Origin: a virus
Taxonomy: Duplodnaviria; Heunggongvirae; Uroviricota; Caudoviricetes
Direction: 5' to 3' (one strand)
IMG/VR virus record: IMGVR_UViG_2920292642_000002
Location: 19,431 to 83,430 of that record
DNA: 64,000 nt
The notes below the pieces were generated by a model. That model had not been told where the DNA came from. It saw nothing but the letters and a program-made list of their open reading frames with translations, and ran no database searches. The translations under genes and the position numbers were made by a program. Numbering within the stretch: position 1 is the stretch's first letter; every line of letters begins with the position of its first letter. This document shows, one piece after another, positions 1 to 64,000 of the stretch.

Positions 1-68
1 ATCACCAGCTTGCCGTTGGCGTAGAGTCCGACCCAGTCGTCTCCGTTGACGTAGATGATATGCATTTC
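1..68 (-). CDS. hypothetical protein, 5'-partial in window (starts MHIIYVNGDDWVGLYANGKLV, continues off the left edge)
   Basis: ATG at 66-68 on minus strand follows the stop of the upstream small gene; reading frame runs off window start. Confidence 0.3.
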
Positions 69-229
69 AGTTTTCCTCAGCGTCTTCCTGCCACTCGCGC
101 AGGATGTCCATGGCGTGTTCATGACCATCCCAGTTGTCGACGCCGGCAGCCTCCAAGGCGTCCAGCTTCATTCCGTCCGCTACGAGCTTCTGGTATTCCT
201 CCAGCGTGATCGTGATCGTTTCTTTTTCC
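62..229 (-). CDS. hypothetical small protein (~56 aa, MEKETITITLEEYQKLVADGMKLDALEAAGVDNWDGHEHAMDILREWQEDAEEN)
   Basis: manual translation; ATG at 229 directly preceded by the conserved junction motif GGAGGGTTGAGTGCAG; below the 60-aa cutoff of the ORF track. Confidence 0.4.
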
Positions 230-249
230 ATCTGCACTCAACCCTCCGA

Positions 250-429
250 TTACATCCACCAGCCCCGATCACCGGACATCGTGGCCGGCTGGTAGACGTG
301 GTATTTCACGACGTGATGGTCTCCGATCACGAGGCCGCACTTCGGCTGGAATGGAAGATCAACCGTCTTCCAGACCCCATCCGCGTTGGGCTCGTTGTTC
401 GGGACAAGCTTGACCTCGTACTTCGCCAT
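250..429 (-). CDS. hypothetical small protein (start MAKYEVKLVPNNEPNADG...)
   Basis: ORF 250..435; true ATG at 429 immediately after GGTGGGTTGAGTGCAG junction motif. Confidence 0.45.
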   Translation of the reverse strand: MAKYEVKLVPNNEPNADGVWKTVDLPFQPKCGLVIGDHHVVKYHVYQPATMSGDRGWWM

Positions 430-435
430 CTGCAC

Positions 436-645
436 TCAACCCACCAAAGCCATGCCGAGAAGTACGAGACCGACGACGATCCCGGAGCCGAACATGAAGT
501 AGAACATGACCCCACCGAAGATGAGCGCGCTGAGCCCATCCCCCTTCCTGTTCAGGAAGATCGTGAACCACGTCAGCAGCATCGACACGACGTACAGTCC
601 GACAAGGTAGAGTGCAGAGGCACCGACGATTTCCAGACCAGTCAT
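436..645 (-). CDS. small hydrophobic membrane protein (69 aa)
   Basis: ORF track; two predicted TM stretches; stop TGA embedded in junction motif feeding the next gene. Confidence 0.5.
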   Translation of the reverse strand: MTGLEIVGASALYLVGLYVVSMLLTWFTIFLNRKGDGLSALIFGGVMFYFMFGSGIVVGLVLLGMALVG

Positions 646-646
646 G

Positions 647-934
647 TCAGTCTCCGATCATCTTGTCGTAGTAGTGGGGTGACGCGTACTCGGTGCGAGC
701 GTCGGCGACCTCATCCAGAGCAGCCTCGGCGAGGTATTCGCTGAGCTTCGCGCCCTCTTCCGTGATGCTCCAAGGCACCACGATCACGCCGCCCTCACGC
801 CCCTTGCGAAGCTCCTCGGGGAACATCTCCAGCATGGTGGCGATCCCGCCCATGATGCCGCGCATTTCCTTGGGCGCGACACGCATCGCCCAGAAGGACA
901 AGAGGGATGAGAGCAGAAGACGGAGCTTGGCCAT
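647..934 (-). CDS. hypothetical protein (95 aa)
   Basis: ORF track, codon usage consistent with neighbours, tight spacing in minus-strand operon. Confidence 0.45.
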   Translation of the reverse strand: MAKLRLLLSSLLSFWAMRVAPKEMRGIMGGIATMLEMFPEELRKGREGGVIVVPWSITEEGAKLSEYLAEAALDEVADARTEYASPHYYDKMIGD

Positions 935-937
935 CGC

Positions 938-1213
938 TCAACCCAGATGCTTGAGGGACAGGATGCAGTGATCACGATCCAGCACCACGGAAGACATCGC
1001 GCAGGGCGTGTCGTTCGACGTGATGTAGGTGATCTCGAAGTCAGCCGAGCGGCCGGAGTAACCACCGCCGAACGGTTCGTACTCTTCGAGGCGGATCACC
1101 TGCCCGACCTTGAAGTCGCGGTCCTTCTTACGCACGTCGTGCGTCTTCTTGCCGGCGATCATCTCGCGAAAGAACGCCGGCCACGACTTCATGGTGTGTG
1201 CTGGAATGTTCAT
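938..1213 (-). CDS. ASCH/PUA-like domain protein (91 aa)
   Basis: sequence pattern (KKTHDVRKKDRDFKVGQVIRLEEYEP) resembles ASCH-domain proteins; 4-nt overlap with upstream HNH gene. Confidence 0.4.
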   Translation of the reverse strand: MNIPAHTMKSWPAFFREMIAGKKTHDVRKKDRDFKVGQVIRLEEYEPFGGGYSGRSADFEITYITSNDTPCAMSSVVLDRDHCILSLKHLG

Positions 1214-1742
1214 CGAATTTCCTCAACAAGAAAAGGGTCGTCCGGCTCGATCAGAGGAGCAAAACAATCAAGTACGACGGTTCTGAATTTCTCGGAAAGC
1301 GCAGGCATCGCCTGTGCGTAGAAACAGATGTAATCATAGACGCCGGAGAAATCGCCAGCCTCTGCGAGTGTCGTCAATTCTGCATAGTTGAAGCCGCGAG
1401 AAGTAAGGCGAACGAATATGTGGTCCATGTGCCCTTGATAAGTTGTCTGCTTGTTAGCGAACCAACTCCAATACATGGATTTATTGTACTGCTCAGCGAG
1501 CCCTTCACTCTCAATGTGACAGGGCGCACAAAGTACATGCAGGTTGTCAGGCGAGTTGTCGCCGCCATGCCAGATTGCGACGATATGAGCGCGCTCAAGG
1601 CGCGCCCCGTCACCACACGCCGCACAGCATACGTCTCCAGAGACCTCAAACCCTTGTTCCTCCAAGATTGGAAGCCAATGATCGTGAATGGCCTGCTTCG
1701 ACGGCATCCCCTTCCGTCTCTGTTTCTGCTCCTTACTCATCA
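1210..1742 (-). CDS. HNH endonuclease (about 176 aa; start MSKEQKQRRKG at 1740, ATGA overlap with polymerase stop)
   Basis: HNH motif CAACGDGARLERAHIVAIWHGGDNSPDNLHVLCAPCH in ORF 1210..1905; upstream part of that ORF overlaps polymerase gene so internal Met chosen. Confidence 0.7.
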
Positions 1743-3842
1743 GTGCGTCTGAGCCCACGTTAGTCCAATCTTTGCTTCCGCATCGACCGGCGCGACATAG
1801 TTGAAGTGATGGCCGGCATCGGCGGCGGCGCGCTTGGCGATCTCGGCCGCGTGCTCGGCGATCTCCTTGGTCCGGCAGGCCGACTGGATTTCGTCGTGGA
1901 CCCATGCGCAGAGCGTGAAGTCACCATCCCAGCCGAAACGGTAGCCGGCGTCTTCCATGTACTCGACGTAGAGGCAGACCCACTTCTTGGCGATCAGAGC
2001 GCCGTCCGACTGGAGCAGCAAATTCAATGCCGAGTGAGGCGACTTCACCCAGAGCTTGCGCCCGTCGAGGCCGGGCATCCAGCCCTGACGCGCCTGCTTG
2101 GCGACCCAGCGCATAAGCTCGCGGTACGCCGGCACGCCCTGCTGGAACTTCGCCTTCAGTTCCTTGCCGCGCGCCGCCATGATCTTCTCAGGCGTGCCCG
2201 GAGGACAGACGATCGAGCCGATCTTGGCGTCGCCACCACCGTAGAGGGTCGCGTAGATGAAGGTCTTCGCGTTGTCGCGGGTCGGCAGACCTGCGGCCTG
2301 CTGATTGGTCGTGTGAACGTCGCCGTTGAGGACGACTTCGAGATATGATCCCTCGTCCCAGCGGGCGAGATGGTGGCCGAAGCAGCGAAGCTCGATGCCC
2401 GACAGGTCGCAACCCATGAGCCACCACTGGTGGCCGTTGAGGACCGGAGCCTGAAAGAGGTTTCGGCACTCCCATCCATAATTGCCAGCGCGGCCATAGA
2501 CGACCGCAGCCTTCTTGAGACTGCCGTCCGCCTTGTAGCACTGCGGTAGCCACTCACCATTCGCGTCGAGCAGCAGATTGTTCTTGGAGCCGTCCTTCAA
2601 GATCAGGTCGACGACCTTGACCTTCGGCACCTGCGCAATATTCGGGAACGAATGGCTGGCGCGGCCGGAGCGCGTGCCGCCTGCGTTCGTGCGAGCGTGA
2701 ATGAAGCCGTCCTCGTCGACGAGCTTCATCCATCCGTTCTGACCCTTGGCGACCTGACCGTGCAGCTTGGCTAGGAAGAACAGTTCCGCCAGCGTGTCAC
2801 AGATCGGCCAGTCGTCCGCGAGCTTGCGCAGGACCTCGTCATCAACCTGAGGATTGCCGGCCTCGGTGAAGTCGACGGGTTCCCAGTTGTAGACGACGCG
2901 CAGGCGATCGATGATCTGCGGGCGCGAGTTCGGATTGAAGTCCTTACGCTCGACCTTGCAGTACGGAGCGTCGGCGCTGAAATGGCACCAGACGCCGGCC
3001 GCGTCGCCTTCCTTCATCCGGACGCGCCGGGTCGCGCGCTTCTCGATCGTGACCTCGGCCCAGACCGAGCGGCTGTCGTCCTCGCCGAAGTGCTCGCGCG
3101 GCTCACCCTTGTACTTCTTCGACGGAGCCAGCCACCATCCAAAGTGCTCGATCGCGACCTTGGAAAGCTTTTCGTATTCGGCCGTGACCTCGTCTTCGAG
3201 CGCCTGTCCACCAATACGGTCGAACCAGAAGCCCGCCCGCTCTTGCAGCGCCATCAGGTGCGTGATCTGGTGTTCGAGGCGGATCGCCTCGTCGGACCAC
3301 TGAACACCCTTGCACTTCATCCACAGGCGGTAGGTGACCTCGATGTCGTCCTCGCAGTAGGGGACGCCCGTCTCGAAATCGAAGTCTTTCCAAGGGTCGC
3401 GGCCGAGAGCCTGCATGTCCTTGGCGTAGGAGCCCTTGTAATGACCAAGGCGCTGACCCCACGCTTCAAGTCCGTGCCGGCCGATCAACTTGCCTTCCAA
3501 CACGCCGCGTTCATGCAACTTGTAGTCTTTGTCCTTCTGGTTGGCGAAGATCATCTGCGACAAGGCTTGCGTGTCGCGGATGATCTGCCCTTCCTTCGGG
3601 TTGAAATCTTCGTAGAGCTTTTCGAGGACCAGAAGGTCGTAGCCGAGCAGGTTGTGGCCGATCGAAATGTCAGCCTCTTCGATGATGCCCACGGCGTCAT
3701 CGATCTCGTCTCCGGTGTAGGAGAAGATCGGGCTAGGCTCGTCGTTCTCGATGATCATCAGCGAGATCACCCAGATGCGGGAGACCTCAGGCAGCAGACC
3801 ATCGGTTTCGCAGTCCCAGATGACCTCACGCACGTGCGTCAC
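1740..3842 (-). CDS. family A DNA polymerase with 3'-5' exonuclease domain (700 aa)
   Basis: Exo motifs DCETDGL and HNLLGYDLLVL; polymerase motif A LMGCDLSGIELR, motif B KTFIYATLYGGG, motif C VHDEIQ. Confidence 0.9.
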   Translation of the reverse strand: MTHVREVIWDCETDGLLPEVSRIWVISLMIIENDEPSPIFSYTGDEIDDAVGIIEEADISIGHNLLGYDLLVLEKLYEDFNPKEGQIIRDTQALSQMIFANQKDKDYKLHERGVLEGKLIGRHGLEAWGQRLGHYKGSYAKDMQALGRDPWKDFDFETGVPYCEDDIEVTYRLWMKCKGVQWSDEAIRLEHQITHLMALQERAGFWFDRIGGQALEDEVTAEYEKLSKVAIEHFGWWLAPSKKYKGEPREHFGEDDSRSVWAEVTIEKRATRRVRMKEGDAAGVWCHFSADAPYCKVERKDFNPNSRPQIIDRLRVVYNWEPVDFTEAGNPQVDDEVLRKLADDWPICDTLAELFFLAKLHGQVAKGQNGWMKLVDEDGFIHARTNAGGTRSGRASHSFPNIAQVPKVKVVDLILKDGSKNNLLLDANGEWLPQCYKADGSLKKAAVVYGRAGNYGWECRNLFQAPVLNGHQWWLMGCDLSGIELRCFGHHLARWDEGSYLEVVLNGDVHTTNQQAAGLPTRDNAKTFIYATLYGGGDAKIGSIVCPPGTPEKIMAARGKELKAKFQQGVPAYRELMRWVAKQARQGWMPGLDGRKLWVKSPHSALNLLLQSDGALIAKKWVCLYVEYMEDAGYRFGWDGDFTLCAWVHDEIQSACRTKEIAEHAAEIAKRAAADAGHHFNYVAPVDAEAKIGLTWAQTH

Positions 3843-4455
3843 CTGTGACGATCGTCAGCTTCGGCTTCAGGGCGTAGTGGACCTCGGCCGCGCGATTGCC
3901 CGCGCCGGGACTCCAGATGAACCACGCGTAGTTGTGTCGGGGAGAGCCGGTGCTGTCGGCGATCCAGCGCGGACGCCAAAGCAGTGACAGCTTCGTGTCG
4001 TACTGCGCACAGTCGAGGAAGAACTTACGGCGGGTGATCGCGCTGTCGACTTCGTTGCGCATCAGCATCGCGCATGTGACGCCGTATTCGCGGGCGAACG
4101 TCACGCACTTCGCCATAAAGGCGTCAATCACGTCCCGCTTGTAGGGCGGGTTGGTGATGATGTAGTCGATCGGCTCCTCGACGCCGATCACGGCCGTGGT
4201 GAAGTCACCGACGACTGCGTTCTTCGTTTGCGGGGCGATGTCGGACTCGATCACTTGCGCGCCGTAGAGGCGACACACCTTGGAGATGTGCCCCTGACCG
4301 GCAGCCGGCTCCCAGACGAGCTTGTCGAGAACGCCGCGACCCTGCGCCTCAAGGAAGCGCAGGAGCGCATGCGTGCACTCAGCCGGCGTCGGGTAGAAAT
4401 CGTTCTCGACACGCTCGTGACCCGACGTGCCAAGCATGGCATTGTCGGAGCGCAT
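3826..4455 (-). CDS. DNA N6-adenine methyltransferase (209 aa)
   Basis: DFYPTP and NPPY motifs typical of phage-type N6-adenine MTases. Confidence 0.75.
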   Translation of the reverse strand: MRSDNAMLGTSGHERVENDFYPTPAECTHALLRFLEAQGRGVLDKLVWEPAAGQGHISKVCRLYGAQVIESDIAPQTKNAVVGDFTTAVIGVEEPIDYIITNPPYKRDVIDAFMAKCVTFAREYGVTCAMLMRNEVDSAITRRKFFLDCAQYDTKLSLLWRPRWIADSTGSPRHNYAWFIWSPGAGNRAAEVHYALKPKLTIVTGDARA

Positions 4456-5177
4456 CAGAAGTAGGTCTCACCCGAGCGAAGGAGGGCCGGAAGGGGATTT
4501 CGGTAGCTGTCATCAACCGGATTCTGGCTGAGCGGTCCGCCAGCCACGTCGTCGGTCATGACATCGATCCGACCGGCGCGTTGCATCAAGCGTATGAAGC
4601 CGGCGACCACGGCCGCAAGCCGATCGTCTTCATGGTCCCAGATGACATCATCGTTCAGAAGACGAGGCGTGTTCGGATCGACCCATTCGAACTCGGTGTC
4701 CTCCTCGGTGCCATCCGCGTGTAGGTAATAGCCGTCGATCTGGAAGCGCAGCGCCTCCTCGACGACCGCCTGCCGGTCGGCCCACTGGAGCAGATCGTCA
4801 TACTTCTCCATGAGGCCGTGCAGATCGAAGCGCTCGACTACGGCCGCGAGAACACGTGCCTCGATCTGCTTGTAGACATCACCGAGCAGTCGCTTCAGCG
4901 GCGTCGGCACGTCGACAACAGCAAACTCCGGGAAATCGTGAACGAGGCCGACGATGCCGGCCTCGGCGATCTCGACATCCGACATGCCAAGGCCGCTCGC
5001 GCGCTCCATCATCAGGTGCGCGACTTCGCAGATATGCTGCCCAACTTTCAAAGGCGAATGTCCATTGAATCTGGACACGCGGGACAAAGAGTTGGCGATG
5101 TCGAAAAGGGTAATCTGCGTGGGGTCGGGATTGAGAAAATCAATCCGCCGCCCGGTGCCGGTTTTGATCCACGACAT
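4455..5177 (-). CDS. HD-domain phosphohydrolase-like protein (240 aa)
   Basis: H...HD-type metal-binding pattern (GQHICEVAHLM ... GLVHDFPE); phage nucleotide metabolism context. Confidence 0.55.
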   Translation of the reverse strand: MSWIKTGTGRRIDFLNPDPTQITLFDIANSLSRVSRFNGHSPLKVGQHICEVAHLMMERASGLGMSDVEIAEAGIVGLVHDFPEFAVVDVPTPLKRLLGDVYKQIEARVLAAVVERFDLHGLMEKYDDLLQWADRQAVVEEALRFQIDGYYLHADGTEEDTEFEWVDPNTPRLLNDDVIWDHEDDRLAAVVAGFIRLMQRAGRIDVMTDDVAGGPLSQNPVDDSYRNPLPALLRSGETYF

Positions 5178-5270
5178 CGGCCGCTCCTGATTTTTGGTGT
5201 GTCCAGTTATTCTTTACGATTAGGTCGAGAAATGGTTAACAGTCAAGAAGATGTTAGGAACGTCGCGTTC

Positions 5271-7577
5271 CTAACCATCGAGCGCCTGATCGATAATCTC
5301 TTGTTTCCCCACGATCTTTCCGAGCAGACTGTCGTCGAGAGAACCTTGCACGACCAGATGTTGTGCTATGACGTGGTCCGTCTGTCCGAAACGGTGAGCG
5401 CGGTCTTCGGCCTGACACAACTCGTGTGGCAGCCACGTCAGTTCGGCGCAGACGACAAAGCGCGCGGCCGTCAGCGTGTAGCCGGTGCCAGCAGCGGTGT
5501 ACTGACCGATAAACGGGTTGCAGTCCGGGTCGTCCTGAAAGCGATCTGCCTCGGCCTGCCTGTGCTTCGTCGGCGTACCGCCATAGATGCAGGCTGCGGA
5601 GTTGTCCCAGCGCTTCTTCAGCGCCTCGATCACCGCCCGGTGGTAGGCAAAGACAATGACCTTCTCGCCCTGCTCCATCAGGCTCTGGACGTGCTCGATG
5701 ATCATCGGCACCTTCTCCAGCGCCAGTTCGGCGCGGGCGATCGCGAGCTTGTTCAGTGGCGTGTCCGGATCGAGGCTGCCGTCGACCGTCTTGGCGTAGT
5801 CGTCGAACATCTGCGGTCTGGCGTTCATCACCAGTTCTGCGATGTCGGCGTCTGGCATGTCCTTATGGATGCCGAGATGGGCTTCGTACTGAGCCAGCAG
5901 CGCCTTGACTGCGCTCTTCTCAGCCGCGACCTTCTTGACCAAGCCTTCGGAGGAAAGCGGGATTACCTGCCGCGTCTTCGGCGGTAGGTCCTTCAGCACG
6001 TCGGCCTTGAGATGGCGGACCATGAAGCGGTCGCGCATGAGCTTGCGCAACTCGTCGAGGTTCGTCGCGCCGTTGTCGTCGAGCCCCATTGCCGTTTCAT
6101 AGGCACCGCAATAGCGATAAGCGAAGGCGCGGTAGTTGCGGCCGAGCCCGTCCGGATCGCAGCGCCGGACCAGCGGCCAGATGTTTTTGACGCGGTTCGG
6201 GATTGGCGTCCCGGTCAGGTAAAGCTCACGCTTGGCACTGATCTCCTTGAAGCGGCGCTTCTTCTTTTCGCGCTGGTACTTGTTGTCAGCGTCTCGAAAC
6301 TCCTCGGTGACCTTGATCTCCTTGCCGTAGGAGCCCATCACGTTGACGGTGCGGCGCGCGAGTTCGTTCTGGAGGTAGTGGGCCTCGTCACAGATCAGCA
6401 CGTCCCACGTGCCGGCGCGGATTGCCTCATAGTGCCGGTGCAGGATGTCGTAGTTGATGACGACGCATTCGGTATCCGGGAAGAAGTCGCCCTCGGCGAT
6501 GCCGACGCTGAGTCCGTGGATGTCCCACTTCTCGACGGCGCGCGCCCAGTGAATTTTATGGCTGGCAAGGCAGATGATCAGCACCGACCGGACTTCCGGC
6601 AGGTTGTTGCAGAAGCCGATGCCACTCACGGTGTTATGGGTAAGGATGAACTGATCGGTCAGGTACAGTCTGTCCGGAGCCTCGACCTCGATGCAGCGGA
6701 CGAACTCCTGACCGCAGGGCAGGATTTGCGTGATCGAGCGCGGCGGGATGCCGGGCACGAAGTGTTTCCAGCGGCGATGGATGCGTGTGACGTTTGGTCG
6801 ATAACCGACCAGAGACAGCCACAGATCGTCGGGCAGATAGATGTCGACCCGATTGTGCCATGGTAGTTTCTTGACCAGCGCCAGACCGCCGAGGCTGCGC
6901 GTGATCTGCACAATCGCCTCGATCAGGTCGGCGACCGGCTCGTTGTGATGTTTGATGAACAGGCGAATGTTCATGTCGCCGCGCACGCGGCCATGATTGC
7001 GGATGATGGCCGACAGGAACGCGATGCGCTGCCCCGGCGAGCCGTCGACATAGGCGAGCGGGTCGATGACGGGATAGCCTTCGATGCACGGTCGCATCAG
7101 ATGTGCGCCGGCCAGTCTCGGCTCGATCTCGTAGGTCTTGGCCAGAAACTCGACCGGCTTGCCGACTACCGGAAGATCGAACTGATCACCCTTCAACAGC
7201 CGCGCCGCGATTTCCGTGGTGCCGATCGTCACGAAGTCGCCGGCCACGTAGTCGTAGACGGTCCACAGATGATCGCCGTCGACAACGACAGACGCGCCGT
7301 CGCTGGTCATGACGCGATAGACCGGCAGGACACCGCGCTCGTGAATTTTGATGATGCGGTTTGGAGAGCCGTCCGATCCGAAGACGTGGTCACCCTCACG
7401 CAGATCGCCGACCGGTCGGAATCCTGTCGGGGTCGGCAAAAGCTGCGTCAGGGGATGGCCCTTGCCAAGGCCCGGCTGGTCGGCAATCAGCGTCCGCTTG
7501 CGCCGAAGCGCGTAGCGGATGCTGTTATGCTGAAAGTCTAGGTAGTTCTCGCCCTCGGGGCGAATGAGGACTTGCAC
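5271..7577 (-). CDS. SNF2-family DNA helicase/translocase, interrupted by an intein in the Walker A loop
   Basis: ADQPGLGK | 276-aa insertion | TVSGIGF restores GLGKT; DEAH box LICDEAHYLQN; motif III LTGTPIPN; C-terminal helicase motif QAEDRAHRFGQ. Confidence 0.8.
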   Translation of the reverse strand: MQVLIRPEGENYLDFQHNSIRYALRRKRTLIADQPGLGKGHPLTQLLPTPTGFRPVGDLREGDHVFGSDGSPNRIIKIHERGVLPVYRVMTSDGASVVVDGDHLWTVYDYVAGDFVTIGTTEIAARLLKGDQFDLPVVGKPVEFLAKTYEIEPRLAGAHLMRPCIEGYPVIDPLAYVDGSPGQRIAFLSAIIRNHGRVRGDMNIRLFIKHHNEPVADLIEAIVQITRSLGGLALVKKLPWHNRVDIYLPDDLWLSLVGYRPNVTRIHRRWKHFVPGIPPRSITQILPCGQEFVRCIEVEAPDRLYLTDQFILTHNTVSGIGFCNNLPEVRSVLIICLASHKIHWARAVEKWDIHGLSVGIAEGDFFPDTECVVINYDILHRHYEAIRAGTWDVLICDEAHYLQNELARRTVNVMGSYGKEIKVTEEFRDADNKYQREKKKRRFKEISAKRELYLTGTPIPNRVKNIWPLVRRCDPDGLGRNYRAFAYRYCGAYETAMGLDDNGATNLDELRKLMRDRFMVRHLKADVLKDLPPKTRQVIPLSSEGLVKKVAAEKSAVKALLAQYEAHLGIHKDMPDADIAELVMNARPQMFDDYAKTVDGSLDPDTPLNKLAIARAELALEKVPMIIEHVQSLMEQGEKVIVFAYHRAVIEALKKRWDNSAACIYGGTPTKHRQAEADRFQDDPDCNPFIGQYTAAGTGYTLTAARFVVCAELTWLPHELCQAEDRAHRFGQTDHVIAQHLVVQGSLDDSLLGKIVGKQEIIDQALDG
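6633..7460 (-). other. intein (276 aa) inserted in SNF2 helicase P-loop; first residue reads Gly (GGC) instead of Cys/Ser
   Basis: Hint blocks: A-like PLTQLLPTPTG...GDHVFGSDG, B DGDHLWTV, F/G LYLTDQFILTHN followed by +1 Thr; degenerate endonuclease-like middle. Confidence 0.6.
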
Positions 7578-7578
7578 G

Positions 7579-7821
7579 TTAGGTTCCGGTGCCGGAACCC
7601 GGTGCGGTAAGCTCTTCGCCAGTCAGCATGTAGTCGAAGTCGTGGAGAGGGGCCTGCTCCTCGATCTTGGCGACGATGTTGTTGTGCATGGGATCGGAAG
7701 CGGCGAAGGCAAAGTTGCCGATGTCGGTGAACAACGCGACGCCGACACCCTCCTGCCGAACGGCAGCATATCCAAGCTGGGCCATGGGTACTCCTATGGT
7801 TAACGTCGGGCTGATAACCAC
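7579..7821 (-). CDS. hypothetical protein (80 aa or shorter from internal Met)
   Basis: ORF track; ends 2 nt before helicase start. Confidence 0.35.
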   Translation of the reverse strand: MVISPTLTIGVPMAQLGYAAVRQEGVGVALFTDIGNFAFAASDPMHNNIVAKIEEQAPLHDFDYMLTGEELTAPGSGTGT

Positions 7822-7915
7822 AAGAAGCGCGAATGTCCAGATATTCTTAACAACGGCTCATGAGCCGGAGTACGAATCGGTTCGGGATCGGAGGAATGTG
7901 TGCTATGGTTTCCGC

Positions 7916-8092
7916 ATGCGCCCAGACGATCCCGAAATGCTTGATTGCACCTGCGTCCACCGTGCGTTGACGCGCGAGGAAGTCATTGAATTTCTTTGCC
8001 CGGACGGGACAGGCTTCCGGGTCGCCAAGGACTGTCCAGTGCACGGGATGATCGATCATAAAAAAGAGGGCTCAACTCCGGAAACGTATTGA
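7916..8092 (+). CDS. hypothetical small Cys/His-rich protein (58 aa, MRPDDPEMLDCTCVH...)
   Basis: internal Met of ORF 7667..8092; upstream part of that ORF overlaps minus-strand gene; sits just upstream of recombinase. Confidence 0.3.
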   Translation: MRPDDPEMLDCTCVHRALTREEVIEFLCPDGTGFRVAKDCPVHGMIDHKKEGSTPETY

Positions 8093-8146
8093 CACGTCCA
8101 GAATTTCTGTCTAATTCTGTGCATGTCAACACAACGGAGTTAGGCC

Positions 8147-8803
8147 ATGAACATCGCAGTCCGCATCCCACCGCGCAAGAAGACCCGGCTCACCCCGGTC
8201 GTCACCAAGGTGCAGCCGTCGCATAGCGGCGCGCATGGCAAGGCCAAGATTCTCACCCCTGACCAGTTGCAGACGGCGCTCGGCAAGTGCGACGAGTCGA
8301 CGTTCCCGACGCGCGATCGCCTGATGCTGCTGCTGTCACACTATGCGGCGCTGCGTGCGCAGGAGATTGCCTATCTGGAGTATGAGGATATCTGCGACGT
8401 GGAAGGCCGGATCGTCGGCACGCTCCATGTATCGAAGAAGGCCGGCAAGTACGGCAAGGAGCGGGACATCCCGATGCATCCGGTCCTGCTCAAGGCGCTC
8501 AAGGCGTATTGCGCCGAGGCCGAGATCACCGATGGTCCGATCTTCTTCAGCCGCTTCGGTGAGCAGATGACGCCCAATGCGGTCCAGAAGCAAATCAAGG
8601 CGATCTACAAGGCCTGCAACTTCAAGGGCGCGTCGTCGCACAGCGGCCGGCGTGGTTTCATCACCCGGCTGGCAAGGTCGGCCGGTCAGGAGGAATGCTC
8701 GCTGGTCGACGTGCAGAAGTTGGCCGGTCACGCGTCTCTGACGACGACTGCGCTCTATATCGACGCCAGCCCGCAGGCCAAGCGTCTGGTGATGGCCCTG
8801 TGA
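8147..8803 (+). CDS. int: tyrosine recombinase / phage integrase family (218 aa, short form)
   Basis: catalytic region HSGRRGFITRL ... LAGHASLTTTALYID (R..H-R-Y signature); preceded by GTCAACACAACGGAG leader. Confidence 0.8.
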   Translation: MNIAVRIPPRKKTRLTPVVTKVQPSHSGAHGKAKILTPDQLQTALGKCDESTFPTRDRLMLLLSHYAALRAQEIAYLEYEDICDVEGRIVGTLHVSKKAGKYGKERDIPMHPVLLKALKAYCAEAEITDGPIFFSRFGEQMTPNAVQKQIKAIYKACNFKGASSHSGRRGFITRLARSAGQEECSLVDVQKLAGHASLTTTALYIDASPQAKRLVMAL

Positions 8804-8883
8804 TGGGCCATCGCCAAGATTCACTTTACGATTCCGTCAAGATTTGGTAGACACCGGGTTCTCCCAACGATAAAGACCCCGGA

Positions 8884-11800
8884 ATGCCCAGCGAACAGAC
8901 CTTCCTCCAGACATGGCTCGGCGGAACCTTCGGCCACGTCGACGGTGACCTCGACTTCCTGAATGCAGATGGCTCAGCCATCGTCACGACCGGCGACTAC
9001 GCCGAGATCGTCCAGTTTATCGAGGAGCAGGAAGAGGTCTTCATCGATCTGGTGGCCGGCGAACTGTTCGCCGGCTTCGCTCTCCAGTTCCCGGACGATG
9101 GAAATGTCGAGGCCGGCGTGTTCGCGCCGAGCTTCGCGATTCGAGGCAACGGCTATCGCTGGGATGTCTATCTTACCGACGCCTCGGACGGTGAGCTTCG
9201 TGGTCTGATCGACGAGCTTCAGCCGCAACAGGACGACACCTATACGGTTGAACGCCTGATCCCGCTACCCATCAACAATTTCGAGATGTCGGACGCGGAC
9301 GCCGATCGCGCGACCGAAGGTTATCGGGTCTTCACTCTGGAGGAAATCGAGGCGGTCTTCTTCGCCCCTGTCGAGGAGCCGGCCGCGCCGGCGACCGAGC
9401 CGTCCGGCCACATCAACGACGCCGAAATCTGGGGCGACGTGACGCCCGAGATGCAGGCGCTCGAAGTCGCCATCTCCACCGCCAAGAATCGAGAGGCCAA
9501 GGAGTGGACGACCCACGACCCGAAGCCGTTCATGGACATCTTCCAGACCGTCTTCTCCAAGCACGTCGCCGGTAAGAAGGACGGCAACTCCGTCGTGCTG
9601 GGCGCGCTCGGGCAGCAGACCAAGCGGCGCACAAAGACCAACGTCATCCGCAATTCGATGATGGGGCTCGACATCGACTCGGGTGCGTCCATGGAGGAGA
9701 CCTTCCAGCGCGTCCGCAAGATGGGTCTGGCCGCGATCTTCTACACCACGCACAGCCATGGCTCGACCGAGATCGAGATCGCCTACGACAAGTTCTATCG
9801 CTGGGCGCTCAAGAATGAGATCGAGCCGTCCGAGTCGACGGAACTGATCCGCCGCTACATGCGCGAGGAGACCAACTACGTCTCCGACGTGTGCGACCAT
9901 TCCGAGTTCGTGGAGAAGCGTCACGAGGACGGCATGAAGCTGATCCTGCGCACCCGGCCGATCGACAAGTTCCGCGTGATCTTCCCGCTCAAGGAAGCCT
10001 TCGTCTACGCGCAGCAGCAAGGCGCGCATAAGGACGTGATCCATCAGTGGGAATTGAAGGTCCTCGGCATGGGCCGCTCGATCGGCGTCGAGATCGACCG
10101 CGTCGCGCGCGACCCGAGCCGCCTTTTCTACCTGCCGCGCCACGGTAAGGACTCTACCAACCATCGCATCATGCTGACCTGCGGTAAGCTGGTCGCCTAT
10201 GAGGATGTCCCGGCCGCGTCCACCACCAGCCGCGTCTCTGACGATCCGTTCGATCAAGCCGCCGCGATCATGGGCGGCACCATGCGTGGCCGCACCATGT
10301 CACCGACACTCGGCCTCGATCTCGGTCAGTGGGCGAAGGACCACGCGCACGAGTTCGACATTGCCAGCGTCTTTCGCGATCATTGTTCGGATCGCATCCG
10401 CGTCGAGCAGACGCAGGACAAGCTAACGGTCGAGTGTCCGTTCGACGACGACCACTCCAATCCCGGTGATCCCGACGATCCCGGCTGCTTCATCCAGTCG
10501 GCCGGCATGGAGGCGGAGAGCTTTGCTTTCCATTGCAGCCACGCCGGCTGCGCCGGCCGCAACCGTCTGGTCATGCTCCAGAAGGCGATGCAGGAGGACT
10601 GGTTCCCCGACAACGTCCTCAACGACAAGGTCTATCTGGTCGAGAGCGAGGACGAGGAGGAGGAAAAGACCAAGGACGACGCCGGTCCGGATGCGGATGA
10701 CGACGAGGTCGAGGACAAGGCCTATTCCGACCGTCATCAGGAGGCGGTCGAGGCCATCTCCAAAATCTCGAAGGAGGCCAAGCGCTCGCAGATCAAGGAG
10801 GTCTACGAACTGGTTGCGACACTCAACCGGTCGGACCGTGGTCAGTTGGCGAAGACGCTGGCGAAGAAGCTCGGACTCGTCAAGGATGACGTGATCGCCC
10901 ACATCAACAGCCTGCGTTCCAGCGGCGCGGTCGAGGTTGATGACGAGACGCCGGACCCTGCCTCCGTGGTCAAGAATCTGAAGCGCAGGTACAAGGCGTT
11001 CAAGAACTCGAAGAAGCCGATCGTGCCGCAGATCGACGCCAACATGAAAGGCTCGATCGACTATTTCGTAGACACGGTCAGCACGGTGAACGATCAGAAG
11101 CCGATGCTCTTCCTGTACGGCTCGGAGAAAATCCGCTGCGTCCGGTCGACCAATAACGAGTTCCATCCCGAGACTCTGTCCAAGCCGGTGATGCGATCGG
11201 TGGCGATCGAGGAACTGGACGTGGTCGAGATCACGGCGGATGGGACCGTGAATCGAAAGGCCGTCAATGACGTGATGGCCGAGCAGGCTTGCATGTCGAC
11301 CCGGTTGAAGCTGCACAAGCTCGACGGCTATTCCGACCTGCCCTACTTCACCCGTGAGGGCAAGCTGGTCACCACGCCCGGCTATGATCGCGACGGCCGG
11401 CGTATCCTGCGCCTCTCCGAGAATGCGGAAAGCGCCTATGCGCCGGACAAGTTGCTCCCGGTGACGGCCGAGAACCTGCGCTTGGCCAAGGATGAAATCC
11501 GCTACGTGTTCTCCGACTTCCCGTTCAAGGATGCGGAAGTCGGCGACGGCGGCGCGTCCTCCTATTGCCACCTTCTGGCAATGATGCTCCAGCCGCTGGT
11601 CCGATCCATGTTCGACGGCAACAGTCCGTTCTACATGGTCAACAAGCCGATGGCCGGCACAGGCGCGACGCTCATGGTCACCACGGCGATGCACATCGCC
11701 ACCGGCACCAATCCTGGCACCGTGGCGATGTCGCACAATGACGAGGAGCTTCGCAAGGCGATCACGGCCCGGTTCCAGACCGGAACCAACGTCACCTTCT

Positions 11801-12633
11801 TCGACAACCTGACCCAGCCGTTGAGCAGTCCGCATCTGGCGAACCTCGCGACTTCGGCGGAATGGGAGGATCGCATCCTCGGCCAGACGACGATGACCAA
11901 GATTCCGAACCGGATGCAGGTGATCGTCGCCGGTAACAGCGTGCGGACCTCGGAGGAGAACACACGCCGCGTGCTGCCGATCTTCCTCGATACGCTCGAC
12001 GATCCGACCGAGCGTAAGGGATTCAAAATCAACGACCTCAAGGGTTATGTCGAAGAGAACCGCGAGGAGCTTTTCAAATACCTTATCTTGTTGGTCCAGT
12101 ATTGGCTCCAGAACCGCCCGGCCGGCTGGGACTATCGCAACTGGAAGGGTTTCAAGCTGCCGTCGTTCGAGCAGTATTGCGCCGTCATGGGCTCCATCAT
12201 GGAGACGATCGGTGTCGAAGGCTTTGGCGTCAATTGCAAGTACGTCCGTGCCGAGAACTCGGACCGGCAGGCGTGGAACGTCTTCCTCGGCGAGGTCGCC
12301 TCGAAGGCCAAAATTACCGCACTCGTACCGTTCGTCGAGTCGAAGCCGTTCACCCAGCACCAGATGGCCGGCTGGTTCGTCGACTGGGAGAACAAGATGG
12401 AGCTTCGCGTCAACGGACAGGCGCGACCGCTTCAAGGTATCGACGTGGACGATGTCAACCGCGATTTCTCGCGTCTCGTGCCCGGCATCCAGAACAACAT
12501 CTTCAAGATCATGTGGGAGGAAGCGCGCGACCACCATGTCGAGGTCAAGGTCCGCTTGCACGTCGGCAAGGACGCCAAAGGCGCGCCGCTCTTCACTCTG
12601 CGGCGGGTCGGCGAGAGCGCCGAGGCAGCCTAA
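8884..12633 (+). CDS. large replication protein: putative primase-polymerase (AEP-like) with zinc-ribbon and C-terminal NTPase-like region (1249 aa)
   Basis: GLDIDSG (acidic motif) and YTTHSHGSTEI resemble prim-pol motifs I/II; CPFDDDHSNPGDPDDPGCF zinc-binding primase-like motif; acidic linker; no close recall beyond family level. Confidence 0.55.
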   Translation: MPSEQTFLQTWLGGTFGHVDGDLDFLNADGSAIVTTGDYAEIVQFIEEQEEVFIDLVAGELFAGFALQFPDDGNVEAGVFAPSFAIRGNGYRWDVYLTDASDGELRGLIDELQPQQDDTYTVERLIPLPINNFEMSDADADRATEGYRVFTLEEIEAVFFAPVEEPAAPATEPSGHINDAEIWGDVTPEMQALEVAISTAKNREAKEWTTHDPKPFMDIFQTVFSKHVAGKKDGNSVVLGALGQQTKRRTKTNVIRNSMMGLDIDSGASMEETFQRVRKMGLAAIFYTTHSHGSTEIEIAYDKFYRWALKNEIEPSESTELIRRYMREETNYVSDVCDHSEFVEKRHEDGMKLILRTRPIDKFRVIFPLKEAFVYAQQQGAHKDVIHQWELKVLGMGRSIGVEIDRVARDPSRLFYLPRHGKDSTNHRIMLTCGKLVAYEDVPAASTTSRVSDDPFDQAAAIMGGTMRGRTMSPTLGLDLGQWAKDHAHEFDIASVFRDHCSDRIRVEQTQDKLTVECPFDDDHSNPGDPDDPGCFIQSAGMEAESFAFHCSHAGCAGRNRLVMLQKAMQEDWFPDNVLNDKVYLVESEDEEEEKTKDDAGPDADDDEVEDKAYSDRHQEAVEAISKISKEAKRSQIKEVYELVATLNRSDRGQLAKTLAKKLGLVKDDVIAHINSLRSSGAVEVDDETPDPASVVKNLKRRYKAFKNSKKPIVPQIDANMKGSIDYFVDTVSTVNDQKPMLFLYGSEKIRCVRSTNNEFHPETLSKPVMRSVAIEELDVVEITADGTVNRKAVNDVMAEQACMSTRLKLHKLDGYSDLPYFTREGKLVTTPGYDRDGRRILRLSENAESAYAPDKLLPVTAENLRLAKDEIRYVFSDFPFKDAEVGDGGASSYCHLLAMMLQPLVRSMFDGNSPFYMVNKPMAGTGATLMVTTAMHIATGTNPGTVAMSHNDEELRKAITARFQTGTNVTFFDNLTQPLSSPHLANLATSAEWEDRILGQTTMTKIPNRMQVIVAGNSVRTSEENTRRVLPIFLDTLDDPTERKGFKINDLKGYVEENREELFKYLILLVQYWLQNRPAGWDYRNWKGFKLPSFEQYCAVMGSIMETIGVEGFGVNCKYVRAENSDRQAWNVFLGEVASKAKITALVPFVESKPFTQHQMAGWFVDWENKMELRVNGQARPLQGIDVDDVNRDFSRLVPGIQNNIFKIMWEEARDHHVEVKVRLHVGKDAKGAPLFTLRRVGESAEAA

Positions 12634-12635
12634 AG

Positions 12636-12665
12636 AAAAGGCCCGGTCAATGCCGGGCCTTTTTG
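12636..12665. terminator. bidirectional rho-independent terminator
   Basis: GGCCCGGTCAATGCCGGGCC hairpin flanked by AAAGAAAA and TTTTTGA. Confidence 0.6.
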
Positions 12666-12667
12666 AT

Positions 12668-12865
12668 TCATTCGCTCTTGAAGAGAAAAGCGCGGACCGC
12701 CGCGTCCTTGGCTTCGAGGAGTTTTCGGAGTGCCACGGTGCGCTCGGGGTTGCGCGGCAGCGTGTCGACGATGCTCTTGGCCATCTCGCCGAACGGGCGA
12801 GAGATGTCCTGCAAGTGCGCCGGAAGATGCTCGTAGGCGAAGAACTGAAGGATTGCTTCCTGCAT
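12668..12865 (-). CDS. hypothetical small protein (65 aa)
   Basis: ORF track; flanked by hairpin terminators at 12636-12665 and 12893-12920. Confidence 0.45.
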   Translation of the reverse strand: MQEAILQFFAYEHLPAHLQDISRPFGEMAKSIVDTLPRNPERTVALRKLLEAKDAAVRAFLFKSE

Positions 12866-13299
12866 AAAGACTCCGTGCTGATGTTGAAAAGAAAAAGCCC
12901 GGCTGGAGCCGGGCTTTCTTCCCCTGTTCTGTTTACAGGCCGGGGATGCCCAGTGGGTTACGCCGCGAGGCGGTTGGCCACAGGGAAATTGTCGTTTGCG
13001 ACAGTTTCTAGGTTCGGACGATAACGGTGTACCTCACCGGGTCGCGTGTCCCCTTGCTCACAGCAGTCGATCCTATTTCGCCCCCATCATAACCACACTG
13101 AGCGCTGCCGTCTTGTGGAAGGCGCGGCCGTTGCCAGTGACGCCCACAGGCGTGATATCTAACCCCAAACGCGGGCCAGTGTGGTTATGGTGGAGGCGGC
13201 GGGTTCCGCCCCCGCGTCCTGCATGCAATCCAGTTTCCCGGATTACGACCATGCGACGTACATACTCCGAAGACCGAGGTGCTGTCAAGTGTTTCTTGC

Positions 13300-13599
13300 C
13301 TAGCCGGTCAAAATTTTCTGCGCCTGTGTGGTCAGGCCTCCATGCTCCACGATCGCCGCGAAGATGAAGTTGATGAGGTCCTGCGGATCAGTTTTTGGCT
13401 TCCGCTTCCCGAACTCCACCTGCTCGTACTCCTTCCAACGCTCATTGAGGGAGTCGGCGCAGGCCTTCGCCTTCGCCTGCGAAGCGAAGACGATCTCGAC
13501 GCCGGGGAACTCCGCATCCTTCCAGAAGAGAATCGTGCGGCCCTTGCGATGGCAGAGCCGCCACGACTTGTCGTCATGCTGTCGCGCGCCGAAGGCCAT
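13300..13599 (-). CDS. hypothetical protein (99 aa)
   Basis: ORF track; start/stop overlap with upstream 256-aa gene suggests operon. Confidence 0.5.
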   Translation of the reverse strand: MAFGARQHDDKSWRLCHRKGRTILFWKDAEFPGVEIVFASQAKAKACADSLNERWKEYEQVEFGKRKPKTDPQDLINFIFAAIVEHGGLTTQAQKILTG

Positions 13600-14369
13600 C
13601 AGCCGTCCTCCAGTCCTGCCAAGGTCTCGCGAATCGTGGCGAGGCGCGTCGTGAAACCCAACGGCTCAAGAAACTCCTCGGATTTCCGCAGGTGGGTGAC
13701 GATAGCCTCCTTCGTGATGGCTCCGTCCTTGATCCGCTTGTGGAAGTATTCGGCCGGCGTCAGGTTCTCAAGCGCGTGAGGACCCTTGGCCTGAGCGACG
13801 ATCTGGAATCGCCTGAGCTTGATGTCCGCCTCCGAGGGAGGATGGTGATCGTCGATCCGATCGACCTCGACCATTTCCGGGAAAGCAATGACTTCATTTT
13901 CGTCCGACAGGAACAGCAGGACATTCGGCACCGGTAGGCGTCCGACCGTCACCGTGGGTTGGTGGGAGCCGGAGAGGTTGGCGAACTGCTCGGCGCGGGC
14001 ACGCTTGGTCGTCCACGAGAAGCCTGTGTGGTTGAGTGCAGAGCCTCCGCGATAGACCTTCAGAGGGGCATCGCGCCGCGCCGCCCGCTTGATGAAGTCA
14101 AGCTCCTCGGCACTCATCGCCATGAACCGGGCCGGCGACTGGATGCGCGCCAGAGTCAGCATGTTCCTGATCTCAACTCCATGCAGGAAGAGAGATTCCG
14201 ATTCACGCCAGACCCTGCGGAACAGGGACCAGAACGCCTCATCGGTAAGCTCCTCATGAATATCGTGCAGGGCGGAAACCCGCTCGAATTTGTCGTGCAT
14301 CGTGAAGATGGCACGGACGAGATCGTCCAACATGTTTTTTGCCTCCCCGTAGAGTTTTGATTGACACAA
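13599..14369 (-). CDS. hypothetical protein (256 aa)
   Basis: ORF track; non-shadow composition; weak R/S-T/E pattern (YRGGSA, FSWTT, EMVEVD) noted. Confidence 0.5.
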   Translation of the reverse strand: MCQSKLYGEAKNMLDDLVRAIFTMHDKFERVSALHDIHEELTDEAFWSLFRRVWRESESLFLHGVEIRNMLTLARIQSPARFMAMSAEELDFIKRAARRDAPLKVYRGGSALNHTGFSWTTKRARAEQFANLSGSHQPTVTVGRLPVPNVLLFLSDENEVIAFPEMVEVDRIDDHHPPSEADIKLRRFQIVAQAKGPHALENLTPAEYFHKRIKDGAITKEAIVTHLRKSEEFLEPLGFTTRLATIRETLAGLEDG

Positions 14370-14450
14370 TCGGCAAGGAAATCTATACGGACTGCGATCG
14401 CGACAATCAATAGACTCTGTCGCGTTTTAACAAGGGATAAGTGGGGCAAC

Positions 14451-15680
14451 ATGTCCGATTTCGAGTTTATCGCCCAAGAGGGCAAGATGAGGTCCCATAT
14501 CAAGGCGTGGAACAGGGGCGTCGAGTTCGACGAGGGCACCTATGCCCAACTTAGAAACATCGCCAGCCTGCCATTCATCCACAAGCATGTGGCCGCTATG
14601 CCAGATGCACATGTCGGCATCGGAGCGACGGTCGGTTCGGTCATCGCCACCAAGGGCGCAGTGATCCCGGCAGCGGTCGGAGTCGACCTCGGCTGCGGAA
14701 TGATGGCGTGGCGCATCTCCCTGAAGGAGAGCGATCTGCCCGACTCGCTTGGCCACATCCGCGCCGAGATGGAGCGCGCGACGCCGCACGGTCGCACCAA
14801 CAACGGTGAGAAGGGTGATCGCGGCGCGTGGGATAACGCTCCGACCTCTGCACTCAACCGCTGGAATGGTCTCTTCGATCGTTACGAACAGATCATCGCC
14901 AAGCACCCGAAGGCCAAGAGCTACAACGGCCTCAACCATCTCGGCACGCTCGGCACCGGCAACCACTTCATCGAGCTTTGCGGTGACGAGAATCAGGACC
15001 TCTGGGTCATGCTGCATTCCGGCTCGCGTGGCATCGGCAACAAGATCGGCTCCTACTTCATTGAGCAGGCGAAGAAGGAGATGGAGCGCTACCACGTCAC
15101 CGAGTACCTGCCGAATGCGGACTGCGCCTATCTGGTCGAACACACCGAGCTTTTCCAAGACTATGTCGAGGCGGTTAGCTGGGCTCAGGACTTCGCGTGG
15201 GAGAACCGCAAGCAGATGATGCACCAGACCATTATGGCCCTGCGGAAGGTGCTGCCGCCGTTCGCTGTAACCCAAGAGGCGATCAACTGCCATCACAACT
15301 ACATCTCTCGCGAGCATCATTTCGGCGAGAACGTGATCGTCACGCGCAAGGGCGCTGTCCGGGCGCGCGAAGGTGATCTCGGGATCATCCCCGGCTCCAT
15401 GGCAACCGGCTCCTACATCGTGCGCGGCAAGGGGAATCACGATTCCTTCTGCTCGTGCTCGCATGGTGCCGGCCGGCGCATGAGCCGTGGTCAGGCCTTC
15501 AAGGCGATCAGCCTCGAAGACCACATCAAGGCGACCGAGGGGGTTGAGTGCAGAAAGGATGCCGACGTGATCGACGAGAGCCCGGCAGCCTACAAGGACC
15601 TCGGCGCGGTGCTCGCCGCCCAGTCCGATCTCGTCGAGGTCGTGCACCGGCTGCGGACGCTCGTGAACGTCAAGGGTTGA
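14451..15680 (+). CDS. rtcB: RNA-splicing ligase RtcB (3'-phosphate/5'-OH RNA ligase)
   Basis: VGVDLGCGM, GNHFIELCGDEN, HSGSRGIGNKIG, SCSHGAGRRMSRGQA metal/GTP-binding motifs; start aligned to canonical RtcB N-terminus (MSDFEFIAQEGKMRSHIKAW). Confidence 0.9.
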   Translation: MSDFEFIAQEGKMRSHIKAWNRGVEFDEGTYAQLRNIASLPFIHKHVAAMPDAHVGIGATVGSVIATKGAVIPAAVGVDLGCGMMAWRISLKESDLPDSLGHIRAEMERATPHGRTNNGEKGDRGAWDNAPTSALNRWNGLFDRYEQIIAKHPKAKSYNGLNHLGTLGTGNHFIELCGDENQDLWVMLHSGSRGIGNKIGSYFIEQAKKEMERYHVTEYLPNADCAYLVEHTELFQDYVEAVSWAQDFAWENRKQMMHQTIMALRKVLPPFAVTQEAINCHHNYISREHHFGENVIVTRKGAVRAREGDLGIIPGSMATGSYIVRGKGNHDSFCSCSHGAGRRMSRGQAFKAISLEDHIKATEGVECRKDADVIDESPAAYKDLGAVLAAQSDLVEVVHRLRTLVNVKG

Positions 15681-15686
15681 GTGCAG

Positions 15687-15860
15687 ATGGGCGACCGGCT
15701 GCTCCTTGAGTGGAGCAAGAAAGGCATCTGGTACGGTTCGACAGACCCAAAGTACGTCGAACCGTACCGTGAATGGGCTCTGGAAGCCCTATCCAAAACA
15801 TCCGAGCGCTACGTCTATCTGCACGGCAGGGCTCGGATTTCATTCTACGAGGGATGTTGA
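15687..15860 (+). CDS. hypothetical small protein (57 aa, MGDRLLLEWSKKGIWYG...)
   Basis: manual translation; ATG immediately after GGTTGAGTGCAG junction containing rtcB stop. Confidence 0.4.
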   Translation: MGDRLLLEWSKKGIWYGSTDPKYVEPYREWALEALSKTSERYVYLHGRARISFYEGC

Positions 15861-15865
15861 CGGTA

Positions 15866-16042
15866 ATGGAATCTGTTGTCGTTGAGTTCCCGACTGGGCG
15901 GCGCGAAGTCGCCGCCTATCTCGACACGTCGCGAAGGCGTGCGCTCCAGCTTCCAGTGGTCACGCCAGCACCGATTCCCGGCTATCGCTTCGAGCAGTCG
16001 ATCGCCGGAGACTGGTACGCCTTTGAAACATGGAGGGACTAA
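15866..16042 (+). CDS. hypothetical small protein (MESVVVEFPTGRREVAAYL...)
   Basis: internal Met of ORF 15773..16042; coupled TAATG to next gene. Confidence 0.35.
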   Translation: MESVVVEFPTGRREVAAYLDTSRRRALQLPVVTPAPIPGYRFEQSIAGDWYAFETWRD

Positions 16043-16452
16043 TGTCTGATCCTTCTCCGTGGGCCAACCCGCCTAAGAACGTTCCGGAACCTCGGCGTCC
16101 ACAGGCCTTCGTCGCGATCTCATCAGTCGAATATGACCGGGTCTGTGAGCACCTGATCCGGGTGGCGGCTGGTCTTAGACGCCTTGCCGGTAAGAAGGTC
16201 GCCCTTGGTTTTGGCTGGACCACCATGCCGGCGTTGAAGCTCGACGATAGTCAATTGCGGGAGCGGGTCGTCATCAACAACGACATTCCGCAGCGGTACG
16301 GACGCCTTCTCGACGATAGGGGTGAATGGGCTGAAGCACCCCTTACCAATCTCTTTCCCTCGATCGAGGACAGGTCGAAGGAAGACGATGAGGTAGGTCA
16401 GTGGACCTACTTCTTTGTGGACTGGTTCGAAAGGCCGGCGTGCCATGGGTAG
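16042..16452 (+). CDS. hypothetical protein (about 136 aa, MSDPSPWANPPKN...)
   Basis: ORF 16030..16452 from ATG 16042. Confidence 0.4.
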   Translation: MSDPSPWANPPKNVPEPRRPQAFVAISSVEYDRVCEHLIRVAAGLRRLAGKKVALGFGWTTMPALKLDDSQLRERVVINNDIPQRYGRLLDDRGEWAEAPLTNLFPSIEDRSKEDDEVGQWTYFFVDWFERPACHG

Positions 16453-16606
16453 CGCGGCCGACGACCTGTTCGACGCGGTGCTGCGTGAGCAGGAGATGCG
16501 ACATATCCTGCGCACCGCCTGCCCCTGTCACAATGAGAGCAACTGGTTCCGCAACGACGATGGCGTGATGGAATGCCGTCAATGCGGGGAAATGGTGGAT
16601 GAATAG
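16445..16606 (+). CDS. hypothetical small zinc-ribbon-like protein (CPCHNESNWF...CRQCGEM)
   Basis: ORF 16415..16606 from internal ATG 16445. Confidence 0.35.
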   Translation: MGSAADDLFDAVLREQEMRHILRTACPCHNESNWFRNDDGVMECRQCGEMVDE

Positions 16607-16607
16607 G

Positions 16608-17069
16608 ATGAGTGCAGAGCCTCAATACAAGAACATTCCAACGGTCTGCGTCACCGTCGTGCCGTTGACCACTGACAACAGGTTCAGCGGCATATTGCTG
16701 GTGAAGCGCGGTCTCAAGGACGATTGGCACGGTAAGTTGGCGCTACCGGGCGGCTATCAGGAGTTTGGCGAGACGTGGCAGGAGGCAGCCGCGCGCGAAG
16801 TTCGCGAGGAGACCGGGCACGAGGTCGAGATCGCGAGCAGGCCTTTTGCAGTCATGACGGTTCCGTCCGGCCACAACCTAATTTTCGGCGTGGCTTATCC
16901 GATCCCGTTCGACCAGCATGCCAACTACGAGCAGGTCGAGACGCTGGAGATCATGGCCGGCCGGGAGCCGTTCGAGCTTGCCTTTCCAGCGCACACCCAG
17001 ATTTACAATACGTGCCTGAGATTCCTCCGACAATCGCTGGACCTGAGCCACCTTTTCAGTAAAACTTGA
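16608..17069 (+). CDS. NUDIX hydrolase
   Basis: Nudix box GGYQEFGETWQEAAAREVREETG. Confidence 0.7.
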   Translation: MSAEPQYKNIPTVCVTVVPLTTDNRFSGILLVKRGLKDDWHGKLALPGGYQEFGETWQEAAAREVREETGHEVEIASRPFAVMTVPSGHNLIFGVAYPIPFDQHANYEQVETLEIMAGREPFELAFPAHTQIYNTCLRFLRQSLDLSHLFSKT

Positions 17070-17117
17070 CAGATACGTCCAGAATATCTAACCGAGAACG
17101 TAAATGGGAGTGTACTC

Positions 17118-17285
17118 ATGAACGCCTTCTTCGCCCTCGCCTTCTGGCTCACCATGCTCGCGTCGTGGCTGACGCACTTCTACGTCTCGATCGTCGACGA
17201 CAGGATCGCCCTCCTCTTCCTTGGGACGTTTGTCCCTCCGATCGGCTGGCTGCACGGCCTCGGCGTCTGGGTGGGTCTCTTCTGA
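17118..17285 (+). CDS. small membrane protein (55 aa)
   Basis: manual translation MNAFFALAFWLTMLASWLTHFYVSIVDDRIALLFLGTFVPPIGWLHGLGVWVGLF; GGGAG RBS upstream. Confidence 0.4.
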   Translation: MNAFFALAFWLTMLASWLTHFYVSIVDDRIALLFLGTFVPPIGWLHGLGVWVGLF

Positions 17286-17527
17286 TGGCCCAGCCGGTCG
17301 CGTTTGCCGGTCAGACGGACATCCTCGGCGCACCAAAGGGGAGTGCCGGCGTCAAGCCCCTCCCCTGCTATATGGACGGATCACAGGTGATCTCGGCGTG
17401 GCAACTTTCGCCTGAGGAGATCGAGGAGGTCCTGCGCACGGGCATCGTCTGGTGCTTCGTCATGAGCAGCAACCAGCCGCCAGTTTACCTTACCGGCACG
17501 AACCCGTTTCCCAAGACACAAAACTGA
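17285..17527 (+). CDS. hypothetical protein (80 aa)
   Basis: ATG overlapping previous stop (TGATG); tail of ORF 17066..17527. Confidence 0.4.
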   Translation: MAQPVAFAGQTDILGAPKGSAGVKPLPCYMDGSQVISAWQLSPEEIEEVLRTGIVWCFVMSSNQPPVYLTGTNPFPKTQN

Positions 17528-17561
17528 CGACAATGAGCCTCTGTCATGCTATCTCTTTGAC

Positions 17562-17768
17562 ATGACAGAGATTCAGAAGCTTGAGCGCGCAATCAACCAA
17601 GTCCTCGCCGAGGCAAAGCCCGGTGACGTATTCCTGTGTTGCGCGCAGCACGTAGGCGACTGCCCGCACTATGCCGAGCAGACCTGCGACTGTCCCATGA
17701 TCACGATCACCGAGGAGACGACGGCCGCTGAGGTCGTCGCCCTCTATCAGCAGCAGCCGAAGCACTGA
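17562..17768 (+). CDS. hypothetical Cys-rich small protein (68 aa)
   Basis: ORF track. Confidence 0.4.
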   Translation: MTEIQKLERAINQVLAEAKPGDVFLCCAQHVGDCPHYAEQTCDCPMITITEETTAAEVVALYQQQPKH

Positions 17769-18041
17769 TCATTCCGTCGTCGTGAACTTGGTGCGGTGCT
17801 TGACACAGAACGGGCACTGCCATCCGTACTTGCGCGTTCTCTTGTAGCCACGCGCTCTCGCTTCCTCGGCCGATCGCTTCATCATCCAGTCCGGCCGCTG
17901 CCCAGTCCTGAACAGGAGACCTGAGTTTTCCGCGTCTTGCGTGGCGCACGACATCATCCCATAGGGCGGAGCCTTGCGCCAAATACTGTCCGGCACATCC
18001 TCAGCCGGCGTGTCGCAGTGTATTTCAATCCAGACAGCCAT
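17769..18041 (-). CDS. hypothetical protein with C-terminal zinc-ribbon (CPFCVKH)
   Basis: internal Met (MAVWIEIHCDT) of ORF 17769..18287; upstream remainder is high-GC shadow. Confidence 0.4.
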   Translation of the reverse strand: MAVWIEIHCDTPAEDVPDSIWRKAPPYGMMSCATQDAENSGLLFRTGQRPDWMMKRSAEEARARGYKRTRKYGWQCPFCVKHRTKFTTTE

Positions 18042-18510
18042 TCCAAATCTCCTCGGTATCAATGACCGGAAAACCCTGCTGGCGCGACCGGCAGACCATG
18101 TCGGCCGTCCCGGAGCCTCCGGGCATGGCCACGACGGCATGTGGGCGCGGCTGGCTGTCCAGTATGGCTTGGTTGCGGCGAGGCCCTGCGGCCTTCCTGA
18201 AGCGCTCCCAGTCGGCCTTGGTGATCGGCAGTGCACGCTCGCCGACTGAGTTCGATCGAGCCCAGAAGCCGAGCAGCTTGTCGGCACCTGTAGCGTTCCC
18301 GTGGGTGATGAAGCTCGGGTTGAGGATGGACTTGATCGGCTGCATCGAGAGATCGAGGAACTTCAAGTTAAGGAAATTCCGTCCACCGGTCCCGGCAATG
18401 ACAATGCGTTGGAGAGGACCCCAGCGCTCGATGATCTCAGTTAGAGCGGCGCGCGCCTCGGCTATCAGCGCGCGCCGGTATCTCTCCAACACCTTATCCG
18501 TCGTCGTCAT
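18025..18510 (-). CDS. SLOG/DUF2493-like Rossmann-fold protein (161 aa)
   Basis: IVIAGTGGRNF ... HAVVAMPGGSGTADMV pattern typical of phage YspA-like SLOG proteins. Confidence 0.45.
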   Translation of the reverse strand: MTTTDKVLERYRRALIAEARAALTEIIERWGPLQRIVIAGTGGRNFLNLKFLDLSMQPIKSILNPSFITHGNATGADKLLGFWARSNSVGERALPITKADWERFRKAAGPRRNQAILDSQPRPHAVVAMPGGSGTADMVCRSRQQGFPVIDTEEIWNGCLD

Positions 18511-19189
18511 TGGACGCTTCGATCTGGAGCGGCAGCGGGCCGGACTGGAGAGCGGTGATGCCGGCGCGATTGATCACGTTCTGCATGTAGCCGTGTATTT
18601 CCTGTTTGGCCTTCTCGACGACCTCTTCCGTGTACTCGGCGAAGGATTTTGCGAGGAAAGGATAGTTGGCGGTGAGGTCCTGAATGACCATATCAAGAGC
18701 GTCCTTGATCTCAGCCGTCTTACCCTTCGGCAGGTTCATGCTGTCGATCCTCTCCTGCACCGTCTTGATGCGTCCGACCGTCCGCTTCGAGGCTTCCTTG
18801 AACTCCTCGGCAGACTGCTTCGTCCGAGCTTCCGGATCAGGAAGCGCAGGGATGATCTCTCCACCGATGTAACGGATCGTGCACTGAGTTCCGTCGCCGA
18901 CGTTAGGCGACGAGATCAGCGTCGCCCACTGCGCCTCGGACATATCGATCTCGATCAACTGTCCACGAGCATGTGGTCGATCGTGATAGAGGCTGCGGTG
19001 AAGCTCGCTGCGCGCGATCCTGAGACGGATGGTGGCATTGTGTTGGAAGTCAGAGCCATAGAGGCTGGCACGCCCTCCGGTCATACGACTGACACCAACC
19101 TGCCCGAAGGCAGGATGTGTGGTGACAGTCTCTCTGTCTCTGCCGGGTCCCACGGCCGCTACGGTCTTCGGCTCTTCAACTGGTCTCAT
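18494..19189 (-). CDS. hypothetical protein (about 231 aa)
   Basis: ORF 18494..19210 taken from Met at 19189. Confidence 0.45.
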   Translation of the reverse strand: MRPVEEPKTVAAVGPGRDRETVTTHPAFGQVGVSRMTGGRASLYGSDFQHNATIRLRIARSELHRSLYHDRPHARGQLIEIDMSEAQWATLISSPNVGDGTQCTIRYIGGEIIPALPDPEARTKQSAEEFKEASKRTVGRIKTVQERIDSMNLPKGKTAEIKDALDMVIQDLTANYPFLAKSFAEYTEEVVEKAKQEIHGYMQNVINRAGITALQSGPLPLQIEASNDDDG

Positions 19190-19599
19190 CAGAACAAAAC
19201 CTCTCCCCAATTACGCCGCGACCTGATTGCGGCTTCGTCAATCATCGACTGTTTCCACTTGACCCGGCCGACGACTACCACGTCCTCGATCGGGTAACAG
19301 CATCCGGCCACGCCGGAGCCACAGACGTACTCAGCTTGGGTCTCGTCGCACCATGCAAGGCGCGTCTTACCCTTGCCTGTATCGAACTCGCGGCACGACT
19401 CTTCGAGGATGTCTGCGATGATGGCCTCGAATCCAGTCAGTTTCGACGGCTTTCGCACATGTGCCTTCATGTAGCCCGTGACGCGCCACGTGTAGGGTCG
19501 CTGTCGCCACTTGGCATCCTCCACCGCTCTAGGATGATCCTCGCGCAGTTGGATGATATCGCCGATCCGAGGCACAAAACGAACAAGGGCGGTGCCCAT
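19189..19599 (-). CDS. hypothetical protein (136 aa)
   Basis: ORF track. Confidence 0.45.
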   Translation of the reverse strand: MGTALVRFVPRIGDIIQLREDHPRAVEDAKWRQRPYTWRVTGYMKAHVRKPSKLTGFEAIIADILEESCREFDTGKGKTRLAWCDETQAEYVCGSGVAGCCYPIEDVVVVGRVKWKQSMIDEAAIRSRRNWGEVLF

Positions 19600-19678
19600 G
19601 AATCTATCTCCGTCGTGTTGACGTTGATAGATTTACTAGACACCACCCGTCAAGTCAATCTGGACAGTTCAGGCAAGG

Positions 19679-19873
19679 TTAATGCTGGACGCCCTGAACC
19701 TGTTTTCCGCAGCCGGGGCAGACGATATACCAGACGGTGTCTCTACCGCCACCGTAGTCGGTGTAGCTGAGGGTCTGGACTTCCGACCGGGTGTAACGGA
19801 GCCGGGAGGCGCACGAGCGGCAGGTGCATTCGAACACCTGCGACTCGTCCCGACCGACAATCTGAACCATCAA
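19679..19873 (-). CDS. small zinc-ribbon protein (64 aa; CTCRSC...CPGCGK)
   Basis: ORF track; 4-nt overlap with nadV start. Confidence 0.45.
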   Translation of the reverse strand: MMVQIVGRDESQVFECTCRSCASRLRYTRSEVQTLSYTDYGGGRDTVWYIVCPGCGKQVQGVQH

Positions 19874-21288
19874 AGCCCCCTGTACTGTGCCCGCTCTCGA
19901 ACCTCGGCGAAGTTCCAGTGCTTGATCATCGGCACGGTGCTACGATCATCCATCCGGTAGACCGTCTGGAGGAGATCGCCGGGGACGGTGTATGGTCCTT
20001 CCGTGGGGATGGTTACGATGCCTTCGGTGCCGGGCATCCGGATGACATGCTGCACGCCGGCCTTTGACGCCTTCGACGGGTCGGTCTTCGGCTTCTTCTG
20101 GACGCTGTACCACGAGCCATCCGTGCGACCGATCGCCGAGGCCTTCATGGCGAAGCGCAGCGTGTCGCGGTTGACGTGCTGAAGCAGGCCGGCACCCATG
20201 CCGAAGGCGACGTTGTCGAGCGACCAGCCGTTTCCGATCATGGCGTCGACGATCTCGGTCAGGCTCTCGCGATCGATGCCGTCGCCCTGAATGAGGCGGA
20301 CCTTCGGGTGCAGGACCTTGTAGCCCTTCGAGTTGGTGGTGAAGCCCCATTCGTCGGCAAGCATCTCCAGCGACGACAAGACCAGATCAAGCGGATCGCC
20401 GCTGTCCGGGCGGATCACCAACGTCCCCTCGCGCGCATTCACGAGAGCACTCAGGTCACGACTCCAAATCTTCTGGAGTGCGTTCCAGTAGTCGTAGCTG
20501 TCGGAGACGACGGCGACGAGTCCACGCGGGAACTTCTCCAGCATGTTGCGATAGGCGTCGTTCTCGCGATCCGCACCCCACGACGTGATCGTGCTGTGCT
20601 CGGCGGCCGGGATCGAGAAGCCAGCCATGCCAGCATGGTAGTAGCGCTGGGCGAAGTACGCACCCATCATGGTGTCAGTGCCCTTGAAGTTCACCAGATG
20701 CGCCGCGCCGCCGATGCCGGCCTGCTCATTTGCACCCGTACCACGCGCGCCGAAATCATGGAGCTTGAACGGGGCCTGCCCGGCAGGATCATCGGACGAC
20801 CGCATCAGCGCGTCGACGATCACCTTCTTGATCTCGCGCGAGTTGGTGGCCACGGTCGACGGATACCAGACCGCGCGCAGCAGCGCCGTCTCGACGTAGC
20901 TGGTCAGCCACGGCAGGCGCGGATCGGTGTTGACAACCTGCACCATCGGAGTCCCGGTTGGCACCACCGTGCCCTCGGAAAGCGCCTTGATCTCTAGTGG
21001 TAGATATCCGTCGTATTCGTGAGCGATGATCTCCCAGCCGGTGCGATTGAACGGTACGCCGTGCGCCTCGCAGAAGGCCTCAGCCTCATCGATCACATTG
21101 GCGGTGACCTGCGGACCCCACAGCAGATATTCCTTGATGAACATCTGGAGGCCGAAGAAGACGACCTCGTCGTAGCCCTCCACCGGCCGCGCCTCGATGT
21201 AAGAGTTCACGAAGGCCGTCTCAGGCGGGTACTGGAGGAAGTGCGAAGTCTTGTAGCTGTCGGTATTCAGAATCGGATTGATCTTCAT
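19870..21288 (-). CDS. nadV: nicotinamide phosphoribosyltransferase (NadV/NAMPT)
   Basis: N-terminus MKINPILNTDSYKTSHFLQYP and full-length 472 aa NAMPT-like sequence. Confidence 0.9.
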   Translation of the reverse strand: MKINPILNTDSYKTSHFLQYPPETAFVNSYIEARPVEGYDEVVFFGLQMFIKEYLLWGPQVTANVIDEAEAFCEAHGVPFNRTGWEIIAHEYDGYLPLEIKALSEGTVVPTGTPMVQVVNTDPRLPWLTSYVETALLRAVWYPSTVATNSREIKKVIVDALMRSSDDPAGQAPFKLHDFGARGTGANEQAGIGGAAHLVNFKGTDTMMGAYFAQRYYHAGMAGFSIPAAEHSTITSWGADRENDAYRNMLEKFPRGLVAVVSDSYDYWNALQKIWSRDLSALVNAREGTLVIRPDSGDPLDLVLSSLEMLADEWGFTTNSKGYKVLHPKVRLIQGDGIDRESLTEIVDAMIGNGWSLDNVAFGMGAGLLQHVNRDTLRFAMKASAIGRTDGSWYSVQKKPKTDPSKASKAGVQHVIRMPGTEGIVTIPTEGPYTVPGDLLQTVYRMDDRSTVPMIKHWNFAEVRERAQYRGL

Positions 21289-21290
21289 GA

Positions 21291-22304
21291 TTACAGTCCC
21301 AACATGTCCTGAATGATGCTGAAGTGATCTTCGAAGAACTCACCGCGCTCCAGTGAGTCGACCGGGTGCCAGTTGGCACTCTCGGCGTCGTCCGCGCCGT
21401 TCACCCGCCACAACGGCTTGGCGTCCGGCAGACGGAACAGGAAGGCGTGCGTTACCGTCCGACCGCGAGTTGACCGATAGGGATTGTCGAAGACCTTGCT
21501 CTCGGTGATGTACGTGTCTAGCCGGCCGGGAGGGATGCGTCCGCGCCCGTCCGCGATCTCCGTCTCCTCGCGCAGTTCACGCACGGCCGCTGTACGGATG
21601 CGCTCGTACTGGTCGATGAAGCCGCCCGGCAGTGCGAGCAGACCCTTGCCGGGATAGTCTCCGCGCCGGATCAGGAGGATGTGGCCGGACTGGACGACGA
21701 CGGCGTCGACCGTGATGAAGGTCGGCGGGAAGGGTGCCGCCTCCCACGAGCGCCGGTAGCGCGAGATCGACTCGTGCTCGTAGTGGAGATTCCAATAGAA
21801 GTCGGAACTTACCCAGTCGTTCAGATATTGCCCGACTTCAGCAGGCATGGCCGTCGCGTCGATCTTCTTGAGGAAGGAGAAATAGGCGTTACGAATCGTG
21901 GTCGCGTCGAGCGTTCTGCGCGTCGACTGGATGTCGAGCGAGCCCCAGTCCGGGAAGAGCTTCAGATAGAAACTCGACTGATCCTTCGAGTAGCCGACCA
22001 GAACGATGTCGTCGCCATAGGCGTTTTCGTTCACGCTGTTGCGGACCTCAGCGATCCAGCGCTCATCGCTGGGATAGTCGCAGATCGGCAGGAACTCGAC
22101 CCGGCCGATCTCCTCGTCGGACAGGGTGCGGCTGATCATCTGCACCCGTTCATGGAACAGCCACGGGTTGCGCGTCGACCGCGCCGCGCCGGCCGAGCCG
22201 ACGAGGATCAGAAGTTTGTCGAGTTGGGAAAGAGATTCGCGGACGATCTGGAGATGGCCGCAGTGAAAGGGCTGGAAACGCCCTATAAAGACGCCAGTGC
22301 GCAT
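21291..22304 (-). CDS. natV: bifunctional NMN adenylyltransferase / Nudix ADP-ribose pyrophosphatase (NatV/NadM-Nudix)
   Basis: N-terminal nucleotidyltransferase GRFQPFHCGHL (HxGH) plus C-terminal Nudix box GGFIDQYERIRTAAVRELREETE. Confidence 0.85.
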   Translation of the reverse strand: MRTGVFIGRFQPFHCGHLQIVRESLSQLDKLLILVGSAGAARSTRNPWLFHERVQMISRTLSDEEIGRVEFLPICDYPSDERWIAEVRNSVNENAYGDDIVLVGYSKDQSSFYLKLFPDWGSLDIQSTRRTLDATTIRNAYFSFLKKIDATAMPAEVGQYLNDWVSSDFYWNLHYEHESISRYRRSWEAAPFPPTFITVDAVVVQSGHILLIRRGDYPGKGLLALPGGFIDQYERIRTAAVRELREETEIADGRGRIPPGRLDTYITESKVFDNPYRSTRGRTVTHAFLFRLPDAKPLWRVNGADDAESANWHPVDSLERGEFFEDHFSIIQDMLGL

Positions 22305-22392
22305 GAGACACCCTCATGATGTTGAAGAGGTCACGCCCACCGCGTGACCATGCTCTTACTACTCCGATCGGAGTCGTTTGTCAAGAATTAGT

Positions 22393-22932
22393 TTACATCG
22401 CCAGAACAGGACTGAGTTCGGCAAGCCGCTGCAACGGCATCCGCTGGTCGGCGATCATGCGGTAGAGCGGCATCTGTTCGCGACCACCTTGGAAGAAGGT
22501 CATCATGAAGAAATCGAACTCGTCGATGTGCTTGCCGGCCCAGATCGGATCGCGCGTCAGAAGGTCATGCTGGTGGTGGCAGTAGCGATCGGCGAGCTTG
22601 ACCAGCGACGCCCGTGGATCGGACGCAGCGCGCGGCAGTGAGATGGCCTTGGCTTCGCTCCGGGACAATCCCTCGGGATCGGTCACGAGGTCGACGATCC
22701 GCGCAATCTCGTTGCCGTAGGCGTAGCGGATGTCCTCGCTCTCGACATCGGTATCCTCGACGATGTCGTGCAGCCACGCCGCCGCGATGGTCTCCTGATC
22801 GGTCGTGAACAGTGCCACCATCCCGGCGACGGCCGTCAGGTGGTGCGTGTAGGGAAGATTGCCGTAGGTCTGGTTGCGGTGATGCTCGACCGCGAGCGCA
22901 CGCGCCGTATCGGCGACAGTTCGGTTTTTCAT
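22393..22932 (-). CDS. HD-domain (p)ppGpp hydrolase-like protein (small alarmone hydrolase-like)
   Basis: HHRNQTYGNLPYTHHLTAVAGMVA ... AAWLHDIVEDT resembles RelA/SpoT HD hydrolase domain; start at MKNRTV after GGAGAC RBS. Confidence 0.65.
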   Translation of the reverse strand: MKNRTVADTARALAVEHHRNQTYGNLPYTHHLTAVAGMVALFTTDQETIAAAWLHDIVEDTDVESEDIRYAYGNEIARIVDLVTDPEGLSRSEAKAISLPRAASDPRASLVKLADRYCHHQHDLLTRDPIWAGKHIDEFDFFMMTFFQGGREQMPLYRMIADQRMPLQRLAELSPVLAM

Positions 22933-23042
22933 ACAGGTCTCCTTGAGCCGGTCAGAGGTAATCCTTGACCTCCCGGACTGTCCAGAGTATCTGTCCAAGA
23001 CTGCGCGACTGTCAAGCGTATCTTTTCACTCTTATGGTTAAC

Positions 23043-23117
23043 GACGTGGTGGCGGAGTGGCTTACGCGCCGGATTGCAACCCCGGTCACGCCGGTTCAAT
23101 TCCGGCTCACGTCTCCA
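23043..23117 (+). tRNA. tRNA-Cys(GCA), CCA encoded, U73 discriminator
   Basis: manual cloverleaf: acceptor GACGTGG/TCACGTC, T-arm GCCGG-TTCAATT-CCGGC, anticodon loop TTGCAAC; A31-C39 mismatch. Confidence 0.6.
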
Positions 23118-23131
23118 ACTCCCCTGAGCAA

Positions 23132-23356
23132 ATGCGGCATTTCAAGATCATCACTCAAGACGACTGCAAATACTGTGACCGCGCGAAGGCGCTGATTCGG
23201 GAGATGGGTGATACCTTCTCCGAGATCAATCTTTCGACATTCACTGAGGAGGCGCGGGGCGCGTTCAAGAAACGCTACGGGACCGTTCCGCAGGTCTTCC
23301 TCGAAACGGTGCGCATTGGCGGCTCCGACGATCTTGCGGCATGGTACGCTACTTAG
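23132..23356 (+). CDS. glutaredoxin-like protein (NrdH/Grx family, 74 aa)
   Basis: CKYC active site and GTVPQVF...GG motif. Confidence 0.7.
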   Translation: MRHFKIITQDDCKYCDRAKALIREMGDTFSEINLSTFTEEARGAFKKRYGTVPQVFLETVRIGGSDDLAAWYAT

Positions 23357-23816
23357 CCGACTCCTTGACGTGGTAGGCGTCGCCTTCCTTGTCCTTGACC
23401 AGTATTCCCCTCTTGGCCATCTCGGACAGAGCGGCCCATACCGTCTGCTTGCGGATACCATCACCGAGCGCTGCGATGATCTCGGCGCTCGTCATCGGAC
23501 GTTCCTGACCAATTAATATGGTTGTGATTTGCTGCTTTATCGGCGGTTTTTTCTCGATAACGGCCGACATGAAATCCTTTGCGGCGCGCTTCGTAGATGG
23601 TGGGTTTACCGGGCCATTCGATTTTCGAGTCTTGGGAGCGGCGTGCGATTCCGTTTGTCGTTGCTGGTCGGCTTTCTTGAAGGAGTGGTAGGCCCCGGCC
23701 TCGATCGGCTCTCGGAGAGATTCGATCGTGTTTCTGACATCCTCCAATTTGTTTATTCTGATTTTTAATGCTTCGATCTCGCGGTCGATCTGGGCGCACA
23801 TCGCATCGATGTCCAT
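23349..23816 (-). CDS. hypothetical protein with C-terminal winged-helix DNA-binding domain
   Basis: TSAEIIAALGDGIRKQTVWAALSEMAKRGILV resembles wHTH regulators. Confidence 0.45.
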   Translation of the reverse strand: MDIDAMCAQIDREIEALKIRINKLEDVRNTIESLREPIEAGAYHSFKKADQQRQTESHAAPKTRKSNGPVNPPSTKRAAKDFMSAVIEKKPPIKQQITTILIGQERPMTSAEIIAALGDGIRKQTVWAALSEMAKRGILVKDKEGDAYHVKESAK

Positions 23817-24099
23817 TAACGACTCCCTGTCCCCTTGGTTTGTTGTTGCTGCGGTTCTCCGCAGACGATTACCTCACCCAAGGTCAGACCTTATCTGAAA
23901 TATGGCATCATGGGTATAACTCGTGCGTTAAGGAGGCTGGAAATTAACGGACGAAATCATAAGTCATTATGTCGCATAATTCGTCGGCTTTTAAGCCGGG
24001 TGGGTGCACCATCTAGGGTGCTTTCTGAAGGCGGGCAAGCGACTCATACGTGTACGCATGAAAAAGCCCCGACCGCTATCGGCCGGGGCTCTGTACTCA

Positions 24100-24417
24100 T
24101 CACATTTTGTCGAAATCGACAGCGTCATTGACCGGGATTAGAAGCTCTTCGAGATCGAGCATCACGTCCTCGTACTTCTTGATGAAGGCCTTGGTCACCT
24201 GCACGTCCGGGAGCGCGACGCTGTTGGGCTGGGCGTAGAGGGTGCCGAGCCCATCGACGTAAGCATCCTTGTTGACCTGCCTGACGCGGAGGGTCGTGTC
24301 ACCCTTCGGGCGCTCATGCTTGAACCAGTTCCAGAATGCCTTGTCGACATCCTCGGCCTTGCCCCACGAATTTCCTCCGACCACGATAAAGTGGTTGAGC
24401 GGCTGTTGCTCACTCAT
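24100..24417 (-). CDS. hypothetical protein (105 aa)
   Basis: ORF track; followed by hairpin plus U-tract at 24059-24092. Confidence 0.5.
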   Translation of the reverse strand: MSEQQPLNHFIVVGGNSWGKAEDVDKAFWNWFKHERPKGDTTLRVRQVNKDAYVDGLGTLYAQPNSVALPDVQVTKAFIKKYEDVMLDLEELLIPVNDAVDFDKM

Positions 24418-25106
24418 GTTGACACTCCTATAAGGTTTTCAAAGAACATTCCGCCTCATTGGCAGCATCTATATCATAGCATATCTGGTTGATATTGCAA
24501 CAACTTTGTTCTTTGTAAGAATACTTGCGAGACAAGACTAGGTTGAGTGCAGACTAACTTTGAATACTACTGCAAACACGAAAAAGGCCCGGTGGGAGAC
24601 GGGCCTTGATGGTTAGGGGTTGAGTGCAGAGACTAACATCGCAGGAATGATGACGATCTGGAGGAGAGCGGCTGGTCTTGATCCGCAGACCTCTCCCGAG
24701 GTCCCAACCGTTTTCGAGACGGTGCCGGCGCGCCTGTCCGGTTCACTCTCCATAACTGGTCCGAGGGGAGAGAATTTGCACTCCCACAGTCTAAGACGGC
24801 CGCTTTACAGGCGGTTAGGCTCACTCGTGCCCAGCCCTCGGATGCGCGATCGCGTATAAAGCGAGTTTATCCGGAATCGCGTATAAATGGCGGAAGGCGG
24901 TGGCCCTGATCCACTAACCCGTGCGGGTCTCATCCGTTTAGCAAACGGAGCCGGCCCGAGCCGGTTCACCTTCCAGAAATGAAATGGAGGAGACGGAGAG
25001 CAGGCCAGTATCGCTCGCGCTCGATTACGGGCGCGCCGGCCTGTCTCCTAGCCCTCTTACTCGCGCCATCCTATCGAGCCAACAGGACCGCTTCGGCAGG
25101 GCATCT

Positions 25107-25192
25107 TGGCGGAGAGCGGAGAACTCGAATCCCACACCTTGCGGTGCGCTTCGCCTTCCAAGCGGGCCGGGAACCTATCCCGTTCACTCTCC
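25107..25192 (-). tRNA. tRNA-Ser(GGA), class II
   Basis: manual fold: acceptor GGAGAGU/GCUCUCC, long variable arm, loop UUGGAAG, T-loop TTCGAGT, CCA encoded. Confidence 0.5.
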
Positions 25193-25196
25193 ATAC

Positions 25197-25272
25197 TGGT
25201 CCCAGCGGCAGGATTCGAACCTGCGACCTCTCCCTTATGAGGGGAAAGCACTACCGCCGTGCTCCACTGGGT
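25197..25272 (-). tRNA. tRNA-Met(CAT) (elongator or Ile-lysidine type)
   Basis: manual fold: T-arm GCAGG-TTCGAAT-CCTGC, anticodon loop CTCATAA, CCA encoded. Confidence 0.6.
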
Positions 25273-25748
25273 TAATCGCGTCGGACCACCTGAATGGGGC
25301 CGTCCGACAGAATGTCGTGCTTGATGCAGACCTCGACGGCGCGCTCGGCCGTCGCGCCCATCTCCAGAGCACCCACGGCGATCATGTCGCCGGAGCCGAA
25401 GACGTGCCATTCGCTCTCGACCTCGTAAGGTGGATCGTCCCCCTCGAAGCGGATGCAGACGCCGTCCGGCTTGATCACGAAGCCGGTGCAGTTGTCGTCC
25501 TTCCCAGTCGGCTCGATCCGAGGACTGCTGTACTCCAGATTCTGGAGGAACTTGGGGAAGTTGTCCGAGCGGCACCAGCGGATGAACTTGGCGACGTAGG
25601 GCGCTTCGCCGGTCCCACCGACGAGGTAGGCTTCACCATCGACATCGACGCGAGCGATCTTCTCGGCGTGGCCGAGCACGTTCCAGTTGCGTCGGATCAA
25701 CTGAGAATCCGACGCAAGGACACCGTCACGATAGACGAGGACAGTCAT
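25272..25748 (-). CDS. HslV-like N-terminal-nucleophile peptidase (proteasome beta-subunit family)
   Basis: MTVLVYRDG N-terminus (Thr2) and GSGDMIAVGALEMGATAERAVEV similar to HslV. Confidence 0.5.
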   Translation of the reverse strand: MTVLVYRDGVLASDSQLIRRNWNVLGHAEKIARVDVDGEAYLVGGTGEAPYVAKFIRWCRSDNFPKFLQNLEYSSPRIEPTGKDDNCTGFVIKPDGVCIRFEGDDPPYEVESEWHVFGSGDMIAVGALEMGATAERAVEVCIKHDILSDGPIQVVRRD

Positions 25749-26131
25749 CAGTAGCGCGCCGCGCCGAGCGAACGGGAAGGCGCAGCGCCCAGACCGGTCT
25801 CGGTGGACTTCTTGCCCTTCTTCTTGTTGTCGTCGAAGAACTTGTCGAGCGACTGGACCTGCACCGCCTTGACGATCAGGCGAACGATCGCGACCGGGTA
25901 GGTATTGGCCGAGGCCGAAACATCTCCGAAAGTGGCGATCGACGACTCGGTGTCGCCATTGCCGATCTTCCCGCCGACATCCCCCTTTCCGAGGATCGAA
26001 TTGACGGCCGCAGCCGCCTTGGTCACGTCGGTGAGGTCGGTGCCGAGGAGATTGTTCGCTGCTGCGAGCGCCGCGTCCTCGTCGTTGAGCTTGCTGATTT
26101 CGACCAGCTTCTCGAAGTCGTTTCTGTCCAT
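25748..26131 (-). CDS. hypothetical protein (127 aa)
   Basis: ORF track. Confidence 0.45.
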   Translation of the reverse strand: MDRNDFEKLVEISKLNDEDAALAAANNLLGTDLTDVTKAAAAVNSILGKGDVGGKIGNGDTESSIATFGDVSASANTYPVAIVRLIVKAVQVQSLDKFFDDNKKKGKKSTETGLGAAPSRSLGAARY

Positions 26132-26203
26132 GCCCGGAACTCCCTTGTGGTTAGGCTTGCGGGATTCCGTTTAGGGGTTCTTTACGGCAGTGTCAAGAAA
26201 AAC

Positions 26204-26277
26204 TGGATGCCCTGCCACGACTCGAACGTGGACTCATCGCTTCAAAGGCGCGCGTCCTACCTTTAGACGACAGGGCA
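26204..26277 (-). tRNA. tRNA-Gln(TTG)-like; weak anticodon stem
   Basis: manual fold: acceptor TGCCCTG/CAGGGCA, T-arm CCACG-TTCGAGT-CGTGG, loop CTTTGAA, CCA encoded. Confidence 0.5.
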
Positions 26278-26287
26278 GGAGTGAGGG

Positions 26288-26360
26288 TGGCTCGGCAGGT
26301 ACGGGTCGAACGTACATCGGCTGATTCAGAGTCAGCGTGCTTACCATTAGCGACTGCCGA
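26288..26360 (-). tRNA. tRNA-Gln(CTG)
   Basis: manual fold: anticodon arm GCTGA-CTCTGAA-TCAGC, T-arm GTACG-TTCGACC-CGTAC, CCA encoded. Confidence 0.6.
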
Positions 26361-26366
26361 ATAAAC

Positions 26367-26443
26367 TGGTGCCAAGGGGAAGTTTCGAGCTTCCGACCTC
26401 CGGGGTTTCAATCCGGCGCTCTAACCATCTGAGCTACCAAGGC
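26367..26443 (-). tRNA. tRNA-Phe(GAA)-like; U-U mismatches in acceptor stem
   Basis: manual fold: D-arm GCTC-AGATGGTTA-GAGC, loop TTGAAAC, T-loop CTCGAAA, CCA encoded. Confidence 0.5.
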
Positions 26444-26451
26444 ATAAAAAT

Positions 26452-26537
26452 TGGCTCGCGAGGGAGGGATCGAACCTCCGCCCCCTTCGGGGTCCACCGG
26501 TTAACAGCCGGGAACATTACCACTCTGCCACTCGCAA
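26452..26537 (-). tRNA. class II (long variable arm) tRNA with anticodon loop CTGTTAA (reads GTT/Asn-like; one base from Tyr GTA)
   Basis: manual fold: variable arm CCCCGAAGGGGG, T-arm GGAGG-TTCGATC-CCTCC, acceptor starts UU. Confidence 0.45.
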
Positions 26538-26546
26538 TCATAACAC

Positions 26547-26634
26547 TGGAGAACCGGGTGGGGATCGAACCCACGGTGGGCTTTCGCCATCGGATTAAAA
26601 GTCCGCGCCCTTCGACCAACTTGGATACCGGTTC
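26547..26634 (-). tRNA. class II scaffold tRNA with Lys anticodon TTT
   Basis: manual fold 88 nt: acceptor GAACCGG/CCGGTTC, variable arm GGCGAAAGCC, loop CTTTTAA, T-arm GTGGG-TTCGATC-CCCAC. Confidence 0.45.
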
Positions 26635-26640
26635 ACGATC

Positions 26641-26715
26641 TGGAGCCCTGCTCGGGGACCGCACCCGCTTCTACCGCTTACAAGGCGGCTGCTTCACTCT
26701 CAAAGCTTTCAGGGC
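26641..26715 (-). tRNA. tRNA-Thr(TGT)-like; non-canonical T-loop TGCGGTC
   Basis: manual fold: D-arm GCTT-TGAGAGTG-AAGC, anticodon arm GCCGC-CTTGTAA-GCGGT. Confidence 0.5.
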
Positions 26716-26721
26716 ATTGTC

Positions 26722-26796
26722 TGGAGCCTCGGTCGGGAACTGCACCCGCTTCTGACCGGTACGAACGGCCTGCTTCACTCGCAAAGCTTTCGAGGC
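26722..26796 (-). tRNA. tRNA-Thr(CGT)-like; non-canonical T-loop TGCAGTT
   Basis: paralog of previous unit; anticodon arm GGCCG-TTCGTAC-CGGTC. Confidence 0.5.
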
Positions 26797-26807
26797 ATAA
26801 TAAATAA

Positions 26808-26895
26808 TGGAGTACCCGGCTGGATTCGAACCAGCGGTGTGCTTTCGCAGGCGGATTAAGAGTCCGACGCCATCGACCAACTCGGCCACGGGTAC
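26808..26895 (-). tRNA. class II scaffold tRNA with Lys anticodon CTT
   Basis: manual fold 88 nt: D-arm GCC-GAGTTGGTCGAT-GGC (Ser-like), loop CTCTTAA, variable arm TGCGAAAGCA, T-arm GCTGG-TTCGAAT-CCAGC. Confidence 0.45.
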
Positions 26896-26901
26896 ATTAG
26901 C

Positions 26902-26975
26902 TGGAGCCGACACGTGGAATTGAACCACGGCTCCGTCCTTACCACGGACGGCGTCTACCACTGACATATATCGGC
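26902..26975 (-). tRNA. tRNA-Thr(GGT)
   Basis: manual fold: anticodon arm CGTCC-GTGGTAA-GGACG, T-arm CGTGG-TTCAATT-CCACG. Confidence 0.6.
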
Positions 26976-27060
26976 AAAATTTAACTGTCTCGATTAATCG
27001 AGCCGCAACTTGTCCTTGCTACAACCGCTGTGCTGATCACAACACCACGAGGCAACAGAC

Positions 27061-27243
27061 ATGATGAAACTGCTGAAGCGCTTCCAGAGCGATGAGTCTG
27101 GAGCAACTGCAATCGAATACGGCCTGATCGCTGCTTTGATCGCGCTGGCGATCGTCGTCGGCGCTGGCGCACTCGGCGAGAACCTGAACGCCAAGTTTCA
27201 GGCAATCAGTGACCAGTTGGCGGGTACGCCGGAGGGAGAATAG
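27061..27243 (+). CDS. flp: Flp/Fap-family type IVb (Tad) pilin precursor (60 aa)
   Basis: prepilin signature KRFQSDESGATAIEYGLIAALIALAIVV matching the Flp motif; own terminator follows. Confidence 0.75.
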   Translation: MMKLLKRFQSDESGATAIEYGLIAALIALAIVVGAGALGENLNAKFQAISDQLAGTPEGE

Positions 27244-27282
27244 AGTTCCTTGTCCGCGTTACAGCAACGACAAGCAACTGAC

Positions 27283-27310
27283 CGCCCTCCGGGGCGGTTT
27301 TTTTTTTTTG
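27283..27310 (+). terminator. rho-independent terminator of flp-like gene
   Basis: CCGCCCTCCGGGGCGG hairpin followed by T11. Confidence 0.65.
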
Positions 27311-27386
27311 GTGGAGACGGTGAGAATCGAACTCACAACAGCCTGCTTGCAAGGCGGGCTCGCTAACCCTTAGAACATGCGTCCCC
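27309..27386 (-). tRNA. tRNA-like, probably Ala(TGC); D-arm unclear
   Basis: T-arm GTGAG-TTCGATT-CTCAC, acceptor GGGGACG/CGTCTCC, loop CTTGCAA. Confidence 0.4.
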
Positions 27387-27563
27387 AAACTCTGAAAAAT
27401 GATCCGGCAGGCGGGCGAGTGTCCCCGCGTCATCTCCCCGGCTAGACAGCACCGAGGTTTTGCAGCCACGCCTTGTCTAAGGGCGGGTCGCTATGTCCGG
27501 AAGGTCACGTTATTCCACGCCAGACCATCCGCTGCTCGTCGCGTTCTGAGCTACTGCCGAAAC

Positions 27564-27640
27564 TGGACCTTCCGGCTGGGATCGAACCAGCGCCCTCCAG
27601 CTTCGGAGGCCGGCGCTCTTGTCCGCTGAGCTACGGAAGG
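27564..27640 (-). tRNA. tRNA-Arg(CCG)
   Basis: manual fold: anticodon arm CCGGC-CTCCGAA-GCTGG? with T-arm GCTGG-TTCGATC-CCAGC, acceptor CCTTCCG/CGGAAGG. Confidence 0.55.
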
Positions 27641-27643
27641 AAT

Positions 27644-27718
27644 TGGAGCGGGTAGCGAGGGTCGAACTCGCGCCTCTAGGCTGGCAACCTAGTGCTCTAC
27701 CAACTGAGCTATACCTGC
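27644..27718 (-). tRNA. tRNA-Gly(GCC)
   Basis: manual fold: anticodon arm CTAGG-TTGCCAG-CCTAG, D-arm GCTC-AGTTGGTA-GAGC, T-arm GCGAG-TTCGACC-CTCGC. Confidence 0.6.
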
Positions 27719-27905
27719 AATTTCGCGGGGTGGGGCTCAGGTCATCACTCCTGTCCCCTGAGCGGGTGATGATCCGGTTTGGGGCCGGTCCCTCTCCCCC
27801 TGCTCGGAGAGCCCGAAGGCTCAATCCTTGGAAACTCTCGACAGGGGTCACCTGTCGCTAGGCAAGGCTCTGAAGGTTGACGAGACCTTCGCCCTTGCGT
27901 GCCTA

Positions 27906-27983
27906 TGGCCTCCCCGGAGAGATTCGAACTCCCGACACGGGAGGTAGAAGCTCCCTGCTCTAGGTCCACTGAGCTACGGAGAG
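27906..27983 (-). tRNA. tRNA-Arg(TCT)
   Basis: manual fold: anticodon arm GGGAG-CTTCTAC-CTCCC, T-arm GGGAG-TTCGAAT-CTCTC. Confidence 0.55.
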
Positions 27984-28431
27984 GAGATCGCTTTTGGAGG
28001 GAGGCCAGCAGGCCATCGTTAGATGGAGTGTCAACACAACGGAGTCGCAAGACTTGCCGAAGCTGCCGACCTCCCGCCAAAGGCGATCTAGGTGCCGAAA
28101 GCGTGAGACTACCGCTTTCGATGACGACCTTCCCGCATTATCCGACGCCTTGCGAGCGTGGTTCTCGGGATGTCCACGCCGAGCATATTGCTATGTCTCG
28201 ACGTATTCGTCAATGCCGCCTTTTTTAGCGCGTGGCGTTTCGCGCGTCGCTGCGTGCTATTCGGCGTCTCGTCGACCGTGAGCCTTGCGGGCTCTTCGCG
28301 GCTGCTACACCGCTACGATCTCTTCCTCACCGACACCCTCCAGCTTGCGACCTTCAGGTGACCCAGTTCCCCGCAGGGCTGGGCATTAGGCATCTTTCAC
28401 ACGCAACCGGGACAGGCTTTGCGTTTTGTTA

Positions 28432-28506
28432 TCGTGAGGCCGGATTTGAACCGGCGACCGATGGCTTAGAGGGCCATTGCGCTACCAACTGCGCTACTCG
28501 CAACCC
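28432..28506 (-). tRNA. tRNA-like (anticodon loop CCTCTAA, TCT with C33; no encoded CCA) - possible pseudo-tRNA
   Basis: T-arm GCCGG-TTCAAAT-CCGGC, D-arm GCGC-AGTTGGTA-GCGC, acceptor with mismatch. Confidence 0.35.
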
Positions 28507-29061
28507 ACCGAGACGTGCTGCCCCAGTTGCTCCAAGCCCTTTTGGGACCCAGAATACAACACGCCTGCTGCTACCTTTCGCGCTGCTAACGCTACTCGAT
28601 CATGCTTCGAGATCACGGGTCATTTCAGCCCGAGACCTTGCCACATTGCCAGACGCCCTCGGCCGCTAAGCCTCGAACCTTCTGACTACCCTTCATCATC
28701 GGCCATCGATCAGTTTGCGTGCCGGGCGCGCTTTGCGAGCGCTTGAGGGCCACCATCGGCTACCCTCTTATCCAACCTTGCGGGTCGGACCCTGCCTGAT
28801 CTTCGGGCCTAGCCCACCTTCCGGTAAGCCGGGTGTCCCCGTGACTGGGCTTGCATGGCTGGACGCGGTTACCCGCGTGGAGGTTTATGGGAAACCCTCC
28901 TTTGGGCCGGTTGCCCGGCTTACCCTGACGACGCCATGCCGCCAAACTCTGCTCCGGTTCTCGTCGCCGATCGCCGTCGCCTTGTTGTCCTCTAACTACT
29001 TCACGACTGCGCCGCCCGTCAAGCATTAATTTGCAATCGTGTTAAGATTTTTTCGACATAC

Positions 29062-29141
29062 TGGAGCGCACGGCAGGGGTCGAACCTGCATCTTCCTCCA
29101 TTACCTTACTCTCGGTTCGTAGCCGAGGGGGTTACGTGCGC
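29062..29141 (-). tRNA. tRNA-Arg(ACG)-like with aberrant architecture (no recognisable D-arm, 21-nt insertion after anticodon arm)
   Basis: perfect acceptor GCGCACG/CGTGCGC, anticodon arm CTCGG-CTACGAA-CCGAG identical to E. coli tRNA-Arg ACG, T-arm GCAGG-TTCGACC-CCTGC. Confidence 0.4.
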
Positions 29142-29146
29142 ATAAA

Positions 29147-29222
29147 TGGCGAGCCATAAGGGAGTCGAACCCTCCTTCTCCGATCGACAGTCGGAGCCCT
29201 TCACCACGACGGGAAATGGCCC
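29147..29222 (-). tRNA. tRNA-Asp(GTC)
   Basis: manual fold: anticodon arm TCCGA-CTGTCGA-TCGGA, T-arm GAGGG-TTCGACT-CCCTT, CCA encoded. Confidence 0.6.
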
Positions 29223-29230
29223 ATTGAAAA

Positions 29231-29305
29231 TGGAACTGGGAGCCCGGCTCGAACGGGCGATTCCGGGGACACAACCCGGCCGGTTACCTCTACCGTCATC
29301 CCAGC
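29231..29305 (-). tRNA. tRNA-His(GTG)
   Basis: manual fold: anticodon arm CCGGG-TTGTGTC-CCCGG, T-arm GCCCG-TTCGAGC-CGGGC. Confidence 0.6.
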
Positions 29306-29313
29306 ATAGTGTT

Positions 29314-29388
29314 TGGAGCGGACTGCCGGGATCGAACCGGCCTTGGGAGATTGGAAGCCTCTTAACTCACCGAGAGCAAGCCCGCATG
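29314..29388 (-). tRNA. tRNA-like, probably Gly(TCC); short D-arm
   Basis: T-arm GCCGG-TTCGATC-CCGGC, acceptor GCGGGCT/AGTCCGC, loop CTTCCAA. Confidence 0.4.
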
Positions 29389-29400
29389 TCTGGTACGCCT

Positions 29401-29482
29401 AGCAGGACTTGAACCTGCACGCCGAAGCACGGGCATCTCAGTCCCGCGTGTCTACCTTTCCACCATAGGCGCATGTTTGTTT
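29401..29482 (-). tRNA. tRNA-Leu(GAG), class II
   Basis: loop CTGAGAT, variable hairpin TGCTTCGGCGT, T-arm GCAGG-TTCAAGT-CCTGC. Confidence 0.5.
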
Positions 29483-29621
29483 GGCGGGGCCGAACACCTG
29501 TCGACCCGATCCGGACGCGATCCCGGACCCTGCACGATTACCCTCTCGCCGATCGCGCGGCCGTTCATGACCGGCCTTTGTTCTCGGGCGATTTTGATGA
29601 AGAGAGTCGCCGTCGCCAATC

Positions 29622-29704
29622 TGGTGTCCGAGGGGAGACTTGAACTCCCACGCCGAAGCTCTGCGGTCTGAGCGCAGTGCGTCTTCCGATTCCGCCACTC
29701 GGAC
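29622..29704 (-). tRNA. tRNA-Leu(CAG), class II
   Basis: anticodon arm CTGCG-CTCAGAC-CGCAG, variable AGCTTCGGCGT, T-arm GGGAG-TTCAAGT-CTCCC. Confidence 0.6.
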
Positions 29705-29710
29705 ATGTCT

Positions 29711-29820
29711 GGTGGAGTGTGACCGGATTTTTACCGGAGCCCATAGGGACAGGTGTACGGCCTGTTCGGGATAGGCAGTCCCGCTCGCAGACCTCTAGCG
29801 GTCCGCTTAATCACAACTCC
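29711..29820 (-). ncRNA. unresolved 110-nt tRNA-like RNA (acceptor-like ends GGAGTTGTG...CACACTCCACCA, multiple internal hairpins; no canonical T-loop)
   Basis: encoded CCA tail and terminal helix but atypical internal structure. Confidence 0.3.
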
Positions 29821-29825
29821 ATAGA

Positions 29826-29904
29826 TGGTGCCTCGCCCCGGATTCGAACCGGGAGGATGTCGCCGGGTTTGAGCCGACCGCGTCTTCCGTTCCGCCAGCA
29901 AGGC
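29826..29904 (-). tRNA. tRNA-Leu(CAA)
   Basis: anticodon arm GTCGG-CTCAAAC-CCGGC, T-arm CCCGG-TTCGAAT-CCGGG. Confidence 0.55.
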
Positions 29905-29960
29905 ATTGATACGTTTAGAGGTATAGAGCGCGCGGCTCTATACGTCTAAAGGTATCAGAT

Positions 29961-30035
29961 CGTGGCAAAGGCTGAGAGATTCGAACTCCCGCCGCAGGGT
30001 TTTGGAGACCCGCATGCTACCGCTACAACAAGCCG
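29961..30035 (-). tRNA. tRNA-Trp(CCA)-like; two mismatches in acceptor stem
   Basis: anticodon loop CTCCAAA as in E. coli tRNA-Trp, T-arm GGGAG-TTCGAAT-CTCTC. Confidence 0.45.
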
Positions 30036-30556
30036 ATCCACGAGCCCCGGCCGGACGGATTCCCGGCCGGGGTTTCTGATGTCATCATTCCTACGATGTC
30101 AAAGAACGGGACCCTAACTAAGGTCCAAATGCAAGAAGGCCCCGGAGATTTCTCGCCGGGGCCTTCTGATCGATCCGAGGATGGTACTGTTAGAATACAG
30201 TACCTCCGTCGCCAGAAGACCCCATGATACCGAACAGATTGGTATCAAGCAGACGCAAGGAGGCGCGGCGCGACTGCGCCGTCCCACTCGTCATTTGATG
30301 CCAATACTGCTGTTTCACAGCGGTCTTCCTTGTTCACGTCCCTCAGGAGAGCGGATATCCGCTGGTCGACTCCGAGGGCTCATTCCGAAATTCTGTTGCG
30401 GTCCCCATACGGTGAACCTGAGAGCGGCGTCAGCCAAGCTCAGCGCGAATGATGAACAATCCTGAGACGTTTGTCAAGCAAGAAAATCATCCGTCTCAAG
30501 AAAAAGTTTACATCGGAAAAGGTTGACGATCGAGTCACGAGGGCTAGATGTCGGGC

Positions 30557-30676
30557 TGTTACGAAGTCGGAGCATGGTGCTCTGATCATTTTTGAGAGGG
30601 AGCAATCTCAAGAGTGAAAGTGGACTCTTCCCAGACTTGACCATGAGTCTAGCCCGCTTCGGCGGGCTTCTTTTTT
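30557..30676 (+). ncRNA. candidate small RNA (promoter-like TTGACG-N17-TAGATG upstream, strong terminator at 3' end)
   Basis: no credible ORF; hairpin GCCCGCTTCGGCGGGC followed by TTCTTTTTT at 30653-30676. Confidence 0.25.
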
Positions 30677-30679
30677 GGA

Positions 30680-30754
30680 TGGCAGCCCATGACGGTTTCG
30701 ATCCGTCTTCTCCTGATTGAGAATCAGGTGTCCTATCCACTAGACGAATGGGCC
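30680..30754 (-). tRNA. tRNA-Glu(CTC); T-loop ATCGAAA (A54)
   Basis: anticodon arm CCTGA-TTCTCAA-TCAGG, D-arm GTC-TAGTGGATAG-GAC, CCA encoded. Confidence 0.55.
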
Positions 30755-30758
30755 AAAT

Positions 30759-30837
30759 TGGTCGGGCGGACGGGGCTCGAACCCGCATCGCAACGCTTGA
30801 AAGGCGCGCCACCTAGTCCAGTTTAGAAGGACCGCCC
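30759..30837 (-). tRNA. tRNA-Glu(TTC)-like; weak anticodon stem
   Basis: perfect acceptor CGGGCGG/CCGCCCG, loop CTTTCAA, T-arm GCGGG-TTCGAGC-CCCGT. Confidence 0.5.
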
Positions 30838-30914
30838 GTGGTCCTCGACCGTGGTTTCGATCCACGTGCCTCCGGCGTGTCGTGCCGGCGCTCTCCCGAG
30901 TGAGCTAGTCGAGG
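30838..30914 (-). tRNA. tRNA-Val(GAC)-like with C33 (loop ACGACAC); abuts previous tRNA
   Basis: anticodon stem CCGGC/GCCGG, T-arm CGTGG-ATCGAAA-CCACG, acceptor CCTCGAC/GTCGAGG. Confidence 0.45.
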
Positions 30915-30915
30915 T

Positions 30916-30991
30916 TGGTTGACCCTGCCGGTTTCGATCCGGCTGCCTCCTGTGTGTAAGACAGGCGCTCTCCCGAGTGAGCTAAGGGTCT
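30916..30991 (-). tRNA. tRNA-Val(TAC); 1-72 mismatch
   Basis: anticodon arm CCTGT-CTTACAC-ACAGG, T-arm GCCGG-ATCGAAA-CCGGC. Confidence 0.55.
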
Positions 30992-30995
30992 GAAC

Positions 30996-31069
30996 TGGTT
31001 GTCCCACTGAGAATCGAACTCAGATCAACCGCTTATCAAGCGGACGCTCTACCGTTGAGCTATGGGACG
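30996..31069 (-). tRNA. tRNA-Ile(GAT); C1-A72 mismatch
   Basis: loop TTGATAA, D-arm GCTC-AACGGTA-GAGC, T-arm CTGAG-TTCGATT-CTCAG. Confidence 0.55.
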
Positions 31070-31110
31070 ACACCGGGCCGAGGCTTGCGCCCCGACCCGA
31101 TGGGGCTTGT

Positions 31111-31185
31111 TGGTCTGGGTGCGGAGTTCCGCCCTCCGGCATCCGGCTTCCAAGGCCGGTACTCTTCTGCACGAGCTTCACCCAG
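31111..31185 (-). tRNA. tRNA-Pro(TGG)-like with non-canonical D- and T-loops
   Basis: perfect acceptor CTGGGTG/CACCCAG, anticodon arm CCGGC-CTTGGAA-GCCGG, T-loop GGCGGAA. Confidence 0.4.
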
Positions 31186-31195
31186 TTATCAGGCA

Positions 31196-31240
31196 AAAAA
31201 GAAGGCCCGGTTTTCACCGGGCCTTTGAAGTTGCCAACAG
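31196..31240. terminator. bidirectional hairpin terminator
   Basis: GGCCCGGTTTTCACCGGGCC flanked by AAAAAAGAA and TTTGAAG. Confidence 0.5.
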
Positions 31241-31352
31241 AACTCTTGATTGGTTCAGTCGCGCAATACCTTCCGGCCCGATTCCTCGGTCGGTTCAATG
31301 ATCTCCACGACGGGGACGATCAGGTTGCGCACTGGTGTTCTCCTAACGAAAT

Positions 31353-31431
31353 TGGTTGCGGCGGCTGGATTTGAACCAGCGATCTTCTGGTTATGAACCA
31401 AACGAGATTGACCGGGCTTCTCTACACCGCA
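31353..31431 (-). tRNA. tRNA-Met(CAT) (second CAU tRNA; Met/Ile2 unresolved)
   Basis: loop TTCATAA, D-arm GAGA-AGCCCGGTCAA-TCTC, T-arm GCTGG-TTCAAAT-CCAGC, CCA encoded. Confidence 0.5.
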
Positions 31432-31515
31432 TCAGTCGGAGCGAACTCTCTCACAGGTCGGAGGTTGTGTCAACTCTTTTTTAGCGGCTCAATAAACTTT
31501 TTCTGGACACACAAA

Positions 31516-31545
31516 AGCCGGCGAGGGTGTCGCCGGCTTCTTTAG
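31516..31545 (-). terminator. rho-independent terminator of band-7 operon
   Basis: GCCGGCGACACCCTCGCCGGC hairpin then TTTTGTGTG on minus strand. Confidence 0.55.
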
Positions 31546-31562
31546 TGAGGGTTGAGTGCAGA

Positions 31563-32414
31563 TCAGTTCGGAGAGAGATTGACGAACGGCAGGGCTCCGC
31601 CCGGCACCATGGTGGCCGGAAGCTGGCCGTTCCACGTCTCCACCTTCACGAGATCGATGACAGTCGGATTGTCGCGCAGCGCCTTGCCGCGTGCCGCGAT
31701 CGCCGAGGCGTCGGCGTCGCCCTTCAGTCGGATCGCATCGGCATCGGCCTGCGCCTTCTTACGAATCGCGTCGGCATCAGCCTGCGCCTTGGCGACCGTA
31801 ATCTCGTTGCGTTCGGCCTCCTGCTTCTTCTCCTGCTTGAGGCGTTCGACCTCATTCTCGGCGAGCATGCGCTTCTCGATCGACTTCTCGTAAGCGTCGG
31901 AGAAGTTGACATCCTCGATCTGAACCGACTCGATCAGGATGGGGCCGGCGATGTTCTCGGTCATGGCCTTGGCGACTTCGACGCCGAGACGTTCGCGCTC
32001 GGTGATGGCGGTCGCGGCCGTGAACGTGCCCATGACCTCCTTCAGTTCCTTCTTCACACGTCGGTCGACGAGTCGCGTCAGGACGCCCTCCTCGCCGCCA
32101 TATTCGGAATAAATCTGCGCGATCTTGTCAGCCGCGAGCTTGTAGGTGACCGACACCGTCATCGTCGCCGCCTGTCGGTCGGCCGAATAGAAGGGCTCGT
32201 CCTGATAAAGCCGCGAGTTGGTCCGGATGGAAATCGACTTGACGCTGTCGACCAGCGGGGTGATGAAGTTCATACCCGGCTCGGCGATCGACGAGTACGC
32301 ACCGTTGCGCAGGACCACGCCGCGCTCGCCCTCATCGATCGTCTCGATACTGAGGAGCGCGCCGAACATAACGACCACTGCGATCGTCCCAATTGCTGCA
32401 AAAATTCCCTTCAT
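31563..32414 (-). CDS. SPFH/band-7 (prohibitin/HflK-like) membrane protein with C-terminal coiled-coil
   Basis: N-terminal TM, SPFH core (GVVLRNGAYSSIAEPGMNFITPLVDSV...), repeated KKAQADADAIR coiled coil. Confidence 0.8.
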   Translation of the reverse strand: MKGIFAAIGTIAVVVMFGALLSIETIDEGERGVVLRNGAYSSIAEPGMNFITPLVDSVKSISIRTNSRLYQDEPFYSADRQAATMTVSVTYKLAADKIAQIYSEYGGEEGVLTRLVDRRVKKELKEVMGTFTAATAITERERLGVEVAKAMTENIAGPILIESVQIEDVNFSDAYEKSIEKRMLAENEVERLKQEKKQEAERNEITVAKAQADADAIRKKAQADADAIRLKGDADASAIAARGKALRDNPTVIDLVKVETWNGQLPATMVPGGALPFVNLSPN

Positions 32415-32415
32415 G

Positions 32416-32520
32416 CTATTTCCTTTTTCCCTTCTTCACAGTTACGTTCTCGACGACCCAGTAGACGCCGAATGCTACGAGCGCGACGAGGACGGCCGCG
32501 CCCAGTATTTTCAGTCCCAT
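32416..32520 (-). CDS. small membrane peptide (34 aa, MGLKILGAAVLVALVAFGVYWVVENVTVKKGKRK)
   Basis: C-terminal part of ORF 32416..32715; immediately upstream of band-7 gene. Confidence 0.35.
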   Translation of the reverse strand: MGLKILGAAVLVALVAFGVYWVVENVTVKKGKRK

Positions 32521-32533
32521 GACTTGTCTCCTT

Positions 32534-32812
32534 CTATGAAAGGACTTCCATGACGCCGCCCGGAACCAGACGGAGACGGACGATATTCTCGATCCAGTTG
32601 ACGACCATCTGATCATCAAAATCCAGTCCGGGGAGGACGACGATCCGTTCGCAAGGCAGTGCTTGGAGCCCGCCGAACGTGCCGATCGTCCGCCACTCGG
32701 CTTCCGGCAGGCCAAAGGCCTTGCGGGCGCGGCGGGCGATCAGTTCGGTGCGGCCGACGATGAGTTTGAAGGTGCGGCGGCTCGGGACTTCGATGGGGCG
32801 ATCGAGCGACAT
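32534..32812 (-). CDS. hypothetical protein (92 aa)
   Basis: ORF track. Confidence 0.45.
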   Translation of the reverse strand: MSLDRPIEVPSRRTFKLIVGRTELIARRARKAFGLPEAEWRTIGTFGGLQALPCERIVVLPGLDFDDQMVVNWIENIVRLRLVPGGVMEVLS

Positions 32813-33319
32813 TCAGTCGACTCCCACCACGTCGAGGACATAGCGGACGCCCATGGCAGCGACCTGCAAGGCCTCGGTCTGGGCCATCCGCGTACGTCCT
32901 TCATCGGGCCGCACCAGTTCCCAAAGCTCGTCGACCTCCTCGGCGATGACGCCGTAGGCCTCGAAGCCGGACACCATTGGTTTGTGCTTGAGAGTAGCCT
33001 TCCGGACTTCCTGCTCGACGGCGTCGAGCGCGACCTGAAGATCATCCTCTCCCGGCAGATGGGAGAGCGTGGTGAGATCGAGGACGTAGCGGACCGCCGC
33101 GCCGGACAGGTTGAGGCCATCGTGGAGTGGCTTCGTCGAGGAAGCGGCGGGATCGGTCACGCCCTTCCAAAGCTGCTCCATGGACGCGAAGATATAGGCA
33201 TAGCCCTCATGCGGAGAGTTGAGCACCTTGGCCCGCTCGACCGCGTACGACACCTTCTTCATCACCTTGGCGAGATCGGCGTCCAGCAATTCTGGACACG
33301 CTTTATAGTCTTTGGCCAT
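32813..33319 (-). CDS. hypothetical protein (168 aa)
   Basis: ORF track. Confidence 0.5.
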   Translation of the reverse strand: MAKDYKACPELLDADLAKVMKKVSYAVERAKVLNSPHEGYAYIFASMEQLWKGVTDPAASSTKPLHDGLNLSGAAVRYVLDLTTLSHLPGEDDLQVALDAVEQEVRKATLKHKPMVSGFEAYGVIAEEVDELWELVRPDEGRTRMAQTEALQVAAMGVRYVLDVVGVD

Positions 33320-33623
33320 CCTGCCTCTTCCTCAGACCTTGAAGTTTCGCATGGCGCGATCCTCTAGCTCGCGGATGTGTCGGATCAGTTTGCGGCGCAT
33401 GCGCCACGCCTTGATCTGGCGTGACCCTTCCTGCACCGCACGGATGCAGTGGGAAACGCCTACGCCGAGGCCAAACCCGACTACCGCTGCAAAGATCACG
33501 TCTTCCATATCCGGCTCATTAACCTTACCAAGCGGAAATGTCCAGAGGTTCTTTACAAAAGTTAGGAACGTTTCTTGACAGCATCGGAGGTCAGGTATAG
33601 GTCTCAACGAAAAGGAGTCTCGG

Positions 33624-33854
33624 ATGGATTGGCCGATCGTAGTGAAGACCTTGCGCGCCAGCGCACAGAAGGATGCGTCGCGCTCCGCCGACATGCAGCG
33701 CACCGATCCGGCGTTCGCCATGGAGCTTCATCTTATGTCGCTGCTGTCGAACCGACTGGCGGAGGCTTTCGAGGCCGGGCATGTTGCGGCGGGGGTCGAG
33801 CCGGTTCCCGAGTCCGTGCCGGAAAAGCGCGGCCGGCCGCGCAAGGTCGCTTGA
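33624..33854 (+). CDS. hypothetical protein with AT-hook-like KRGRPRK tail
   Basis: ORF track. Confidence 0.4.
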   Translation: MDWPIVVKTLRASAQKDASRSADMQRTDPAFAMELHLMSLLSNRLAEAFEAGHVAAGVEPVPESVPEKRGRPRKVA

Positions 33855-33865
33855 GGAGGAGTCCG

Positions 33866-34144
33866 ATGCCTAGACATACCTACGAACAGGCACGTACCGA
33901 TCACGAATATCTCTGGGCCTATGGCCCGGCCAACGACATGACCGGTGGGTATGTCGATCAGACTGATTTGGCGAAGCTCTTGAAGAAGCCGACCAAGACG
34001 ACGGCTCGCAATTGCTACATCGACCAGATCGAATACTGGTTCCAAGTCGGTCCGGATCGTAATTTTCAGGGGATGTCGAAGGAATTAATCATCGAGACTG
34101 ATCCCGCCGTCCGCGAAATCGGCGAACGCTATGGGTGCCTCTGA
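33866..34144 (+). CDS. hypothetical protein (92 aa, MPRHTYEQARTDHEYLWAYGP...)
   Basis: internal ATG of ORF 33575..34144 with GAGGAGGAG RBS. Confidence 0.45.
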   Translation: MPRHTYEQARTDHEYLWAYGPANDMTGGYVDQTDLAKLLKKPTKTTARNCYIDQIEYWFQVGPDRNFQGMSKELIIETDPAVREIGERYGCL

Positions 34145-34395
34145 TGAATAATGAGAGACCAGCCACCACTAAGAAGCGATGCCCAAAGTGCCGCTCTCGC
34201 TCCTTCTACATTCACGAGACACAGGAAGTGCACCAGACATGGCGGGTCGAGGGCGGTAACCTCGATCGCACGCCCGGTGACACCATGTTTGGTAGCTTCG
34301 TCGGCGTCTCCGGTGAGTGTTTACACTGTGACCACCGTTGGACATTTCGCGCTCAGCAGATCGACGACTTAGTGACGGAGAACGACGATGGATGA
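34144..34395 (+). CDS. zinc-ribbon protein (CPKC...CLHC)
   Basis: ORF 34135..34395 from ATG 34144 (ATGA coupling). Confidence 0.45.
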   Translation: MNNERPATTKKRCPKCRSRSFYIHETQEVHQTWRVEGGNLDRTPGDTMFGSFVGVSGECLHCDHRWTFRAQQIDDLVTENDDG

Positions 34396-34564
34396 AGCGC
34401 TGATCAGGCTTGTGTCCCTTTGGGACGATGTCGACAACGCTGCCGCGCGCGTCGAAACGTCCTTGCCCTTTCAGATGTCAGAAGCAATCGCCCGGTTGGA
34501 GGAGACCCGCAAGGTCTTTCGGATCGCGCTTCAGAGCTATGCCATGAGCAGGAATAAGCCATGA
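34388..34564 (+). CDS. hypothetical small protein (58 aa, MDEALIRLVSLWDD...)
   Basis: manual translation; ATGA coupling to next gene. Confidence 0.35.
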   Translation: MDEALIRLVSLWDDVDNAAARVETSLPFQMSEAIARLEETRKVFRIALQSYAMSRNKP

Positions 34565-34938
34565 ACAACATGACGCTGGAAGCGATCCTCGAAGAGCTTT
34601 GCCGCTACGGCCTACCGTCTCTGCATCCGTTCATGGCGGACCCCTACGATCGAGATCAAACCAAGCCAACTAAGCCCGGTCTGTGGGACTGCCACATTCA
34701 GGTGCCCTACAACGACGCCTCCTATGAACTCAACCCGTATCGCCACGGTGAATGCTCGGGGACGCGGGCATACGCACGCAAGTTCAAGCAGCAGGTCGGC
34801 TTCAATGGACGCGGCAAGACGGCGCGGGAAGCTGCGCAGCAGTGCCTCGATCGGGTCCTGCTCTATCAGGAATATGGCTGGCACTATCTGTGGCCGGCCG
34901 AAAAGAAACCCGCAGGAGTGCCCGACATTGCCGCGTAA
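34561..34938 (+). CDS. hypothetical protein (125 aa)
   Basis: ORF track. Confidence 0.45.
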   Translation: MNNMTLEAILEELCRYGLPSLHPFMADPYDRDQTKPTKPGLWDCHIQVPYNDASYELNPYRHGECSGTRAYARKFKQQVGFNGRGKTAREAAQQCLDRVLLYQEYGWHYLWPAEKKPAGVPDIAA

Positions 34939-34966
34939 ATTGACCGTGACCGAAGCCCTTGCAGAG

Positions 34967-35131
34967 ATGAAACAGAACGTGATCGACTGTGACGGCATTG
35001 AAGTCTTCAAGGCCGATTGGCCTCTGGGTGACAAGCTCGTCGCAGCCGGGGAGTGTGAGTGGATCGGCGATCCTCGCGGTCCCTATTTAGCGTGGAAGCG
35101 CCTCGGACTAGCAGGGAGTGTCCAGTCTTGA
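34967..35131 (+). CDS. hypothetical small protein (start uncertain; MKQNVIDCDGIEVFKADWPLGDK...)
   Basis: tail of ORF 34724..35131; alternative TTG/GTG starts at 34939/34945. Confidence 0.3.
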   Translation: MKQNVIDCDGIEVFKADWPLGDKLVAAGECEWIGDPRGPYLAWKRLGLAGSVQS

Positions 35132-35394
35132 AGACCTTTGAGATCGAAGTCCGCCAGACCGTCAAGGTCACGCTCGACGAGTCCAAGTTCACTGAACCGT
35201 TCATGGAGGAGTTCCGGGCGCACTTCTTCCCGTTTTATGACGTGGAAGACCACGCCAAGCACATTGCTCAGCTTACCGCCCGCGAGGTCGCCGACTTTGG
35301 CCACAACCGGCATGAGTTCGTCGAAGGTTATGGGCCGATCGGCGACTTCGGCATCCGCGCCGAGGTCACCGACACCGAGATGGAGGTTCTGTAA
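35128..35394 (+). CDS. hypothetical protein (KTFEIEVRQTVKVTLDESKF...; non-ATG start likely)
   Basis: tail of ORF 35059..35394. Confidence 0.35.
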   Translation: MKTFEIEVRQTVKVTLDESKFTEPFMEEFRAHFFPFYDVEDHAKHIAQLTAREVADFGHNRHEFVEGYGPIGDFGIRAEVTDTEMEVL

Positions 35395-35619
35395 ATGAGT
35401 GCAGCAACCTCAGCAGCTACGGCAGCAACCACCGCGTGTCTTGCAGTGATTCTGATCGAGGAAGATCGGCGTCGCCGGGAGAAAGAGGGAGAAATACCCT
35501 ACTATCCTTATTATTCGAGCGACTACGTTGCGCCTTCACCGTGGTGGTGGCGTTTGTTTGTGCTCACGATGATCCTCTTCTGTGTTGGCGTGGCCGGCGT
35601 CGTCTGGGCCTTGTCATGA
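35395..35619 (+). CDS. small membrane protein (74 aa)
   Basis: ORF track; C-terminal TM LFVLTMILFCVGVAGVVWAL. Confidence 0.45.
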   Translation: MSAATSAATAATTACLAVILIEEDRRRREKEGEIPYYPYYSSDYVAPSPWWWRLFVLTMILFCVGVAGVVWALS

Positions 35620-35804
35620 TCGACCCCGGAGAGCACGAACTGGTCACCATCGAGCAGCCTTATGACAAGGTCGAAGAGGGGCTGCTGAGGAGGATTGAGG
35701 ACCTGCGGCAGGAGTACATGCAGCGGATACAGCCTTTGGTCGACGAGTTCGTCGCACGCAGGGCCACAAAGGTGCCGAAGTATATTTTGGTGAGGAAGGG
35801 TTGA
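35616..35804 (+). CDS. hypothetical protein (62 aa, MIDPGEHELVTIEQPYDK...)
   Basis: ATGA overlap with previous gene; tail of ORF 35436..35804. Confidence 0.4.
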   Translation: MIDPGEHELVTIEQPYDKVEEGLLRRIEDLRQEYMQRIQPLVDEFVARRATKVPKYILVRKG

Positions 35805-36035
35805 TTGATGGCATCGGTCAACGTTTCAGAAGCTGAGTTCATGGTCGTCGCACACGCTGCCTACGAGGCTCATGCGCATGGTGACACGGATTCGGCCAAG
35901 GTGTTGGATAAGCTCGCCCGCAAGATCAATGCGGCGCTGTCCAATGAGACCACGTCAAGGGCCACTCCTTTCGCCCGCGTGACAAAACCGGCGTCGTGGA
36001 AGGACATGCCGTCGACATTGGATAGGGAGGGTTGA
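35805..36035 (+). CDS. hypothetical protein (76 aa); stop embedded in GGTTGAGTGCAG junction
   Basis: ORF track. Confidence 0.45.
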   Translation: MMASVNVSEAEFMVVAHAAYEAHAHGDTDSAKVLDKLARKINAALSNETTSRATPFARVTKPASWKDMPSTLDREG

Positions 36036-36041
36036 GTGCAG

Positions 36042-36344
36042 ATGAAGTCGATCCTGAGCCCACGTGAGACCGAATTTCTCGTCGATCTCTTCCGCAAGTC
36101 GAAGGGCGAGCCGTGGGAGCCGAACAATCCCAAGCACCCGTTCTTCGACAAGGCGATCAAGGCCGGTTACCTGCGGCGTGCAGACGGACGCTGCGGCTTC
36201 GAGCGGTTCAAGGACTCCTTCGTCGCGTGGACAGAGGCCGGGCACAATGCTCTAACCCTGTCCGAGGCGGTCATGGAGCCTGTCCGTCGCCAAGAGATCA
36301 TTAGACACCGAGCAATGGGGATCGTGAATGCAGCTACCAATTGA
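36042..36344 (+). CDS. hypothetical protein (100 aa)
   Basis: ATG directly after junction motif. Confidence 0.45.
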   Translation: MKSILSPRETEFLVDLFRKSKGEPWEPNNPKHPFFDKAIKAGYLRRADGRCGFERFKDSFVAWTEAGHNALTLSEAVMEPVRRQEIIRHRAMGIVNAATN

Positions 36345-36783
36345 CGTGGCGCGGCAAGCGCCATTCAAGAAGCCAAAATACATCGACGAAGAGACGCCGA
36401 TGCTCTCGCGATGGATGGTCTTCGGCTTCCGGCCCGAGGATCAGCACAAGCCCTACGCACATCAACGCGTCGACGTGACCGATCCGAACGGCAGTGACAT
36501 CTTCACGAACGTCACCGGAAAGCAGGCAGACGCGATCCTAAAGGCGCGAAACGACTTCGTCGACGCGATCCTCAAGATCATCAATCATCGCGTTCCTGAG
36601 GCGTGGCGGGTTGGGATGCGGGTCGAGTATATCCGCCAAATCTCGTGGGGACCAAGTACCGGCGACAAGGGAACGATCGTCGAAGTCAACGGCGTGAACG
36701 ACTTCATCGTCATGCCCGACGAAAACGAGTCCCATCGGTTCTACACCACCACCGACGACGTGACGTGGTTGCCCGACGATTAA
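36328..36783 (+). CDS. hypothetical protein (151 aa)
   Basis: ORF track. Confidence 0.45.
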   Translation: MQLPIDVARQAPFKKPKYIDEETPMLSRWMVFGFRPEDQHKPYAHQRVDVTDPNGSDIFTNVTGKQADAILKARNDFVDAILKIINHRVPEAWRVGMRVEYIRQISWGPSTGDKGTIVEVNGVNDFIVMPDENESHRFYTTTDDVTWLPDD

Positions 36784-36858
36784 CCATGTCCAGTTTTTCT
36801 GTTTGATTTTGTCCAGAATCGGTGTAATTCTGTCTTCGTCAACACACGGAGATTACGC

Positions 36859-37377
36859 ATGACGGACCTGCTCAAAGAACTCGCCGACGCTGAGGCTGAA
36901 GCTGCCCAGCGCGTCAGGCTGGAGAAGCGGCCGAAGCCCCAGTTCGGATATCGCAACATGTACGCGGTCATGATCGACGGCGTGTACCGGGGCTTCGTTG
37001 CCATGCGGAACGGATGGGGCGGTCGCTGGGACTATCTGAACATCTATCAGCGGCGTCCTCAGAGCGCATTTCTTCCCTTTATCTACGACAAGGAAGGTGC
37101 GCCTCGACGCATCCTTGAAGCCTACACGAAGTATCCAAACGAATCGTTCTGGCGCAGCGTTGAGGAGATCGAGGCAGCGGAGTCCAAGAAGAAGGAAGAG
37201 GCCGAGCAGCGTGAGCAGGCTTGGAAGAAGGCTGCCGAAGAGCGGCGAGAGAAGAACGCGGCGACGCTGGAAGGTCTTATTTCCCTGCGCGACAATCACG
37301 ACAGCCGGCGCTATACCAATCAGGAGTTCGCGGCGATTGTTGCGGCGATCGACTATTTCAAGGGGCAGGTAGGGTGA
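36859..37377 (+). CDS. hypothetical protein (172 aa), own promoter/leader GTCAACACACGGAG
   Basis: ORF track. Confidence 0.5.
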   Translation: MTDLLKELADAEAEAAQRVRLEKRPKPQFGYRNMYAVMIDGVYRGFVAMRNGWGGRWDYLNIYQRRPQSAFLPFIYDKEGAPRRILEAYTKYPNESFWRSVEEIEAAESKKKEEAEQREQAWKKAAEERREKNAATLEGLISLRDNHDSRRYTNQEFAAIVAAIDYFKGQVG

Positions 37378-37616
37378 TGGCCGGCGATCAAAACTACGAG
37401 CGGTATCTGGAGGGTCGGCAGCTACGCCGCATGAAGGCCGACGATCGCTGGCTTGCCCGGCGCGAGCGGCTTGAGGCCAAGGCCGATCGGATGATCGGCG
37501 AACTCTGTCGCGACGGTAAGACCGTCCACTACGTCTTTCCAGTTGGCGGACGCTACAAGGAAGGAACGTGGGGAGAACTGGTCGACTACCTGATCCGTAA
37601 CAAGTGGGTGCACTGA
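37377..37616 (+). CDS. hypothetical protein (79 aa)
   Basis: TGATG coupling; tail of ORF 37221..37616. Confidence 0.4.
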   Translation: MAGDQNYERYLEGRQLRRMKADDRWLARRERLEAKADRMIGELCRDGKTVHYVFPVGGRYKEGTWGELVDYLIRNKWVH

Positions 37617-37801
37617 TGGGATACCCAAACGTCACCGCATTCTGCAAGGCTCTCGGGCATCATGGAGTGTGTCCCGAGGGTCTGGAGGTCATGGGTAAGG
37701 TCGCGCACTTCCTCGACGAGGAGACGCGCGAGGAATACGACCAGATCATGCGCGATCTCCGGGCGATGTTCGCGCCGGTAGGCGAGTCGTCACAGGACTG
37801 A
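37616..37801 (+). CDS. hypothetical protein (61 aa)
   Basis: ATG in ORF 37604..37801. Confidence 0.4.
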   Translation: MGYPNVTAFCKALGHHGVCPEGLEVMGKVAHFLDEETREEYDQIMRDLRAMFAPVGESSQD

Positions 37802-37881
37802 CGTTAACCACGTCCAGTTTTTCTGTTTGATTTTGTCCAGAATCACTGTAGATATGTGTACGTCAACACACGGAGAGACCA

Positions 37882-38469
37882 ATGACCAACGAACCGAACA
37901 TGCGCTCGATCGCGGACACCATCAACAAGGCGCAGGAAGGCTTGAGGGGCGTCCATGTGAATGCCGTCCCACGCATGTCAAAGCTGCCTGAAATCACGAT
38001 CAAGTGTGATTCCTTCGGATATACCTTCGAGCACGCACGATTCACCGCTAACTGGACGGAAGGGGACGCTCGTTTCCACGTCTGGATCAACAGCGACGGC
38101 GAAGTCGAAGAGACGATCCACAAGAATAGCATCGCGGACATGTGGATGGACACGCCGGACGGCCGTCGCGTGCACAATCCGGCGTATTATCCACATCGCA
38201 CGCTTGACCTCACTGCGAAGAAGAATCAGCCCATTCGCGAAGCGATCCTCGAACTCATCAAGGACGGTGAAGTTCTACGATCCCTTCACGCGGCTGCCAA
38301 GCAGAAAAAGGACGATGAGGAGGCAGCCAAGCAGTCTGCCTACGCCGAGAAGATGCGCAACGCGCTCCTGACCGAAGGCGCTACCCTCGGCGACGAGTTT
38401 GCGTCCTTGGTCAAGTCCCTGAGCGAGGAGCAGTTGCATACGCTCGCGAAGATAGTGCATTCAGCATGA
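37882..38469 (+). CDS. hypothetical protein (195 aa), own promoter/leader
   Basis: ORF track. Confidence 0.5.
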   Translation: MTNEPNMRSIADTINKAQEGLRGVHVNAVPRMSKLPEITIKCDSFGYTFEHARFTANWTEGDARFHVWINSDGEVEETIHKNSIADMWMDTPDGRRVHNPAYYPHRTLDLTAKKNQPIREAILELIKDGEVLRSLHAAAKQKKDDEEAAKQSAYAEKMRNALLTEGATLGDEFASLVKSLSEEQLHTLAKIVHSA

Positions 38470-38828
38470 GCATCAGGAACATCATCGCCGGCCTCTTCGG
38501 CTATGGCAAGGCGAGGGTGAATGTCGCCCTCGCCGACGCCTTCAAGAACTGGGAGCGGCCGGCTGATGCCGGCGAGCTTCCCGACGATCAGTTGCGCTAT
38601 ATCTACGACGCCAGCAAATGTCCCTACTGCAAGTCCAAGCATGGACTTTTCGAGGGTCCACGCGGCGGCGCGAGCGTCAACATGTTCTGCGGTGATCCGG
38701 ACTGCGACAGCCGATTCAACGTCGTCGACGGGAAGATTTGGGGCTTTATCCCGTGGGGCGAGTTCACCGGCCGCTGTCCTCCTGAGTTCATCGAGCAGCG
38801 CCGGAAGGAGATCGCCAATGTGGTATGA
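38466..38828 (+). CDS. zinc-finger protein (CPYC...CGDPDC)
   Basis: ORF track. Confidence 0.45.
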   Translation: MSIRNIIAGLFGYGKARVNVALADAFKNWERPADAGELPDDQLRYIYDASKCPYCKSKHGLFEGPRGGASVNMFCGDPDCDSRFNVVDGKIWGFIPWGEFTGRCPPEFIEQRRKEIANVV

Positions 38829-39123
38829 TCAGTACCAGAACAAGCTCGTCGGCTTCGTCGTCGAGACCCGTCGCGGCATGTTCAAGCCGCTGATCGGGAA
38901 GTGCATCGAGAGCGACGGCGATGACGATTGCTTCATCAGTGTGATTGGCAACCAGCCGCCGCAGGAGACGCTTGATCAAGCGCTCGCTTTCTTTGCACCT
39001 GATCAGGACAAGTTTGTCCGCGTCTTCACCAAGCCAAACAAGTCGGGCGGGATGATGGGGCATTGGCTGTGGGCGTTGATGTTCAATGAGGATGGCGTCA
39101 ACCCGAGGAAGATCGCGACCTGA
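38818..39123 (+). CDS. hypothetical protein (101 aa, MWYDQYQNKLVGF...)
   Basis: internal ATG of ORF 38521..39123. Confidence 0.4.
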   Translation: MWYDQYQNKLVGFVVETRRGMFKPLIGKCIESDGDDDCFISVIGNQPPQETLDQALAFFAPDQDKFVRVFTKPNKSGGMMGHWLWALMFNEDGVNPRKIAT

Positions 39124-39347
39124 TGGACGACCTCGACCGCTTGATCCACCACATCCAAGGCACCTGCCTGTCGATCGAGCAAGCCGTCGAGAGTCTTGAA
39201 CTCGATCCCTCGATCGACTGGAAAGACAAGCTCCTCGACCGCAACATTGAATTGTGCGGCGTCTGTAACTGGTGGCACGAGTCCGGGGAACTGGAGTTCG
39301 ATGAGCAGCGGAACTTCGGTGTCTGCGAACAGTGTCTCGACGATTAA
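39123..39347 (+). CDS. Cys-rich small protein (74 aa)
   Basis: ORF track. Confidence 0.4.
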   Translation: MDDLDRLIHHIQGTCLSIEQAVESLELDPSIDWKDKLLDRNIELCGVCNWWHESGELEFDEQRNFGVCEQCLDD

Positions 39348-39425
39348 CCATCGTCAAGATTTGCTTGACAAACCTCTTGCCGAGGAGGCGGGAGGCGTAT
39401 AGGTTGGCGGAAAGGTTGAGTACAG

Positions 39426-39779
39426 ATGCAAACTCCTAGCCTCATGGATATCATCAGGGCCAACAAGAATGAGCCCTCGGGTCCGGAAAAGCCACTTAGT
39501 TTCGGAACGCATCTTCTGGGTTCGAGGGGTTGGGCCATTCTCGAAATCACAAGAATGGAGCCGGATTGGGCGATGACCAAGGTGGTCGACGCCTCGCGCG
39601 CCGACTGTATTGGCAACGTCATGCACATATCGGGGAACACCGGCTTCATCAAGCGCGCCCGCGCCAGCAGACGCGAGGATTTGAGGACCTTCAAGGTCGG
39701 CACCCGGATCACGATCGCGATGACCTATCGCGATAAATTTGGTCATCGTCTGGCCGAGATCGAGAAGGTTGAGGGATGA
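39426..39779 (+). CDS. hypothetical protein (117 aa)
   Basis: ATG after junction motif variant GGTTGAGTACAG. Confidence 0.45.
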   Translation: MQTPSLMDIIRANKNEPSGPEKPLSFGTHLLGSRGWAILEITRMEPDWAMTKVVDASRADCIGNVMHISGNTGFIKRARASRREDLRTFKVGTRITIAMTYRDKFGHRLAEIEKVEG

Positions 39780-39970
39780 GCATCCAAGATGACATCTTTG
39801 ACGTTGAGCATGCCCTGCGTCGCAATCCGGCGATGAAGAAGGCATTCGAGCGCATCGTCACACACCTTGCCGCCGTCGAGCGGAGAGAAGAGCAGGCACG
39901 GACACATCTGCTCCGTCTTGCTGATGGTGCGAAGGCCTTCAAGGAACTGGTCGATCTAGGTCGGGGTTGA
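39776..39970 (+). CDS. hypothetical protein (64 aa)
   Basis: ORF track; stop in junction motif. Confidence 0.4.
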   Translation: MSIQDDIFDVEHALRRNPAMKKAFERIVTHLAAVERREEQARTHLLRLADGAKAFKELVDLGRG

Positions 39971-39977
39971 GTGCAGA

Positions 39978-40295
39978 ATGAACCGCAAGGACCGCACCAT
40001 AGCAGCCGGTCTGGCGGCGCGCTGGGAATGGGGAAGCACGAGCAGCGGTCCTGAGGCAGCGGCGAAGTATGCCTGCGCCAAGGACCTGATCGAGGAGCTT
40101 GCGATCCCGGCCGAGGACCTGTCCTTCGCGCGCGCTTGGGAGATAGCCGAGCGCATGCAGATCAAGGACGACGAAGCGCTGATGGATGTCCTGAATGACA
40201 TGGTGGACGACGACTACAAGGCCGTGGTCGACATGATCGAGGACTTTGGTTTCGACGGCCTGAAGCATGAGATCACGAAGAGGGCGACGGCATGA
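39978..40295 (+). CDS. hypothetical protein (105 aa)
   Basis: ORF track. Confidence 0.45.
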   Translation: MNRKDRTIAAGLAARWEWGSTSSGPEAAAKYACAKDLIEELAIPAEDLSFARAWEIAERMQIKDDEALMDVLNDMVDDDYKAVVDMIEDFGFDGLKHEITKRATA

Positions 40296-40699
40296 TTGTC
40301 GAGTGGGACAAGGTCGACGCCGACTACCTGCGCAAGGTTCTGGCCGAGAACGATCCGGCCGCGTTCCGCAAGCTCTATCTGTGCGAGCCGGTGCCAGAGC
40401 CTTTTCCTGAGGTCTACTGGTTCTTCGCGCCGAGCTTCCGCGTCGCCGAGGCGGTCCTGTGGTCCGACTATGACATCCACCCGAAGCTACCGATCATCAA
40501 GATCGTGACCAAGTCTATAGACAGTCTGCGTAGCCTCAAGGCCGGATCGACCGTGACGATGTTTGATGACCCTGAATTTTCAGAGCGCATCCGCATGCGA
40601 GACCGTGAAGAGTTCTGGATGCTGGGCAGATATCGCGGCTGGCGTAACTGGGACAAGCGCGACAGGGATTACCTTCGAGCTTTGACAAGACAGGGTTGA
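40292..40699 (+). CDS. hypothetical protein (135 aa)
   Basis: ORF track. Confidence 0.45.
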   Translation: MIVEWDKVDADYLRKVLAENDPAAFRKLYLCEPVPEPFPEVYWFFAPSFRVAEAVLWSDYDIHPKLPIIKIVTKSIDSLRSLKAGSTVTMFDDPEFSERIRMRDREEFWMLGRYRGWRNWDKRDRDYLRALTRQG

Positions 40700-40705
40700 G
40701 TGCAG

Positions 40706-40972
40706 ATGACGGATCAGGCTAAAAGCACGCGCCTATTTACGTTTCCAGACAAACTTCTCGTGGCGACGAGCCTTATGGAGGCACGTCGAATCAAGCGCGT
40801 GCTTGGCCTCGGCGACGATTGGCGACCGGTTGGGTTGTACCAGAACATGGCTGGATTCCGTGCTTCCAAGATCGTGGTGATCGGCGTCAAGTTCTATAGA
40901 GGACTGGAGGTCGACTTGGTCGAGCAGCTTCGGTCGCGCCTGCGGCCGGGCGGTGATTTGGAGACCATTTGA
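40706..40972 (+). CDS. hypothetical protein (88 aa)
   Basis: ATG after junction motif. Confidence 0.45.
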   Translation: MTDQAKSTRLFTFPDKLLVATSLMEARRIKRVLGLGDDWRPVGLYQNMAGFRASKIVVIGVKFYRGLEVDLVEQLRSRLRPGGDLETI

Positions 40973-40973
40973 G

Positions 40974-41144
40974 ATGACCACGGAAGAAGAGGTTGAATGG
41001 TGGGCTCCGATGCTCGCTTACCATAACGGCCGTAAGCATGCAGCTTGGGGCTGGCCTCGGCGGTATGGAGCCAACTGGCACCAGAAGCAGAAAGACGCCT
41101 ACGATCGTGGCTGGAAAGAGACGGTGAATGGCCGAGGAAGCTGA
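40974..41144 (+). CDS. hypothetical small protein (56 aa)
   Basis: manual; tail of ORF 40953..41144. Confidence 0.35.
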   Translation: MTTEEEVEWWAPMLAYHNGRKHAAWGWPRRYGANWHQKQKDAYDRGWKETVNGRGS

Positions 41145-41433
41145 AAGCGAACGCCTGCGCCGACTTGGCTGGGACTGGCTGCGAAAGACACGTCGGGACA
41201 TCAGAGCCCGCGAAGCTGCCGAGGCTTTGCAGACCGACGCCGGTCTCCTGAAAGCCCTGCCGGCGATGATCCAAGTGCACCGCACGATCGCCGAGAACAC
41301 GGACAACAACTACTATATCCGCGACCTGTCGGCGAAGACCTATCAGGTGATGGAGCACGCGGAACGGCGACTCAAGGAACTGCTCAAGGACGAGGCCCTG
41401 CGCCAGTGGGGAGAGTCCTCGAACTTCTCGTGA
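41128..41433 (+). CDS. hypothetical protein (101 aa)
   Basis: ORF track. Confidence 0.45.
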   Translation: MAEEAESERLRRLGWDWLRKTRRDIRAREAAEALQTDAGLLKALPAMIQVHRTIAENTDNNYYIRDLSAKTYQVMEHAERRLKELLKDEALRQWGESSNFS

Positions 41434-41442
41434 TGGGTTGAC

Positions 41443-41673
41443 ATGTCTAAGCTGACACAGCGCCTACTCAACAGAGCCGCAGACCTCGCCGAGCTTCAGT
41501 CGAAGGTCCAGTCCGATCTTACCGAGGCCTTCCGAGAGCGCTACGGCACCACCTACTCCGATGTCAACGCCGACGAAATCATAGATGTGCTTGACTATCA
41601 TGGCGGACATATCACACTCAGTGATGTCGACGAAATCATGACAAAGGCCGGGTATCCGCCGCGAAAGGGTTGA
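41443..41673 (+). CDS. hypothetical protein (76 aa)
   Basis: ORF track. Confidence 0.45.
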   Translation: MSKLTQRLLNRAADLAELQSKVQSDLTEAFRERYGTTYSDVNADEIIDVLDYHGGHITLSDVDEIMTKAGYPPRKG

Positions 41674-41679
41674 GTGCAG

Positions 41680-41958
41680 ATGGGTAGCTACACACTCCTC
41701 GAAAAGAACGGCCTCATGGTCGACCTCGACGAGGCGAAGAAGGACTTCACCTTGGCGATCGTCGCCGAGGAGCCAGCCATGCTCAAGGTGAGCACGCACT
41801 ATCACCACCACGTCGAGATCATCGACCCGATGCTCTCGCCGGAGGACCTGATTCAGATCGGCATGCGGCTGATCAAGGTCGCGGCCGGACGGATGTCGCC
41901 GGAGGCCATCAAGGAGGCGGCTGGTGAGTTCGAGAAGATACTAGCCGTCAAGGAGTGA
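41680..41958 (+). CDS. hypothetical protein (92 aa)
   Basis: ATG after junction motif. Confidence 0.45.
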   Translation: MGSYTLLEKNGLMVDLDEAKKDFTLAIVAEEPAMLKVSTHYHHHVEIIDPMLSPEDLIQIGMRLIKVAAGRMSPEAIKEAAGEFEKILAVKE

Positions 41959-41967
41959 TCGCCGGCC

Positions 41968-42381
41968 ATGATCGCTCACTACATCCTGCGCGATCGCGAA
42001 CCGGTCCCGGCCGAGTTGATGGAGTGGGCGCGGTGGTTCGAGACGGCCGATCGGCACGTCGCGCTCGCCGACACCCAGCTTCACACGGTCTCGACGGTCT
42101 TCCTCGGCATCGATCACAATTTCAGCCGCCACGGCCGGCCGCTGCTCTTCGAGACGATGGTGTTCGAGCGCTGGAAGGGGGAAGACCGACAGGATGAGCC
42201 CGAGCGCGACGGTTTACCAGACCGGGTCATCGACTGGATCGAGACTCTTGGCATCTGCCGGCGCTACCCGACATGGGGCGACGCCGAGGAAGGTCACCGC
42301 AAGGTCGTGGCCGAGGTCCTGCGCACTGAGATGGACGCCAATCACCAACTGTTCGAAGCGATCCGCAAGCCCGCTCGCTGA
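41968..42381 (+). CDS. hypothetical protein (137 aa)
   Basis: ORF track. Confidence 0.45.
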   Translation: MIAHYILRDREPVPAELMEWARWFETADRHVALADTQLHTVSTVFLGIDHNFSRHGRPLLFETMVFERWKGEDRQDEPERDGLPDRVIDWIETLGICRRYPTWGDAEEGHRKVVAEVLRTEMDANHQLFEAIRKPAR

Positions 42382-43848
42382 TCACCGGACCTGATATTTC
42401 CGGTTTGCCTCATCCATCTCACGCTGGCGCTTCTGCCGGCTGCGCTCCCACATCACGTCCTCGACATCCTCAGGGCAGAATAGGTCGAGCGCTTCCTGCG
42501 TCAGCCGGCGATCGTAGGTCGTGACCTTCTCGATCCACGTGCCCTTGCCGTCGCCATAGCCTTTCGTCTCCCTGTTCAGACGCATGCGCGCGTAATGCGC
42601 GTCCGGGATCGTGCCGTGGAATTTCTGCCAATCCGGATGGAAGTCCCTGATGTCCTCCATCATCCCGTTGAAGGTGAAAAAGGCATCCGGGCTGACCTGC
42701 TGGCGGAACGCCTGCCGGCGCATGAACTCGTAGAACCAGTCGACCAGATAGTTCTCCTTGACATCGTAGTCGTGGAAAGCCTGCCGGCGCGGCCGGTAGA
42801 GTCCGTAACGCACGCGCTCAATTCGCGCTTCTCGATCGGTGTCGTCCGCACCCTTGCTCTTGGTTCGCCGCCAGCGTTCGAGATGGGTATCGATCGTGTG
42901 TGGGTTGGAGGGCTCACCGAAGACCTCGGGATCGGCCGTCATCCTGACCACGGTCTCTCGATCGAAGACGGGGAAATGCTCCAGCTTGAGGAGGATGTCC
43001 TTCCACGTCCACATCCGCTCATTGCGCTTGGCCGAAAGCTTCTCGATGTTGAAGGCGGCGCGGCGCTCGCGGAACACGTCATAGACATCCGACCGGTTGA
43101 TCCTGTCCAGAATCTCCGGCTGGATCATGAACTGGCCGGTCGATTTCGGCATGCGGCCGTTCGGAAGGGTCCGATGCTTGGCGAACATCTCCGCCTCGAT
43201 CGGCGCAATCATGTGACGGGCCGACTCGATCGTATGTGGAGTGAACAGATACTTCTTGGCAACGCGTCGGAAGAATGGCTCGCTCGGGTGATAGAAGGTC
43301 CGGCTCGGGTCCACGTCCATGGCGTAACGACCCATGGGACCGACACCCAACGTCTCGATCATCTCGTCGGACCGCTCCAGCTTCTTGCGATATCCCTCGG
43401 GATCGGCGTCGAGATGGAACACGTCGGTGAAGCAGGAGGAGAAGAGCTTGCGGGTCATCCACACCGCGCCCGGCCGGAAGTCGCGCTCCTGACTGTCGCG
43501 GGTGATTGTGAACGGGTTGCCGTCACTGTCGAGCACAGGCTTGCCGTCGATCAGGTATGGCGTCTCGATCGGCGGGTGGTAGATGCCCTTGTGATCGGTG
43601 TAGCCATAATACTCGCGCCGGGTCGCGGCCGGGAAGGGTGTCGCCCGGAGATAGGCGTCGCAGACCGCGCGCATCCATATCTCCATGGCGGTGAAGACGA
43701 ACTCCTTGCCGTCCTCCTCGACCTCGAACAGATTCTGAAACCTCGGCGAGACGCGGCGCTTGCGGGCATTGCTACGAATGTTTCGGTTCTGCGACCGTCG
43801 CTCCTTCGAACGCCCGCTTCCCATCTTCAGCTTCATTCTGCACTCACT
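42382..43848 (-). CDS. hypothetical protein (~488 aa) with highly basic N-terminus
   Basis: ORF 42382..43854; ATG at 43848 follows duplicated junction motif; no family recognised. Confidence 0.5.
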   Translation of the reverse strand, partial: SECRMKLKMGSGRSKERRSQNRNIRSNARKRRVSPRFQNLFEVEEDGKEFVFTAMEIWMRAVCDAYLRATPFPAATRREYYGYTDHKGIYHPPIETPYLIDGKPVLDSDGNPFTITRDSQERDFRPGAVWMTRKLFSSCFTDVFHLDADPEGYRKKLERSDEMIETLGVGPMGRYAMDVDPSRTFYHPSEPFFRRVAKKYLFTPHTIESARHMIAPIEAEMFAKHRTLPNGRMPKSTGQFMIQPEILDRINRSDVYDVFRERRAAFNIEKLSAKRNERMWTWKDILLKLEHFPVFDRETVVRMTADPEVFGEPSNPHTIDTHLERWRRTKSKGADDTDREARIERVRYGLYRPRRQAFHDYDVKENYLVDWFYEFMRRQAFRQQVSPDAFFTFNGMMEDIRDFHPDWQKFHGTIPDAHYARMRLNRETKGYGDGKGTWIEKVTTYDRRLTQEALDLFCPEDVEDVMWERSRQKRQREMDEANRKYQVR

Positions 43849-44593
43849 CTGCACTCAACCTGTTTGGGCCGGGTTTCCCTGTGTGCGCAAGCGCAGTCGC
43901 GCGGTCTCAATAGTGGACGATCTGGGTGCACCGGTCCCAACCCCTTCCTCTCCCTTTAAGCCAAGAGAAGGCGTAGCATTTATGGTTAGCGCCTATGCTT
44001 AATCCTGTCAATCGTATCTTTACACGTTCGGACATCCGTTCTGGACGCGTCGGCTCCTCCTCTCCCCTCGACGAGGCGGTAGCCGGTCGGTCAGACAGGG
44101 CGGTAGTTAGGGATTAGAGTTATTGGCTAATCTAAAATGCTACTGCTTCTCAAGGCTTTTAGGTAGGTTAAGGGGTAAGAGAAATTTAGAGGACCAGAAA
44201 ACTAGAAGCTGAGAAAACCAGAAATCCATCAGTCGATCAGGTTGAGTTCAGAGCGTCTGCACTCAACCCGAGATCAACGGACGGGCACGCCCCTTCTCAC
44301 CGGACAGCCGCCGCGCCGGCCGCACTCGATCCAGCGCAGCACGATCCACTTGATCCAATTCTAAAAGGTTGAGTGCAGACCGGCACCATCCACGCCCAAT
44401 CCCATCCTCTCCAAATCCCTTCTCCCAGCAGGATGAGTGCAGACCGGCACCATCCAAAACTCAGACTTACAAACACCGGGTTGAGTGCAGACGCGCTTCA
44501 CAGCCCGATCGCTTTGTCAAGGTATTATAGTGAGCCACTGTCCAGAATTTCTTGACATTTAGCCTCCAGAAGTCGAGACTCCGCACATTCTCC

Positions 44594-45136
44594 AAAATGC
44601 GTGCGGTGCACATGACTCTGACCCTCAAGCGGCCACGGCCGACCTTTGCGCAAGTCTTCGCGACGACCGCACATCCCGACGTTCTCCATTGGATTTCCAA
44701 AAGCGAAGCGCGCATCGGCCCGGACGCCTATAAGGAGTTCGTCGGCTCGCTCCCCTCCGAGCACACGCAGTTCCTGCACCTGCTCGAAGTGTCACTGCGA
44801 CAGGGTCAGGGCAATCTCGACGGCTTTCGCGTCGCCTCCGATCTCAAATCCTATCTCGATTGGCCGGTCGATTCCGAACTGGTCAAGATCATCGACGACG
44901 CCGTGGACATGACCCAGCGCAAGAACCTGCGGCTGGCGACGATCGCATGGGTGATGGAGACTGGCACCCGCTTCCACGCCAAACCCTCCGAGGAAGTCCA
45001 ATATCGCGGCGAGACCTTTTCCGGCACACGCTCCGGCCGCGTCGTCGAGGTCGACAGGGTGATCGCCTCTGGCACCGTCGCCGATGCCAATGACCAGCGC
45101 TGGACCGTACTCGGCGAAAATCTGGTGGCGGCATGA
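44594..45136 (+). CDS. hypothetical protein (180 aa)
   Basis: ORF 44552..45136 from ATG 44594 preceded by GTCCAGAAT...TTGACA promoter-like region. Confidence 0.45.
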   Translation, partial: KMRAVHMTLTLKRPRPTFAQVFATTAHPDVLHWISKSEARIGPDAYKEFVGSLPSEHTQFLHLLEVSLRQGQGNLDGFRVASDLKSYLDWPVDSELVKIIDDAVDMTQRKNLRLATIAWVMETGTRFHAKPSEEVQYRGETFSGTRSGRVVEVDRVIASGTVADANDQRWTVLGENLVAA

Positions 45137-45699
45137 AGTGGTCGGACAAAACCATCCGGCCGGGACCTGTCTGCGGCATCGATCCGGGCGTCGACGGCGC
45201 ACTCGCCTTTCTCGATGTGACCGACTGGACGATCGAGATCGTCGACGTTCCGAAGATAAAGGTCATCGTCAACGGTAAGCCGCGTCATCACGTCGACCAT
45301 GTCCGCCTCGCCGAGATCATCACGGCGCGCCGGCCGTGGATGATCGTCACCGAGCATCTGTGGTCGCGGCCCGGTCAGGACGCCAAGGGCCTGTTCTCGC
45401 TCGGCCGCTACACCGGACAGGTCGAAATGGCCTCCTCCATGCTCGGCTGTGACCTCCGGCAGGTGACGCCGCAGGAGTGGAAGTCCGACCTCGCCGTCTC
45501 CTCCGACAAGAACCTCAGCCGCGAACGCGCCGCGCAACTGATGCCGTGCCTCGCGCCGACCCTCACCCGCAAGGGCGACCACGATCGCGGCGAGGCCGCG
45601 CTGCTCGCCTTCTGGGGCGCGCTCAAGCTCGGCCGCATGCCCAAGCCGATCCGCCTCATCAACCCACCCGCCCCTCCCAAGAGAAAGAAAGCAGCATGA
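45133..45699 (+). CDS. RuvC-like Holliday-junction resolvase (RNase H fold)
   Basis: N-terminal GIDPGVDGALAFLD motif and acidic residues. Confidence 0.5.
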   Translation: MKWSDKTIRPGPVCGIDPGVDGALAFLDVTDWTIEIVDVPKIKVIVNGKPRHHVDHVRLAEIITARRPWMIVTEHLWSRPGQDAKGLFSLGRYTGQVEMASSMLGCDLRQVTPQEWKSDLAVSSDKNLSRERAAQLMPCLAPTLTRKGDHDRGEAALLAFWGALKLGRMPKPIRLINPPAPPKRKKAA

Positions 45700-46091
45700 A
45701 GAAAATGAACTGGGACGACGAGATGCGTACCCACGTCCCGTCGATGTTCATCACCGAGGATGACGACGACGAGGTCGAGTTGGTCGACACCGGCCGCGTC
45801 GACAAGGACGGCGTCCCGATCATCATCGCGCTCTCTCACAAGCAGGGCTTCGCCGGCTTCCTGCCGCCCGGAATGTACGAGCGTATCCAGCAGGCGAAGG
45901 AGGAGGCCGAGGCCAAGGCTGAGCTTACCGAGATGATCGAGGAGATCGTCACCGTCACGCTGAAGAAGATCGGCATCAAGCTCCCGCCGCCCGCGCCGGG
46001 GCCGGCTCCGGCTGTGATCCCGCGCATCAAGGAGAAGACTGTCAAGGTCTCGAACAAGAAGAAGGGATCGGCCGATGCCCGTCCTGAGTAA
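45696..46091 (+). CDS. hypothetical protein (131 aa)
   Basis: tail of ORF 45477..46091 from ATG 45696. Confidence 0.4.
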   Translation: MKKMNWDDEMRTHVPSMFITEDDDDEVELVDTGRVDKDGVPIIIALSHKQGFAGFLPPGMYERIQQAKEEAEAKAELTEMIEEIVTVTLKKIGIKLPPPAPGPAPAVIPRIKEKTVKVSNKKKGSADARPE

Positions 46092-46566
46092 CCCGAAATG
46101 GGAGGTCTTCGCCACCGGTCTGGCGGACGGCCTCACCGTTCTCGATGCCTATGAGCAGGCCGGCTACCCGCGCTCGGCCTCCTCGGCGTCGCAGTTGAAG
46201 AACCGGCCTGAGCTTCAGTCGCGCGTGCAGGAACTGATCTACGAGAAGCAGAGCGCCGCCCGGCGTGAGTCCGAGAATGATCCCGACATCAACCCGCACG
46301 AACTCAACCGTGCATGGTTGATCACCACGCTGATGAAGAATGTCGAGATCGCCCAGAAGGCGCAGCAGATCGCACCGGCCAACAAGGCGGTCGAGATGCT
46401 GGCCGAGATCATCGGCTACTCGCTCAAGAACCGTGGCGGCAAGAACGCCAACGACGACGACCCCAACAAGGACGGCGAAGCGCCCGGCTTTGATTTCGAC
46501 AAGGCCAATGACGCCATCGGCCGGCTCATGGAAGTGCTGCCGGACGCACCGACCGAGGGTAGCTGA
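46075..46566 (+). CDS. terS: terminase small subunit
   Basis: N-terminal HTH-like region PKWEVFATGLADGLTVLDAYEQAGYP typical of phage small terminase family; immediately upstream of terL. Confidence 0.6.
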   Translation: MPVLSNPKWEVFATGLADGLTVLDAYEQAGYPRSASSASQLKNRPELQSRVQELIYEKQSAARRESENDPDINPHELNRAWLITTLMKNVEIAQKAQQIAPANKAVEMLAEIIGYSLKNRGGKNANDDDPNKDGEAPGFDFDKANDAIGRLMEVLPDAPTEGS

Positions 46567-49379
46567 TGGCCCGTCCCTACCCTTACGCGGATCGGGACCG
46601 GGTCTACGCGTTTCTCAAACAGGCCGAAGAGTTCGCCACTCTGGTCGAGAAGATCGCCGAAGGTCAGGCCGATCACAGTCCCGAGCTTCAGGGCGCGCTC
46701 GCCGCGCTCACCGGAGCCACCGACCTGCATCAGCAGCACAAGGCCGTCCAATACATGCTGGATCGTGCCCGCAAGGAGCACGAGCGCCGGCTGATCGAGG
46801 CCGCGCCGAACGACTTCACCGCCTATGTCGAAGTGATCAATCCGGAGGAGCCGTGCGCCTCGAAGCTGCACCGCTTCCTCGGCGAGACGCTGATGGAGAT
46901 GGAGGCCAATTCCGGCCTCAAGAAGGGCGTCTCGATGCCACCCGGCCACGCCAAGGACATGTGCGTGTCCACGCCTGTGATGTTGGCGGACGGCTCGATG
47001 AAGCCGCTCGGCGAGGTCCAGGTTGGCGACTTCGTCATCACCCACACCGGCAGCGCCCGCGAGGTTCTGGAGGTCCACGATCAGGGCAAGCGCCCGGTCA
47101 TGCGTATGCGCACCCTCTGCGGCCGTGAGCTTTTTCCACATCCCGAGCATCCGTTCCTGACGCCGGCCGGCTGGGTGCAGGCGCAATATCTGAAGCAGGG
47201 TGACGTACTGGCGCAGCAGCGCGAGTTCTCGATTCCCAACGGCTCCGGCCGGTCCCTCTACGATTTCATTCTGGCCGGCTACATGATGGCGGCTGGCATG
47301 GTGCGCGGCCGGCATTACAGCCGCGTCTTCACCGTCGACCGCACCTTCCGCACCGACGATCCCGAGATCATGGCCGATCTCATCGACACGGCCAAGCGAC
47401 TAGGATTCCGCGCGCGGATCGCCAAGAAGGGTAGCTACGGCAAGGAGATCGAGACCGCCCGGTTCGATGAGAAGTTCATCCACTGGCTGCGTGGCCAGCG
47501 CCTGAACGGCCTGCACCGCCATACCATGCGGGTCCCCGACTGGGTGTTCAAGGGTGGGCTGATCGAGATCGCCGCCTTTGTCGGCGCGATCTTCTCGATG
47601 GACGCCAGTCTGGTGCCGACCTCCCACAAGCAGAGCCTGAACGCCCGCAAGATGGTGATCCGGCTGCGCAACGCCGGATTGGTTGGTGACATGCAGCGGC
47701 TGCTCGCCCGCCTCGGCGCGCGCTCGGCACTCGATAAGCATCTGGTCAACAACTACAACTACGAGCCGACCGAGTTCTGGAGCCTGACGGTCTGGGACGC
47801 CGAGGATCAGTATTATCTCCAGCGCTCGATGCGCGTGCGTGGCGTCAACCAGCGCCTGTGGGCCGACCCGATCGTGCCGCGCGCCTTCTTCGACGGACGC
47901 TATGCCACCGACCGCATCATCGCGATCGACTATGACTGGGACGTGCGGGAGACCAAGTGCCTGACCGTCGACGAGGACCATTCCTTCCTCGCTGATGGCG
48001 TGGTGGTGCACAACTCCACCTATTGCTCGCGCCTGTTTCCGTCGTGGTGGATGGGCAAGCGCGAGAACAAGCGCTGGCTTCAGGCCGGCCACACCCAGCG
48101 TTTTGCCGAGAAGGAGTTTGGCAAGAAGACCCGCGACAACATCCTCGCCACGGCAGCCTATCAGAAGGTGTTTCCGGGCGTCGGGGTCAGCACCGCCTCG
48201 CAGGACGAGATCATCCTGACCAATGGCTGCGCCTACAACGTCAAGGGCGTCGGACAGGGCATCTCGGGTTACCGCTCGCACTTCAACAACGTCGACGACC
48301 CATACGCGACCCATGAGGACGCGATGAGCCCGACCATCCGCGAGAAGGTCTGGAACTGGTGGGCGAACGACTTCAGGACCCGTCGCCTGCCGGGCGCGGG
48401 CGAACTGATCATCGTGACGCGCTGGCACACCGACGACGTGGTCGGCCGTCTGGAGGAGATGATCAAGAAAGGCGAAATAGAACCATGGGAGTTTATTAAT
48501 CTACCCGCGTTTGCGGTAGAAGAAAACGATGTATTAAATCGCAAAATTGGTGACGTTTTGTGGCCGGAAGTATTCAAAAAAGAATTTCTTCTGGACATAA
48601 AAGGCACCAGTACGGAAGAAAACTGGTCCGCCCTGTACCAGTGTGCGCCAGTGTTGGAAAAGGGCAACATCCTCCAGCGTAACTGGATTAAATACTATAA
48701 ACAACTGCCGCAGCGTAGTATTCGCCCGGCTGGTACTGTGCAGGCCGTGAACCGGGCTCCCGTGGCCGATCCGCGCCTCGTACGGGTGGACCCTTTGAAA
48801 TTCAAAATCGGGGCCGAGGGACCCTCGGAATCGAAACCGGGGCCGGCCGATTCTGGAAATCAAAATTCGGTTTTTGCAATTCGAACCGTGGTTTCCGTCG
48901 ACACCGCCGAAACGGATTCGGCAAGGGCCGACCGCTCGGCGCTTCAGGTCTGGATTTATGGATCGGACCGCAACCACTATCTGGCGCATGCCTCGGTCGG
49001 CAAGTATCTGTTCCCCGACCTCGTCGAGGCGATCGAGACGACGGCGCTGGCATGGGGAGCCGATCTCGTGCTGATCGAGACCAAGGGCGCGGGTCTGCAA
49101 TACATTCAGGCGCGCACCGGCCACTCGCAGACGCCGATCATCGGTTTCAACCCGAAGAACATCGAGAAGTCGATGCGCTTTGACGGCACCATGGTGATGT
49201 GGCAGACCGGCACCGTGCTGCTGCCGGAGAAAGGGACATGGCTGGCCGACTATGTCGACGAGCTTCTGAAGTTCCCGTCTGGGCGTTACGACGACCAAGT
49301 CGACGCGACCAGCCAGTATTTGCACTGGCACCGGATCGACGGCGGCTGGGATCGCGGCATGAAGAAGATCAAGGGCTGA
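46566..49379 (+). CDS. terL: terminase large subunit interrupted by a 351-aa LAGLIDADG intein
   Basis: N-extein ...MPPGHAKDM | CVSTPVMLADG...VVVHN | STYCS...; C-terminal nuclease/ATPase region typical of TerL. Confidence 0.8.
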   Translation: MARPYPYADRDRVYAFLKQAEEFATLVEKIAEGQADHSPELQGALAALTGATDLHQQHKAVQYMLDRARKEHERRLIEAAPNDFTAYVEVINPEEPCASKLHRFLGETLMEMEANSGLKKGVSMPPGHAKDMCVSTPVMLADGSMKPLGEVQVGDFVITHTGSAREVLEVHDQGKRPVMRMRTLCGRELFPHPEHPFLTPAGWVQAQYLKQGDVLAQQREFSIPNGSGRSLYDFILAGYMMAAGMVRGRHYSRVFTVDRTFRTDDPEIMADLIDTAKRLGFRARIAKKGSYGKEIETARFDEKFIHWLRGQRLNGLHRHTMRVPDWVFKGGLIEIAAFVGAIFSMDASLVPTSHKQSLNARKMVIRLRNAGLVGDMQRLLARLGARSALDKHLVNNYNYEPTEFWSLTVWDAEDQYYLQRSMRVRGVNQRLWADPIVPRAFFDGRYATDRIIAIDYDWDVRETKCLTVDEDHSFLADGVVVHNSTYCSRLFPSWWMGKRENKRWLQAGHTQRFAEKEFGKKTRDNILATAAYQKVFPGVGVSTASQDEIILTNGCAYNVKGVGQGISGYRSHFNNVDDPYATHEDAMSPTIREKVWNWWANDFRTRRLPGAGELIIVTRWHTDDVVGRLEEMIKKGEIEPWEFINLPAFAVEENDVLNRKIGDVLWPEVFKKEFLLDIKGTSTEENWSALYQCAPVLEKGNILQRNWIKYYKQLPQRSIRPAGTVQAVNRAPVADPRLVRVDPLKFKIGAEGPSESKPGPADSGNQNSVFAIRTVVSVDTAETDSARADRSALQVWIYGSDRNHYLAHASVGKYLFPDLVEAIETTALAWGADLVLIETKGAGLQYIQARTGHSQTPIIGFNPKNIEKSMRFDGTMVMWQTGTVLLPEKGTWLADYVDELLKFPSGRYDDQVDATSQYLHWHRIDGGWDRGMKKIKG
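46962..48014 (+). other. intein with double LAGLIDADG homing-endonuclease domain inside terL
   Basis: block A CVSTPVMLADG, block B HPEHPFLT, LAGLIDADG-like LYDFILAGYMMAAGMV and LIEIAAFVGAIFSMDASL, block G VVVHN + Ser. Confidence 0.75.
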
Positions 49380-49688
49380 GCGGCGTTAACCTTACCTGCA
49401 CAAGGTTAACGCCCGCGCCCGGCTCTGCACTCAACCCAGTTTCCCTAATGATTTCAAGGCTTTACGCCGGACTCCTACCAACTCCTAGAATGTACGAATT
49501 AGGAGTTGGGGAAAATTTGGATGATCATGGCCTCCAGATTTTGGATGAGCATGGTTTTGCATGAGGTCTGGCATGAGCATGGTCGAATTTTTGGATGGGG
49601 GAGAATTGGAACACGCGCCTGCGCGAGCGCGCGCCCGGATCGCTCAGATTTTCGGAAAACTTGAGTAAAATTTGAAACAAGCCCGCCG

Positions 49689-49845
49689 TTAACCATGCTC
49701 AGGTAAGGTTAACGCGCCTTGTTAACCATTCTCAGGTAAGGTTAACGGCCGGCGTTAACCATGCGGGAGTAAGGTTAACGCCGACCGCCTCCACCCAGCC
49801 CGCCTCGTTAACCCTACCCGAGTAAGGTTAACAACGCCAGCCCCG
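49689..49845. promoter_or_regulatory. cluster of four tandem GTTAACC-N10-GGTTAAC palindromes plus a half-site (operator-like array)
   Basis: perfect 7-bp inverted repeats with 10-bp spacer repeated at 49692, 49727, 49762, 49812; same element precedes every downstream cassette. Confidence 0.55.
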
Positions 49846-49927
49846 GCGTTAACCTTGCTGGCGATCGCCACTTGCATTTCGTGCGCAATGCATTATTCTG
49901 TATCAGTCAACGCAACAGGAAAGAAAA

Positions 49928-50149
49928 ATGAGCAAGGAACCTCCCTTCCTCGACTGGGACGCGATCGAGACCGAGATCGCCGACACCAATCGCAAGGCGT
50001 GGGACGCCGAAAACACCCCGGAGAAGATCGCGGCGCGCAAGGCCAAGTCTGAAGCCGAGTTCGAGCGCGGAGTCCGTAACGGCTGGTGGGACAAGGACGG
50101 CAATTCCCTCCAGCCCGAGGAGCCGGACGAGGAGGAGGACGAGGAATAA
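49928..50149 (+). CDS. cassette small protein (73 aa, acidic C-terminus)
   Basis: preceded by TTGCAT...TATTCTGTATCAGTCAACGCAACAGGAAAG leader. Confidence 0.5.
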   Translation: MSKEPPFLDWDAIETEIADTNRKAWDAENTPEKIAARKAKSEAEFERGVRNGWWDKDGNSLQPEEPDEEEDEE

Positions 50150-50286
50150 GACGCCGGCCGTTAACCATTCCGGGGTAAGGTTAACGCGTGCCGGCCGCGC
50201 CCGGCGTTAACCTTGCTGTCCAGATTCGCTTTACAAATCCGGAGGCGTCGCCTAAGGTGCTCTGGTCAACGCAACCGGAGGACCCC

Positions 50287-50613
50287 ATGAGCAAGCGATC
50301 CGACAAGGCAGCGGCCAAGCTGTTCCACCAACTGTTTCCCGGCGTCGGCTGGGATTACACCGACCACAAGGCCAAGCCGCTGCTGCGCGCCGCGTTCGCC
50401 CTTTACGAATCGGAGTGGAAGACCACCCAGCCTCAGGCGTTCAGGATTGAGCGCTGGGAGTGGCCGGCTAAGGCGTTCAAGAGCGACGATCCATATGTTT
50501 TCGACGCGCATGAGCCGTGGACGGTGCTTTTCCGCGAGGTCAAGATGCTGCACGACGCTCACCGCGAGACAAGCGGATACCCGCGCACGCTGGCGGACCG
50601 GATGCCCCGGTGA
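50287..50613 (+). CDS. cassette small protein (108 aa)
   Basis: promoter TTTACA-N17-TAAGGT and leader GTCAACGCAACCGGAGG upstream. Confidence 0.5.
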   Translation: MSKRSDKAAAKLFHQLFPGVGWDYTDHKAKPLLRAAFALYESEWKTTQPQAFRIERWEWPAKAFKSDDPYVFDAHEPWTVLFREVKMLHDAHRETSGYPRTLADRMPR

Positions 50614-50726
50614 TGACCTACGAAATCACCACGGCGCTTACCTTCCTGCTGATCCTCAAAGTGCCGCTGCTGCTCTGGATCGTCCAGTTCACGATGGACG
50701 TGGACTCCGGTCGCATCAAGCTCTGA
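50613..50726 (+). CDS. hydrophobic micro-protein (37 aa, MTYEITTALTFLLILKVPLLLWIVQF...)
   Basis: TGATG coupled to previous ORF; terminator follows. Confidence 0.4.
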   Translation: MTYEITTALTFLLILKVPLLLWIVQFTMDVDSGRIKL

Positions 50727-50907
50727 AACGTCGAGGCCGGGCCAAGCGCCCGGCCTTTTTCGTGCCGGCCGGCGTTAACCATACCCGAGTAAGGTTAACG
50801 GCGAGCGCGCCGGCTGCTCCGAGGCATTAACCTTGCTGTCCAGAATCGCTTTACAAAAGCGGAGGTATGGCCTAAGGTCCTCTGGTCAACGCAACGGAGA
50901 GACCGAC

Positions 50908-51168
50908 ATGTTCAAAATGGAGTTCAGGACCGACAACGCCGCTTTCGTCGACGATCAGGCCGGCGAGATCGACCGGATTTTCCGCGAGGTCGCCGAGCGC
51001 GTCGCGGCGGCGGAAAAGGGCGGCACGATCCGCGATAGCAACGGCAACCGAGTCGGCCGCTGGGAACTGGAGGCCGAAGACGAAGAGGAGGAAAACCCCT
51101 TCGATCCCGAGAGCCCGGAGGGTCGCGCGTGGGAGCGCGGCGACCGTCACCTTGTGGGAGGCAACTGA
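50908..51168 (+). CDS. cassette small protein (86 aa)
   Basis: leader GTCAACGCAACGGAGAG. Confidence 0.5.
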   Translation: MFKMEFRTDNAAFVDDQAGEIDRIFREVAERVAAAEKGGTIRDSNGNRVGRWELEAEDEEEENPFDPESPEGRAWERGDRHLVGGN

Positions 51169-51404
51169 TGACCAAGCGAGAGAAGCGCCGTTTCATCCGC
51201 GAACTGATCAGCGCTGTCCAGAAGTCAATTCTGGATCGTGTCCCAGACATGCCGGAGGAGTGGGACGGTCACGAACTGCGCGCCTATATCGCCGAGAAGT
51301 TCGGCGAAACCGTTGTGACGGTCGGCAGGACCGGGCACTATGGCAAGCCCTACGCCAAGCGGACCCGTGACTATCGCAACACCGTTATCGAGCGCAACCT
51401 ATGA
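51168..51404 (+). CDS. cassette small protein (78 aa)
   Basis: coupled to previous. Confidence 0.45.
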   Translation: MTKREKRRFIRELISAVQKSILDRVPDMPEEWDGHELRAYIAEKFGETVVTVGRTGHYGKPYAKRTRDYRNTVIERNL

Positions 51405-51532
51405 CCCTATTCGTGGAAGGCTACGAGGCCGCGAGACGTGGCGTCAAATGGTGGCGCAATCCCTATCCCTCAGGCTCTGAGGACGCCTACACATGGGACA
51501 AGGGACACACGAGGTTCCGCACCATCGGCTGA
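51401..51532 (+). CDS. small protein (43 aa)
   Basis: ATGA coupling; manual translation. Confidence 0.35.
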   Translation: MTLFVEGYEAARRGVKWWRNPYPSGSEDAYTWDKGHTRFRTIG

Positions 51533-51843
51533 TGCTGCACCGCACAACACGATAAATCAGGAGGTCGGGCCGCGTGCCCGGCCTCTTTTGCATTGCGGTA
51601 AGAGATTGATCTGCAAGGCTGATCTGGTCCAACTCCGAAAAGGTGGAAAAGCGGAGATGTCCGAAATCTGCGGCAAAGTTCGGACCGGCCGGGCCTTAAC
51701 CCTACCCGGTCAAGGTTAACCCGTCGACAGGCTCAGGACGCCCGGCCGCGCCACCTGCCGGCGTTAACCATGGCCGAAATCTCCGCTTGCAAATCATGCG
51801 GGATGCACTATTCTGATCCTGTCAACGCAACGGAGTTTTCGAC

Positions 51844-52077
51844 ATGGCAGTGCATTCCCTCGACACCTTCGGCCAGCCGGACGGCTCGACCCAGATCAAG
51901 GATCGGACCGGCGCACTGGTCGCCACCCTCGACTGGGACGGAGAGGCCAGCGCATGGAAGGTCACCCCGGACAACGACCCGATCGGCTTCCCGCGCCCGG
52001 CACACTTCGCCAGCCGCGTCGCGGCCGAGTTCTGGGTGCTGGCCTACGCCAACGAACTGGAGGCGACCGGGCATTGA
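51844..52077 (+). CDS. cassette small protein (77 aa)
   Basis: leader GTCAACGCAACGGAG. Confidence 0.5.
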   Translation: MAVHSLDTFGQPDGSTQIKDRTGALVATLDWDGEASAWKVTPDNDPIGFPRPAHFASRVAAEFWVLAYANELEATGH

Positions 52078-52149
52078 GCCCGGTCTTTTCCTTGCCCGGC
52101 CGGCGTTAACCCTACCCGAGTAAGGTAAACGCGGCCGGCTGCGGCGTTA

Positions 52150-52225
52150 ACCTTGCTGTCCAGATTAGCTTTACAAGAGCGGAGACCACACCTATGATGC
52201 TCTGGTCAACGCAACGGAGGACGTA
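52150..52225 (+). promoter_or_regulatory. representative cassette promoter and leader: GTTAACCTTGCTGTCCAGATT - TTTACA - N17 - TATGAT - GCTCTG - GTCAACGCAACGGAGG - ATG
   Basis: -35 TTTACA at 52170-52175, -10 TATGAT at 52193-52198, SD GGAGG 7 nt before ATG 52226. Confidence 0.55.
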
Positions 52226-52477
52226 ATGACTAAAGGCCCTATCATCCATGCACCTGTCGTGGTGCGCGAAGCATTCCGCATCGGCGATGAGATCATCGAC
52301 GCCAACCCGATCAGCGGTTTCCATTTCTCCGTCGAGACGATCGGCGGCAAGGTCTACACCGGATGCCCGGAAGAGTACGCCGACAACGGCGTTCTAATTC
52401 TCGACTGCGTTGGCGGCACGCCGACGCCGATCATCGACGTTGCCAAGATCGCCGCCATCACCGTGGTTGAGGTCTGA
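52226..52477 (+). CDS. cassette small protein (83 aa)
   Basis: ORF track. Confidence 0.5.
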   Translation: MTKGPIIHAPVVVREAFRIGDEIIDANPISGFHFSVETIGGKVYTGCPEEYADNGVLILDCVGGTPTPIIDVAKIAAITVVEV

Positions 52478-52480
52478 ACT

Positions 52481-52696
52481 ATGACGCACTATCCCCTTAC
52501 CCACGTCGACGGGAGCGCCGACAAGCGCTACTCGATCGCCAAGGAGTTTTGCGGCCACGCCGATCGCCGCTGGGTGCTCCGCTTCTGCGGCGAGTTCGTC
52601 AAGTCGTCGATCAGCTTTGCCAGCGTCGCCATCCGCGCCGCTGGTCACCGCTCGGCACTCAACGGCCAAGTGATATTTGAGGAGGTCCGGGCATGA
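52481..52696 (+). CDS. cassette small protein (71 aa)
   Basis: ORF track. Confidence 0.45.
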   Translation: MTHYPLTHVDGSADKRYSIAKEFCGHADRRWVLRFCGEFVKSSISFASVAIRAAGHRSALNGQVIFEEVRA

Positions 52697-52887
52697 AGAC
52701 CCAACTGCAACATTTTTGGGAAGCGCATCGCCGCATCGCCGATCTCAATGAAGCGATGCTCGATGCACTCTTCGGACCCAACCCGATCACCGACGCCGAG
52801 CTTCGCGCCTTGATCGAGAAGCGGCCGGAGCGTTACGGCCGCTTTGCCGGCTATCTCGGCACCCGTCAGATGGAGCAGGCCGCGTGA
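52693..52887 (+). CDS. cassette small protein (64 aa)
   Basis: ORF track. Confidence 0.45.
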   Translation: MKTQLQHFWEAHRRIADLNEAMLDALFGPNPITDAELRALIEKRPERYGRFAGYLGTRQMEQAA

Positions 52888-53023
52888 GCGGCCTTTTCCT
52901 TGCCCGGCCGGCGTTAACCTAACCGAGATAAGGTTAACGCGGCGGCGCGGCCGTTAACCTTGCTGTCCAGATTTGCTTTACAGTCTCCCCGGCTCTGCTA
53001 TGGTGTTCTGGTCAACGCAACGG

Positions 53024-53274
53024 AGAGACTCATGTACGTGATCCGCACCCACACTGTCGAACTGGCCGACAAGCGCTTCCTGTCCAGCGACACGCTGACG
53101 GAGATGACGGCGAAGGAACTGCGTACCGCCGAGGCCGAGAACCGGTCCGGCATCGAATACAACATCGTCACCGCCGAGATGGCGCGCCGCTATGTCAAGC
53201 AAGGCATGGTCCATGAAACGGGACTCTGGGTCGACATGGACGGTAAGGTCCGATACGCCAAGGCCGGGGAGTGA
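53024..53274 (+). CDS. cassette small protein (83 aa)
   Basis: internal ATG of ORF 52960..53274 after leader. Confidence 0.5.
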
Positions 53275-53417
53275 TCCCGGCCAACCCTTCACGCGCGTTA
53301 ACCATTCCAAGGTAAGGTTAACGGCCGCTCCGGCGTTAACCTTGCTGTCCAGAATCACTTGCATCTGGCGCAATCTCCGCTATTGTGAGACTGTCAACGC
53401 AACAAAGGAGATCGCTG

Positions 53418-53741
53418 ATGTACATGTTCAAGGACAAGAAGCTGGAGCAGGACCAACGCAAGGTCCAGTTCGGCGACGCCGACAAGTCCACCCTCGCCAA
53501 CATCTGCATGGTCGCGGCCGAGCGCTTTCGGGAGAACGCGGCCGAGTTCCGCAAGTGTATCGACTACAAGCCGAAGGAAGGCGAGTTCCCAATCTTCCCG
53601 ACCGGCGAGGCAGCCAAGCGGCTGGTCGAGCAGTTCGAGCGGCAGGCAGCCGAGGCGGAGAAGTTCCGCGACCTGTTCGACAACGTGGTTCAAATCCCGG
53701 ACATGGTGACGTTTGTCGAGGAAGAGGAGGAGGCCGCGTAA
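53418..53741 (+). CDS. cassette small protein (107 aa, ends EEEEEAA)
   Basis: stop codon lies in loop of terminator hairpin. Confidence 0.5.
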   Translation: MYMFKDKKLEQDQRKVQFGDADKSTLANICMVAAERFRENAAEFRKCIDYKPKEGEFPIFPTGEAAKRLVEQFERQAAEAEKFRDLFDNVVQIPDMVTFVEEEEEAA

Positions 53742-53886
53742 GCGGCCTTTTTCTTCGCCCGCCATTAACCCTAACCGGTCAAGGTAAACGCGGCCGGCCC
53801 CGGCGTTAACCTTGCTGTCCAGATTCGCTTTACAGATGCCGGCGATCTGCTATGGTGCTCCTGTCAACGCAACGCAGGAGTCCTGA

Positions 53887-54436
53887 CATGGATCATCTCG
53901 CTTTCCTCATGCCCATTTTCAATCGCCCAATGGGCGAAAGCTGGATCACCATGGTGATCGATGTCGTGCAAAAGCGCGACGCCGAGGATCACCCGATCAA
54001 CGGCGCAGATGTCGTCTCTTCCTATGAGACCGACAATCCCAAGCTGATCGGACATTCGCTGCGCGATCTGATCATCTCGGCACAGGCAAGCGTCACCGGA
54101 CAAGAGGACTGGTACGCCATTCGCGTCGAATACCGCAACGCCAATACGGTCGACGCCAAGCGCGCCCGAGCCATGGTCAAGACGCTCACCGCGATCGAGA
54201 AAGCGGCCGAGAAACTGCGCGACAAGCAGGGGCTCGACTATCTCACCGCGATCCTGCTGGCCTTCGACAAGGTATTTCCGGGCATGCAACTGGCCGAGAC
54301 TTCCGAGGGCGGCACAGTGCGCGGCTTCTACAATCGCCACAAGTGGCGGTGGACGCCGATCGGCGGCGCAGTCCGGGCAATCCGATCGAGCGCCGAGGAG
54401 GCGCTTGTCAGACACAGGAAGGAGAAGGCCGCGTAA
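53887..54436 (+). CDS. cassette protein (182 aa)
   Basis: ORF 53852..54436 from ATG 53887. Confidence 0.5.
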
Positions 54437-54584
54437 GCGGCCTTTTCCTTGCCCGGCCGGCGTTAACCCTACCCGGTCAAGGTTAACGCGGCCGACTCCG
54501 GCGTTAACCTTGCTGTCCAGATACGCTTTACAAATGCGGAGGTCGTGGTATGGTGCTCCTGTCAACGCAACAAGGAGTTCTGAC

Positions 54585-54962
54585 ATGACCCACATGGAAA
54601 ACCGCATCGCCCGCGCCGAGGCGCTGCTGGCCGAGAAAGGCGTCAACGTCTCGACCAAGGCCAGCCTCAAGATCGCGATCGATCAGGCCGGCGTCGCCCG
54701 CGTCAAGCTGGCCGATGTCAAGAATCACCTCCATCTGGTCTCCATGGCGGTCGAACGTGTGCTGGAGACGGGTCATCGCCTGACCGCGCACGAGTTCAAC
54801 GACGAACGATATTCCAAGGCGGTCACGGCCTGCGCCGCGATCGGTTTTCGCGAGGCGCTGGCCGCGCTCGATCGCGCGATCGAGTTCGCCGAACGCGATC
54901 TGGTCGCGTGGCGCGACGCGTGGAAGAACATCCGCACCATGACCAAGGAACGGGCCGCGTGA
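54585..54962 (+). CDS. cassette protein (125 aa)
   Basis: ORF 54405..54962 from ATG 54585. Confidence 0.5.
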   Translation: MTHMENRIARAEALLAEKGVNVSTKASLKIAIDQAGVARVKLADVKNHLHLVSMAVERVLETGHRLTAHEFNDERYSKAVTACAAIGFREALAALDRAIEFAERDLVAWRDAWKNIRTMTKERAA

Positions 54963-54974
54963 GCGGTCCGCCCC

Positions 54975-55037
54975 ATGGTCGCAGTCTTCCAACTGATCCT
55001 TGCACTTCTACTACTTTACATCCTCTGGCCGCTCTGA
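54975..55037 (+). CDS. hydrophobic micro-protein (20 aa, MVAVFQLILALLLLYILWPL)
   Basis: sits between main ORF and terminator; paralog at 59283. Confidence 0.4.
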   Translation: MVAVFQLILALLLLYILWPL

Positions 55038-55202
55038 CGAGCGGCCTTTGGCTTGCCCGGCCGGCGTTAACCCTACCCGGTCAAGGTTAATACTACCGCA
55101 CCGGCCGCGACCTCGACGCGTTAACCTTACTACCGATCGCCGCTTGCAATTCATGCAGGATGCACTATTCTGATCCTGTCAACGCAAACGGAGGTTTTCA
55201 AA

Positions 55203-55679
55203 ATGTCTGCATGGATGGTTTCTAACGCCCACGTCACCGCAATGATTTCTTGTGCGGTCGCACTGTTCCGGGAGTCCGACTCCTTCTCCGAGTTCCGTCT
55301 TGCTAATGGCAAGACGGCCGCGCGCCACGCTTTGGCCACTGCCGATCTGACCGAGCTTGGCAAGCTCCTGCTTCAGGAGAACGCCAAGAGCCTCGACGCC
55401 CGCTATCCCGGCGATAAGGGGTCAAGCGATGGCGACATGTACCATCAAGAGGAGATCGACTCCTATGTCTACGCCCGCGACAGTCACGCGGCCGGTCAGG
55501 ATGTCGGATTCCTTGCCAAGTTGATTAGCTGTTACGCTTATCAGTCCTGCGAACATGACGGCTGGGAGACCAGCGCGGCCAAGCAATGGTGCGACTGGGC
55601 GCAGGAGGTCGGCATCTCGGTCCTGCCGAGCTACAAGCGCGCACCATGGGGCTATGACGGACCGCCCGCGCCGCGTTGA
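55203..55679 (+). CDS. cassette protein (158 aa)
   Basis: ORF track. Confidence 0.5.
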   Translation: MSAWMVSNAHVTAMISCAVALFRESDSFSEFRLANGKTAARHALATADLTELGKLLLQENAKSLDARYPGDKGSSDGDMYHQEEIDSYVYARDSHAAGQDVGFLAKLISCYAYQSCEHDGWETSAAKQWCDWAQEVGISVLPSYKRAPWGYDGPPAPR

Positions 55680-55864
55680 CACACACGCGGGCCAAAGGAG
55701 GCCGGGCCGATCGCCCGGCCTCTTTTTCGCGCCGCGCCGGCCGTTAACCCTACCCGAGTAAGGTTAACGCCGATCGCCGGCCGCGTTAACCTTTCTGTCC
55801 AGATTTGCTTGCATCTGGCACAATCTCCGCTATTGTGGAATAGTCAACGCAAACGGAGGCTCCC

Positions 55865-56263
55865 ATGCCGCTACCTTCTCACCTGTTCATCGCCGATGAC
55901 GGCGCGCTCTACGACACCCGCGAACCAAACTGGGCGGAGCGCGCCCTTCGCCCGGTCTACAGAAAGACCGCCGTAACCATCCACGATGTCGCCGAACTGA
56001 AGGCGACCCTGCGCGTCGGTTCGCATGCATGGCCGGGTGGCTATCCCCTGTACATCGTATTGCAGGATGGATCGCCGATCACCCATGACACCGCGCGCAA
56101 GAATTTCCGCGAACTGGTCGCCGCAATGTGGGACGAGAACCTGCGCAACGACTGGCGACCGGTCGCCACGGGAATCAACTGGGAAGACCCGGACCTGTAC
56201 GACGCGCACACAAATGAGCGAATCCCCTCGGCCTATGCCGAGCCGGAGGAGGAGGCGGCGTGA
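55865..56263 (+). CDS. cassette protein (132 aa)
   Basis: ORF track. Confidence 0.5.
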   Translation: MPLPSHLFIADDGALYDTREPNWAERALRPVYRKTAVTIHDVAELKATLRVGSHAWPGGYPLYIVLQDGSPITHDTARKNFRELVAAMWDENLRNDWRPVATGINWEDPDLYDAHTNERIPSAYAEPEEEAA

Positions 56264-56331
56264 TCCTGCTGGTCCGACTCTTCGGGCTGGCACTGGCGCT
56301 GCTGTTTGCCTTCATCGTCTTCCAACTATGA
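56260..56331 (+). CDS. hydrophobic micro-protein (23 aa, GTG start, ILLVRLFGLALALLFAFIVFQL)
   Basis: GTGA overlap with previous stop; followed by terminator. Confidence 0.3.
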   Translation: MILLVRLFGLALALLFAFIVFQL

Positions 56332-56514
56332 CCGGGCGCAAGCCCGGTCCTTCCCTCCCCGGCCGGCGTTAACCCTACCCGCGTAAGGTTAACGCGCCGA
56401 GCGCCGGCCGCACCTGTCGGCGTTAACCTTACCTGCCGGCCGGTCAAGTTTCCGCTTGCAATTGTCCAGAATTACTTTACAACTCAAGGAGGTCAACGCA
56501 ACGGAGTTTCCGCG

Positions 56515-57147
56515 ATGGAACGCATAAAACTTCCCAACGGCTGGTCCGCCGAAATTCATCAGGATGAGGACTGCGAACGTCCCTATCAGGACGATGACGC
56601 GGTGCGGATCGTCGTCCTGCACGGCCGTTACATCGATCCGGCCAAGGGAAACTGCGGATCGGACCCGGATGAGGTCGCGCGCTGGGTCAAGGAAAACGCC
56701 CGCGATTGGTTCGTGACCAATCTCTATCTGTACGATCATAGCGGCGTCGCCTATCGGGCCGGCGAACGCAATCCATTCTCCTGCCCATGGGATAGCGGGC
56801 AGGTTGGCATCGTCGCGCTCAAAAAGAGCGAATGGGGACGCGGCAAGGGCGAACGCAACGCCAAGCGGCTGGAATATGCCAAGTCCGTCGCCGAGGAGTA
56901 TGGCCGCTGGGCCAATGGCGAATGCTATGGCTATGTGCTGCACGATCCCGAGGGCGAGGAAAGCGACTCCTGCTGGGGACACATCGGTTACGATTGGGTA
57001 TGCGAGGCCGCGAAGGACGCGGCCGAGGCCGGCGAGAAAGCCCGGCAACGGAGATTGAAGGAGGAGCAGGAGGAACGGAGACTGGCCCGGCAATCCAGAA
57101 CCAAAGCTTACATCCGCAACCACGTGCCGCTGGACAGGCGAGTCTAG
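56515..57147 (+). CDS. cassette protein (210 aa)
   Basis: ORF track. Confidence 0.5.
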   Translation: MERIKLPNGWSAEIHQDEDCERPYQDDDAVRIVVLHGRYIDPAKGNCGSDPDEVARWVKENARDWFVTNLYLYDHSGVAYRAGERNPFSCPWDSGQVGIVALKKSEWGRGKGERNAKRLEYAKSVAEEYGRWANGECYGYVLHDPEGEESDSCWGHIGYDWVCEAAKDAAEAGEKARQRRLKEEQEERRLARQSRTKAYIRNHVPLDRRV

Positions 57148-57390
57148 GAGGTCGACAAATCCCACACATTGATTAAAAGGCCGGACAAACTGTCCGGCCT
57201 TTTTGCTTGTCCGGCCGGTGTTAACCTTACCTGATCAAGGTTAACGGCCGTCGACGAGGCCTCCGACCTCGACCTCCGCGTTAACCTTACCGTCGACATC
57301 GGAGTTCGATTTTTGAAAAATTAGCTTGCATCCGTCCAGAAAATCTGTACGGTCAGAGTTGTCAATGCAACGCGAAATGGAGATCGCACA

Positions 57391-58476
57391 ATGACCACTC
57401 TGATCAACGCCCACAACAATTGGGCGCGCCGCGCACCCGATGAACGCTTTTCGTCGGTCGCGGACCTGCACGCCGCAGCCCTCAACTACAAGAACGCTGC
57501 GCGGCAGACCTCGAACCTGCCCGCCACCCGGCTGGAGGCGAAGGCGACCGAGGACGGCGCAGTCGTCCTCAACGGGTCGATGACCGAAACTAAGCTCACT
57601 CACTGGAGCTTTGGCCAGCTTGCCAAGATCGCCGATGCGCCGGCCGGCTATCTTCAGGACCTGCCCGCGCCGCTTGCGGCCGACTGCCTGAACAACGGCC
57701 TGCGCAAGGCGGGCGGCAAGGTCAACCTGTTCTACAAGATGGATGATCCGACCGAGCCGGCCGGCATGCGCACGCTGCGCGCGCTGACCTCGAACCGCTA
57801 TACCCGAATCTGGAATAGTGACATCACCCGCCGACTTGGCGAACTGGAGGCCGAAGGGCCATGGCAGCCCGCGCCGGCTGCGTTTGACGGCAGCCGTGGG
57901 TTGTATCTCGGCGACCGCGACATGTTCGCCTTTATGGTTGACAATGATCGCCGTATCTTCGAGACTGGTCCTGCTGGAGGCCTAAGCCGTGGATTTTTCG
58001 TAGAAAACTCCGAAGTCGGCGCGGCCTCTTTCAAGTTCACCAGCTTCCTGTATGAGTTTGTATGTGGCAACCACCGCGTGTGGGGCGCTTCCGAAGTCAA
58101 GGAGGTGCGCATCCGTCACGTGGGCGCGGCCGACGACTCCGCCTTCCGTCAACTGGAGGCCGAACTGGTCGCCTATGCCAATGCATCGGCGGCAGACGAT
58201 GAACTGAAAATCCAGCGCATGCGCCGCTATACGCTGGGCAAGGACCTCGACGCCGTCATCGATACCGTTATGGGCTTGCGAGTGCCCGGACTCGGCAAGA
58301 AGATGATCGAAGCAGGCTACGATCGCGCAGAGCAGTACATTGATTGGTACGGCGCGCCTAACACCGCTTGGGCGCTGGCCGGAGGCCTGACGCAGATCGC
58401 CCGCGACATGCCGAACGCTAACGATCGGGTGGCGCTGGAGCGGGCTTCCTCGAAGGTCATGGAAATGGCCTTCTGA
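57391..58476 (+). CDS. cassette protein (361 aa; possibly DUF932-like)
   Basis: ORF track; largest cassette gene. Confidence 0.5.
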   Translation: MTTLINAHNNWARRAPDERFSSVADLHAAALNYKNAARQTSNLPATRLEAKATEDGAVVLNGSMTETKLTHWSFGQLAKIADAPAGYLQDLPAPLAADCLNNGLRKAGGKVNLFYKMDDPTEPAGMRTLRALTSNRYTRIWNSDITRRLGELEAEGPWQPAPAAFDGSRGLYLGDRDMFAFMVDNDRRIFETGPAGGLSRGFFVENSEVGAASFKFTSFLYEFVCGNHRVWGASEVKEVRIRHVGAADDSAFRQLEAELVAYANASAADDELKIQRMRRYTLGKDLDAVIDTVMGLRVPGLGKKMIEAGYDRAEQYIDWYGAPNTAWALAGGLTQIARDMPNANDRVALERASSKVMEMAF

Positions 58477-58703
58477 TCCGACCGGGCCGGGCGAAAAGCC
58501 CGGCCCTCCCCTCCCCGAACGGCCCGGTTTCGACCGGGCCGTTTTGATTCAAACTTTAATCGTCGGCCGGCCGAAATTAACCCTACACGATTAAGGTTAA
58601 CGGAAATCGGAGCCGTCGACGACCTCCGACCGTCCATATTTTCCGCTTGCATCCGTCAAGATTTCCTGTACAAATCAGGAGGTCAACGCAACGGAGATGA
58701 GAC

Positions 58704-59213
58704 ATGCCTGAGTTCATCATGGAAGGAAAGGAACTCCCTGAGTTCCGCAAACTCGATAGCTTCACACAGGGCTACATCCAAGCCCTATTCTTCACCGAAT
58801 GCGAGCCTAACACCACGGCGGACGCCGGACAGGTCGACGACTTCATTCGGCTCTGGGACCCGGAAACGCAATCGAGCCTCCCCGGCGATGTCGGTTTCGC
58901 CGATCTCGACGCCGACTCGCTGGCGCGGATCATCAAGGCCTGTCAGGAGTTCCAAGCGATCTACGAAGCGGACCTCGATACCGTCGACGGCTACGCCCAT
59001 GGCCGACGCGGTGAGACATATTGCCGGGAACACGCCGGCCATGACTTCTGGCTGACCCGCAACGGCCATGGCGCTGGCTTCTGGGACCGCTACAAGTCCT
59101 CAGACGACCAGCCCGACGTGAAGGCGGCATTCGATCGCCTCAGCGATGCGGCCAAGGCCAAGGGCGAATGCTGGGCCACCTATGGCGATGACGGCAAGGT
59201 CTACCAGTCTTGA
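58704..59213 (+). CDS. cassette protein (169 aa)
   Basis: ORF track. Confidence 0.5.
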   Translation: MPEFIMEGKELPEFRKLDSFTQGYIQALFFTECEPNTTADAGQVDDFIRLWDPETQSSLPGDVGFADLDADSLARIIKACQEFQAIYEADLDTVDGYAHGRRGETYCREHAGHDFWLTRNGHGAGFWDRYKSSDDQPDVKAAFDRLSDAAKAKGECWATYGDDGKVYQS

Positions 59214-59282
59214 CGTGATTCCGTCCCGGTGACCGGCGCGACGCCGGGCCGGGATCATGCAGAGCGCGCCGCAAGGTGTTTT

Positions 59283-59345
59283 ATGCAAGCCGTGTTTTCG
59301 CTGATCCTATCGGGTCTATTCCTTTACATTCTATGGCCCTTGTGA
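59283..59345 (+). CDS. hydrophobic micro-protein (20 aa, MQAVFSLILSGLFLYILWPL)
   Basis: paralog of 54975..55037; terminator follows. Confidence 0.4.
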   Translation: MQAVFSLILSGLFLYILWPL

Positions 59346-59518
59346 GGCCGGGCCGGGGAACCTCCCCGGCCTTTCTTTTGCGCCGCGCCGGCCGTTAACC
59401 CTACACCATTAAGGTAAACGCCGCGCCGGCCGCGCGTTAACCTTGCTGCGCGCAACGGCTTGCATCTGTCCAGCGAATCTGTACAAATCAGGAGGTCAAC
59501 GCAACGGAGTTTCACACA

Positions 59519-60103
59519 ATGACCCGCAAGGAATTTGACCTGCACGGCTTCACCGCCGCACTCGCCGCCGTCCTCGGCGGCAAAGATCAGTCCAATTCAG
59601 ACCATTCGATGACGCGGCTTAGCGTCATGACTGGAGCGGTGGAGATGAGCCTGCGCACCGGCTACGGCTCGACATGGAACAAGGTGACGATCTGCCCCTA
59701 TTTTCCATGCCAGCAAGGCTTGAACCACTATGAGCAAATCAAGGTCGACTCGATAACCGTGACCGGCGATCGTGACATAGCGGCCGTGGCCAAGGACGTT
59801 AAGCGGCGCATTCTCGACGGCATCGAACCCAAGCTGGAGGAGGCGCGCGCCCGCGTCGCCGCCCGTGAGACGCTGAAAAGCAGCGTCGCCGAACGTGCGG
59901 CCGATTGGCAAAGGCGTTTCCCCGGACTGCAAGTGAAGATCAGCAGTGATGGAACGGGCGCAGATGTTTATTACAACCGCGCCGGCCGTTATCTCAACGG
60001 CTCAATGACCCGCGATGGTACGCTGAGTCTTCAGCGGGTGTCACTCGACGGGCCTGAGACCTCTGAGGCACTGCTGGCCTTACTGACCGCCGCGCCGCGT
60101 TGA
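59519..60103 (+). CDS. cassette protein (194 aa)
   Basis: ORF track. Confidence 0.5.
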   Translation: MTRKEFDLHGFTAALAAVLGGKDQSNSDHSMTRLSVMTGAVEMSLRTGYGSTWNKVTICPYFPCQQGLNHYEQIKVDSITVTGDRDIAAVAKDVKRRILDGIEPKLEEARARVAARETLKSSVAERAADWQRRFPGLQVKISSDGTGADVYYNRAGRYLNGSMTRDGTLSLQRVSLDGPETSEALLALLTAAPR

Positions 60104-60348
60104 CATCTAAGCGCGGCAACGGCCGGGGATGAGCCAAGCTCTCCCCGGCCTTTTCACGCGTGCACCTGAGACCTGTTAACCATATCCGGGTAAGGTTAAC
60201 GCCGTCCTAACGGGCCGGGACCCTTCGGAATCAAACTCCGGGCCTTTCGAATCGCTGGTTAACTTTATCTCCGCTTTTGTACAGTTTCGCTTGACTTGTC
60301 GCACTCCGGCCCTATCCTCGACCCTGTCAACGCAATGGAGTTCATGAC

Positions 60349-60987
60349 ATGGCCAAGGAAAAGTTTTTGATCATCGCCGAAAAGATGATTCCGGACTGTT
60401 TCGGTGTCTTCTCGGAGACCGCCAATTGCGCGGCGATCGACGCCGGCACCGCTGACCCGTCCGATCCTTATAGCTGGATCGAGGCGAGCTTCGAGATCAA
60501 GCTGGTGCGCTATCGCGAGGCCACCCACATTTGCAGCCTCACCCCGTCCGCTTATTATGTCTGGCTGCAAAACCAGTTTGTCGGCGAGCCGAACGCCGCG
60601 TGGGATCGCGATGGTGATCCTGAGGGTCTGGAGTTCGAAAACGGTGGCGAATGTCACGGCTATGGCACCTATCGCGATGAGTACGATCCGCGCTTCATTT
60701 GCGAGACCTTCACAATCGACACGATGAAGGACCTCCCCGATCCGATGCGCAAGCCGACCGTGCGCAACACCCTGTCACACCGCACCGACAAGGAACAGTC
60801 GGCGCTCGATCGCTATCACCGGGCAATCTGGAAAGCTGCCGAGGAGGCCGCGCGCGAGATGATGTGCAATAGTCTCTGGTGCGACATCCTGAACGTCTAC
60901 ACCTATCGCCAGTGGGAGCGCGACAAGCTGGAGGCCACACGGCGGCGATCATTGGATGAGTCCAAGCGTGCATGGATGAGCCTGTGA
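60349..60987 (+). CDS. cassette protein (212 aa)
   Basis: ORF track. Confidence 0.5.
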   Translation: MAKEKFLIIAEKMIPDCFGVFSETANCAAIDAGTADPSDPYSWIEASFEIKLVRYREATHICSLTPSAYYVWLQNQFVGEPNAAWDRDGDPEGLEFENGGECHGYGTYRDEYDPRFICETFTIDTMKDLPDPMRKPTVRNTLSHRTDKEQSALDRYHRAIWKAAEEAAREMMCNSLWCDILNVYTYRQWERDKLEATRRRSLDESKRAWMSL

Positions 60988-61239
60988 TCAGCATGTGATG
61001 AGATCGCGGGCGCTTCATCCCTCCCCCCGGAGCCGCGCGCCTGCGAGACGCGGGGACCTCCCGCCGAGGTCCCGGCGTTTTCGTTTGCCGGCCGGCGTTA
61101 ACCATACCGAGGTAAGGTTAACGGCTACGCCTGCCCGCGTTAACCAAAGATGCCGGGGACCCTTCGGAATCAAAGATAGGGCCTTGCTATTATTGCAGAA
61201 TGCAATATTCTGATCTGGTCAACGCAACGGAGTTTTCAC

Positions 61240-61524
61240 ATGTCCATCGAAGTCGATACCGTCACTGCGCCGGCCTACTGGGCTTCAGCCCTGATCAATG
61301 GTGATGAGTCCGGCATGGAGGACCACGAGATCAAGGCAATGGAGATGTGGCTGAAAGGTCTCGGCGACTTCTACGTCGTCGACGTTGCCCGCGATGAGGC
61401 CGGGGAGTCGCAGGAGGCGCGCTTCACTTGGAGCTATGAACTGTATGGCGGCACGGCTCAAGGTGGAGACGTTCTCGACTATGTGGTGCACCGAATCGTC
61501 AAGCAGGAGGCCGGCGCGGCTTAG
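61240..61524 (+). CDS. cassette small protein (94 aa)
   Basis: ORF track. Confidence 0.5.
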   Translation: MSIEVDTVTAPAYWASALINGDESGMEDHEIKAMEMWLKGLGDFYVVDVARDEAGESQEARFTWSYELYGGTAQGGDVLDYVVHRIVKQEAGAA

Positions 61525-61751
61525 GCCGAGCCCTTTCCTATCGCTGATCTCGCTGGATGGCGGGAGCGCATGCAGAACCTGATCGAGGGCGGGCCGCGCA
61601 AGCGGCCCTTTCCTTGTGCGGCCGAGGCCGTTAACCTTGACCCGGTAAGGTAAACAAATGCACCGGCCGGCGTTAACCATGTTTCCGAATGGGCCTTGCA
61701 TTTAATGCAGGATGCAATATTCTGCACTGGTCAACGCAACGGAGTTACGAA

Positions 61752-62006
61752 ATGTCCATCACCCAGACCAAAGGCGCGATCATCGCAACCGGCGAGGGCG
61801 TCAGCGTCTTTCAGGCGATCACGATCAAGACCGCCCTGAAGCTCTACGCCAAGACAGGCATCAAGGCCAATCGGGCATACACGCCGAAGGCCATGATGAC
61901 CATGGCCGAGAAGATCACGGGCCAGAAGTTCCGGGCACGGGATTACCTCGGCGCGGTCGCCGGGCTGGAGACGTGGATCGACGAGCGCAAGGAGGCAGGG
62001 GCGTAA
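61752..62006 (+). CDS. cassette small protein (84 aa)
   Basis: ATG in ORF 61689..62006 after leader. Confidence 0.5.
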   Translation: MSITQTKGAIIATGEGVSVFQAITIKTALKLYAKTGIKANRAYTPKAMMTMAEKITGQKFRARDYLGAVAGLETWIDERKEAGA

Positions 62007-62226
62007 GCCCCTCGACCTTGCCTAAAATTTTACCGAAATTTTTTACCGACCGTTAACCATACTCAGGTAAGGTAAACGAAAAGTTAACGCGACCGGCGCA
62101 GGTCGAGGCCGCGCGCCGGCCGCGTTAACGCGCCGTTAACCATGTCCAGAATAGGTCGACAAAGGCGCTTGCAATTCATGCAGGATGCACTAATCTCCGT
62201 CATGTCAACGCAACGGAGATTTGGTC

Positions 62227-62388
62227 ATGAAAAAGAATGTTCTGCACTTCGGACTGGATAGCGGATTCAAGGCGATCGCCCGCGATCACAACGTGACTCG
62301 CCGGACTTTCAAGGGCGAATACGTCACGGTAAAGCCGAGCTTCGCCCGCGTCATCGTCGACGCGATCAAAAACATTTTCGGCCTTTAA
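62227..62388 (+). CDS. cassette small protein (53 aa)
   Basis: manual translation. Confidence 0.4.
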   Translation: MKKNVLHFGLDSGFKAIARDHNVTRRTFKGEYVTVKPSFARVIVDAIKNIFGL

Positions 62389-62400
62389 GGAGGCCGAGAA

Positions 62401-62565
62401 ATGAAGCCGATCCGCTTCGATATCATCGATCGCCACACTGGAAAGAAGGTCGGCGAGGCGACGACTCGGGCAGGGGCGAATCGCTCCGTTGATCGCCGCG
62501 ATAACGCGTATGGCGCATATCGATACTCGGCAAAACCGATCTATGCCGAGGACAAGGCCGCGTAA
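62401..62565 (+). CDS. cassette small protein (54 aa, ends EDKAA)
   Basis: manual translation; stop in terminator loop. Confidence 0.4.
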   Translation: MKPIRFDIIDRHTGKKVGEATTRAGANRSVDRRDNAYGAYRYSAKPIYAEDKAA

Positions 62566-62695
62566 GCGGCCTTTTCTTTTGCCGATCGAGGCCGTTAACC
62601 CGGCGTTAACCATGTCCAGAATGGGTTTACAATCGTCCTTGCAATTCGTGCCGAATGCAATATTCTGTCCTTGTCAACGCAACGGAGTAAGCAAA

Positions 62696-62872
62696 ATGCG
62701 CTGCAAGATTTTCAATCTCTTCGAAGGCGAAATTCTTTTCCGAGTCGGCGAGGCGTTTCACGTCCAGTTGGACAACGGAATCGAAGTCAAGGTCGACGCG
62801 GCCGATGTCGATTTCTTCGCCTACATGCCGACGATCGAACTGGTCGAAGTTGTGGAGTATGTCGCGGCTTAG
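62696..62872 (+). CDS. cassette small protein (58 aa)
   Basis: tail of ORF 62489..62872. Confidence 0.4.
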   Translation: MRCKIFNLFEGEILFRVGEAFHVQLDNGIEVKVDAADVDFFAYMPTIELVEVVEYVAA

Positions 62873-62902
62873 GCCGCGACATTTCAACCGAGGAGGTTTG
62901 AA

Positions 62903-63145
62903 ATGCAGCCTTTCACCCTTTCGATCGAAACCGATGCTGGCACCTATCGGCACGGATTCCATCTCGGCACAATCGAGCGACTCGCGCGCGAACTGGCGGA
63001 GGAGATTTGTCTAAAGCGGAGGCCGCAACGCGGCACGCGAATCGTCACTGTCGCGCTTTGCCGCTTTGAGTCGATCGTCGACGTTTTCGACGGTAAAGAC
63101 TGGTCAAATGCGCTGCTTTCCAAGTTCGCCGAGGAGGCCGCGTAA
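62903..63145 (+). CDS. cassette small protein (80 aa, ends EEAA)
   Basis: ORF track. Confidence 0.5.
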   Translation: MQPFTLSIETDAGTYRHGFHLGTIERLARELAEEICLKRRPQRGTRIVTVALCRFESIVDVFDGKDWSNALLSKFAEEAA

Positions 63146-63265
63146 GCGGCCTTTTCTTTTGTTAACTCGGCGTTAACCATGGCGAGGAGTGGTTTACAAA
63201 AGGACTTGCGGCAATTCGTGCGGCATGCAATATTCACATTGTCAACGCAACTGAGGAGTCACCAA

Positions 63266-63496
63266 ATGCGCCGCTATCATCGTCCTGAAATGCTCCGCCA
63301 AGCCGCCCGCGTCCTCGGGCTGAATCGCACGCGCGATGGCGATCTCCGCCCCATGGTTTATGCTCTCCGCATGCTGCCGCGCCTTAACACTCCTGAGGAG
63401 AATCAGCGACTCGATGCGGCCGTTTACGCAATGCGACATTGGACGGAATTTCAAAACTTGTGCGGCCGTGTTCGAACTGGTCGCGAAACACTCTAA
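63266..63496 (+). CDS. cassette small protein (76 aa)
   Basis: tail of ORF 63179..63496. Confidence 0.45.
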   Translation: MRRYHRPEMLRQAARVLGLNRTRDGDLRPMVYALRMLPRLNTPEENQRLDAAVYAMRHWTEFQNLCGRVRTGRETL

Positions 63497-63530
63497 AAGA
63501 AAGGCCGCGAAAGCGGCCTTTTTCTTTTAC

Positions 63531-63768
63531 TGCACGCGATCGGCCGTCCTGCCGTCCAGAGGCGCGCCTGCACGCGATCGGCCGTCCTGCCGTCCAGAGG
63601 CGCGCCTGCACGCGATCGGCCGTCCTGCCGTCCAGAGGCGCGCCTGCACGCGATCGGCCGTCCTGCCGTCCAGAGGCGCGCCTGCACGCGATCGGCCGTC
63701 CTGCCGTCCAGAGGCGCGCCTGCACGCGATCGGCCGTCCTGCCGTCCAGAGGCGCGCCTGCACGCGTT
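63531..63768. repeat. tandem direct repeat, about 6.3 copies of a 38-bp unit (GCACGCGATCGGCCGTCCTGCCGTCCAGAGGCGCGCCT)
   Basis: perfect head-to-tail copies; each unit carries GTCCAGAGG resembling the promoter-proximal GTCCAGAAT box. Confidence 0.8.
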
Positions 63769-63871
63769 AACCTCTTGTTAACCATGTCCAGTATTGGTTT
63801 ACAAAAGGACTTGTGCCAAATCATGCGCCATGCAATAACACTCTTGTCAACGCAACTGAGGAGTTCAAGAC

Positions 63872-64000
63872 ATGGCCAGCCAAGTTTTCACCGTCACCGC
63901 AGAGTCCGAGGACTATCGCCCCTATCGCCTGACCTTCGTTCGTAGCAACTTCGGCGCTTTCCCCAAACTAACCAAAGTAGAGCGTCAGCAGGACAATGGC
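63872..64000 (+). CDS. cassette protein, 3'-partial at window end (MASQVFTVTAESEDYRPYRLTF...)
   Basis: leader GTCAACGCAACTGAGGAG then ATG. Confidence 0.4.
   Translation, partial: MASQVFTVTAESEDYRPYRLTFVRSNFGAFPKLTKVERQQDNG

What the first reader, a model, noticed from the sequence alone, without database searches (positions are those of the whole stretch)
49855..64000. Tandem array of about 28 autonomous promoter-leader-small ORF-terminator cassettes
From the end of terL to the window edge, almost every gene (50-360 aa, no recognisable families) is its own transcription unit. Each unit has, in order: a GTTAACC-N10-GGTTAAC palindrome; a third GTTAACC half-site fused to GTCCAGAWT; a -35 TTTACA/TTGCAA; a 16-17 bp spacer; a -10 TATGRT/TATTCT; a near-identical leader GTCAACGCAACGGAG; ATG 5-9 nt later; and a GGCCGCG-NAA-GCGGCC plus U-tract terminator. 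This regular, reiterated architecture (at least 25 copies) is far more uniform than ordinary phage early regions. It looks like a dedicated expression platform for a hypervariable cargo of small effector genes (candidate anti-defence / host-takeover genes), possibly under one GTTAAC-binding regulator.
Basis: seen in the sequence. Interest (0 to 1): 0.85.

Follow-up and report, generated by a model that had tools for sequence, protein, structure and literature searches.

The report
CtrA-box promoter cassette array, phage terminal region
Downstream of the terminase gene, a phiCbK-related phage carries at least 22 small transcription units, each built from the same terminator, binding sites matching the host cell-cycle regulator CtrA, promoter and leader; the feature is real and striking, but its core was already published for the sister phage Cp1R7A-A1.

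Summary
The repeated architecture is real but was miscounted. Between 49.4 kb and the window edge there are 22 promoter/leader units, not about 28, carrying 31 complete small genes. The palindrome is GTTAACC-N12-GGTTAAC, not N10.

The window is a relative of Mesorhizobium phage Cp1R7A-A1, in the phiCbK-related group. Its TerL is 100% identical to a protein from a Pseudaminobacter sp. 19-2017 assembly. The array occupies the position of the large direct terminal repeat, which follows terL in this group.

The GTTAAC motifs match binding sites of the host cell-cycle regulator CtrA (half-site TTAACCAT; full box TTAA-N7-TTAAC). Mascolo et al. 2022 showed that CtrA~P binds the promoter of the Cp1R7A-A1 orthologue of window gene 55203-55679, and that a reporter depends on CtrA.

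New here:
- The promoter-proximal half-site lies 58-59 nt upstream of the leader, or one or two helical turns further. This holds in four related phages.
- Between close relatives the palindrome arms are conserved and the centres are not.
- The leader is the unstructured 5' end of the mRNA.
- GTCCAGA is a promoter element found across the whole window.
- The cargo turns over (9 of 31 genes shared with Cp1R7A-A1) and promoters have been swapped.

Verdict: a new member of a known kind. Cargo function is unknown, and no evidence for an anti-defence role was found.

The parts
46566..49379 (+). Intein-containing large terminase gene (937 aa). It marks the upstream border of the array.
   Evidence: 100% identical to the TerL of Pseudaminobacter sp. 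19-2017, with Pfam Terminase_6C plus Intein_splicing; 75% nucleotide identity to terL of Cp1R7A-A1.
49385..49853 (+). Gene-free head of the array. It holds one palindrome at 49385-49410, short direct repeats TTTGGATGAKCATGG at 49512-49597, a 33-bp x3 tandem of palindromes at 49683-49781, a palindrome at 49807-49832 and a proximal half-site at 49848. It is a candidate terminal-repeat boundary or packaging region.
   Evidence: L050 and L053 have a similar layout after terL. In phiCbK, CcrColossus and Lacusarx the terminal repeat starts in or just after terL.
49855..50159 (+). Unit 1. Class-B promoter (TTGCAT-N17-TATTCT), leader at 49906, gene 49928-50149 (73 aa). No terminator.
50160..50757 (+). 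Unit 2. Palindrome 50160-50185, proximal GTTAAC at 50206, GTCCAGA at 50218, class-A promoter, leader at 50265. Genes 50287-50613 and 50613-50726. Terminator 50733-50757.
50774..51587 (+). Unit 3. Palindrome 50774-50799, proximal ATTAAC at 50826, class-A promoter, leader at 50885. Genes 50908-51168, 51168-51404 and 51401-51532. Terminator 51559-51587.
51695..52085 (+). Unit 4. Palindrome 51695-51720, proximal GTTAACCAT at 51763, class-B promoter, leader at 51821. Gene 51844-52077. Terminator 52065-52085, with the stop codon in the loop.
52105..52894 (+). Unit 5. Palindrome 52105-52130, proximal site at 52146, class-A promoter (TTTACA-17-TATGAT), leader at 52205. Genes 52226-52477, 52481-52696 and 52693-52887. 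Terminator 52877-52894, with the stop codon inside the hairpin.
52913..53290 (+). Unit 6. Palindrome 52913-52938, proximal site at 52953, class-A promoter, leader at 53011. Gene 53032-53274. The 3' hairpin lacks a T-tract.
53297..53755 (+). Unit 7. Palindrome 53297-53322, proximal site at 53335, hybrid promoter (GTCCAGAAT, then TTGCAT-N17-TATTGT), leader at 53393. Gene 53418-53741. Terminator 53724-53755, with the stop codon inside the hairpin.
53764..54450 (+). Unit 8. Palindrome 53764-53789, proximal site at 53805, class-A promoter, leader at 53863. Gene 53888-54436. Terminator 54419-54450, with the stop codon inside the hairpin.
54462..55046 (+). Unit 9. Palindrome 54462-54487, proximal site at 54503, class-A promoter, leader at 54561. 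Gene 54585-54962 plus a 20-aa hydrophobic micro-ORF at 54975-55037. Terminator 55027-55046.
55066..55721 (+). Unit 10. Palindrome 55066-55091, proximal site at 55120, class-B promoter, leader at 55178. Gene 55203-55679 is the orthologue of Cp1R7AA1_019, whose promoter was shown to bind CtrA. Terminator 55704-55721.
   Evidence: (49% amino-acid identity). PMC9437464.
55743..56349 (+). Unit 11. Palindrome 55743-55768, proximal site at 55785, hybrid promoter, leader at 55843. Gene 55865-56263 plus a 23-aa micro-ORF at 56260-56331. Hairpin 56330-56349.
56368..57203 (+). Unit 12. Palindrome 56368-56393, proximal site at 56422, class-C promoter (TTGCAA, GTCCAGA in the spacer, TACAAC), leader at 56492. 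Gene 56515-57147 (210 aa, phrog_6186). Terminator 57175-57203.
57220..58544 (+). Unit 13. Palindrome 57220-57245, site at 57280, class-C promoter, leader at 57361. Gene 57391-58476 (361 aa, DUF932). Terminator 58517-58544.
58576..59372 (+). Unit 14. Palindrome 58576-58601, class-C promoter, leader at 58682. Gene 58704-59213 plus a 20-aa micro-ORF at 59283-59345. Terminator 59350-59372.
59394..60153 (+). Unit 15. Palindrome 59394-59419, proximal site at 59436, class-C promoter, leader at 59495. Gene 59519-60103. Terminator near 60121-60153.
   Evidence: The terminator was read directly from the sequence.
60175..61080 (+). Unit 16. Palindrome 60175-60200, site at 60258, promoter TTGACT-N16-TATCCT, leader at 60326. 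Gene 60349-60987. Terminator 61053-61077.
61097..61608 (+). Unit 17. Palindrome 61097-61122, site at 61139, class-B promoter, leader at 61218. Gene 61240-61524 (weak DUF6926 match). Terminator 61591-61608.
61630..62012 (+). Unit 18. Palindrome 61630-61655, proximal GTTAACCAT at 61672, class-B promoter, leader at 61730. Gene 61752-62006. Hairpin 61997-62012 with a weak T-tract.
62052..62573 (+). Unit 19. Palindrome 62052-62077, canonical full CtrA box 62125-62140, GTCCAGA at 62144, class-B promoter, leader at 62204. Genes 62227-62388 and 62401-62565. Terminator 62554-62573.
62594..63156 (+). Unit 20. Full CtrA box 62595-62610, GTCCAGA at 62614, class-B promoter, leader at 62673. Genes 62696-62872 and 62903-63145. 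Terminator 63131-63156.
63161..63523 (+). Unit 21. Full CtrA box 63162-63177, class-B promoter, leader at 63241. Gene 63266-63496. Terminator 63498-63523.
63530..64000 (+). Unit 22. Perfect 38-bp x6.2 tandem repeat 63530-63766 (each copy holds GTCCAGAGG), full CtrA box 63767-63782, class-B promoter, leader at 63846. The gene starts at 63872 and is cut by the window edge.

Best explanation
The region is the accessory-gene block that follows the terminase gene in a phage related to Mesorhizobium phage Cp1R7A-A1 (phiCbK-related siphophages). In this phage group, that position is the large direct terminal repeat.

The block is built from at least 22 composite regulatory modules. Each has the following parts.

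(i) A GC-rich hairpin plus U-tract ends the previous unit. It often contains that unit's stop codon.

(ii) Binding sites that match the host cell-cycle response regulator CtrA follow. They comprise an inverted pair of 9-bp half-sites (GTTAACCnT ... AAGGTTAAC, centres 20 bp apart) and one promoter-proximal half-site (GTTAACC(A/T)T). The proximal site is fixed at about -58 to -53, or one or two helical turns further upstream. In four units a canonical TTAA-N7-TTAAC box takes its place.

(iii) A host sigma-70-type promoter comes next. It appears in three or four sequence classes, and some carry a second conserved element, GTCCAGA or a spacer inverted repeat.

(iv) Transcription is inferred to start at the G of GTCAAC. 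This gives a short (mostly 21-26 nt), A/C-rich, unstructured 5' UTR with a GGAG Shine-Dalgarno sequence.

Proposed mechanism: host RNA polymerase reads each unit independently. Phosphorylated CtrA, bound on one face of the helix upstream of the -35, raises or gates initiation. Expression of the whole set of small accessory proteins is thereby tied to the host's CtrA state, which is the published 'lytic deferment' idea. The terminators insulate neighbouring units. The repeated modules also supply homology for recombination, which explains gene turnover and promoter swapping (PeSL-like).

Shown here: the anatomy, the statistics, the conserved geometry and the phylogenetic footprint.
Shown in the literature for the orthologous promoter of the sister phage: CtrA~P binding and CtrA-dependent reporter activity.
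Inferred: the start sites, activation (rather than repression or delay) at every unit, terminal redundancy in this genome, and any role of the cargo.
For: Identity of the phage:
- The only match in the phage collection is Cp1R7A-A1, with the same gene order.
- There are 26 tRNA genes.
- Translated similarity to Cp1R7A-A1 covers 70% of the non-array window.
- The TerL family includes CcrColossus and Brevundimonas phage Bambus.

Position: in phiCbK, CcrColossus and Lacusarx the terminal repeat begins in or just after terL.

CtrA link:
- PMC9437464 reports terminal repeats rich in CtrA sites in phiCbK-like phages, including Cp1R7A-A1.
- It shows an EMSA shift of the Cp1R7AA1_019 promoter by CtrA~P, lost when the full box is mutated. 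A residual shift was attributed to two orphan half-sites.
- Reporter activity was about 2-fold lower in a ctrA-ts strain.
- Window gene 55203-55679 is the orthologue of that gene.

Motif statistics:
- TTAACCAT: 20 matches against 0.5 expected, 15 in the array and all on the + strand.
- GTTAAC: 62 of 67 copies lie in the array.
- The palindrome: 28 hits against 0.05 expected.
- Four canonical full boxes replace the palindrome/proximal arrangement in units 19-22.

Geometry:
- The nearest exact GTTAAC lies 58/59 nt upstream of the leader in 12 of 22 units, at 68-70 in 6 and at 79-81 in 2.
- Rayleigh R is 0.85 at a 10.5-11 bp period. Over all 60 sites the phase peak is at 10.5 bp.
- The same 58/59 (+10, +20) spacing occurs in Cp1R7A-A1, L050 and L053, although their promoters differ.

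Footprint against the closest relative, L055:
- Palindrome arms: 26 of 27 positions identical.
- Palindrome centres: 6 of 16.
- Proximal site through Shine-Dalgarno: 148 of 159.
- Third codon positions: 68-72%.

Promoters: sigma-70-like hexamers lie 6-8 nt upstream of GTCAAC.
Leader: the first 50 nt of the predicted mRNAs fold at -5.9 kcal/mol, against -13.9 for background windows (p about 1e-12).
Terminators.

Turnover and swapping:
- 9 of 31 cargo genes are shared with Cp1R7A-A1, collinear except for one translocated gene.
- Homology for that gene begins at the leader. The two promoters are of different classes.
- Cassettes cross-match many-to-many between the two phages.
Against: - Canonical CtrA boxes (direct TTAA repeats 11 bp apart) are present in only four units, and are absent from the arrays of L050 and L053.
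- The dominant motif is an inverted half-site pair 19-20 bp apart. No CtrA binding mode is described for this arrangement in the papers read.
- Most CtrA-activated Caulobacter promoters carry the box at -35, and upstream CtrA sites at pilA delay or reduce expression (PMC11264516). The sign of regulation here is therefore uncertain.
- The published reporter effect was about 2-fold and was measured in a heterologous host.
- The promoters have good sigma-70 hexamers and may be largely constitutive.
- Two further conserved elements imply additional, unidentified regulators: GTCCAGA, and the inverted repeat in class-B spacers.
- No transcript data exist.
- Terminal redundancy cannot be checked from a single window.
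Confidence: 0.68

Rival explanations
1. The inverted GTTAACC...GGTTAAC pair is the operator of a dedicated regulator that is not CtrA, either phage-encoded or another host protein. CtrA would use only the occasional full boxes, or none. The array would then be a phage-controlled early regulon switched on or off by that factor.
For: - An inverted repeat of 9-bp arms with a free centre is the classic layout of a dimeric helix-turn-helix operator.
- Its spacing (19-20 bp between centres) is not the 11-bp direct repeat of CtrA.
- The palindrome is conserved across phages whose TerL is only 54-59% identical.
- Other conserved, phage-lineage-specific promoter elements exist (GTCCAGA, spacer inverted repeats), showing that these phages do use further regulators.
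Against: - The arms are exactly the CtrA half-site (G)TTAACC(A/C/T)T. The same half-site recurs singly at a fixed promoter distance, and in four units is replaced by canonical full CtrA boxes.
- The EMSA in PMC9437464 left a residual CtrA shift, which the authors assigned to the two orphan half-sites of this kind of palindrome.
- No DNA-binding family was found among the window proteins scanned.
- The Cp1R7A-A1 'transcriptional regulator' gp042 has no homologue in the window.
Confidence: 0.15
2. The cassettes are primarily mobile recombination modules. Either homologous exchange between the repeated terminator/promoter blocks (as proposed for PeSLs), or site-specific exchange at the palindrome by the phage's 218-aa tyrosine recombinase (integron-like), is the selected function. 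Transcriptional control would be secondary.
For: - Gene content turns over at cassette boundaries: 9 of 31 genes are shared with Cp1R7A-A1, one orthologue is translocated, and its promoter is replaced up to the leader.
- Cassettes form a dispersed repeat family that cross-matches between genomes.
- The palindrome can be read as 9-8-9 (9-7-9 in L050 and L053), the format of tyrosine-recombinase core sites. Some centres recur (ACCCGAGT x4, ACCCGGTC x3).
- A catalytic-domain-only tyrosine recombinase is encoded at 8147-8803 and in Cp1R7A-A1.
Against: - The one junction that can be located lies between the promoter and the leader, not in the palindrome.
- Palindrome centres differ freely between orthologous sites and among sites in one genome. 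That would block strand exchange between most pairs.
- The fixed helical phasing of the sites relative to the promoter points to a transcriptional role.
- Every cassette has its own promoter, unlike integron cassettes.
- The recombinase gene is 41 kb away.
- Homologous exchange is compatible with the best explanation and is included in it as a by-product.
Confidence: 0.1
3. The GTTAAC palindromes, at least the gene-free cluster at 49385-49832, serve DNA packaging, terminus formation or replication (pac or ori-like iterons) rather than transcription.
For: - Five palindromes and several short direct repeats fill a 470-bp gene-free stretch directly after terL.
- That is where the terminal-repeat boundary lies in phiCbK-like phages.
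- L050 and L053 have the same kind of repeat-rich stretch there.
- CtrA is known to bind replication origins in Caulobacter (abstract of PMC8640480, listed).
Against: - The same palindrome recurs before 18 further promoters spread over 14 kb, with positions phased to the promoter. A packaging or origin role does not explain this.
- The last palindrome of the cluster is followed by a normal proximal site, promoter and gene (unit 1).
Confidence: 0.07

Closest known systems
CtrA-binding-site-rich direct terminal repeats of phiCbK-like phages, including Mesorhizobium phage Cp1R7A-A1 (Mascolo et al. 2022, PMC9437464)
   Same: - Same phage lineage and the same position after terL.
- Many small genes of unknown function, with CtrA-type sites concentrated in the intergenic regions.
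- One unit (gene 55203-55679) is the orthologue of the gene whose promoter was shown to bind CtrA~P and to depend on CtrA.
- The Cp1R7A-A1 array has the same cassette plan.
   Different: - The paper scored full 16-bp boxes and reported only 20 predicted sites in Cp1R7A-A1, with 'weaker colocalization'.
- Here the dominant sites are half-sites: 62 GTTAAC in 14.7 kb, arranged as an inverted pair plus a proximal site at a fixed, helically phased distance.
- The parts of the paper I read do not describe the whole module (terminator, sites, promoter classes, GTCCAGA, conserved +1 leader).
- In phiCbK itself the full box sits at the -35. Here a sigma-70 -35 is present and the sites lie upstream, near -55.
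PeSLs (promoter-early stem-loops) of T4-like phages (Arbiol et al. 2010, PMC2839356; Comeau et al. 2014, PMC4122927)
   Same: - Small, conserved composite terminator/promoter motifs, reiterated in hyperplastic regions.
- They flank small ORFs of unknown function and are proposed to mediate modular shuffling by recombination.
- Here the cassettes cross-match between genomes, and a promoter swap ends at the leader.
   Different: - Unrelated phage group and unrelated sequence.
- Here the module additionally carries host-regulator (CtrA-type) sites and a conserved 5' UTR.
- Recombination at the cassettes is inferred from two distant genomes. It is not demonstrated (for example by the excised circles I recall being reported for PeSLs).
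- The array is one contiguous block of 22 units.
Multi-site CtrA promoters such as Caulobacter pilA (PMC11264516)
   Same: Several CtrA full and half-sites lie upstream of one promoter, with cooperative binding and timing effects.
   Different: - pilA has its driving site at -35 and irregular spacing, and its upstream sites repress or delay expression.
- Here no site overlaps the -35, and the spacing is regular and phased.
Host-takeover or pre-early modules in terminal redundancies (Bacillus phage SPO1 gp37-60; T5 first-step-transfer region). This comparison rests on my own knowledge, apart from the T5 remarks in PMC3556154.
   Same: A terminal-repeat location, many short genes of unknown function, and closely spaced strong host-type promoters and terminators.
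   Different: - Those modules are not known to be wired to a host cell-cycle regulator.
- Their promoters are not embedded in a module this uniform.
- Early timing has not been shown for this array.
Start-associated sequences (SAS) of Cluster K mycobacteriophages (my own knowledge)
   Same: A short conserved sequence that includes the ribosome-binding site, placed a few bases upstream of many start codons.
   Different: - Here the conserved block starts at the inferred +1 of a promoter, and it is present only on first genes of units.
- There is no sequence relation.

Membership tests
CtrA-site-rich terminal-repeat gene arrays of phiCbK-related phages | The phage belongs to the phiCbK / Lacusarx / Cp1R7A-A1 lineage. 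| tested here: met
   the only phage hit is Cp1R7A-A1, syntenic; 26 tRNAs; TerL family includes CcrColossus and Bambus; 70% translated coverage.
CtrA-site-rich terminal-repeat gene arrays of phiCbK-related phages | The array lies in the large direct terminal repeat that starts in or just after terL. | tested here: inconclusive
   The position matches: the array starts 6 bp after the terL stop. Terminal redundancy itself needs read coverage or both genome ends, which a single window does not give.
CtrA-site-rich terminal-repeat gene arrays of phiCbK-related phages | Matches to the CtrA motif are concentrated locally in intergenic DNA. | tested here: met
   62 of 67 GTTAAC; TTAACCAT 20 against 0.5 expected; full boxes 14 against 1.8 with up to 1 mismatch, 13 of them in the array; all upstream of promoters.
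CtrA-site-rich terminal-repeat gene arrays of phiCbK-related phages | CtrA~P binds the sites and expression depends on CtrA. | not testable with these tools
   Shown only for the orthologous Cp1R7AA1_019 promoter (PMC9437464). The window promoter of the orthologue is of a different class and lacks the full box.
Canonical CtrA-activated promoter (Caulobacter type) | A TTAA-N7-TTAA box overlaps the -35 region. | tested here: not met
   The nearest site starts 58 nt upstream of the inferred +1, and the -35 is a sigma-70-like CTTGCA/CTTTAC. phiCbK promoters do meet this feature.
PeSL-type mobile regulatory cassettes | A composite of a terminator stem-loop followed by an early promoter, reiterated between variable ORFs. 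| tested here: met
   hairpin plus T-tract, then promoter, in most units; variable ORFs.
PeSL-type mobile regulatory cassettes | The end-points of insertions, deletions and replacements between closely related genomes fall in the cassettes. | tested here: inconclusive
   One translocated orthologue has homology starting at the leader. The only close relative available (L055, 1.6 kb) is collinear. No set of near-identical genomes was found.
PeSL-type mobile regulatory cassettes | T4-like myovirus with the T4-type early promoter consensus. | tested here: not met
   This is a phiCbK-related phage by similarity to Cp1R7A-A1, which the literature describes as a siphophage. The promoter sequences follow the alphaproteobacterial CTTGAC-N17-CTATAT style, a consensus I cite from my own knowledge.
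Integron gene-cassette array | Promoterless cassettes ending in attC sites (57-141 bp imperfect palindromes), next to an intI gene with attI and Pc. | tested here: not met
   Each unit has its own promoter and terminator. The palindrome is 26 bp. The only tyrosine recombinase lies 41 kb away and consists of a catalytic domain alone.
Intrinsic (Rho-independent) terminators | A GC-rich hairpin followed directly by a T-tract at the 3' end of the unit. | tested here: met
   By my reading, 17 of 21 unit ends meet this; 3 hairpins have poor T-tracts and 1 unit has none.

The most novel reading that the evidence does not exclude
The inverted GTTAACC-N11/12-GGTTAAC pair is not simply a CtrA site. It would be the crossover or operator site of a phage-specific system, for example the 218-aa catalytic-domain-only tyrosine recombinase. 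That would make the array an integron-like, self-expressing cassette platform in a lytic phage, in which whole promoter-gene-terminator units are excised and inserted.
Probability: 0.06. Interest if true: 0.8.

Novelty: new member of a known kind. Interest (0 to 1): 0.36.

Why it matters
If the model holds, this phage places about 30 accessory genes under the host's cell-cycle master regulator, through at least 22 separate promoters. That is a far denser wiring than the 20 predicted sites published for its sister phage, and it uses a non-canonical site arrangement that full-box scanners miss.

The fixed -58 geometry and the helical phasing give a directly testable promoter grammar for CtrA acting upstream of a sigma-70 -35.

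The array is also a clean natural case for asking whether reiterated regulatory modules drive gene shuffling outside the T4-like phages.

The biological core, CtrA-site-rich terminal repeats in phiCbK-like phages, is already published, so the gain is refinement rather than discovery.

Tried and rejected
- N10 palindrome spacing: only 2 spurious hits.
- RNA or DNA hairpin role for the palindrome: rejected. Position 8 of the arms is often non-complementary, and the centres diverge freely between orthologous sites while the arms stay fixed.
- Known RNA families: nothing reaches a gathering score. The three sub-threshold hits lie on terminator hairpins.
- Close relatives in IMG/VR: none. Leader-pattern hits are single chance matches, and the TerL search found nothing.
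- Source contig: could not be fetched. Exact-protein look-ups fail for the NCBI proteins, and a specific 28-nt cassette pattern finds nothing in the species-representative genomes. The array beyond 64000 and the terminal redundancy therefore remain unseen.
- Cargo function:
  - Pfam gives only DUF932 and a weak DUF6926 match.
  - PHROGs gives four families of unknown function and one small family labelled 'DNA ligase' that I do not trust.
  - PDB sequence searches are negative.
- CcrM/GcrA idea: a GANTC site overlaps GTCCAGA in only a minority of units, so I dropped it.
- Restriction-site avoidance or decoy idea: GTTAAC outside the array occurs about as often as composition predicts (5 observed against about 7 by my own arithmetic).
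- Phage-encoded CtrA-like or helix-turn-helix regulator: none found among ten window ORFs. The Cp1R7A-A1 'transcriptional regulator' has no homologue here.

Full report
**What is there**

Reading 49.5-64 kb confirms a reiterated design on the + strand. The leader core GTCAACGCAA (up to 1 mismatch) occurs 22 times between 49906 and 63846. The full 15-mer GTCAACGCAACGGAG with up to 3 mismatches gives 25 window-wide matches against 2.6 expected.

The palindrome is GTTAACC-N12-GGTTAAC. This pattern gives 28 hits against 0.05 expected, all between 49385 and 63802.

GTTAAC occurs 67 times in the window, 62 of them in the last 14.7 kb. TTAACCAT occurs 20 times against 0.5 expected; 15 are in the array, all on the + strand.

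A multiple alignment of the 22 upstream regions shows four invariant or near-invariant blocks:
- the proximal CGTTAACC;
- CTT of the -35;
- TA of the -10;
- GTCAA(C)GCAA.

**Units and genes**

I curated 31 complete genes plus one cut by the window edge. They fall into 22 units: 14 with one gene, 6 with two and 2 with three. Mean unit length is 664 bp and 70% of the region is coding.

By my reading, convincing intrinsic terminators close 17 of 21 units. In 8 units the stop codon lies inside the hairpin. Nine proteins end in Ala-Ala, because GCC GCG TAA forms part of the terminator stem and loop.

**Promoter classes**

- Class A: GTTAACCTTGCTGTCCAGAWTnGC-TTTACA-N16/17-TATGGT-N6.
- Class B: CTTGCA-N16/17-CTATTCT-N6, with a conserved inverted repeat in the spacer.
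- Class C: CTTGCAT-cc-GTCCAGA...-TACAAA-N7/8.
- Others: two A/B hybrids and one TTGACT-N16-TATCCT.

The distance from the -10 to GTCAAC places the likely start at the G of GTCAAC. This is an inference; no transcript data exist.

The resulting 5' UTR is mostly 21-26 nt with GGAG 5-9 nt before the ATG. The first 50 nt of the predicted mRNAs are much less structured than other 50-nt windows of the array (-5.9 against -13.9 kcal/mol, p about 1e-12).

**What genome this is**

The only phage record with nucleotide similarity is Mesorhizobium phage Cp1R7A-A1 (131 kb), and the order terL-then-small-genes is the same. The window also holds 26 tRNA genes. Translated similarity to Cp1R7A-A1 covers 70% of the non-array window.

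The 937-aa ORF before the array is an intein-containing large terminase. It is 100% identical to a protein of Pseudaminobacter sp. 19-2017, on a 391-kb contig. Its relatives include the TerL of Caulobacter phage CcrColossus and of Brevundimonas phage Bambus.

In phiCbK the left end of the 10.3-kb direct terminal repeat lies inside terL. In CcrColossus it lies just downstream, and in Lacusarx the repeat follows the terminase genes. The array therefore sits where this group's terminal repeat lies. The redundancy itself cannot be tested from one window.

**The published explanation of the GTTAAC sites**

Mascolo et al. [quoted passage not shown] The consensus quoted in PMC11264516 is TTAA-N7-TTAA. 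These sites lie upstream of genes of unknown function.

The paper reports three results for the promoter region of Cp1R7AA1_019:
- CtrA~P shifts a 123-bp probe.
- Mutating the full box abolishes the main shift. A smaller shift remains, which the authors ascribe to two orphan half-sites.
- A lacZ fusion is almost 2-fold less active in a ctrA-ts Caulobacter strain.

That promoter has the same plan as the window cassettes: palindrome, full box, GTCCAGA twice, promoter, then the leader GTCAACGCAAACGGAG. Window gene 55203-55679 is its orthologue (49% amino-acid identity).

**What this analysis adds**

1. *Geometry.* The nearest exact GTTAAC starts 58 or 59 nt upstream of the leader in 12 of 22 units. 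It starts at 68-70 in six units and at 79-81 in two, which are steps of one helical turn. Rayleigh R is 0.85 at a 10.5-11 bp period. Over all 60 upstream sites the phase peak is at 10.5 bp with R 0.64, although the palindrome arms are not independent of each other.

The same 58/59 (+10, +20) distances recur in three other arrays:
- Cp1R7A-A1;
- metagenomic relative L050 (TerL 59% identical);
- metagenomic relative L053 (TerL 54% identical).

This holds although the promoters of L050 and L053 differ, they lack GTCCAGA and their leader is GTCAACAACGGAG. Their palindrome spacer is 11 rather than 12. A relative with TerL at 34% identity lacks all of these features.

2. *Footprint.* A closer relative (L055, about 84% nucleotide identity in genes) is collinear over two cassettes. 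The comparison gives:

| Segment | Identical positions |
|---|---|
| Palindrome arms | 26 of 27 |
| Palindrome centres | 6 of 16 |
| Inter-site spacers | about 69% |
| Proximal site through Shine-Dalgarno | 148 of 159 |
| Third codon positions | 68-72% |

The palindrome therefore behaves as two protein half-sites with a free centre, not as a hairpin. The promoter-leader block is under stronger constraint than the genes.

3. *Site types.* Canonical full boxes occur only in units 19-22, at -69/-80, where they replace the palindrome/proximal arrangement. This argues that one protein reads both arrangements. A full-box scoring matrix would miss most sites, which may explain why only 20 sites and 'weaker colocalization' were reported for Cp1R7A-A1.

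4. *Other elements.* GTCCAGAW gives 28 matches against 4.2 expected. The GTCAAC leader and GTCCAGA also mark promoters elsewhere in the window, including a complete minus-strand cassette near 19.6 kb. They are general features of this phage's promoters. Only the CtrA-type sites are specific to the array.

5. *Selection on elements.* Within a class, the functional blocks are conserved while the -35/-10 spacers have diverged. The units are therefore not recent copies.

**Turnover**

Only 9 of 31 cargo proteins have a homologue in the Cp1R7A-A1 array. They are collinear except for the gp019 orthologue, which sits elsewhere.

Nucleotide homology for that gene starts at the leader. Direct reading shows a class-B promoter in the window and a class-C promoter in Cp1R7A-A1.

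Cassettes of the two phages cross-match many-to-many, whereas genes match one-to-one. Translated coverage of the array is 34% against 70% for the rest of the window, although 31.5-40 kb is equally variable.

This pattern fits the PeSL model of T4-like phages, in which composite terminator/promoter motifs act as points of exchange (PMC4122927). The evidence here is thin, because no set of near-identical genomes was found.

The phiCbK terminal repeat also carries about 6-7 reiterated promoter-leader blocks. There the CtrA full box lies at the -35, as in typical Caulobacter CtrA promoters (PMC11264516).

**Cargo**

Pfam finds only DUF932 (57391-58476) and a sub-threshold DUF6926 match. PHROGs finds four families of unknown function plus one small family labelled 'DNA ligase' that I do not trust.

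The gp019 orthologue has six relatives among 5.8 billion proteins. The 210-aa protein at 56515-57147 has more than 2,200 relatives and gives a confident model (pLDDT 96), but no informative match to solved structures. The pair formed by the 210-aa protein and the DUF932 protein is conserved in Cp1R7A-A1. Genes of matching size flank the DUF932 homologue in L050 and L053. Nothing bears on an anti-defence role.

**Rivals**

- *A separate regulator for the palindrome (0.15).* It is suggested by the non-canonical inverted geometry. It is weakened by the exact CtrA half-site sequence, the interchange with full boxes, and the residual EMSA shift in the published work.
- *A recombination-site role, including an integron-like reading (0.10).* It would use the 218-aa tyrosine recombinase at 8147-8803. 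It is weakened by the variable centres, the junction located at the leader and the promoter-phased positions.
- *A packaging or origin role for the gene-free cluster at 49385-49832 (0.07).* It may coexist with the best explanation but does not explain the dispersed copies.
- *An assembly artefact.* Excluded by the uniqueness of the units and by four independent relatives.

**Verdict**

The biology is largely already published for the sister phage, so this is a new member of a known kind.

The open points are the inverted half-site pair, the fixed -58 site, GTCCAGA, the +1 leader, stop codons inside terminators and the micro-ORFs. These give it moderate residual interest.

Noticed in passing
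window 54975-55037, 56260-56331, 59283-59345 (and 50613-50726); L050 15053-15110 and 18150-18210; L053 14421-14480 and 20562-20620: Very hydrophobic micro-ORFs of 20-23 aa (e.g. MVAVFQLILALLLLYILWPL, MQAVFSLILSGLFLYILWPL) sit as the last gene of a unit, directly before or overlapping the terminator. The same kind of peptide (...LWPL*/...VWPI*) recurs in the arrays of L050, L053, L055 and Cp1R7A-A1. They look like a conserved family of tiny membrane peptides.
   Followed up: partly
window 63530-63766: A perfect 38-bp tandem repeat, 6.2 copies at 100% identity, lies between a terminator and the CtrA box of unit 22. Every copy contains CCGTCCAGAGG, i.e. the GTCCAGA promoter element. The copy number may be unreliable in an assembly.
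   Followed up: partly
window 8096, 17077, 19658(-), 22980, 31501(-), 33540, 36811, 37835, 44039(-), 44540, plus 13 sites in the array: GTCCAGAW is 6-7 times over-represented (28 matches against 4.2 expected). It lies in promoter-like contexts across the window, either just upstream of the -35 or inside the spacer. It is present in Cp1R7A-A1 and L055 but absent from the arrays of L050 and L053. The factor that binds it is unknown.
   Followed up: partly
window 49380-49850: The gene-free stretch after terL holds direct repeats TTTGGATGAKCATGG (x3-4), a motif AAAATTTGAAACAA shared with L050, and a 33-bp x3 tandem of CtrA-type palindromes. It is a candidate terminal-repeat boundary or packaging site.
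   Followed up: partly
window 46566-49379: The large terminase gene carries an intein (Pfam Intein_splicing, with Hom_end_hint/LAGLIDADG in relatives), as in CcrColossus.
   Followed up: no
window 8147-8803: A 218-aa tyrosine recombinase consisting essentially of the catalytic domain (PF00589, residues 35-209). It has its own GTCCAGA promoter and a GTCAACACAACGGAG leader, and is 70% identical to Cp1R7AA1_140. Its role in a phage group described as virulent or pseudolysogenic is unclear.
   Followed up: partly
class-B promoters, e.g. window 51786-51815, 55143-55172, 61183-61212, 61695-61724, 62169-62198: The -35/-10 spacers of class-B promoters carry a conserved inverted repeat. It is TTGCAT...ATGCAA here, TGCATnATGCA in Cp1R7A-A1, and a different one (TCGCAAAATGCGA) at the same place in L050 and L053. 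It looks like a second, lineage-specific operator overlapping the promoter.
   Followed up: no
window 19590-19690, minus strand: A complete cassette of the same design lies outside the array on the other strand: ATTAACC, GTCCAGATTGA, CTTGAC, a -10, GTCAACACGACGGAG, then ATG.
   Followed up: no
source record: The identical TerL lies on a 391,276-bp contig of Pseudaminobacter sp. 19-2017, close to three times the 131-kb genome of Cp1R7A-A1. This could be a prophage in a replicon, or an assembled concatemer or episome. I could not fetch it.
   Followed up: no
window 31500-40000: A second region of high gene turnover relative to Cp1R7A-A1 (33% translated coverage). It contains leader-type promoters at about 33.5, 36.8 and 37.8 kb.
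   Followed up: no
L062 (phiCbK 1-12000): The phiCbK terminal repeat holds about 6-7 copies of a roughly 70-nt promoter-leader block, (G)TAACCTTTTGTTAACTTCTGGCCTCTAGGGT... followed by a conserved GC-rich leader. The CtrA box lies at the -35. There is also a GGGACCC-rich repeat array near the left end.
   Followed up: partly

What the first reader, a model, noticed from the sequence alone, without database searches (positions are those of the whole stretch)
54975..55037. Family of 20-23 aa hydrophobic micro-ORFs tucked between cassette ORFs and their terminators
MVAVFQLILALLLLYILWPL (54975), MQAVFSLILSGLFLYILWPL (59283) and a GTG-initiated ILLVRLFGLALALLFAFIVFQL (56260) follow main ORFs with 0-70 nt spacing and precede the hairpin terminator. 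A 37-aa relative (50613) ends LLLWIVQF. The conserved ...YILWPL tails argue against chance. These may be single-pass membrane micro-proteins (host-membrane effectors, holin-like or regulatory peptides).
Basis: seen in the sequence. Interest (0 to 1): 0.6.

Follow-up and report, generated by a model that had tools for sequence, protein, structure and literature searches.

The report
Conserved 19-20-residue hydrophobic phage micro-protein genes
The tiny hydrophobic reading frames are real, unannotated genes for 19-20-residue peptides that are long and greasy enough to span a membrane, are kept in two copies in a small clade of Mesorhizobium-phage-like viruses, and have no known function.

Summary
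MVAVFQLILALLLLYILWPL (54975-55037) and MQAVFSLILSGLFLYILWPL (59283-59345) belong to a conserved family. I found 12 copies in six related phage contigs, always two per contig and 19-20 aa long. M1, W17 and P18 are invariant and L19 nearly so.

- **Coding:** within-phage copies show silent divergence pS 0.50-0.73 against pN 0.06-0.22. The reading frame and codon position 2 are the most conserved.
- **Expression signal:** in 13 of 15 micro-ORFs the start lies -4 to +5 nt from the upstream stop, the signature of translational coupling. A GC-rich hairpin follows each WPL copy, and in 6 of 12 it overlaps the W-P codons.
- **Other ORFs:** the GTG ORF at 56260 resembles an unannotated 22-aa peptide in Mesorhizobium phage Cp1R7A-A1. 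That peptide occupies a slot that holds WPL copies in three other phages. The 37-aa ORF at 50613 is not a demonstrable relative.
- **Context:** an array of about 22 promoter-gene-terminator cassettes. One homologous promoter in Cp1R7A-A1 is bound and activated by host CtrA (PMC9437464).
- **Distribution:** no hit in Pfam, NCBIfam or PHROGs, and none in 185,579 bacterial and archaeal genomes.

Best reading: trans-acting single-span membrane micro-proteins, target unknown. This is a new family of a known kind.

The parts
54975..55037 (+). WPL micro-ORF copy a, MVAVFQLILALLLLYILWPL (20 aa)
   Evidence: It is a family member by alignment A2. Against copy b, pS is 0.72 and pN 0.22.
59283..59345 (+). 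WPL micro-ORF copy b, MQAVFSLILSGLFLYILWPL (20 aa). An AAGG Shine-Dalgarno-like motif lies about 7 nt upstream of the ATG.
   Evidence: It follows the phrog_1915-type gene, the same slot as in L061 and L064.
56260..56331 (+). Second-type micro-ORF, (V/fM)ILLVRLFGLALALLFAFIVFQL, GTG start overlapping the upstream stop (GTGA). Probably a divergent relative of the WPL family.
   Evidence: It shares 10 of 22 residues with Cp1R7A-A1 MLLLRLIQLALFLLLLWVFIRL (L001 9715-9783), including the single Arg, encoded CGA in one and AGG in the other. The statistics are weak (E about 0.5 in a small database). A strong internal RNA hairpin is present.
50613..50726 (+). 37-aa ORF MTYEITTALTFLLILKVPLLLWIVQFTMDVDSGRIKL, coupled by a TGATG overlap. 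Same position type as the others, but no homologue was found. Coding status is uncertain and it is not shown to belong to the family.
54585..54962 (+). Upstream cassette ORF (125 aa) whose stop lies 12 nt before copy a. Its stop sits in a degenerate GGCCGC-GTGA-GCGGTC hairpin that lacks a T-tract.
   Evidence: No Pfam or PHROG match.
58704..59213 (+). Upstream cassette ORF (169 aa, phrog_1915, function unknown) preceding copy b.
55865..56263 (+). Upstream cassette ORF (132 aa) whose stop overlaps the GTG start of the 56260 micro-ORF.
55027..55046 (+). Terminator-like hairpin GGCCGCTC-TGAC-GAGCGGCC followed by TTTGGCTT. The W-P-L codons form its 5' arm and the micro-ORF stop is in the loop.
59350..59372 (+). 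Terminator-like hairpin with a T-rich tail, starting 5 nt after copy b.
56330..56349 (+). Hairpin GACCGGGC-GCAA-GCCCGGTC overlapping the stop of the 56260 micro-ORF. The tail is C/T-rich with no clean T-run.
55066..55091 (.). 26-bp palindrome GTTAACC-N12-GGTTAAT. It is one of 26 copies of the inter-cassette element that follows each terminator.
59394..59419 (.). The same 26-bp inter-cassette palindrome, after copy b.
55118..55202 (+). Promoter and 5'UTR module of the next cassette: GCGTTAACC half-site, CTTGCA-N17-TATTCT, and GTCAACGCAA plus GGAG before the ATG at 55203. The gene 55203-55679 is 49% identical to Cp1R7AA1_019.
   Evidence: CtrA binds and activates the Cp1R7AA1_019 promoter (PMC9437464).

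Best explanation
The YILWPL ORFs are real genes of a previously unannotated family of 19-20-residue, uncharged, hydrophobic micro-proteins, which I call 'WPL peptides'.

How they are made. Each is the last cistron of a promoter-gene-terminator cassette. It is translated mainly by termination-reinitiation from the gene in front of it, because its ATG sits within a few nucleotides of that gene's stop and often has no Shine-Dalgarno motif. Transcription then stops at a hairpin that begins at or just after the W-P-L-stop codons.

What they do. The released peptide is one helix of about one bilayer thickness, with Pro near both ends and a Trp/Tyr belt near the C-terminus. It inserts into the host inner membrane and acts in trans, most likely by helix-helix contact with a membrane protein of the host or the phage. 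The two copies per genome supply the same peptide from two transcription units.

Shown here: the ORFs are coding, conserved, positioned for translational coupling and placed before a terminator.

Inferred: CtrA-linked transcription (from a homologous promoter in Cp1R7A-A1), membrane insertion, and trans action. The target is unknown.
For: Coding and conservation
- There are 12 copies in 6 distinct contigs (the window, L007, L059, L061, L064, L140), two per contig. M1, W17 and P18 are invariant and L19 is nearly so.
- Within-phage copies show pS 0.50-0.73 against pN 0.06-0.22.
- Amino-acid identity is 0.57 in frame against 0.35 and 0.32 in the other two frames.
- Codon position 2 varies least (0.11, against 0.32 and 0.41).
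- The tail motif occurs only in contigs that carry the GTTAACC cassette module. It is absent from about 1 Mb of more distant DUF932 loci.

Coupling
- The spacer from upstream stop to ATG is -4 to +5 nt in 13 of 15 micro-ORFs.
- All 12 WPL copies start with ATG.
- About half have no Shine-Dalgarno-like motif (sequences).

Peptide-level constraint on W-P-L
- In 6 of 12 copies the TGGCCN codons are part of the terminator stem. In the other 6 the hairpin is separate, yet W-P-L is kept.

Membrane character
- Mean hydropathy is 2.0-2.8 and there are no charged residues.
- IbsC shows that a 19-aa peptide can be a functional transmembrane helix (PMC12648545).
- Small membrane proteins can insert post-translationally through SRP with YidC or SecYEG (PMC7549839; PMC12648545).

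Long-term retention
- The same slots recur across phages whose neighbouring genes are only 35-60% identical: after the 'ANIC' gene, after the phrog_1915 gene and after the 'HGWKA' gene.

A sequence-specific partner is suggested
- Within-genome copies share 15 of 19 residues, against 9.4 of 19 between genomes (permutation p = 1.5e-4). Third codon positions are almost equally diverged.

CtrA link
- The gene right after copy a is 49% identical to Cp1R7AA1_019, whose promoter binds CtrA and is CtrA-activated.
- Perfect TTAA-N7-TTAAC boxes occur at four window cassettes.
Against: - There is no direct evidence of translation, membrane insertion or any phenotype.
- The family is tiny: six contigs plus one divergent peptide in Cp1R7A-A1, and 19 residues each. 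All statistics therefore rest on few sites, and silent sites are close to saturation.
- Cp1R7A-A1, the only cultured relative, has no WPL copy anywhere in its 131 kb. The peptide is therefore dispensable in at least one lineage.
- The window's own two copies are the least typical. Their spacers are 12 and 69 nt, and they lack Pro2 and the central Trp.
- Overlap of W-P-L with a terminator arm in half of the copies means part of the tail conservation could be RNA-level.
- Nothing identifies a target.
Confidence: 0.55

Rival explanations
1. IbsC-like membrane toxin. The peptide does not bind a specific partner. It oligomerises in the inner membrane and lowers the proton-motive force. This slows the host or blocks superinfection, for example by stopping flagellar rotation or DNA uptake.
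For: - It has the same size class and composition as IbsC, a 19-aa peptide that is almost entirely transmembrane helix and depolarises the membrane (PMC12648545).
- Such genes are typically missed by ORF callers and occur in several copies (PMC2887945).
- Weak, coupled translation would keep the dose low.
Against: - No promoter-like site lies on the opposite strand near either copy, and there is no separate promoter or long structured 5'UTR. The type I toxin-antitoxin layout is therefore absent.
- Strong conservation of specific residues (W17, P18, an aromatic at 14) and genome-specific matching of the two copies point to specific contacts. IbsC tolerates many hydrophobic substitutions (Mok 2010, as cited in PMC12648545).
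- No sequence similarity to any toxin family.
Confidence: 0.2
2. Cis-acting ORF. What matters is a ribosome reaching the stop codon inside or next to the terminator hairpin. This suppresses termination and sets read-through into the next cassette. The peptide would be a by-product or a nascent-chain arrest element (W-P-L-stop).
For: - The stop codon lies in the terminator loop, or within a few nt of the stem, in 6 of 12 copies (for the window).
- The most conserved part is the C-terminal W-P-L-stop.
- The ORF is always the last one before a hairpin.
Against: - Ordinary cassette proteins have the same stop-in-loop design (GGCCGCG-TAA-GCGGCC), so no extra ORF is needed for that effect.
- In the other 6 copies the hairpin starts 5-25 nt after the stop.
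- Folding shows no alternative antiterminator pairing.
- Hydrophobicity is conserved along the whole peptide and pN is low throughout, which occupancy alone does not explain.
- Each downstream cassette has its own promoter.
- Known arrest peptides are not uniformly hydrophobic (my own knowledge of SecM and TnaC).
Confidence: 0.12
3. Recoded C-terminal membrane anchor. Stop-codon read-through or frameshifting fuses the hydrophobic segment to the upstream protein, giving a tail-anchored isoform.
For: In three cases the micro-ORF is in frame with the upstream ORF with no intervening stop: window a at +12, window b at +69 and L140 a at +3.
Against: - The relative frame differs among copies (spacers -4, -1, +1, +2, +3, +5, +12, +69), so no single recoding mechanism fits.
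- All 12 copies keep their own ATG, and 10 of 12 keep ATG-CCN.
- The upstream partner proteins are unrelated to each other.
Confidence: 0.04
4. Not a gene. The ORFs would be chance reading frames through a repeated DNA or RNA element of the inter-cassette module.
For: - They lie in a region full of repeated non-coding modules.
- Part of the tail overlaps a hairpin.
Against: - Nucleotide identity among copies is only 0.62, with most variation at third positions.
- The peptide frame is much better conserved than the other two frames.
- No Rfam family reaches threshold.
- Hydrophobic-tailed ORFs are about 25 times more frequent than in simulations.
Confidence: 0.02

Closest known systems
IbsC / Ibs family type I toxins of Enterobacteria (18-19 aa)
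   Same: - Length of about 19 aa, almost wholly one hydrophobic helix.
- Multiple copies per genome.
- Routinely missed by annotation (PMC12648545, PMC2887945).
   Different: - No antisense sRNA layout and no own promoter or 5'UTR. The WPL ORFs are translationally coupled to an upstream gene.
- Phage-borne, with no sequence similarity to Ibs.
- Conserved Trp/Pro tail.
Bacterial small membrane proteins that modulate larger membrane proteins (for example YohP 27 aa, AcrZ, KdpF, MgtS, CydX; review PMC12648545)
   Same: - A single transmembrane helix with almost no soluble part.
- Expected post-translational insertion.
- Plausible action through helix-helix contacts.
   Different: - Shorter than nearly all characterised examples.
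- No charged flanks, so no positive-inside signal.
- Phage-encoded, with no known partner.
CtrA-regulated gene sets in terminal regions of phiCbK-like phages, Lacusarx and Cp1R7A-A1 (Mascolo et al. 2022, PMC9437464)
   Same: - The same genomic compartment and the same kind of promoters.
- The window gene after copy a is the homologue (49% identical) of Cp1R7AA1_019, whose promoter is CtrA-bound and CtrA-activated.
- Genes of unknown function.
   Different: - That work describes binding sites and larger ORFs. A term search of the paper found no mention of 'transmembrane', and none of the 'small' passages shown concerned genes.
- The micro-ORFs are unannotated in MT188704.
Leader-peptide attenuators (TrpL, TnaC)
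   Same: - A very short ORF ending at or next to a terminator.
- Trp and Pro near the stop.
   Different: - It lies at the 3' end of a cassette rather than upstream of the regulated genes.
- No alternative RNA fold.
- Uniformly hydrophobic, with selection along the whole peptide.
phiCbK gp003 (34 aa) and other small phage transmembrane proteins
   Same: A small hydrophobic last cistron before a predicted terminator, in the CtrA-site-rich terminal repeat.
   Different: Not homologous, longer, and with a charged N- and C-terminus.

Membership tests
Small single-span membrane proteins (general class, 50 aa or fewer) | Length of 50 aa or less, with one hydrophobic stretch long enough to span a bilayer (about 18-20 residues) | tested here: met
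   19-20 aa, mean Kyte-Doolittle hydropathy 2.0-2.8, no charged residue.
Small single-span membrane proteins (general class, 50 aa or fewer) | Evidence that the ORF is a gene, by conservation under purifying selection or by detected translation | tested here: met
   Conservation is met: pS 0.50-0.73 against pN 0.06-0.22, with frame-specific conservation. Translation itself cannot be tested with these tools.
Small single-span membrane proteins (general class, 50 aa or fewer) | Membrane localisation | not testable with these tools
   This needs fractionation or imaging of a tagged or synthetic peptide.
Type I toxin-antitoxin (Ibs/Sib-like) | Small hydrophobic toxin peptide | tested here: met
   IbsC is 19 aa (PMC12648545).
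Type I toxin-antitoxin (Ibs/Sib-like) | Cis-encoded antisense sRNA overlapping the toxin gene | tested here: inconclusive
   No promoter-like site on the minus strand near 54975-55037 or 59283-59345 in the consensus scan. That scan is weak evidence.
Type I toxin-antitoxin (Ibs/Sib-like) | Own promoter and a structured 5'UTR that limits translation | tested here: not met
   The ATG lies -4 to +5 nt from the upstream ORF's stop in 13 of 15 cases. Only window copy b has a stand-alone SD, and its SD and AUG sit in a predicted stem-loop.
Type I toxin-antitoxin (Ibs/Sib-like) | Sequence membership in a known toxin family | tested here: not met
   No Pfam, NCBIfam or PHROG hit at E up to 10, 10 and 1 respectively.
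Leader-peptide transcription attenuator | Short ORF ending at or near an intrinsic terminator | tested here: met
Leader-peptide transcription attenuator | Mutually exclusive terminator and antiterminator RNA structures | tested here: not met
   Minimum-free-energy and centroid folds show the terminator plus unrelated upstream hairpins, with no competing pairing.
Leader-peptide transcription attenuator | Regulated genes lie downstream on the same transcript and lack their own promoter | tested here: not met
   Every downstream cassette carries the conserved promoter and 5'UTR module.
Holin | At least one transmembrane domain plus a charged hydrophilic C-terminus, typically 60 aa or more | tested here: not met
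   19-20 aa with no charged residue.
Holin | Linked to endolysin and spanin genes | tested here: not met
   The neighbours are unrelated small cassette genes. In Cp1R7A-A1 the holin, endolysin and spanins lie at record positions 96.7-103.0 kb, while the cassette array is at 1-14 kb.
CtrA-regulated phage gene set (PMC9437464) | CtrA boxes (TTAA-N7-TTAAC) concentrated in intergenic regions of the array | tested here: met
   Four perfect boxes where 0.04 are expected, plus 36 GCGTTAACC half-sites where 0.24 are expected.
CtrA-regulated phage gene set (PMC9437464) | Homology to an experimentally CtrA-dependent promoter and gene | tested here: met
   Window 55203-55679 is 49% identical to Cp1R7AA1_019. 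The validated promoter contains TTAACTTCCTGTTAAC. The window's own promoter has only a half-site plus the palindrome.
CtrA-regulated phage gene set (PMC9437464) | CtrA binding and CtrA-dependent transcription of the cassettes that carry the micro-ORFs | not testable with these tools
   This needs EMSA or reporter assays on the promoters upstream of 54585 and 58704.

The most novel reading that the evidence does not exclude
The WPL peptides could be the membrane-acting arm of the CtrA-linked programme of these phages. On this reading they are minimal transmembrane-helix ligands that bind a host cell-cycle or motility component in the inner membrane, for example the CckA/DivL kinase module, flagellar stators or the pilus machinery. 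They would feed back on CtrA activity or on receptor availability. The target's lineage-specific transmembrane sequence would explain why both copies in one phage keep the same amino-acid sequence while their codons drift apart.
Probability: 0.08. Interest if true: 0.8.

Novelty: new member of a known kind. Interest (0 to 1): 0.5.

Why it matters
- **Size:** at 19-20 residues these are among the shortest conserved protein-coding genes one can document by comparative evidence. No annotation pipeline reports them. The homologous slot in the published Cp1R7A-A1 genome is unannotated.
- **Context:** they sit in the cassette array for which a CtrA-dependent 'lytic deferment' role has been proposed, without any known effector. 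They give that hypothesis a small, synthesisable and easily mutated candidate.
- **Evolution:** the two copies per genome match in amino acids but not in codons. That makes a compact test case for selection on transmembrane-helix recognition.

Tried and rejected
1. tblastn of the 20-aa peptide against 50,697 phage records found no match. The query is short and low-complexity filtering applies.
The 5.8-billion-protein set was therefore not searched.
3. Pfam, NCBIfam and PHROGs returned nothing for the peptides. Pfam returned nothing for ten neighbouring proteins. PHROGs gave only unknown-function families for neighbours.
4. A scan of IMG/VR with the 5'UTR 15-mer gave 46 single chance hits and no new relative.
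5. A first DUF932 single-sequence search gave only distant loci lacking the module. An alignment-based search was needed.
6. The genome-contig scan with a 39-bit degenerate peptide pattern gave 9 hits. All are non-hydrophobic or interrupted by stops, so they are chance.
7. Rfam gave only sub-threshold terminator-like hits.
8. The attenuation idea was rejected because folds show no antiterminator.
9. The recoding or fusion idea was rejected because the relative frames are inconsistent.
10. The 37-aa ORF 50613 as a family member was rejected because no similarity was found.
11. No WPL copy exists in the rest of Cp1R7A-A1.
12. The phiCbK terminal repeat holds only one non-homologous small transmembrane ORF.

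Full report
**1. What is in the sequence**

The window from about 49.4 kb to its end is an array of about 22 plus-strand cassettes. It lies downstream of an intein-containing terminase large-subunit gene (46566-49379). Each cassette has these parts in order:
- a 26-bp palindrome GTTAACC-N12-GGTTAAC, found 26 times where 0 are expected;
- a GCGTTAACC half-site, found 36 times where 0.24 are expected;
- a sigma-70-like promoter;
- a conserved 5'UTR ending GGAGGTCAACGCAACGGAG, found at 22 sites;
- one to three ORFs;
- a GC-rich hairpin terminator, which often holds the stop codon in its loop (GGCCGCG-TAA-GCGGCC).

In a six-frame scan of the 64 kb, only five open frames end in a strongly hydrophobic 18-mer. 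Three of them are these ORFs, all on the plus strand of the array. Simulated sequence gives a mean of 0.2 and at most 2.

**2. The two YILWPL ORFs are genes**

The two copies share 15 of 20 residues, and eight of the identical residues use different codons (pS 0.72, pN 0.22). To find relatives I used a degenerate DNA pattern for the tail. I also collected loci encoding the neighbouring DUF932 protein from IMG/VR and JGI metagenomes.

Every contig that carries the GTTAACC cassette module also carries the micro-ORF, always twice:
- L007 (= L060) at 3965 and 5006
- L059 (= L139) at 3071 and 4578
- L061 at 3412 and 9553
- L064 at 1095 and 6991
- L140 at 7663 and 13260

None of the roughly 100 more distant DUF932 loci (about 1 Mb) has it. 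The DUF932 proteins of these contigs are only 58-63% identical to the window's, so these are distant relatives.

The alignment (A2) gives M-P-x-x-x-L-I-x-W-L-x-x-L-Y-V-I-W-P-L-stop. M1, W17 and P18 are invariant, and L19 is present in 11 of 12 copies.

Evidence that selection acts on the peptide:
- Across the five other within-phage pairs, pS is 0.50-0.73 and pN 0.06-0.22.
- In-frame amino-acid identity is 0.57, against 0.35 and 0.32 in the shifted frames.
- Codon position 2 is the least variable.

**3. How the peptide is expressed**

In 13 of 15 micro-ORFs the start codon lies -4 to +5 nt from the stop of a 72-180-aa upstream ORF (TGATG, TAATG, GTGA, TGAnATG). That count includes the 12 WPL copies, the 56260 and 50613 ORFs and the Cp1R7A-A1 peptide. 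About half have no Shine-Dalgarno-like motif. This is the classical arrangement for termination-reinitiation. The window's own two copies are the outliers, with spacers of 12 and 69 nt. Copy b has an AAGG motif.

A GC-rich hairpin follows each WPL copy.
- In six copies the TGG-CCN codons are themselves the 5' arm of the hairpin and the stop is in the loop. These are window a, L059 a, both L061 copies and both L064 copies.
- In the other six the hairpin is separate, yet W-P-L is retained.

Tail conservation therefore cannot be purely an RNA constraint. Folding shows no alternative antiterminator. Ordinary cassette proteins use the same stop-in-loop design. A dedicated cis-regulatory role is therefore not needed to explain the position.

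**4. Slots, mobility and co-variation**

The upstream partner genes fall into recurrent families:
- an 'ANIC..AAERF' gene in L007, L059 and L140;
- a phrog_1915 gene in the window, L061 and L064;
- an 'HGWKA' gene in L059 and L061;
- several singletons.

The same partner genes also occur without a micro-ORF in other phages. So the micro-ORF occupies about six alternative slots, while two copies are kept per sampled contig.

Within-phage copies are much more alike in amino acids than copies from different phages (15 of 19 against 9.4 of 19; permutation p = 1.5e-4). Third codon positions are nearly as diverged (9.5 against 7.9 of 19). Two explanations are possible. Copies may be repeatedly copied between slots and then drift silently. 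Or both copies may track one phage-specific or host-specific partner. With 19 codons and near-saturated silent sites I cannot decide between them.

**5. The other two ORFs**

The GTG ORF at 56260 overlaps the upstream stop by GTGA and is followed by a hairpin. It shares 10 of 22 residues with an unannotated 22-aa ORF of Mesorhizobium phage Cp1R7A-A1 (MLLLRLIQLALFLLLLWVFIRL, L001 9715-9783, TGATG overlap). The shared residues include the only Arg, encoded CGA in one and AGG in the other.

That Cp1R7A-A1 ORF sits in the ANIC slot, which holds WPL copies in three other phages. Its core LI.LA..LLLLWV matches the L061 peptides. I read both as a divergent branch of the same family, with moderate confidence.

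Cp1R7A-A1 has no WPL-type copy anywhere in its 131 kb.

The 37-aa ORF at 50613 is coupled (TGATG) and contains a hydrophobic segment. Its status is open.

**6. Context from the literature**

Mascolo et al. 2022 (PMC9437464) showed the following:
- Cp1R7A-A1, Lacusarx and phiCbK-like phages concentrate CtrA-binding sites in terminal regions full of genes of unknown function.
- Phosphorylated CtrA binds the Cp1R7AA1_019 promoter.
- That promoter is CtrA-activated.

The window gene 55203-55679, immediately downstream of micro-ORF a, is 49% identical to gp019. Four window cassettes carry perfect TTAA-N7-TTAAC boxes.

The micro-ORFs are thus very probably co-transcribed with CtrA-responsive cassettes. 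This is an inference from homology and was not tested here. A term search of the paper found no mention of 'transmembrane', and none of the 'small' passages shown concerned genes.

**7. What it most likely does**

The product is a 19-residue uncharged helix with Pro near both ends and Trp/Tyr near the C-terminal interface. That is just one bilayer span. IbsC (19 aa) shows that such peptides can be functional transmembrane helices. Small membrane proteins can be inserted post-translationally by SRP with YidC or SecYEG (PMC12648545, PMC7549839).

I commit to a trans-acting membrane micro-protein made at low level by reinitiation, most likely acting through helix-helix contacts with a membrane protein (confidence 0.55 for the whole statement). 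The rivals are:
- a non-specific IbsC-like depolariser (0.2);
- a cis-acting ORF that modulates terminator read-through (0.12);
- a recoded membrane anchor for the upstream protein (0.04);
- a non-coding element (0.02).

**8. Comparison and novelty**

- No Pfam, NCBIfam or PHROG family matches.
- No Rfam family reaches threshold.
- A specific degenerate pattern found no copy in one genome each of 185,579 bacterial and archaeal species.
- IMG/VR holds no copy outside the contigs above.

The kind, a small hydrophobic phage or bacterial micro-protein, is well known. The family is new and at the extreme lower size limit. It fails the defining layout of type I toxin-antitoxin loci, of leader-peptide attenuators and of holins (see the membership table). 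I rate it a new member of a known kind, with interest 0.5.

Noticed in passing
window 49385-63802 (26 sites, e.g. 54462-54487, 55066-55091, 56368-56393): A 26-bp palindrome GTTAACC-N12-GGTTAAC sits once per inter-cassette gap, between terminator and promoter (26 sites, 0 expected). A similar TTAACCCTAA..TTAGGGTTAA element follows the micro-ORFs in L007, L059, L061, L064 and L140. It looks like an operator for a dimeric regulator. Its TTAAC half-sites resemble CtrA half-sites but are inverted and two helical turns apart.
   Followed up: partly
window 62125-62140, 62595-62610, 63162-63177, 63767-63782: Perfect CtrA-type boxes (TTAA-N7-TTAAC, here palindromic TTAAC-N6-GTTAAC) lie directly upstream of the promoters of the last four cassettes (0.04 expected). 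The EMSA-validated Cp1R7AA1_019 promoter has TTAACTTCCTGTTAAC (L001 16031-16046).
   Followed up: partly
window 49906-63855 (22 sites): A conserved 5'UTR, GGAGGTCAACGCAACGGAG, precedes the ATG of every cassette. GTCAACGCAA occurs exactly at 21 sites and with one mismatch at one more. It is more conserved than a ribosome-binding site needs to be, so it may be a protein-binding or RNA-binding site or the transcript's +1 region.
   Followed up: no
window e.g. 53733-53760, 54428-54455, 52877-52894, 62554-62573, 63131-63156: Many unrelated cassette proteins end in -EAA or -AA. This is because the terminator GGCCGCG-TAA/TGA-GCGGCC overlaps their last codons, with the stop codon in the hairpin loop. 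The module boundary therefore lies inside coding sequence.
   Followed up: partly
window 63530-63766: A perfect tandem repeat of 38 bp, 6.2 copies (CTGCACGCGATCGGCCGTCCTGCCGTCCAGAGGCGCGC), lies between a terminator and the next promoter.
   Followed up: no
window 46566-49379: The terminase large subunit (937 aa) appears to be interrupted by an intein. Intein_splicing and Hom_end_hint score below their cut-offs, and Terminase_6C scores above its cut-off. The Cp1R7A-A1 orthologue has the same insertion.
   Followed up: partly
L001 (MT188704 reverse complement) 9715-9783 and 20473-20559: Two unannotated small hydrophobic ORFs occur in the published Cp1R7A-A1 genome. One is the 22-aa MLLLRLIQLALFLLLLWVFIRL. 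The other is the 28-aa MIADSFTHRVAFSVALVLIVAIIFGAFS, whose start (ATGA) and stop (GTGA) both overlap neighbouring genes.
   Followed up: partly
window 49.4-64 kb; L001 and L184: The cassette array lies directly downstream of the terminase large-subunit gene. In Cp1R7A-A1 it runs to the end of the linear record, and the portal and capsid genes lie at the other end. The array therefore separates terminase from portal if the genome is joined.
   Followed up: no
L185 (phiCbK JX100813) 1586-1690: phiCbK gp003 (34 aa, one hydrophobic helix) is the last cistron before a predicted terminator in the CtrA-site-rich terminal repeat. It is a non-homologous positional analogue of the micro-ORFs.
   Followed up: no
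window 59250-59310: The Shine-Dalgarno motif and AUG of micro-ORF b lie in a predicted long stem-loop (59251-59308). It could limit independent initiation. The z-score of the whole fold is only -1.6.
   Followed up: no
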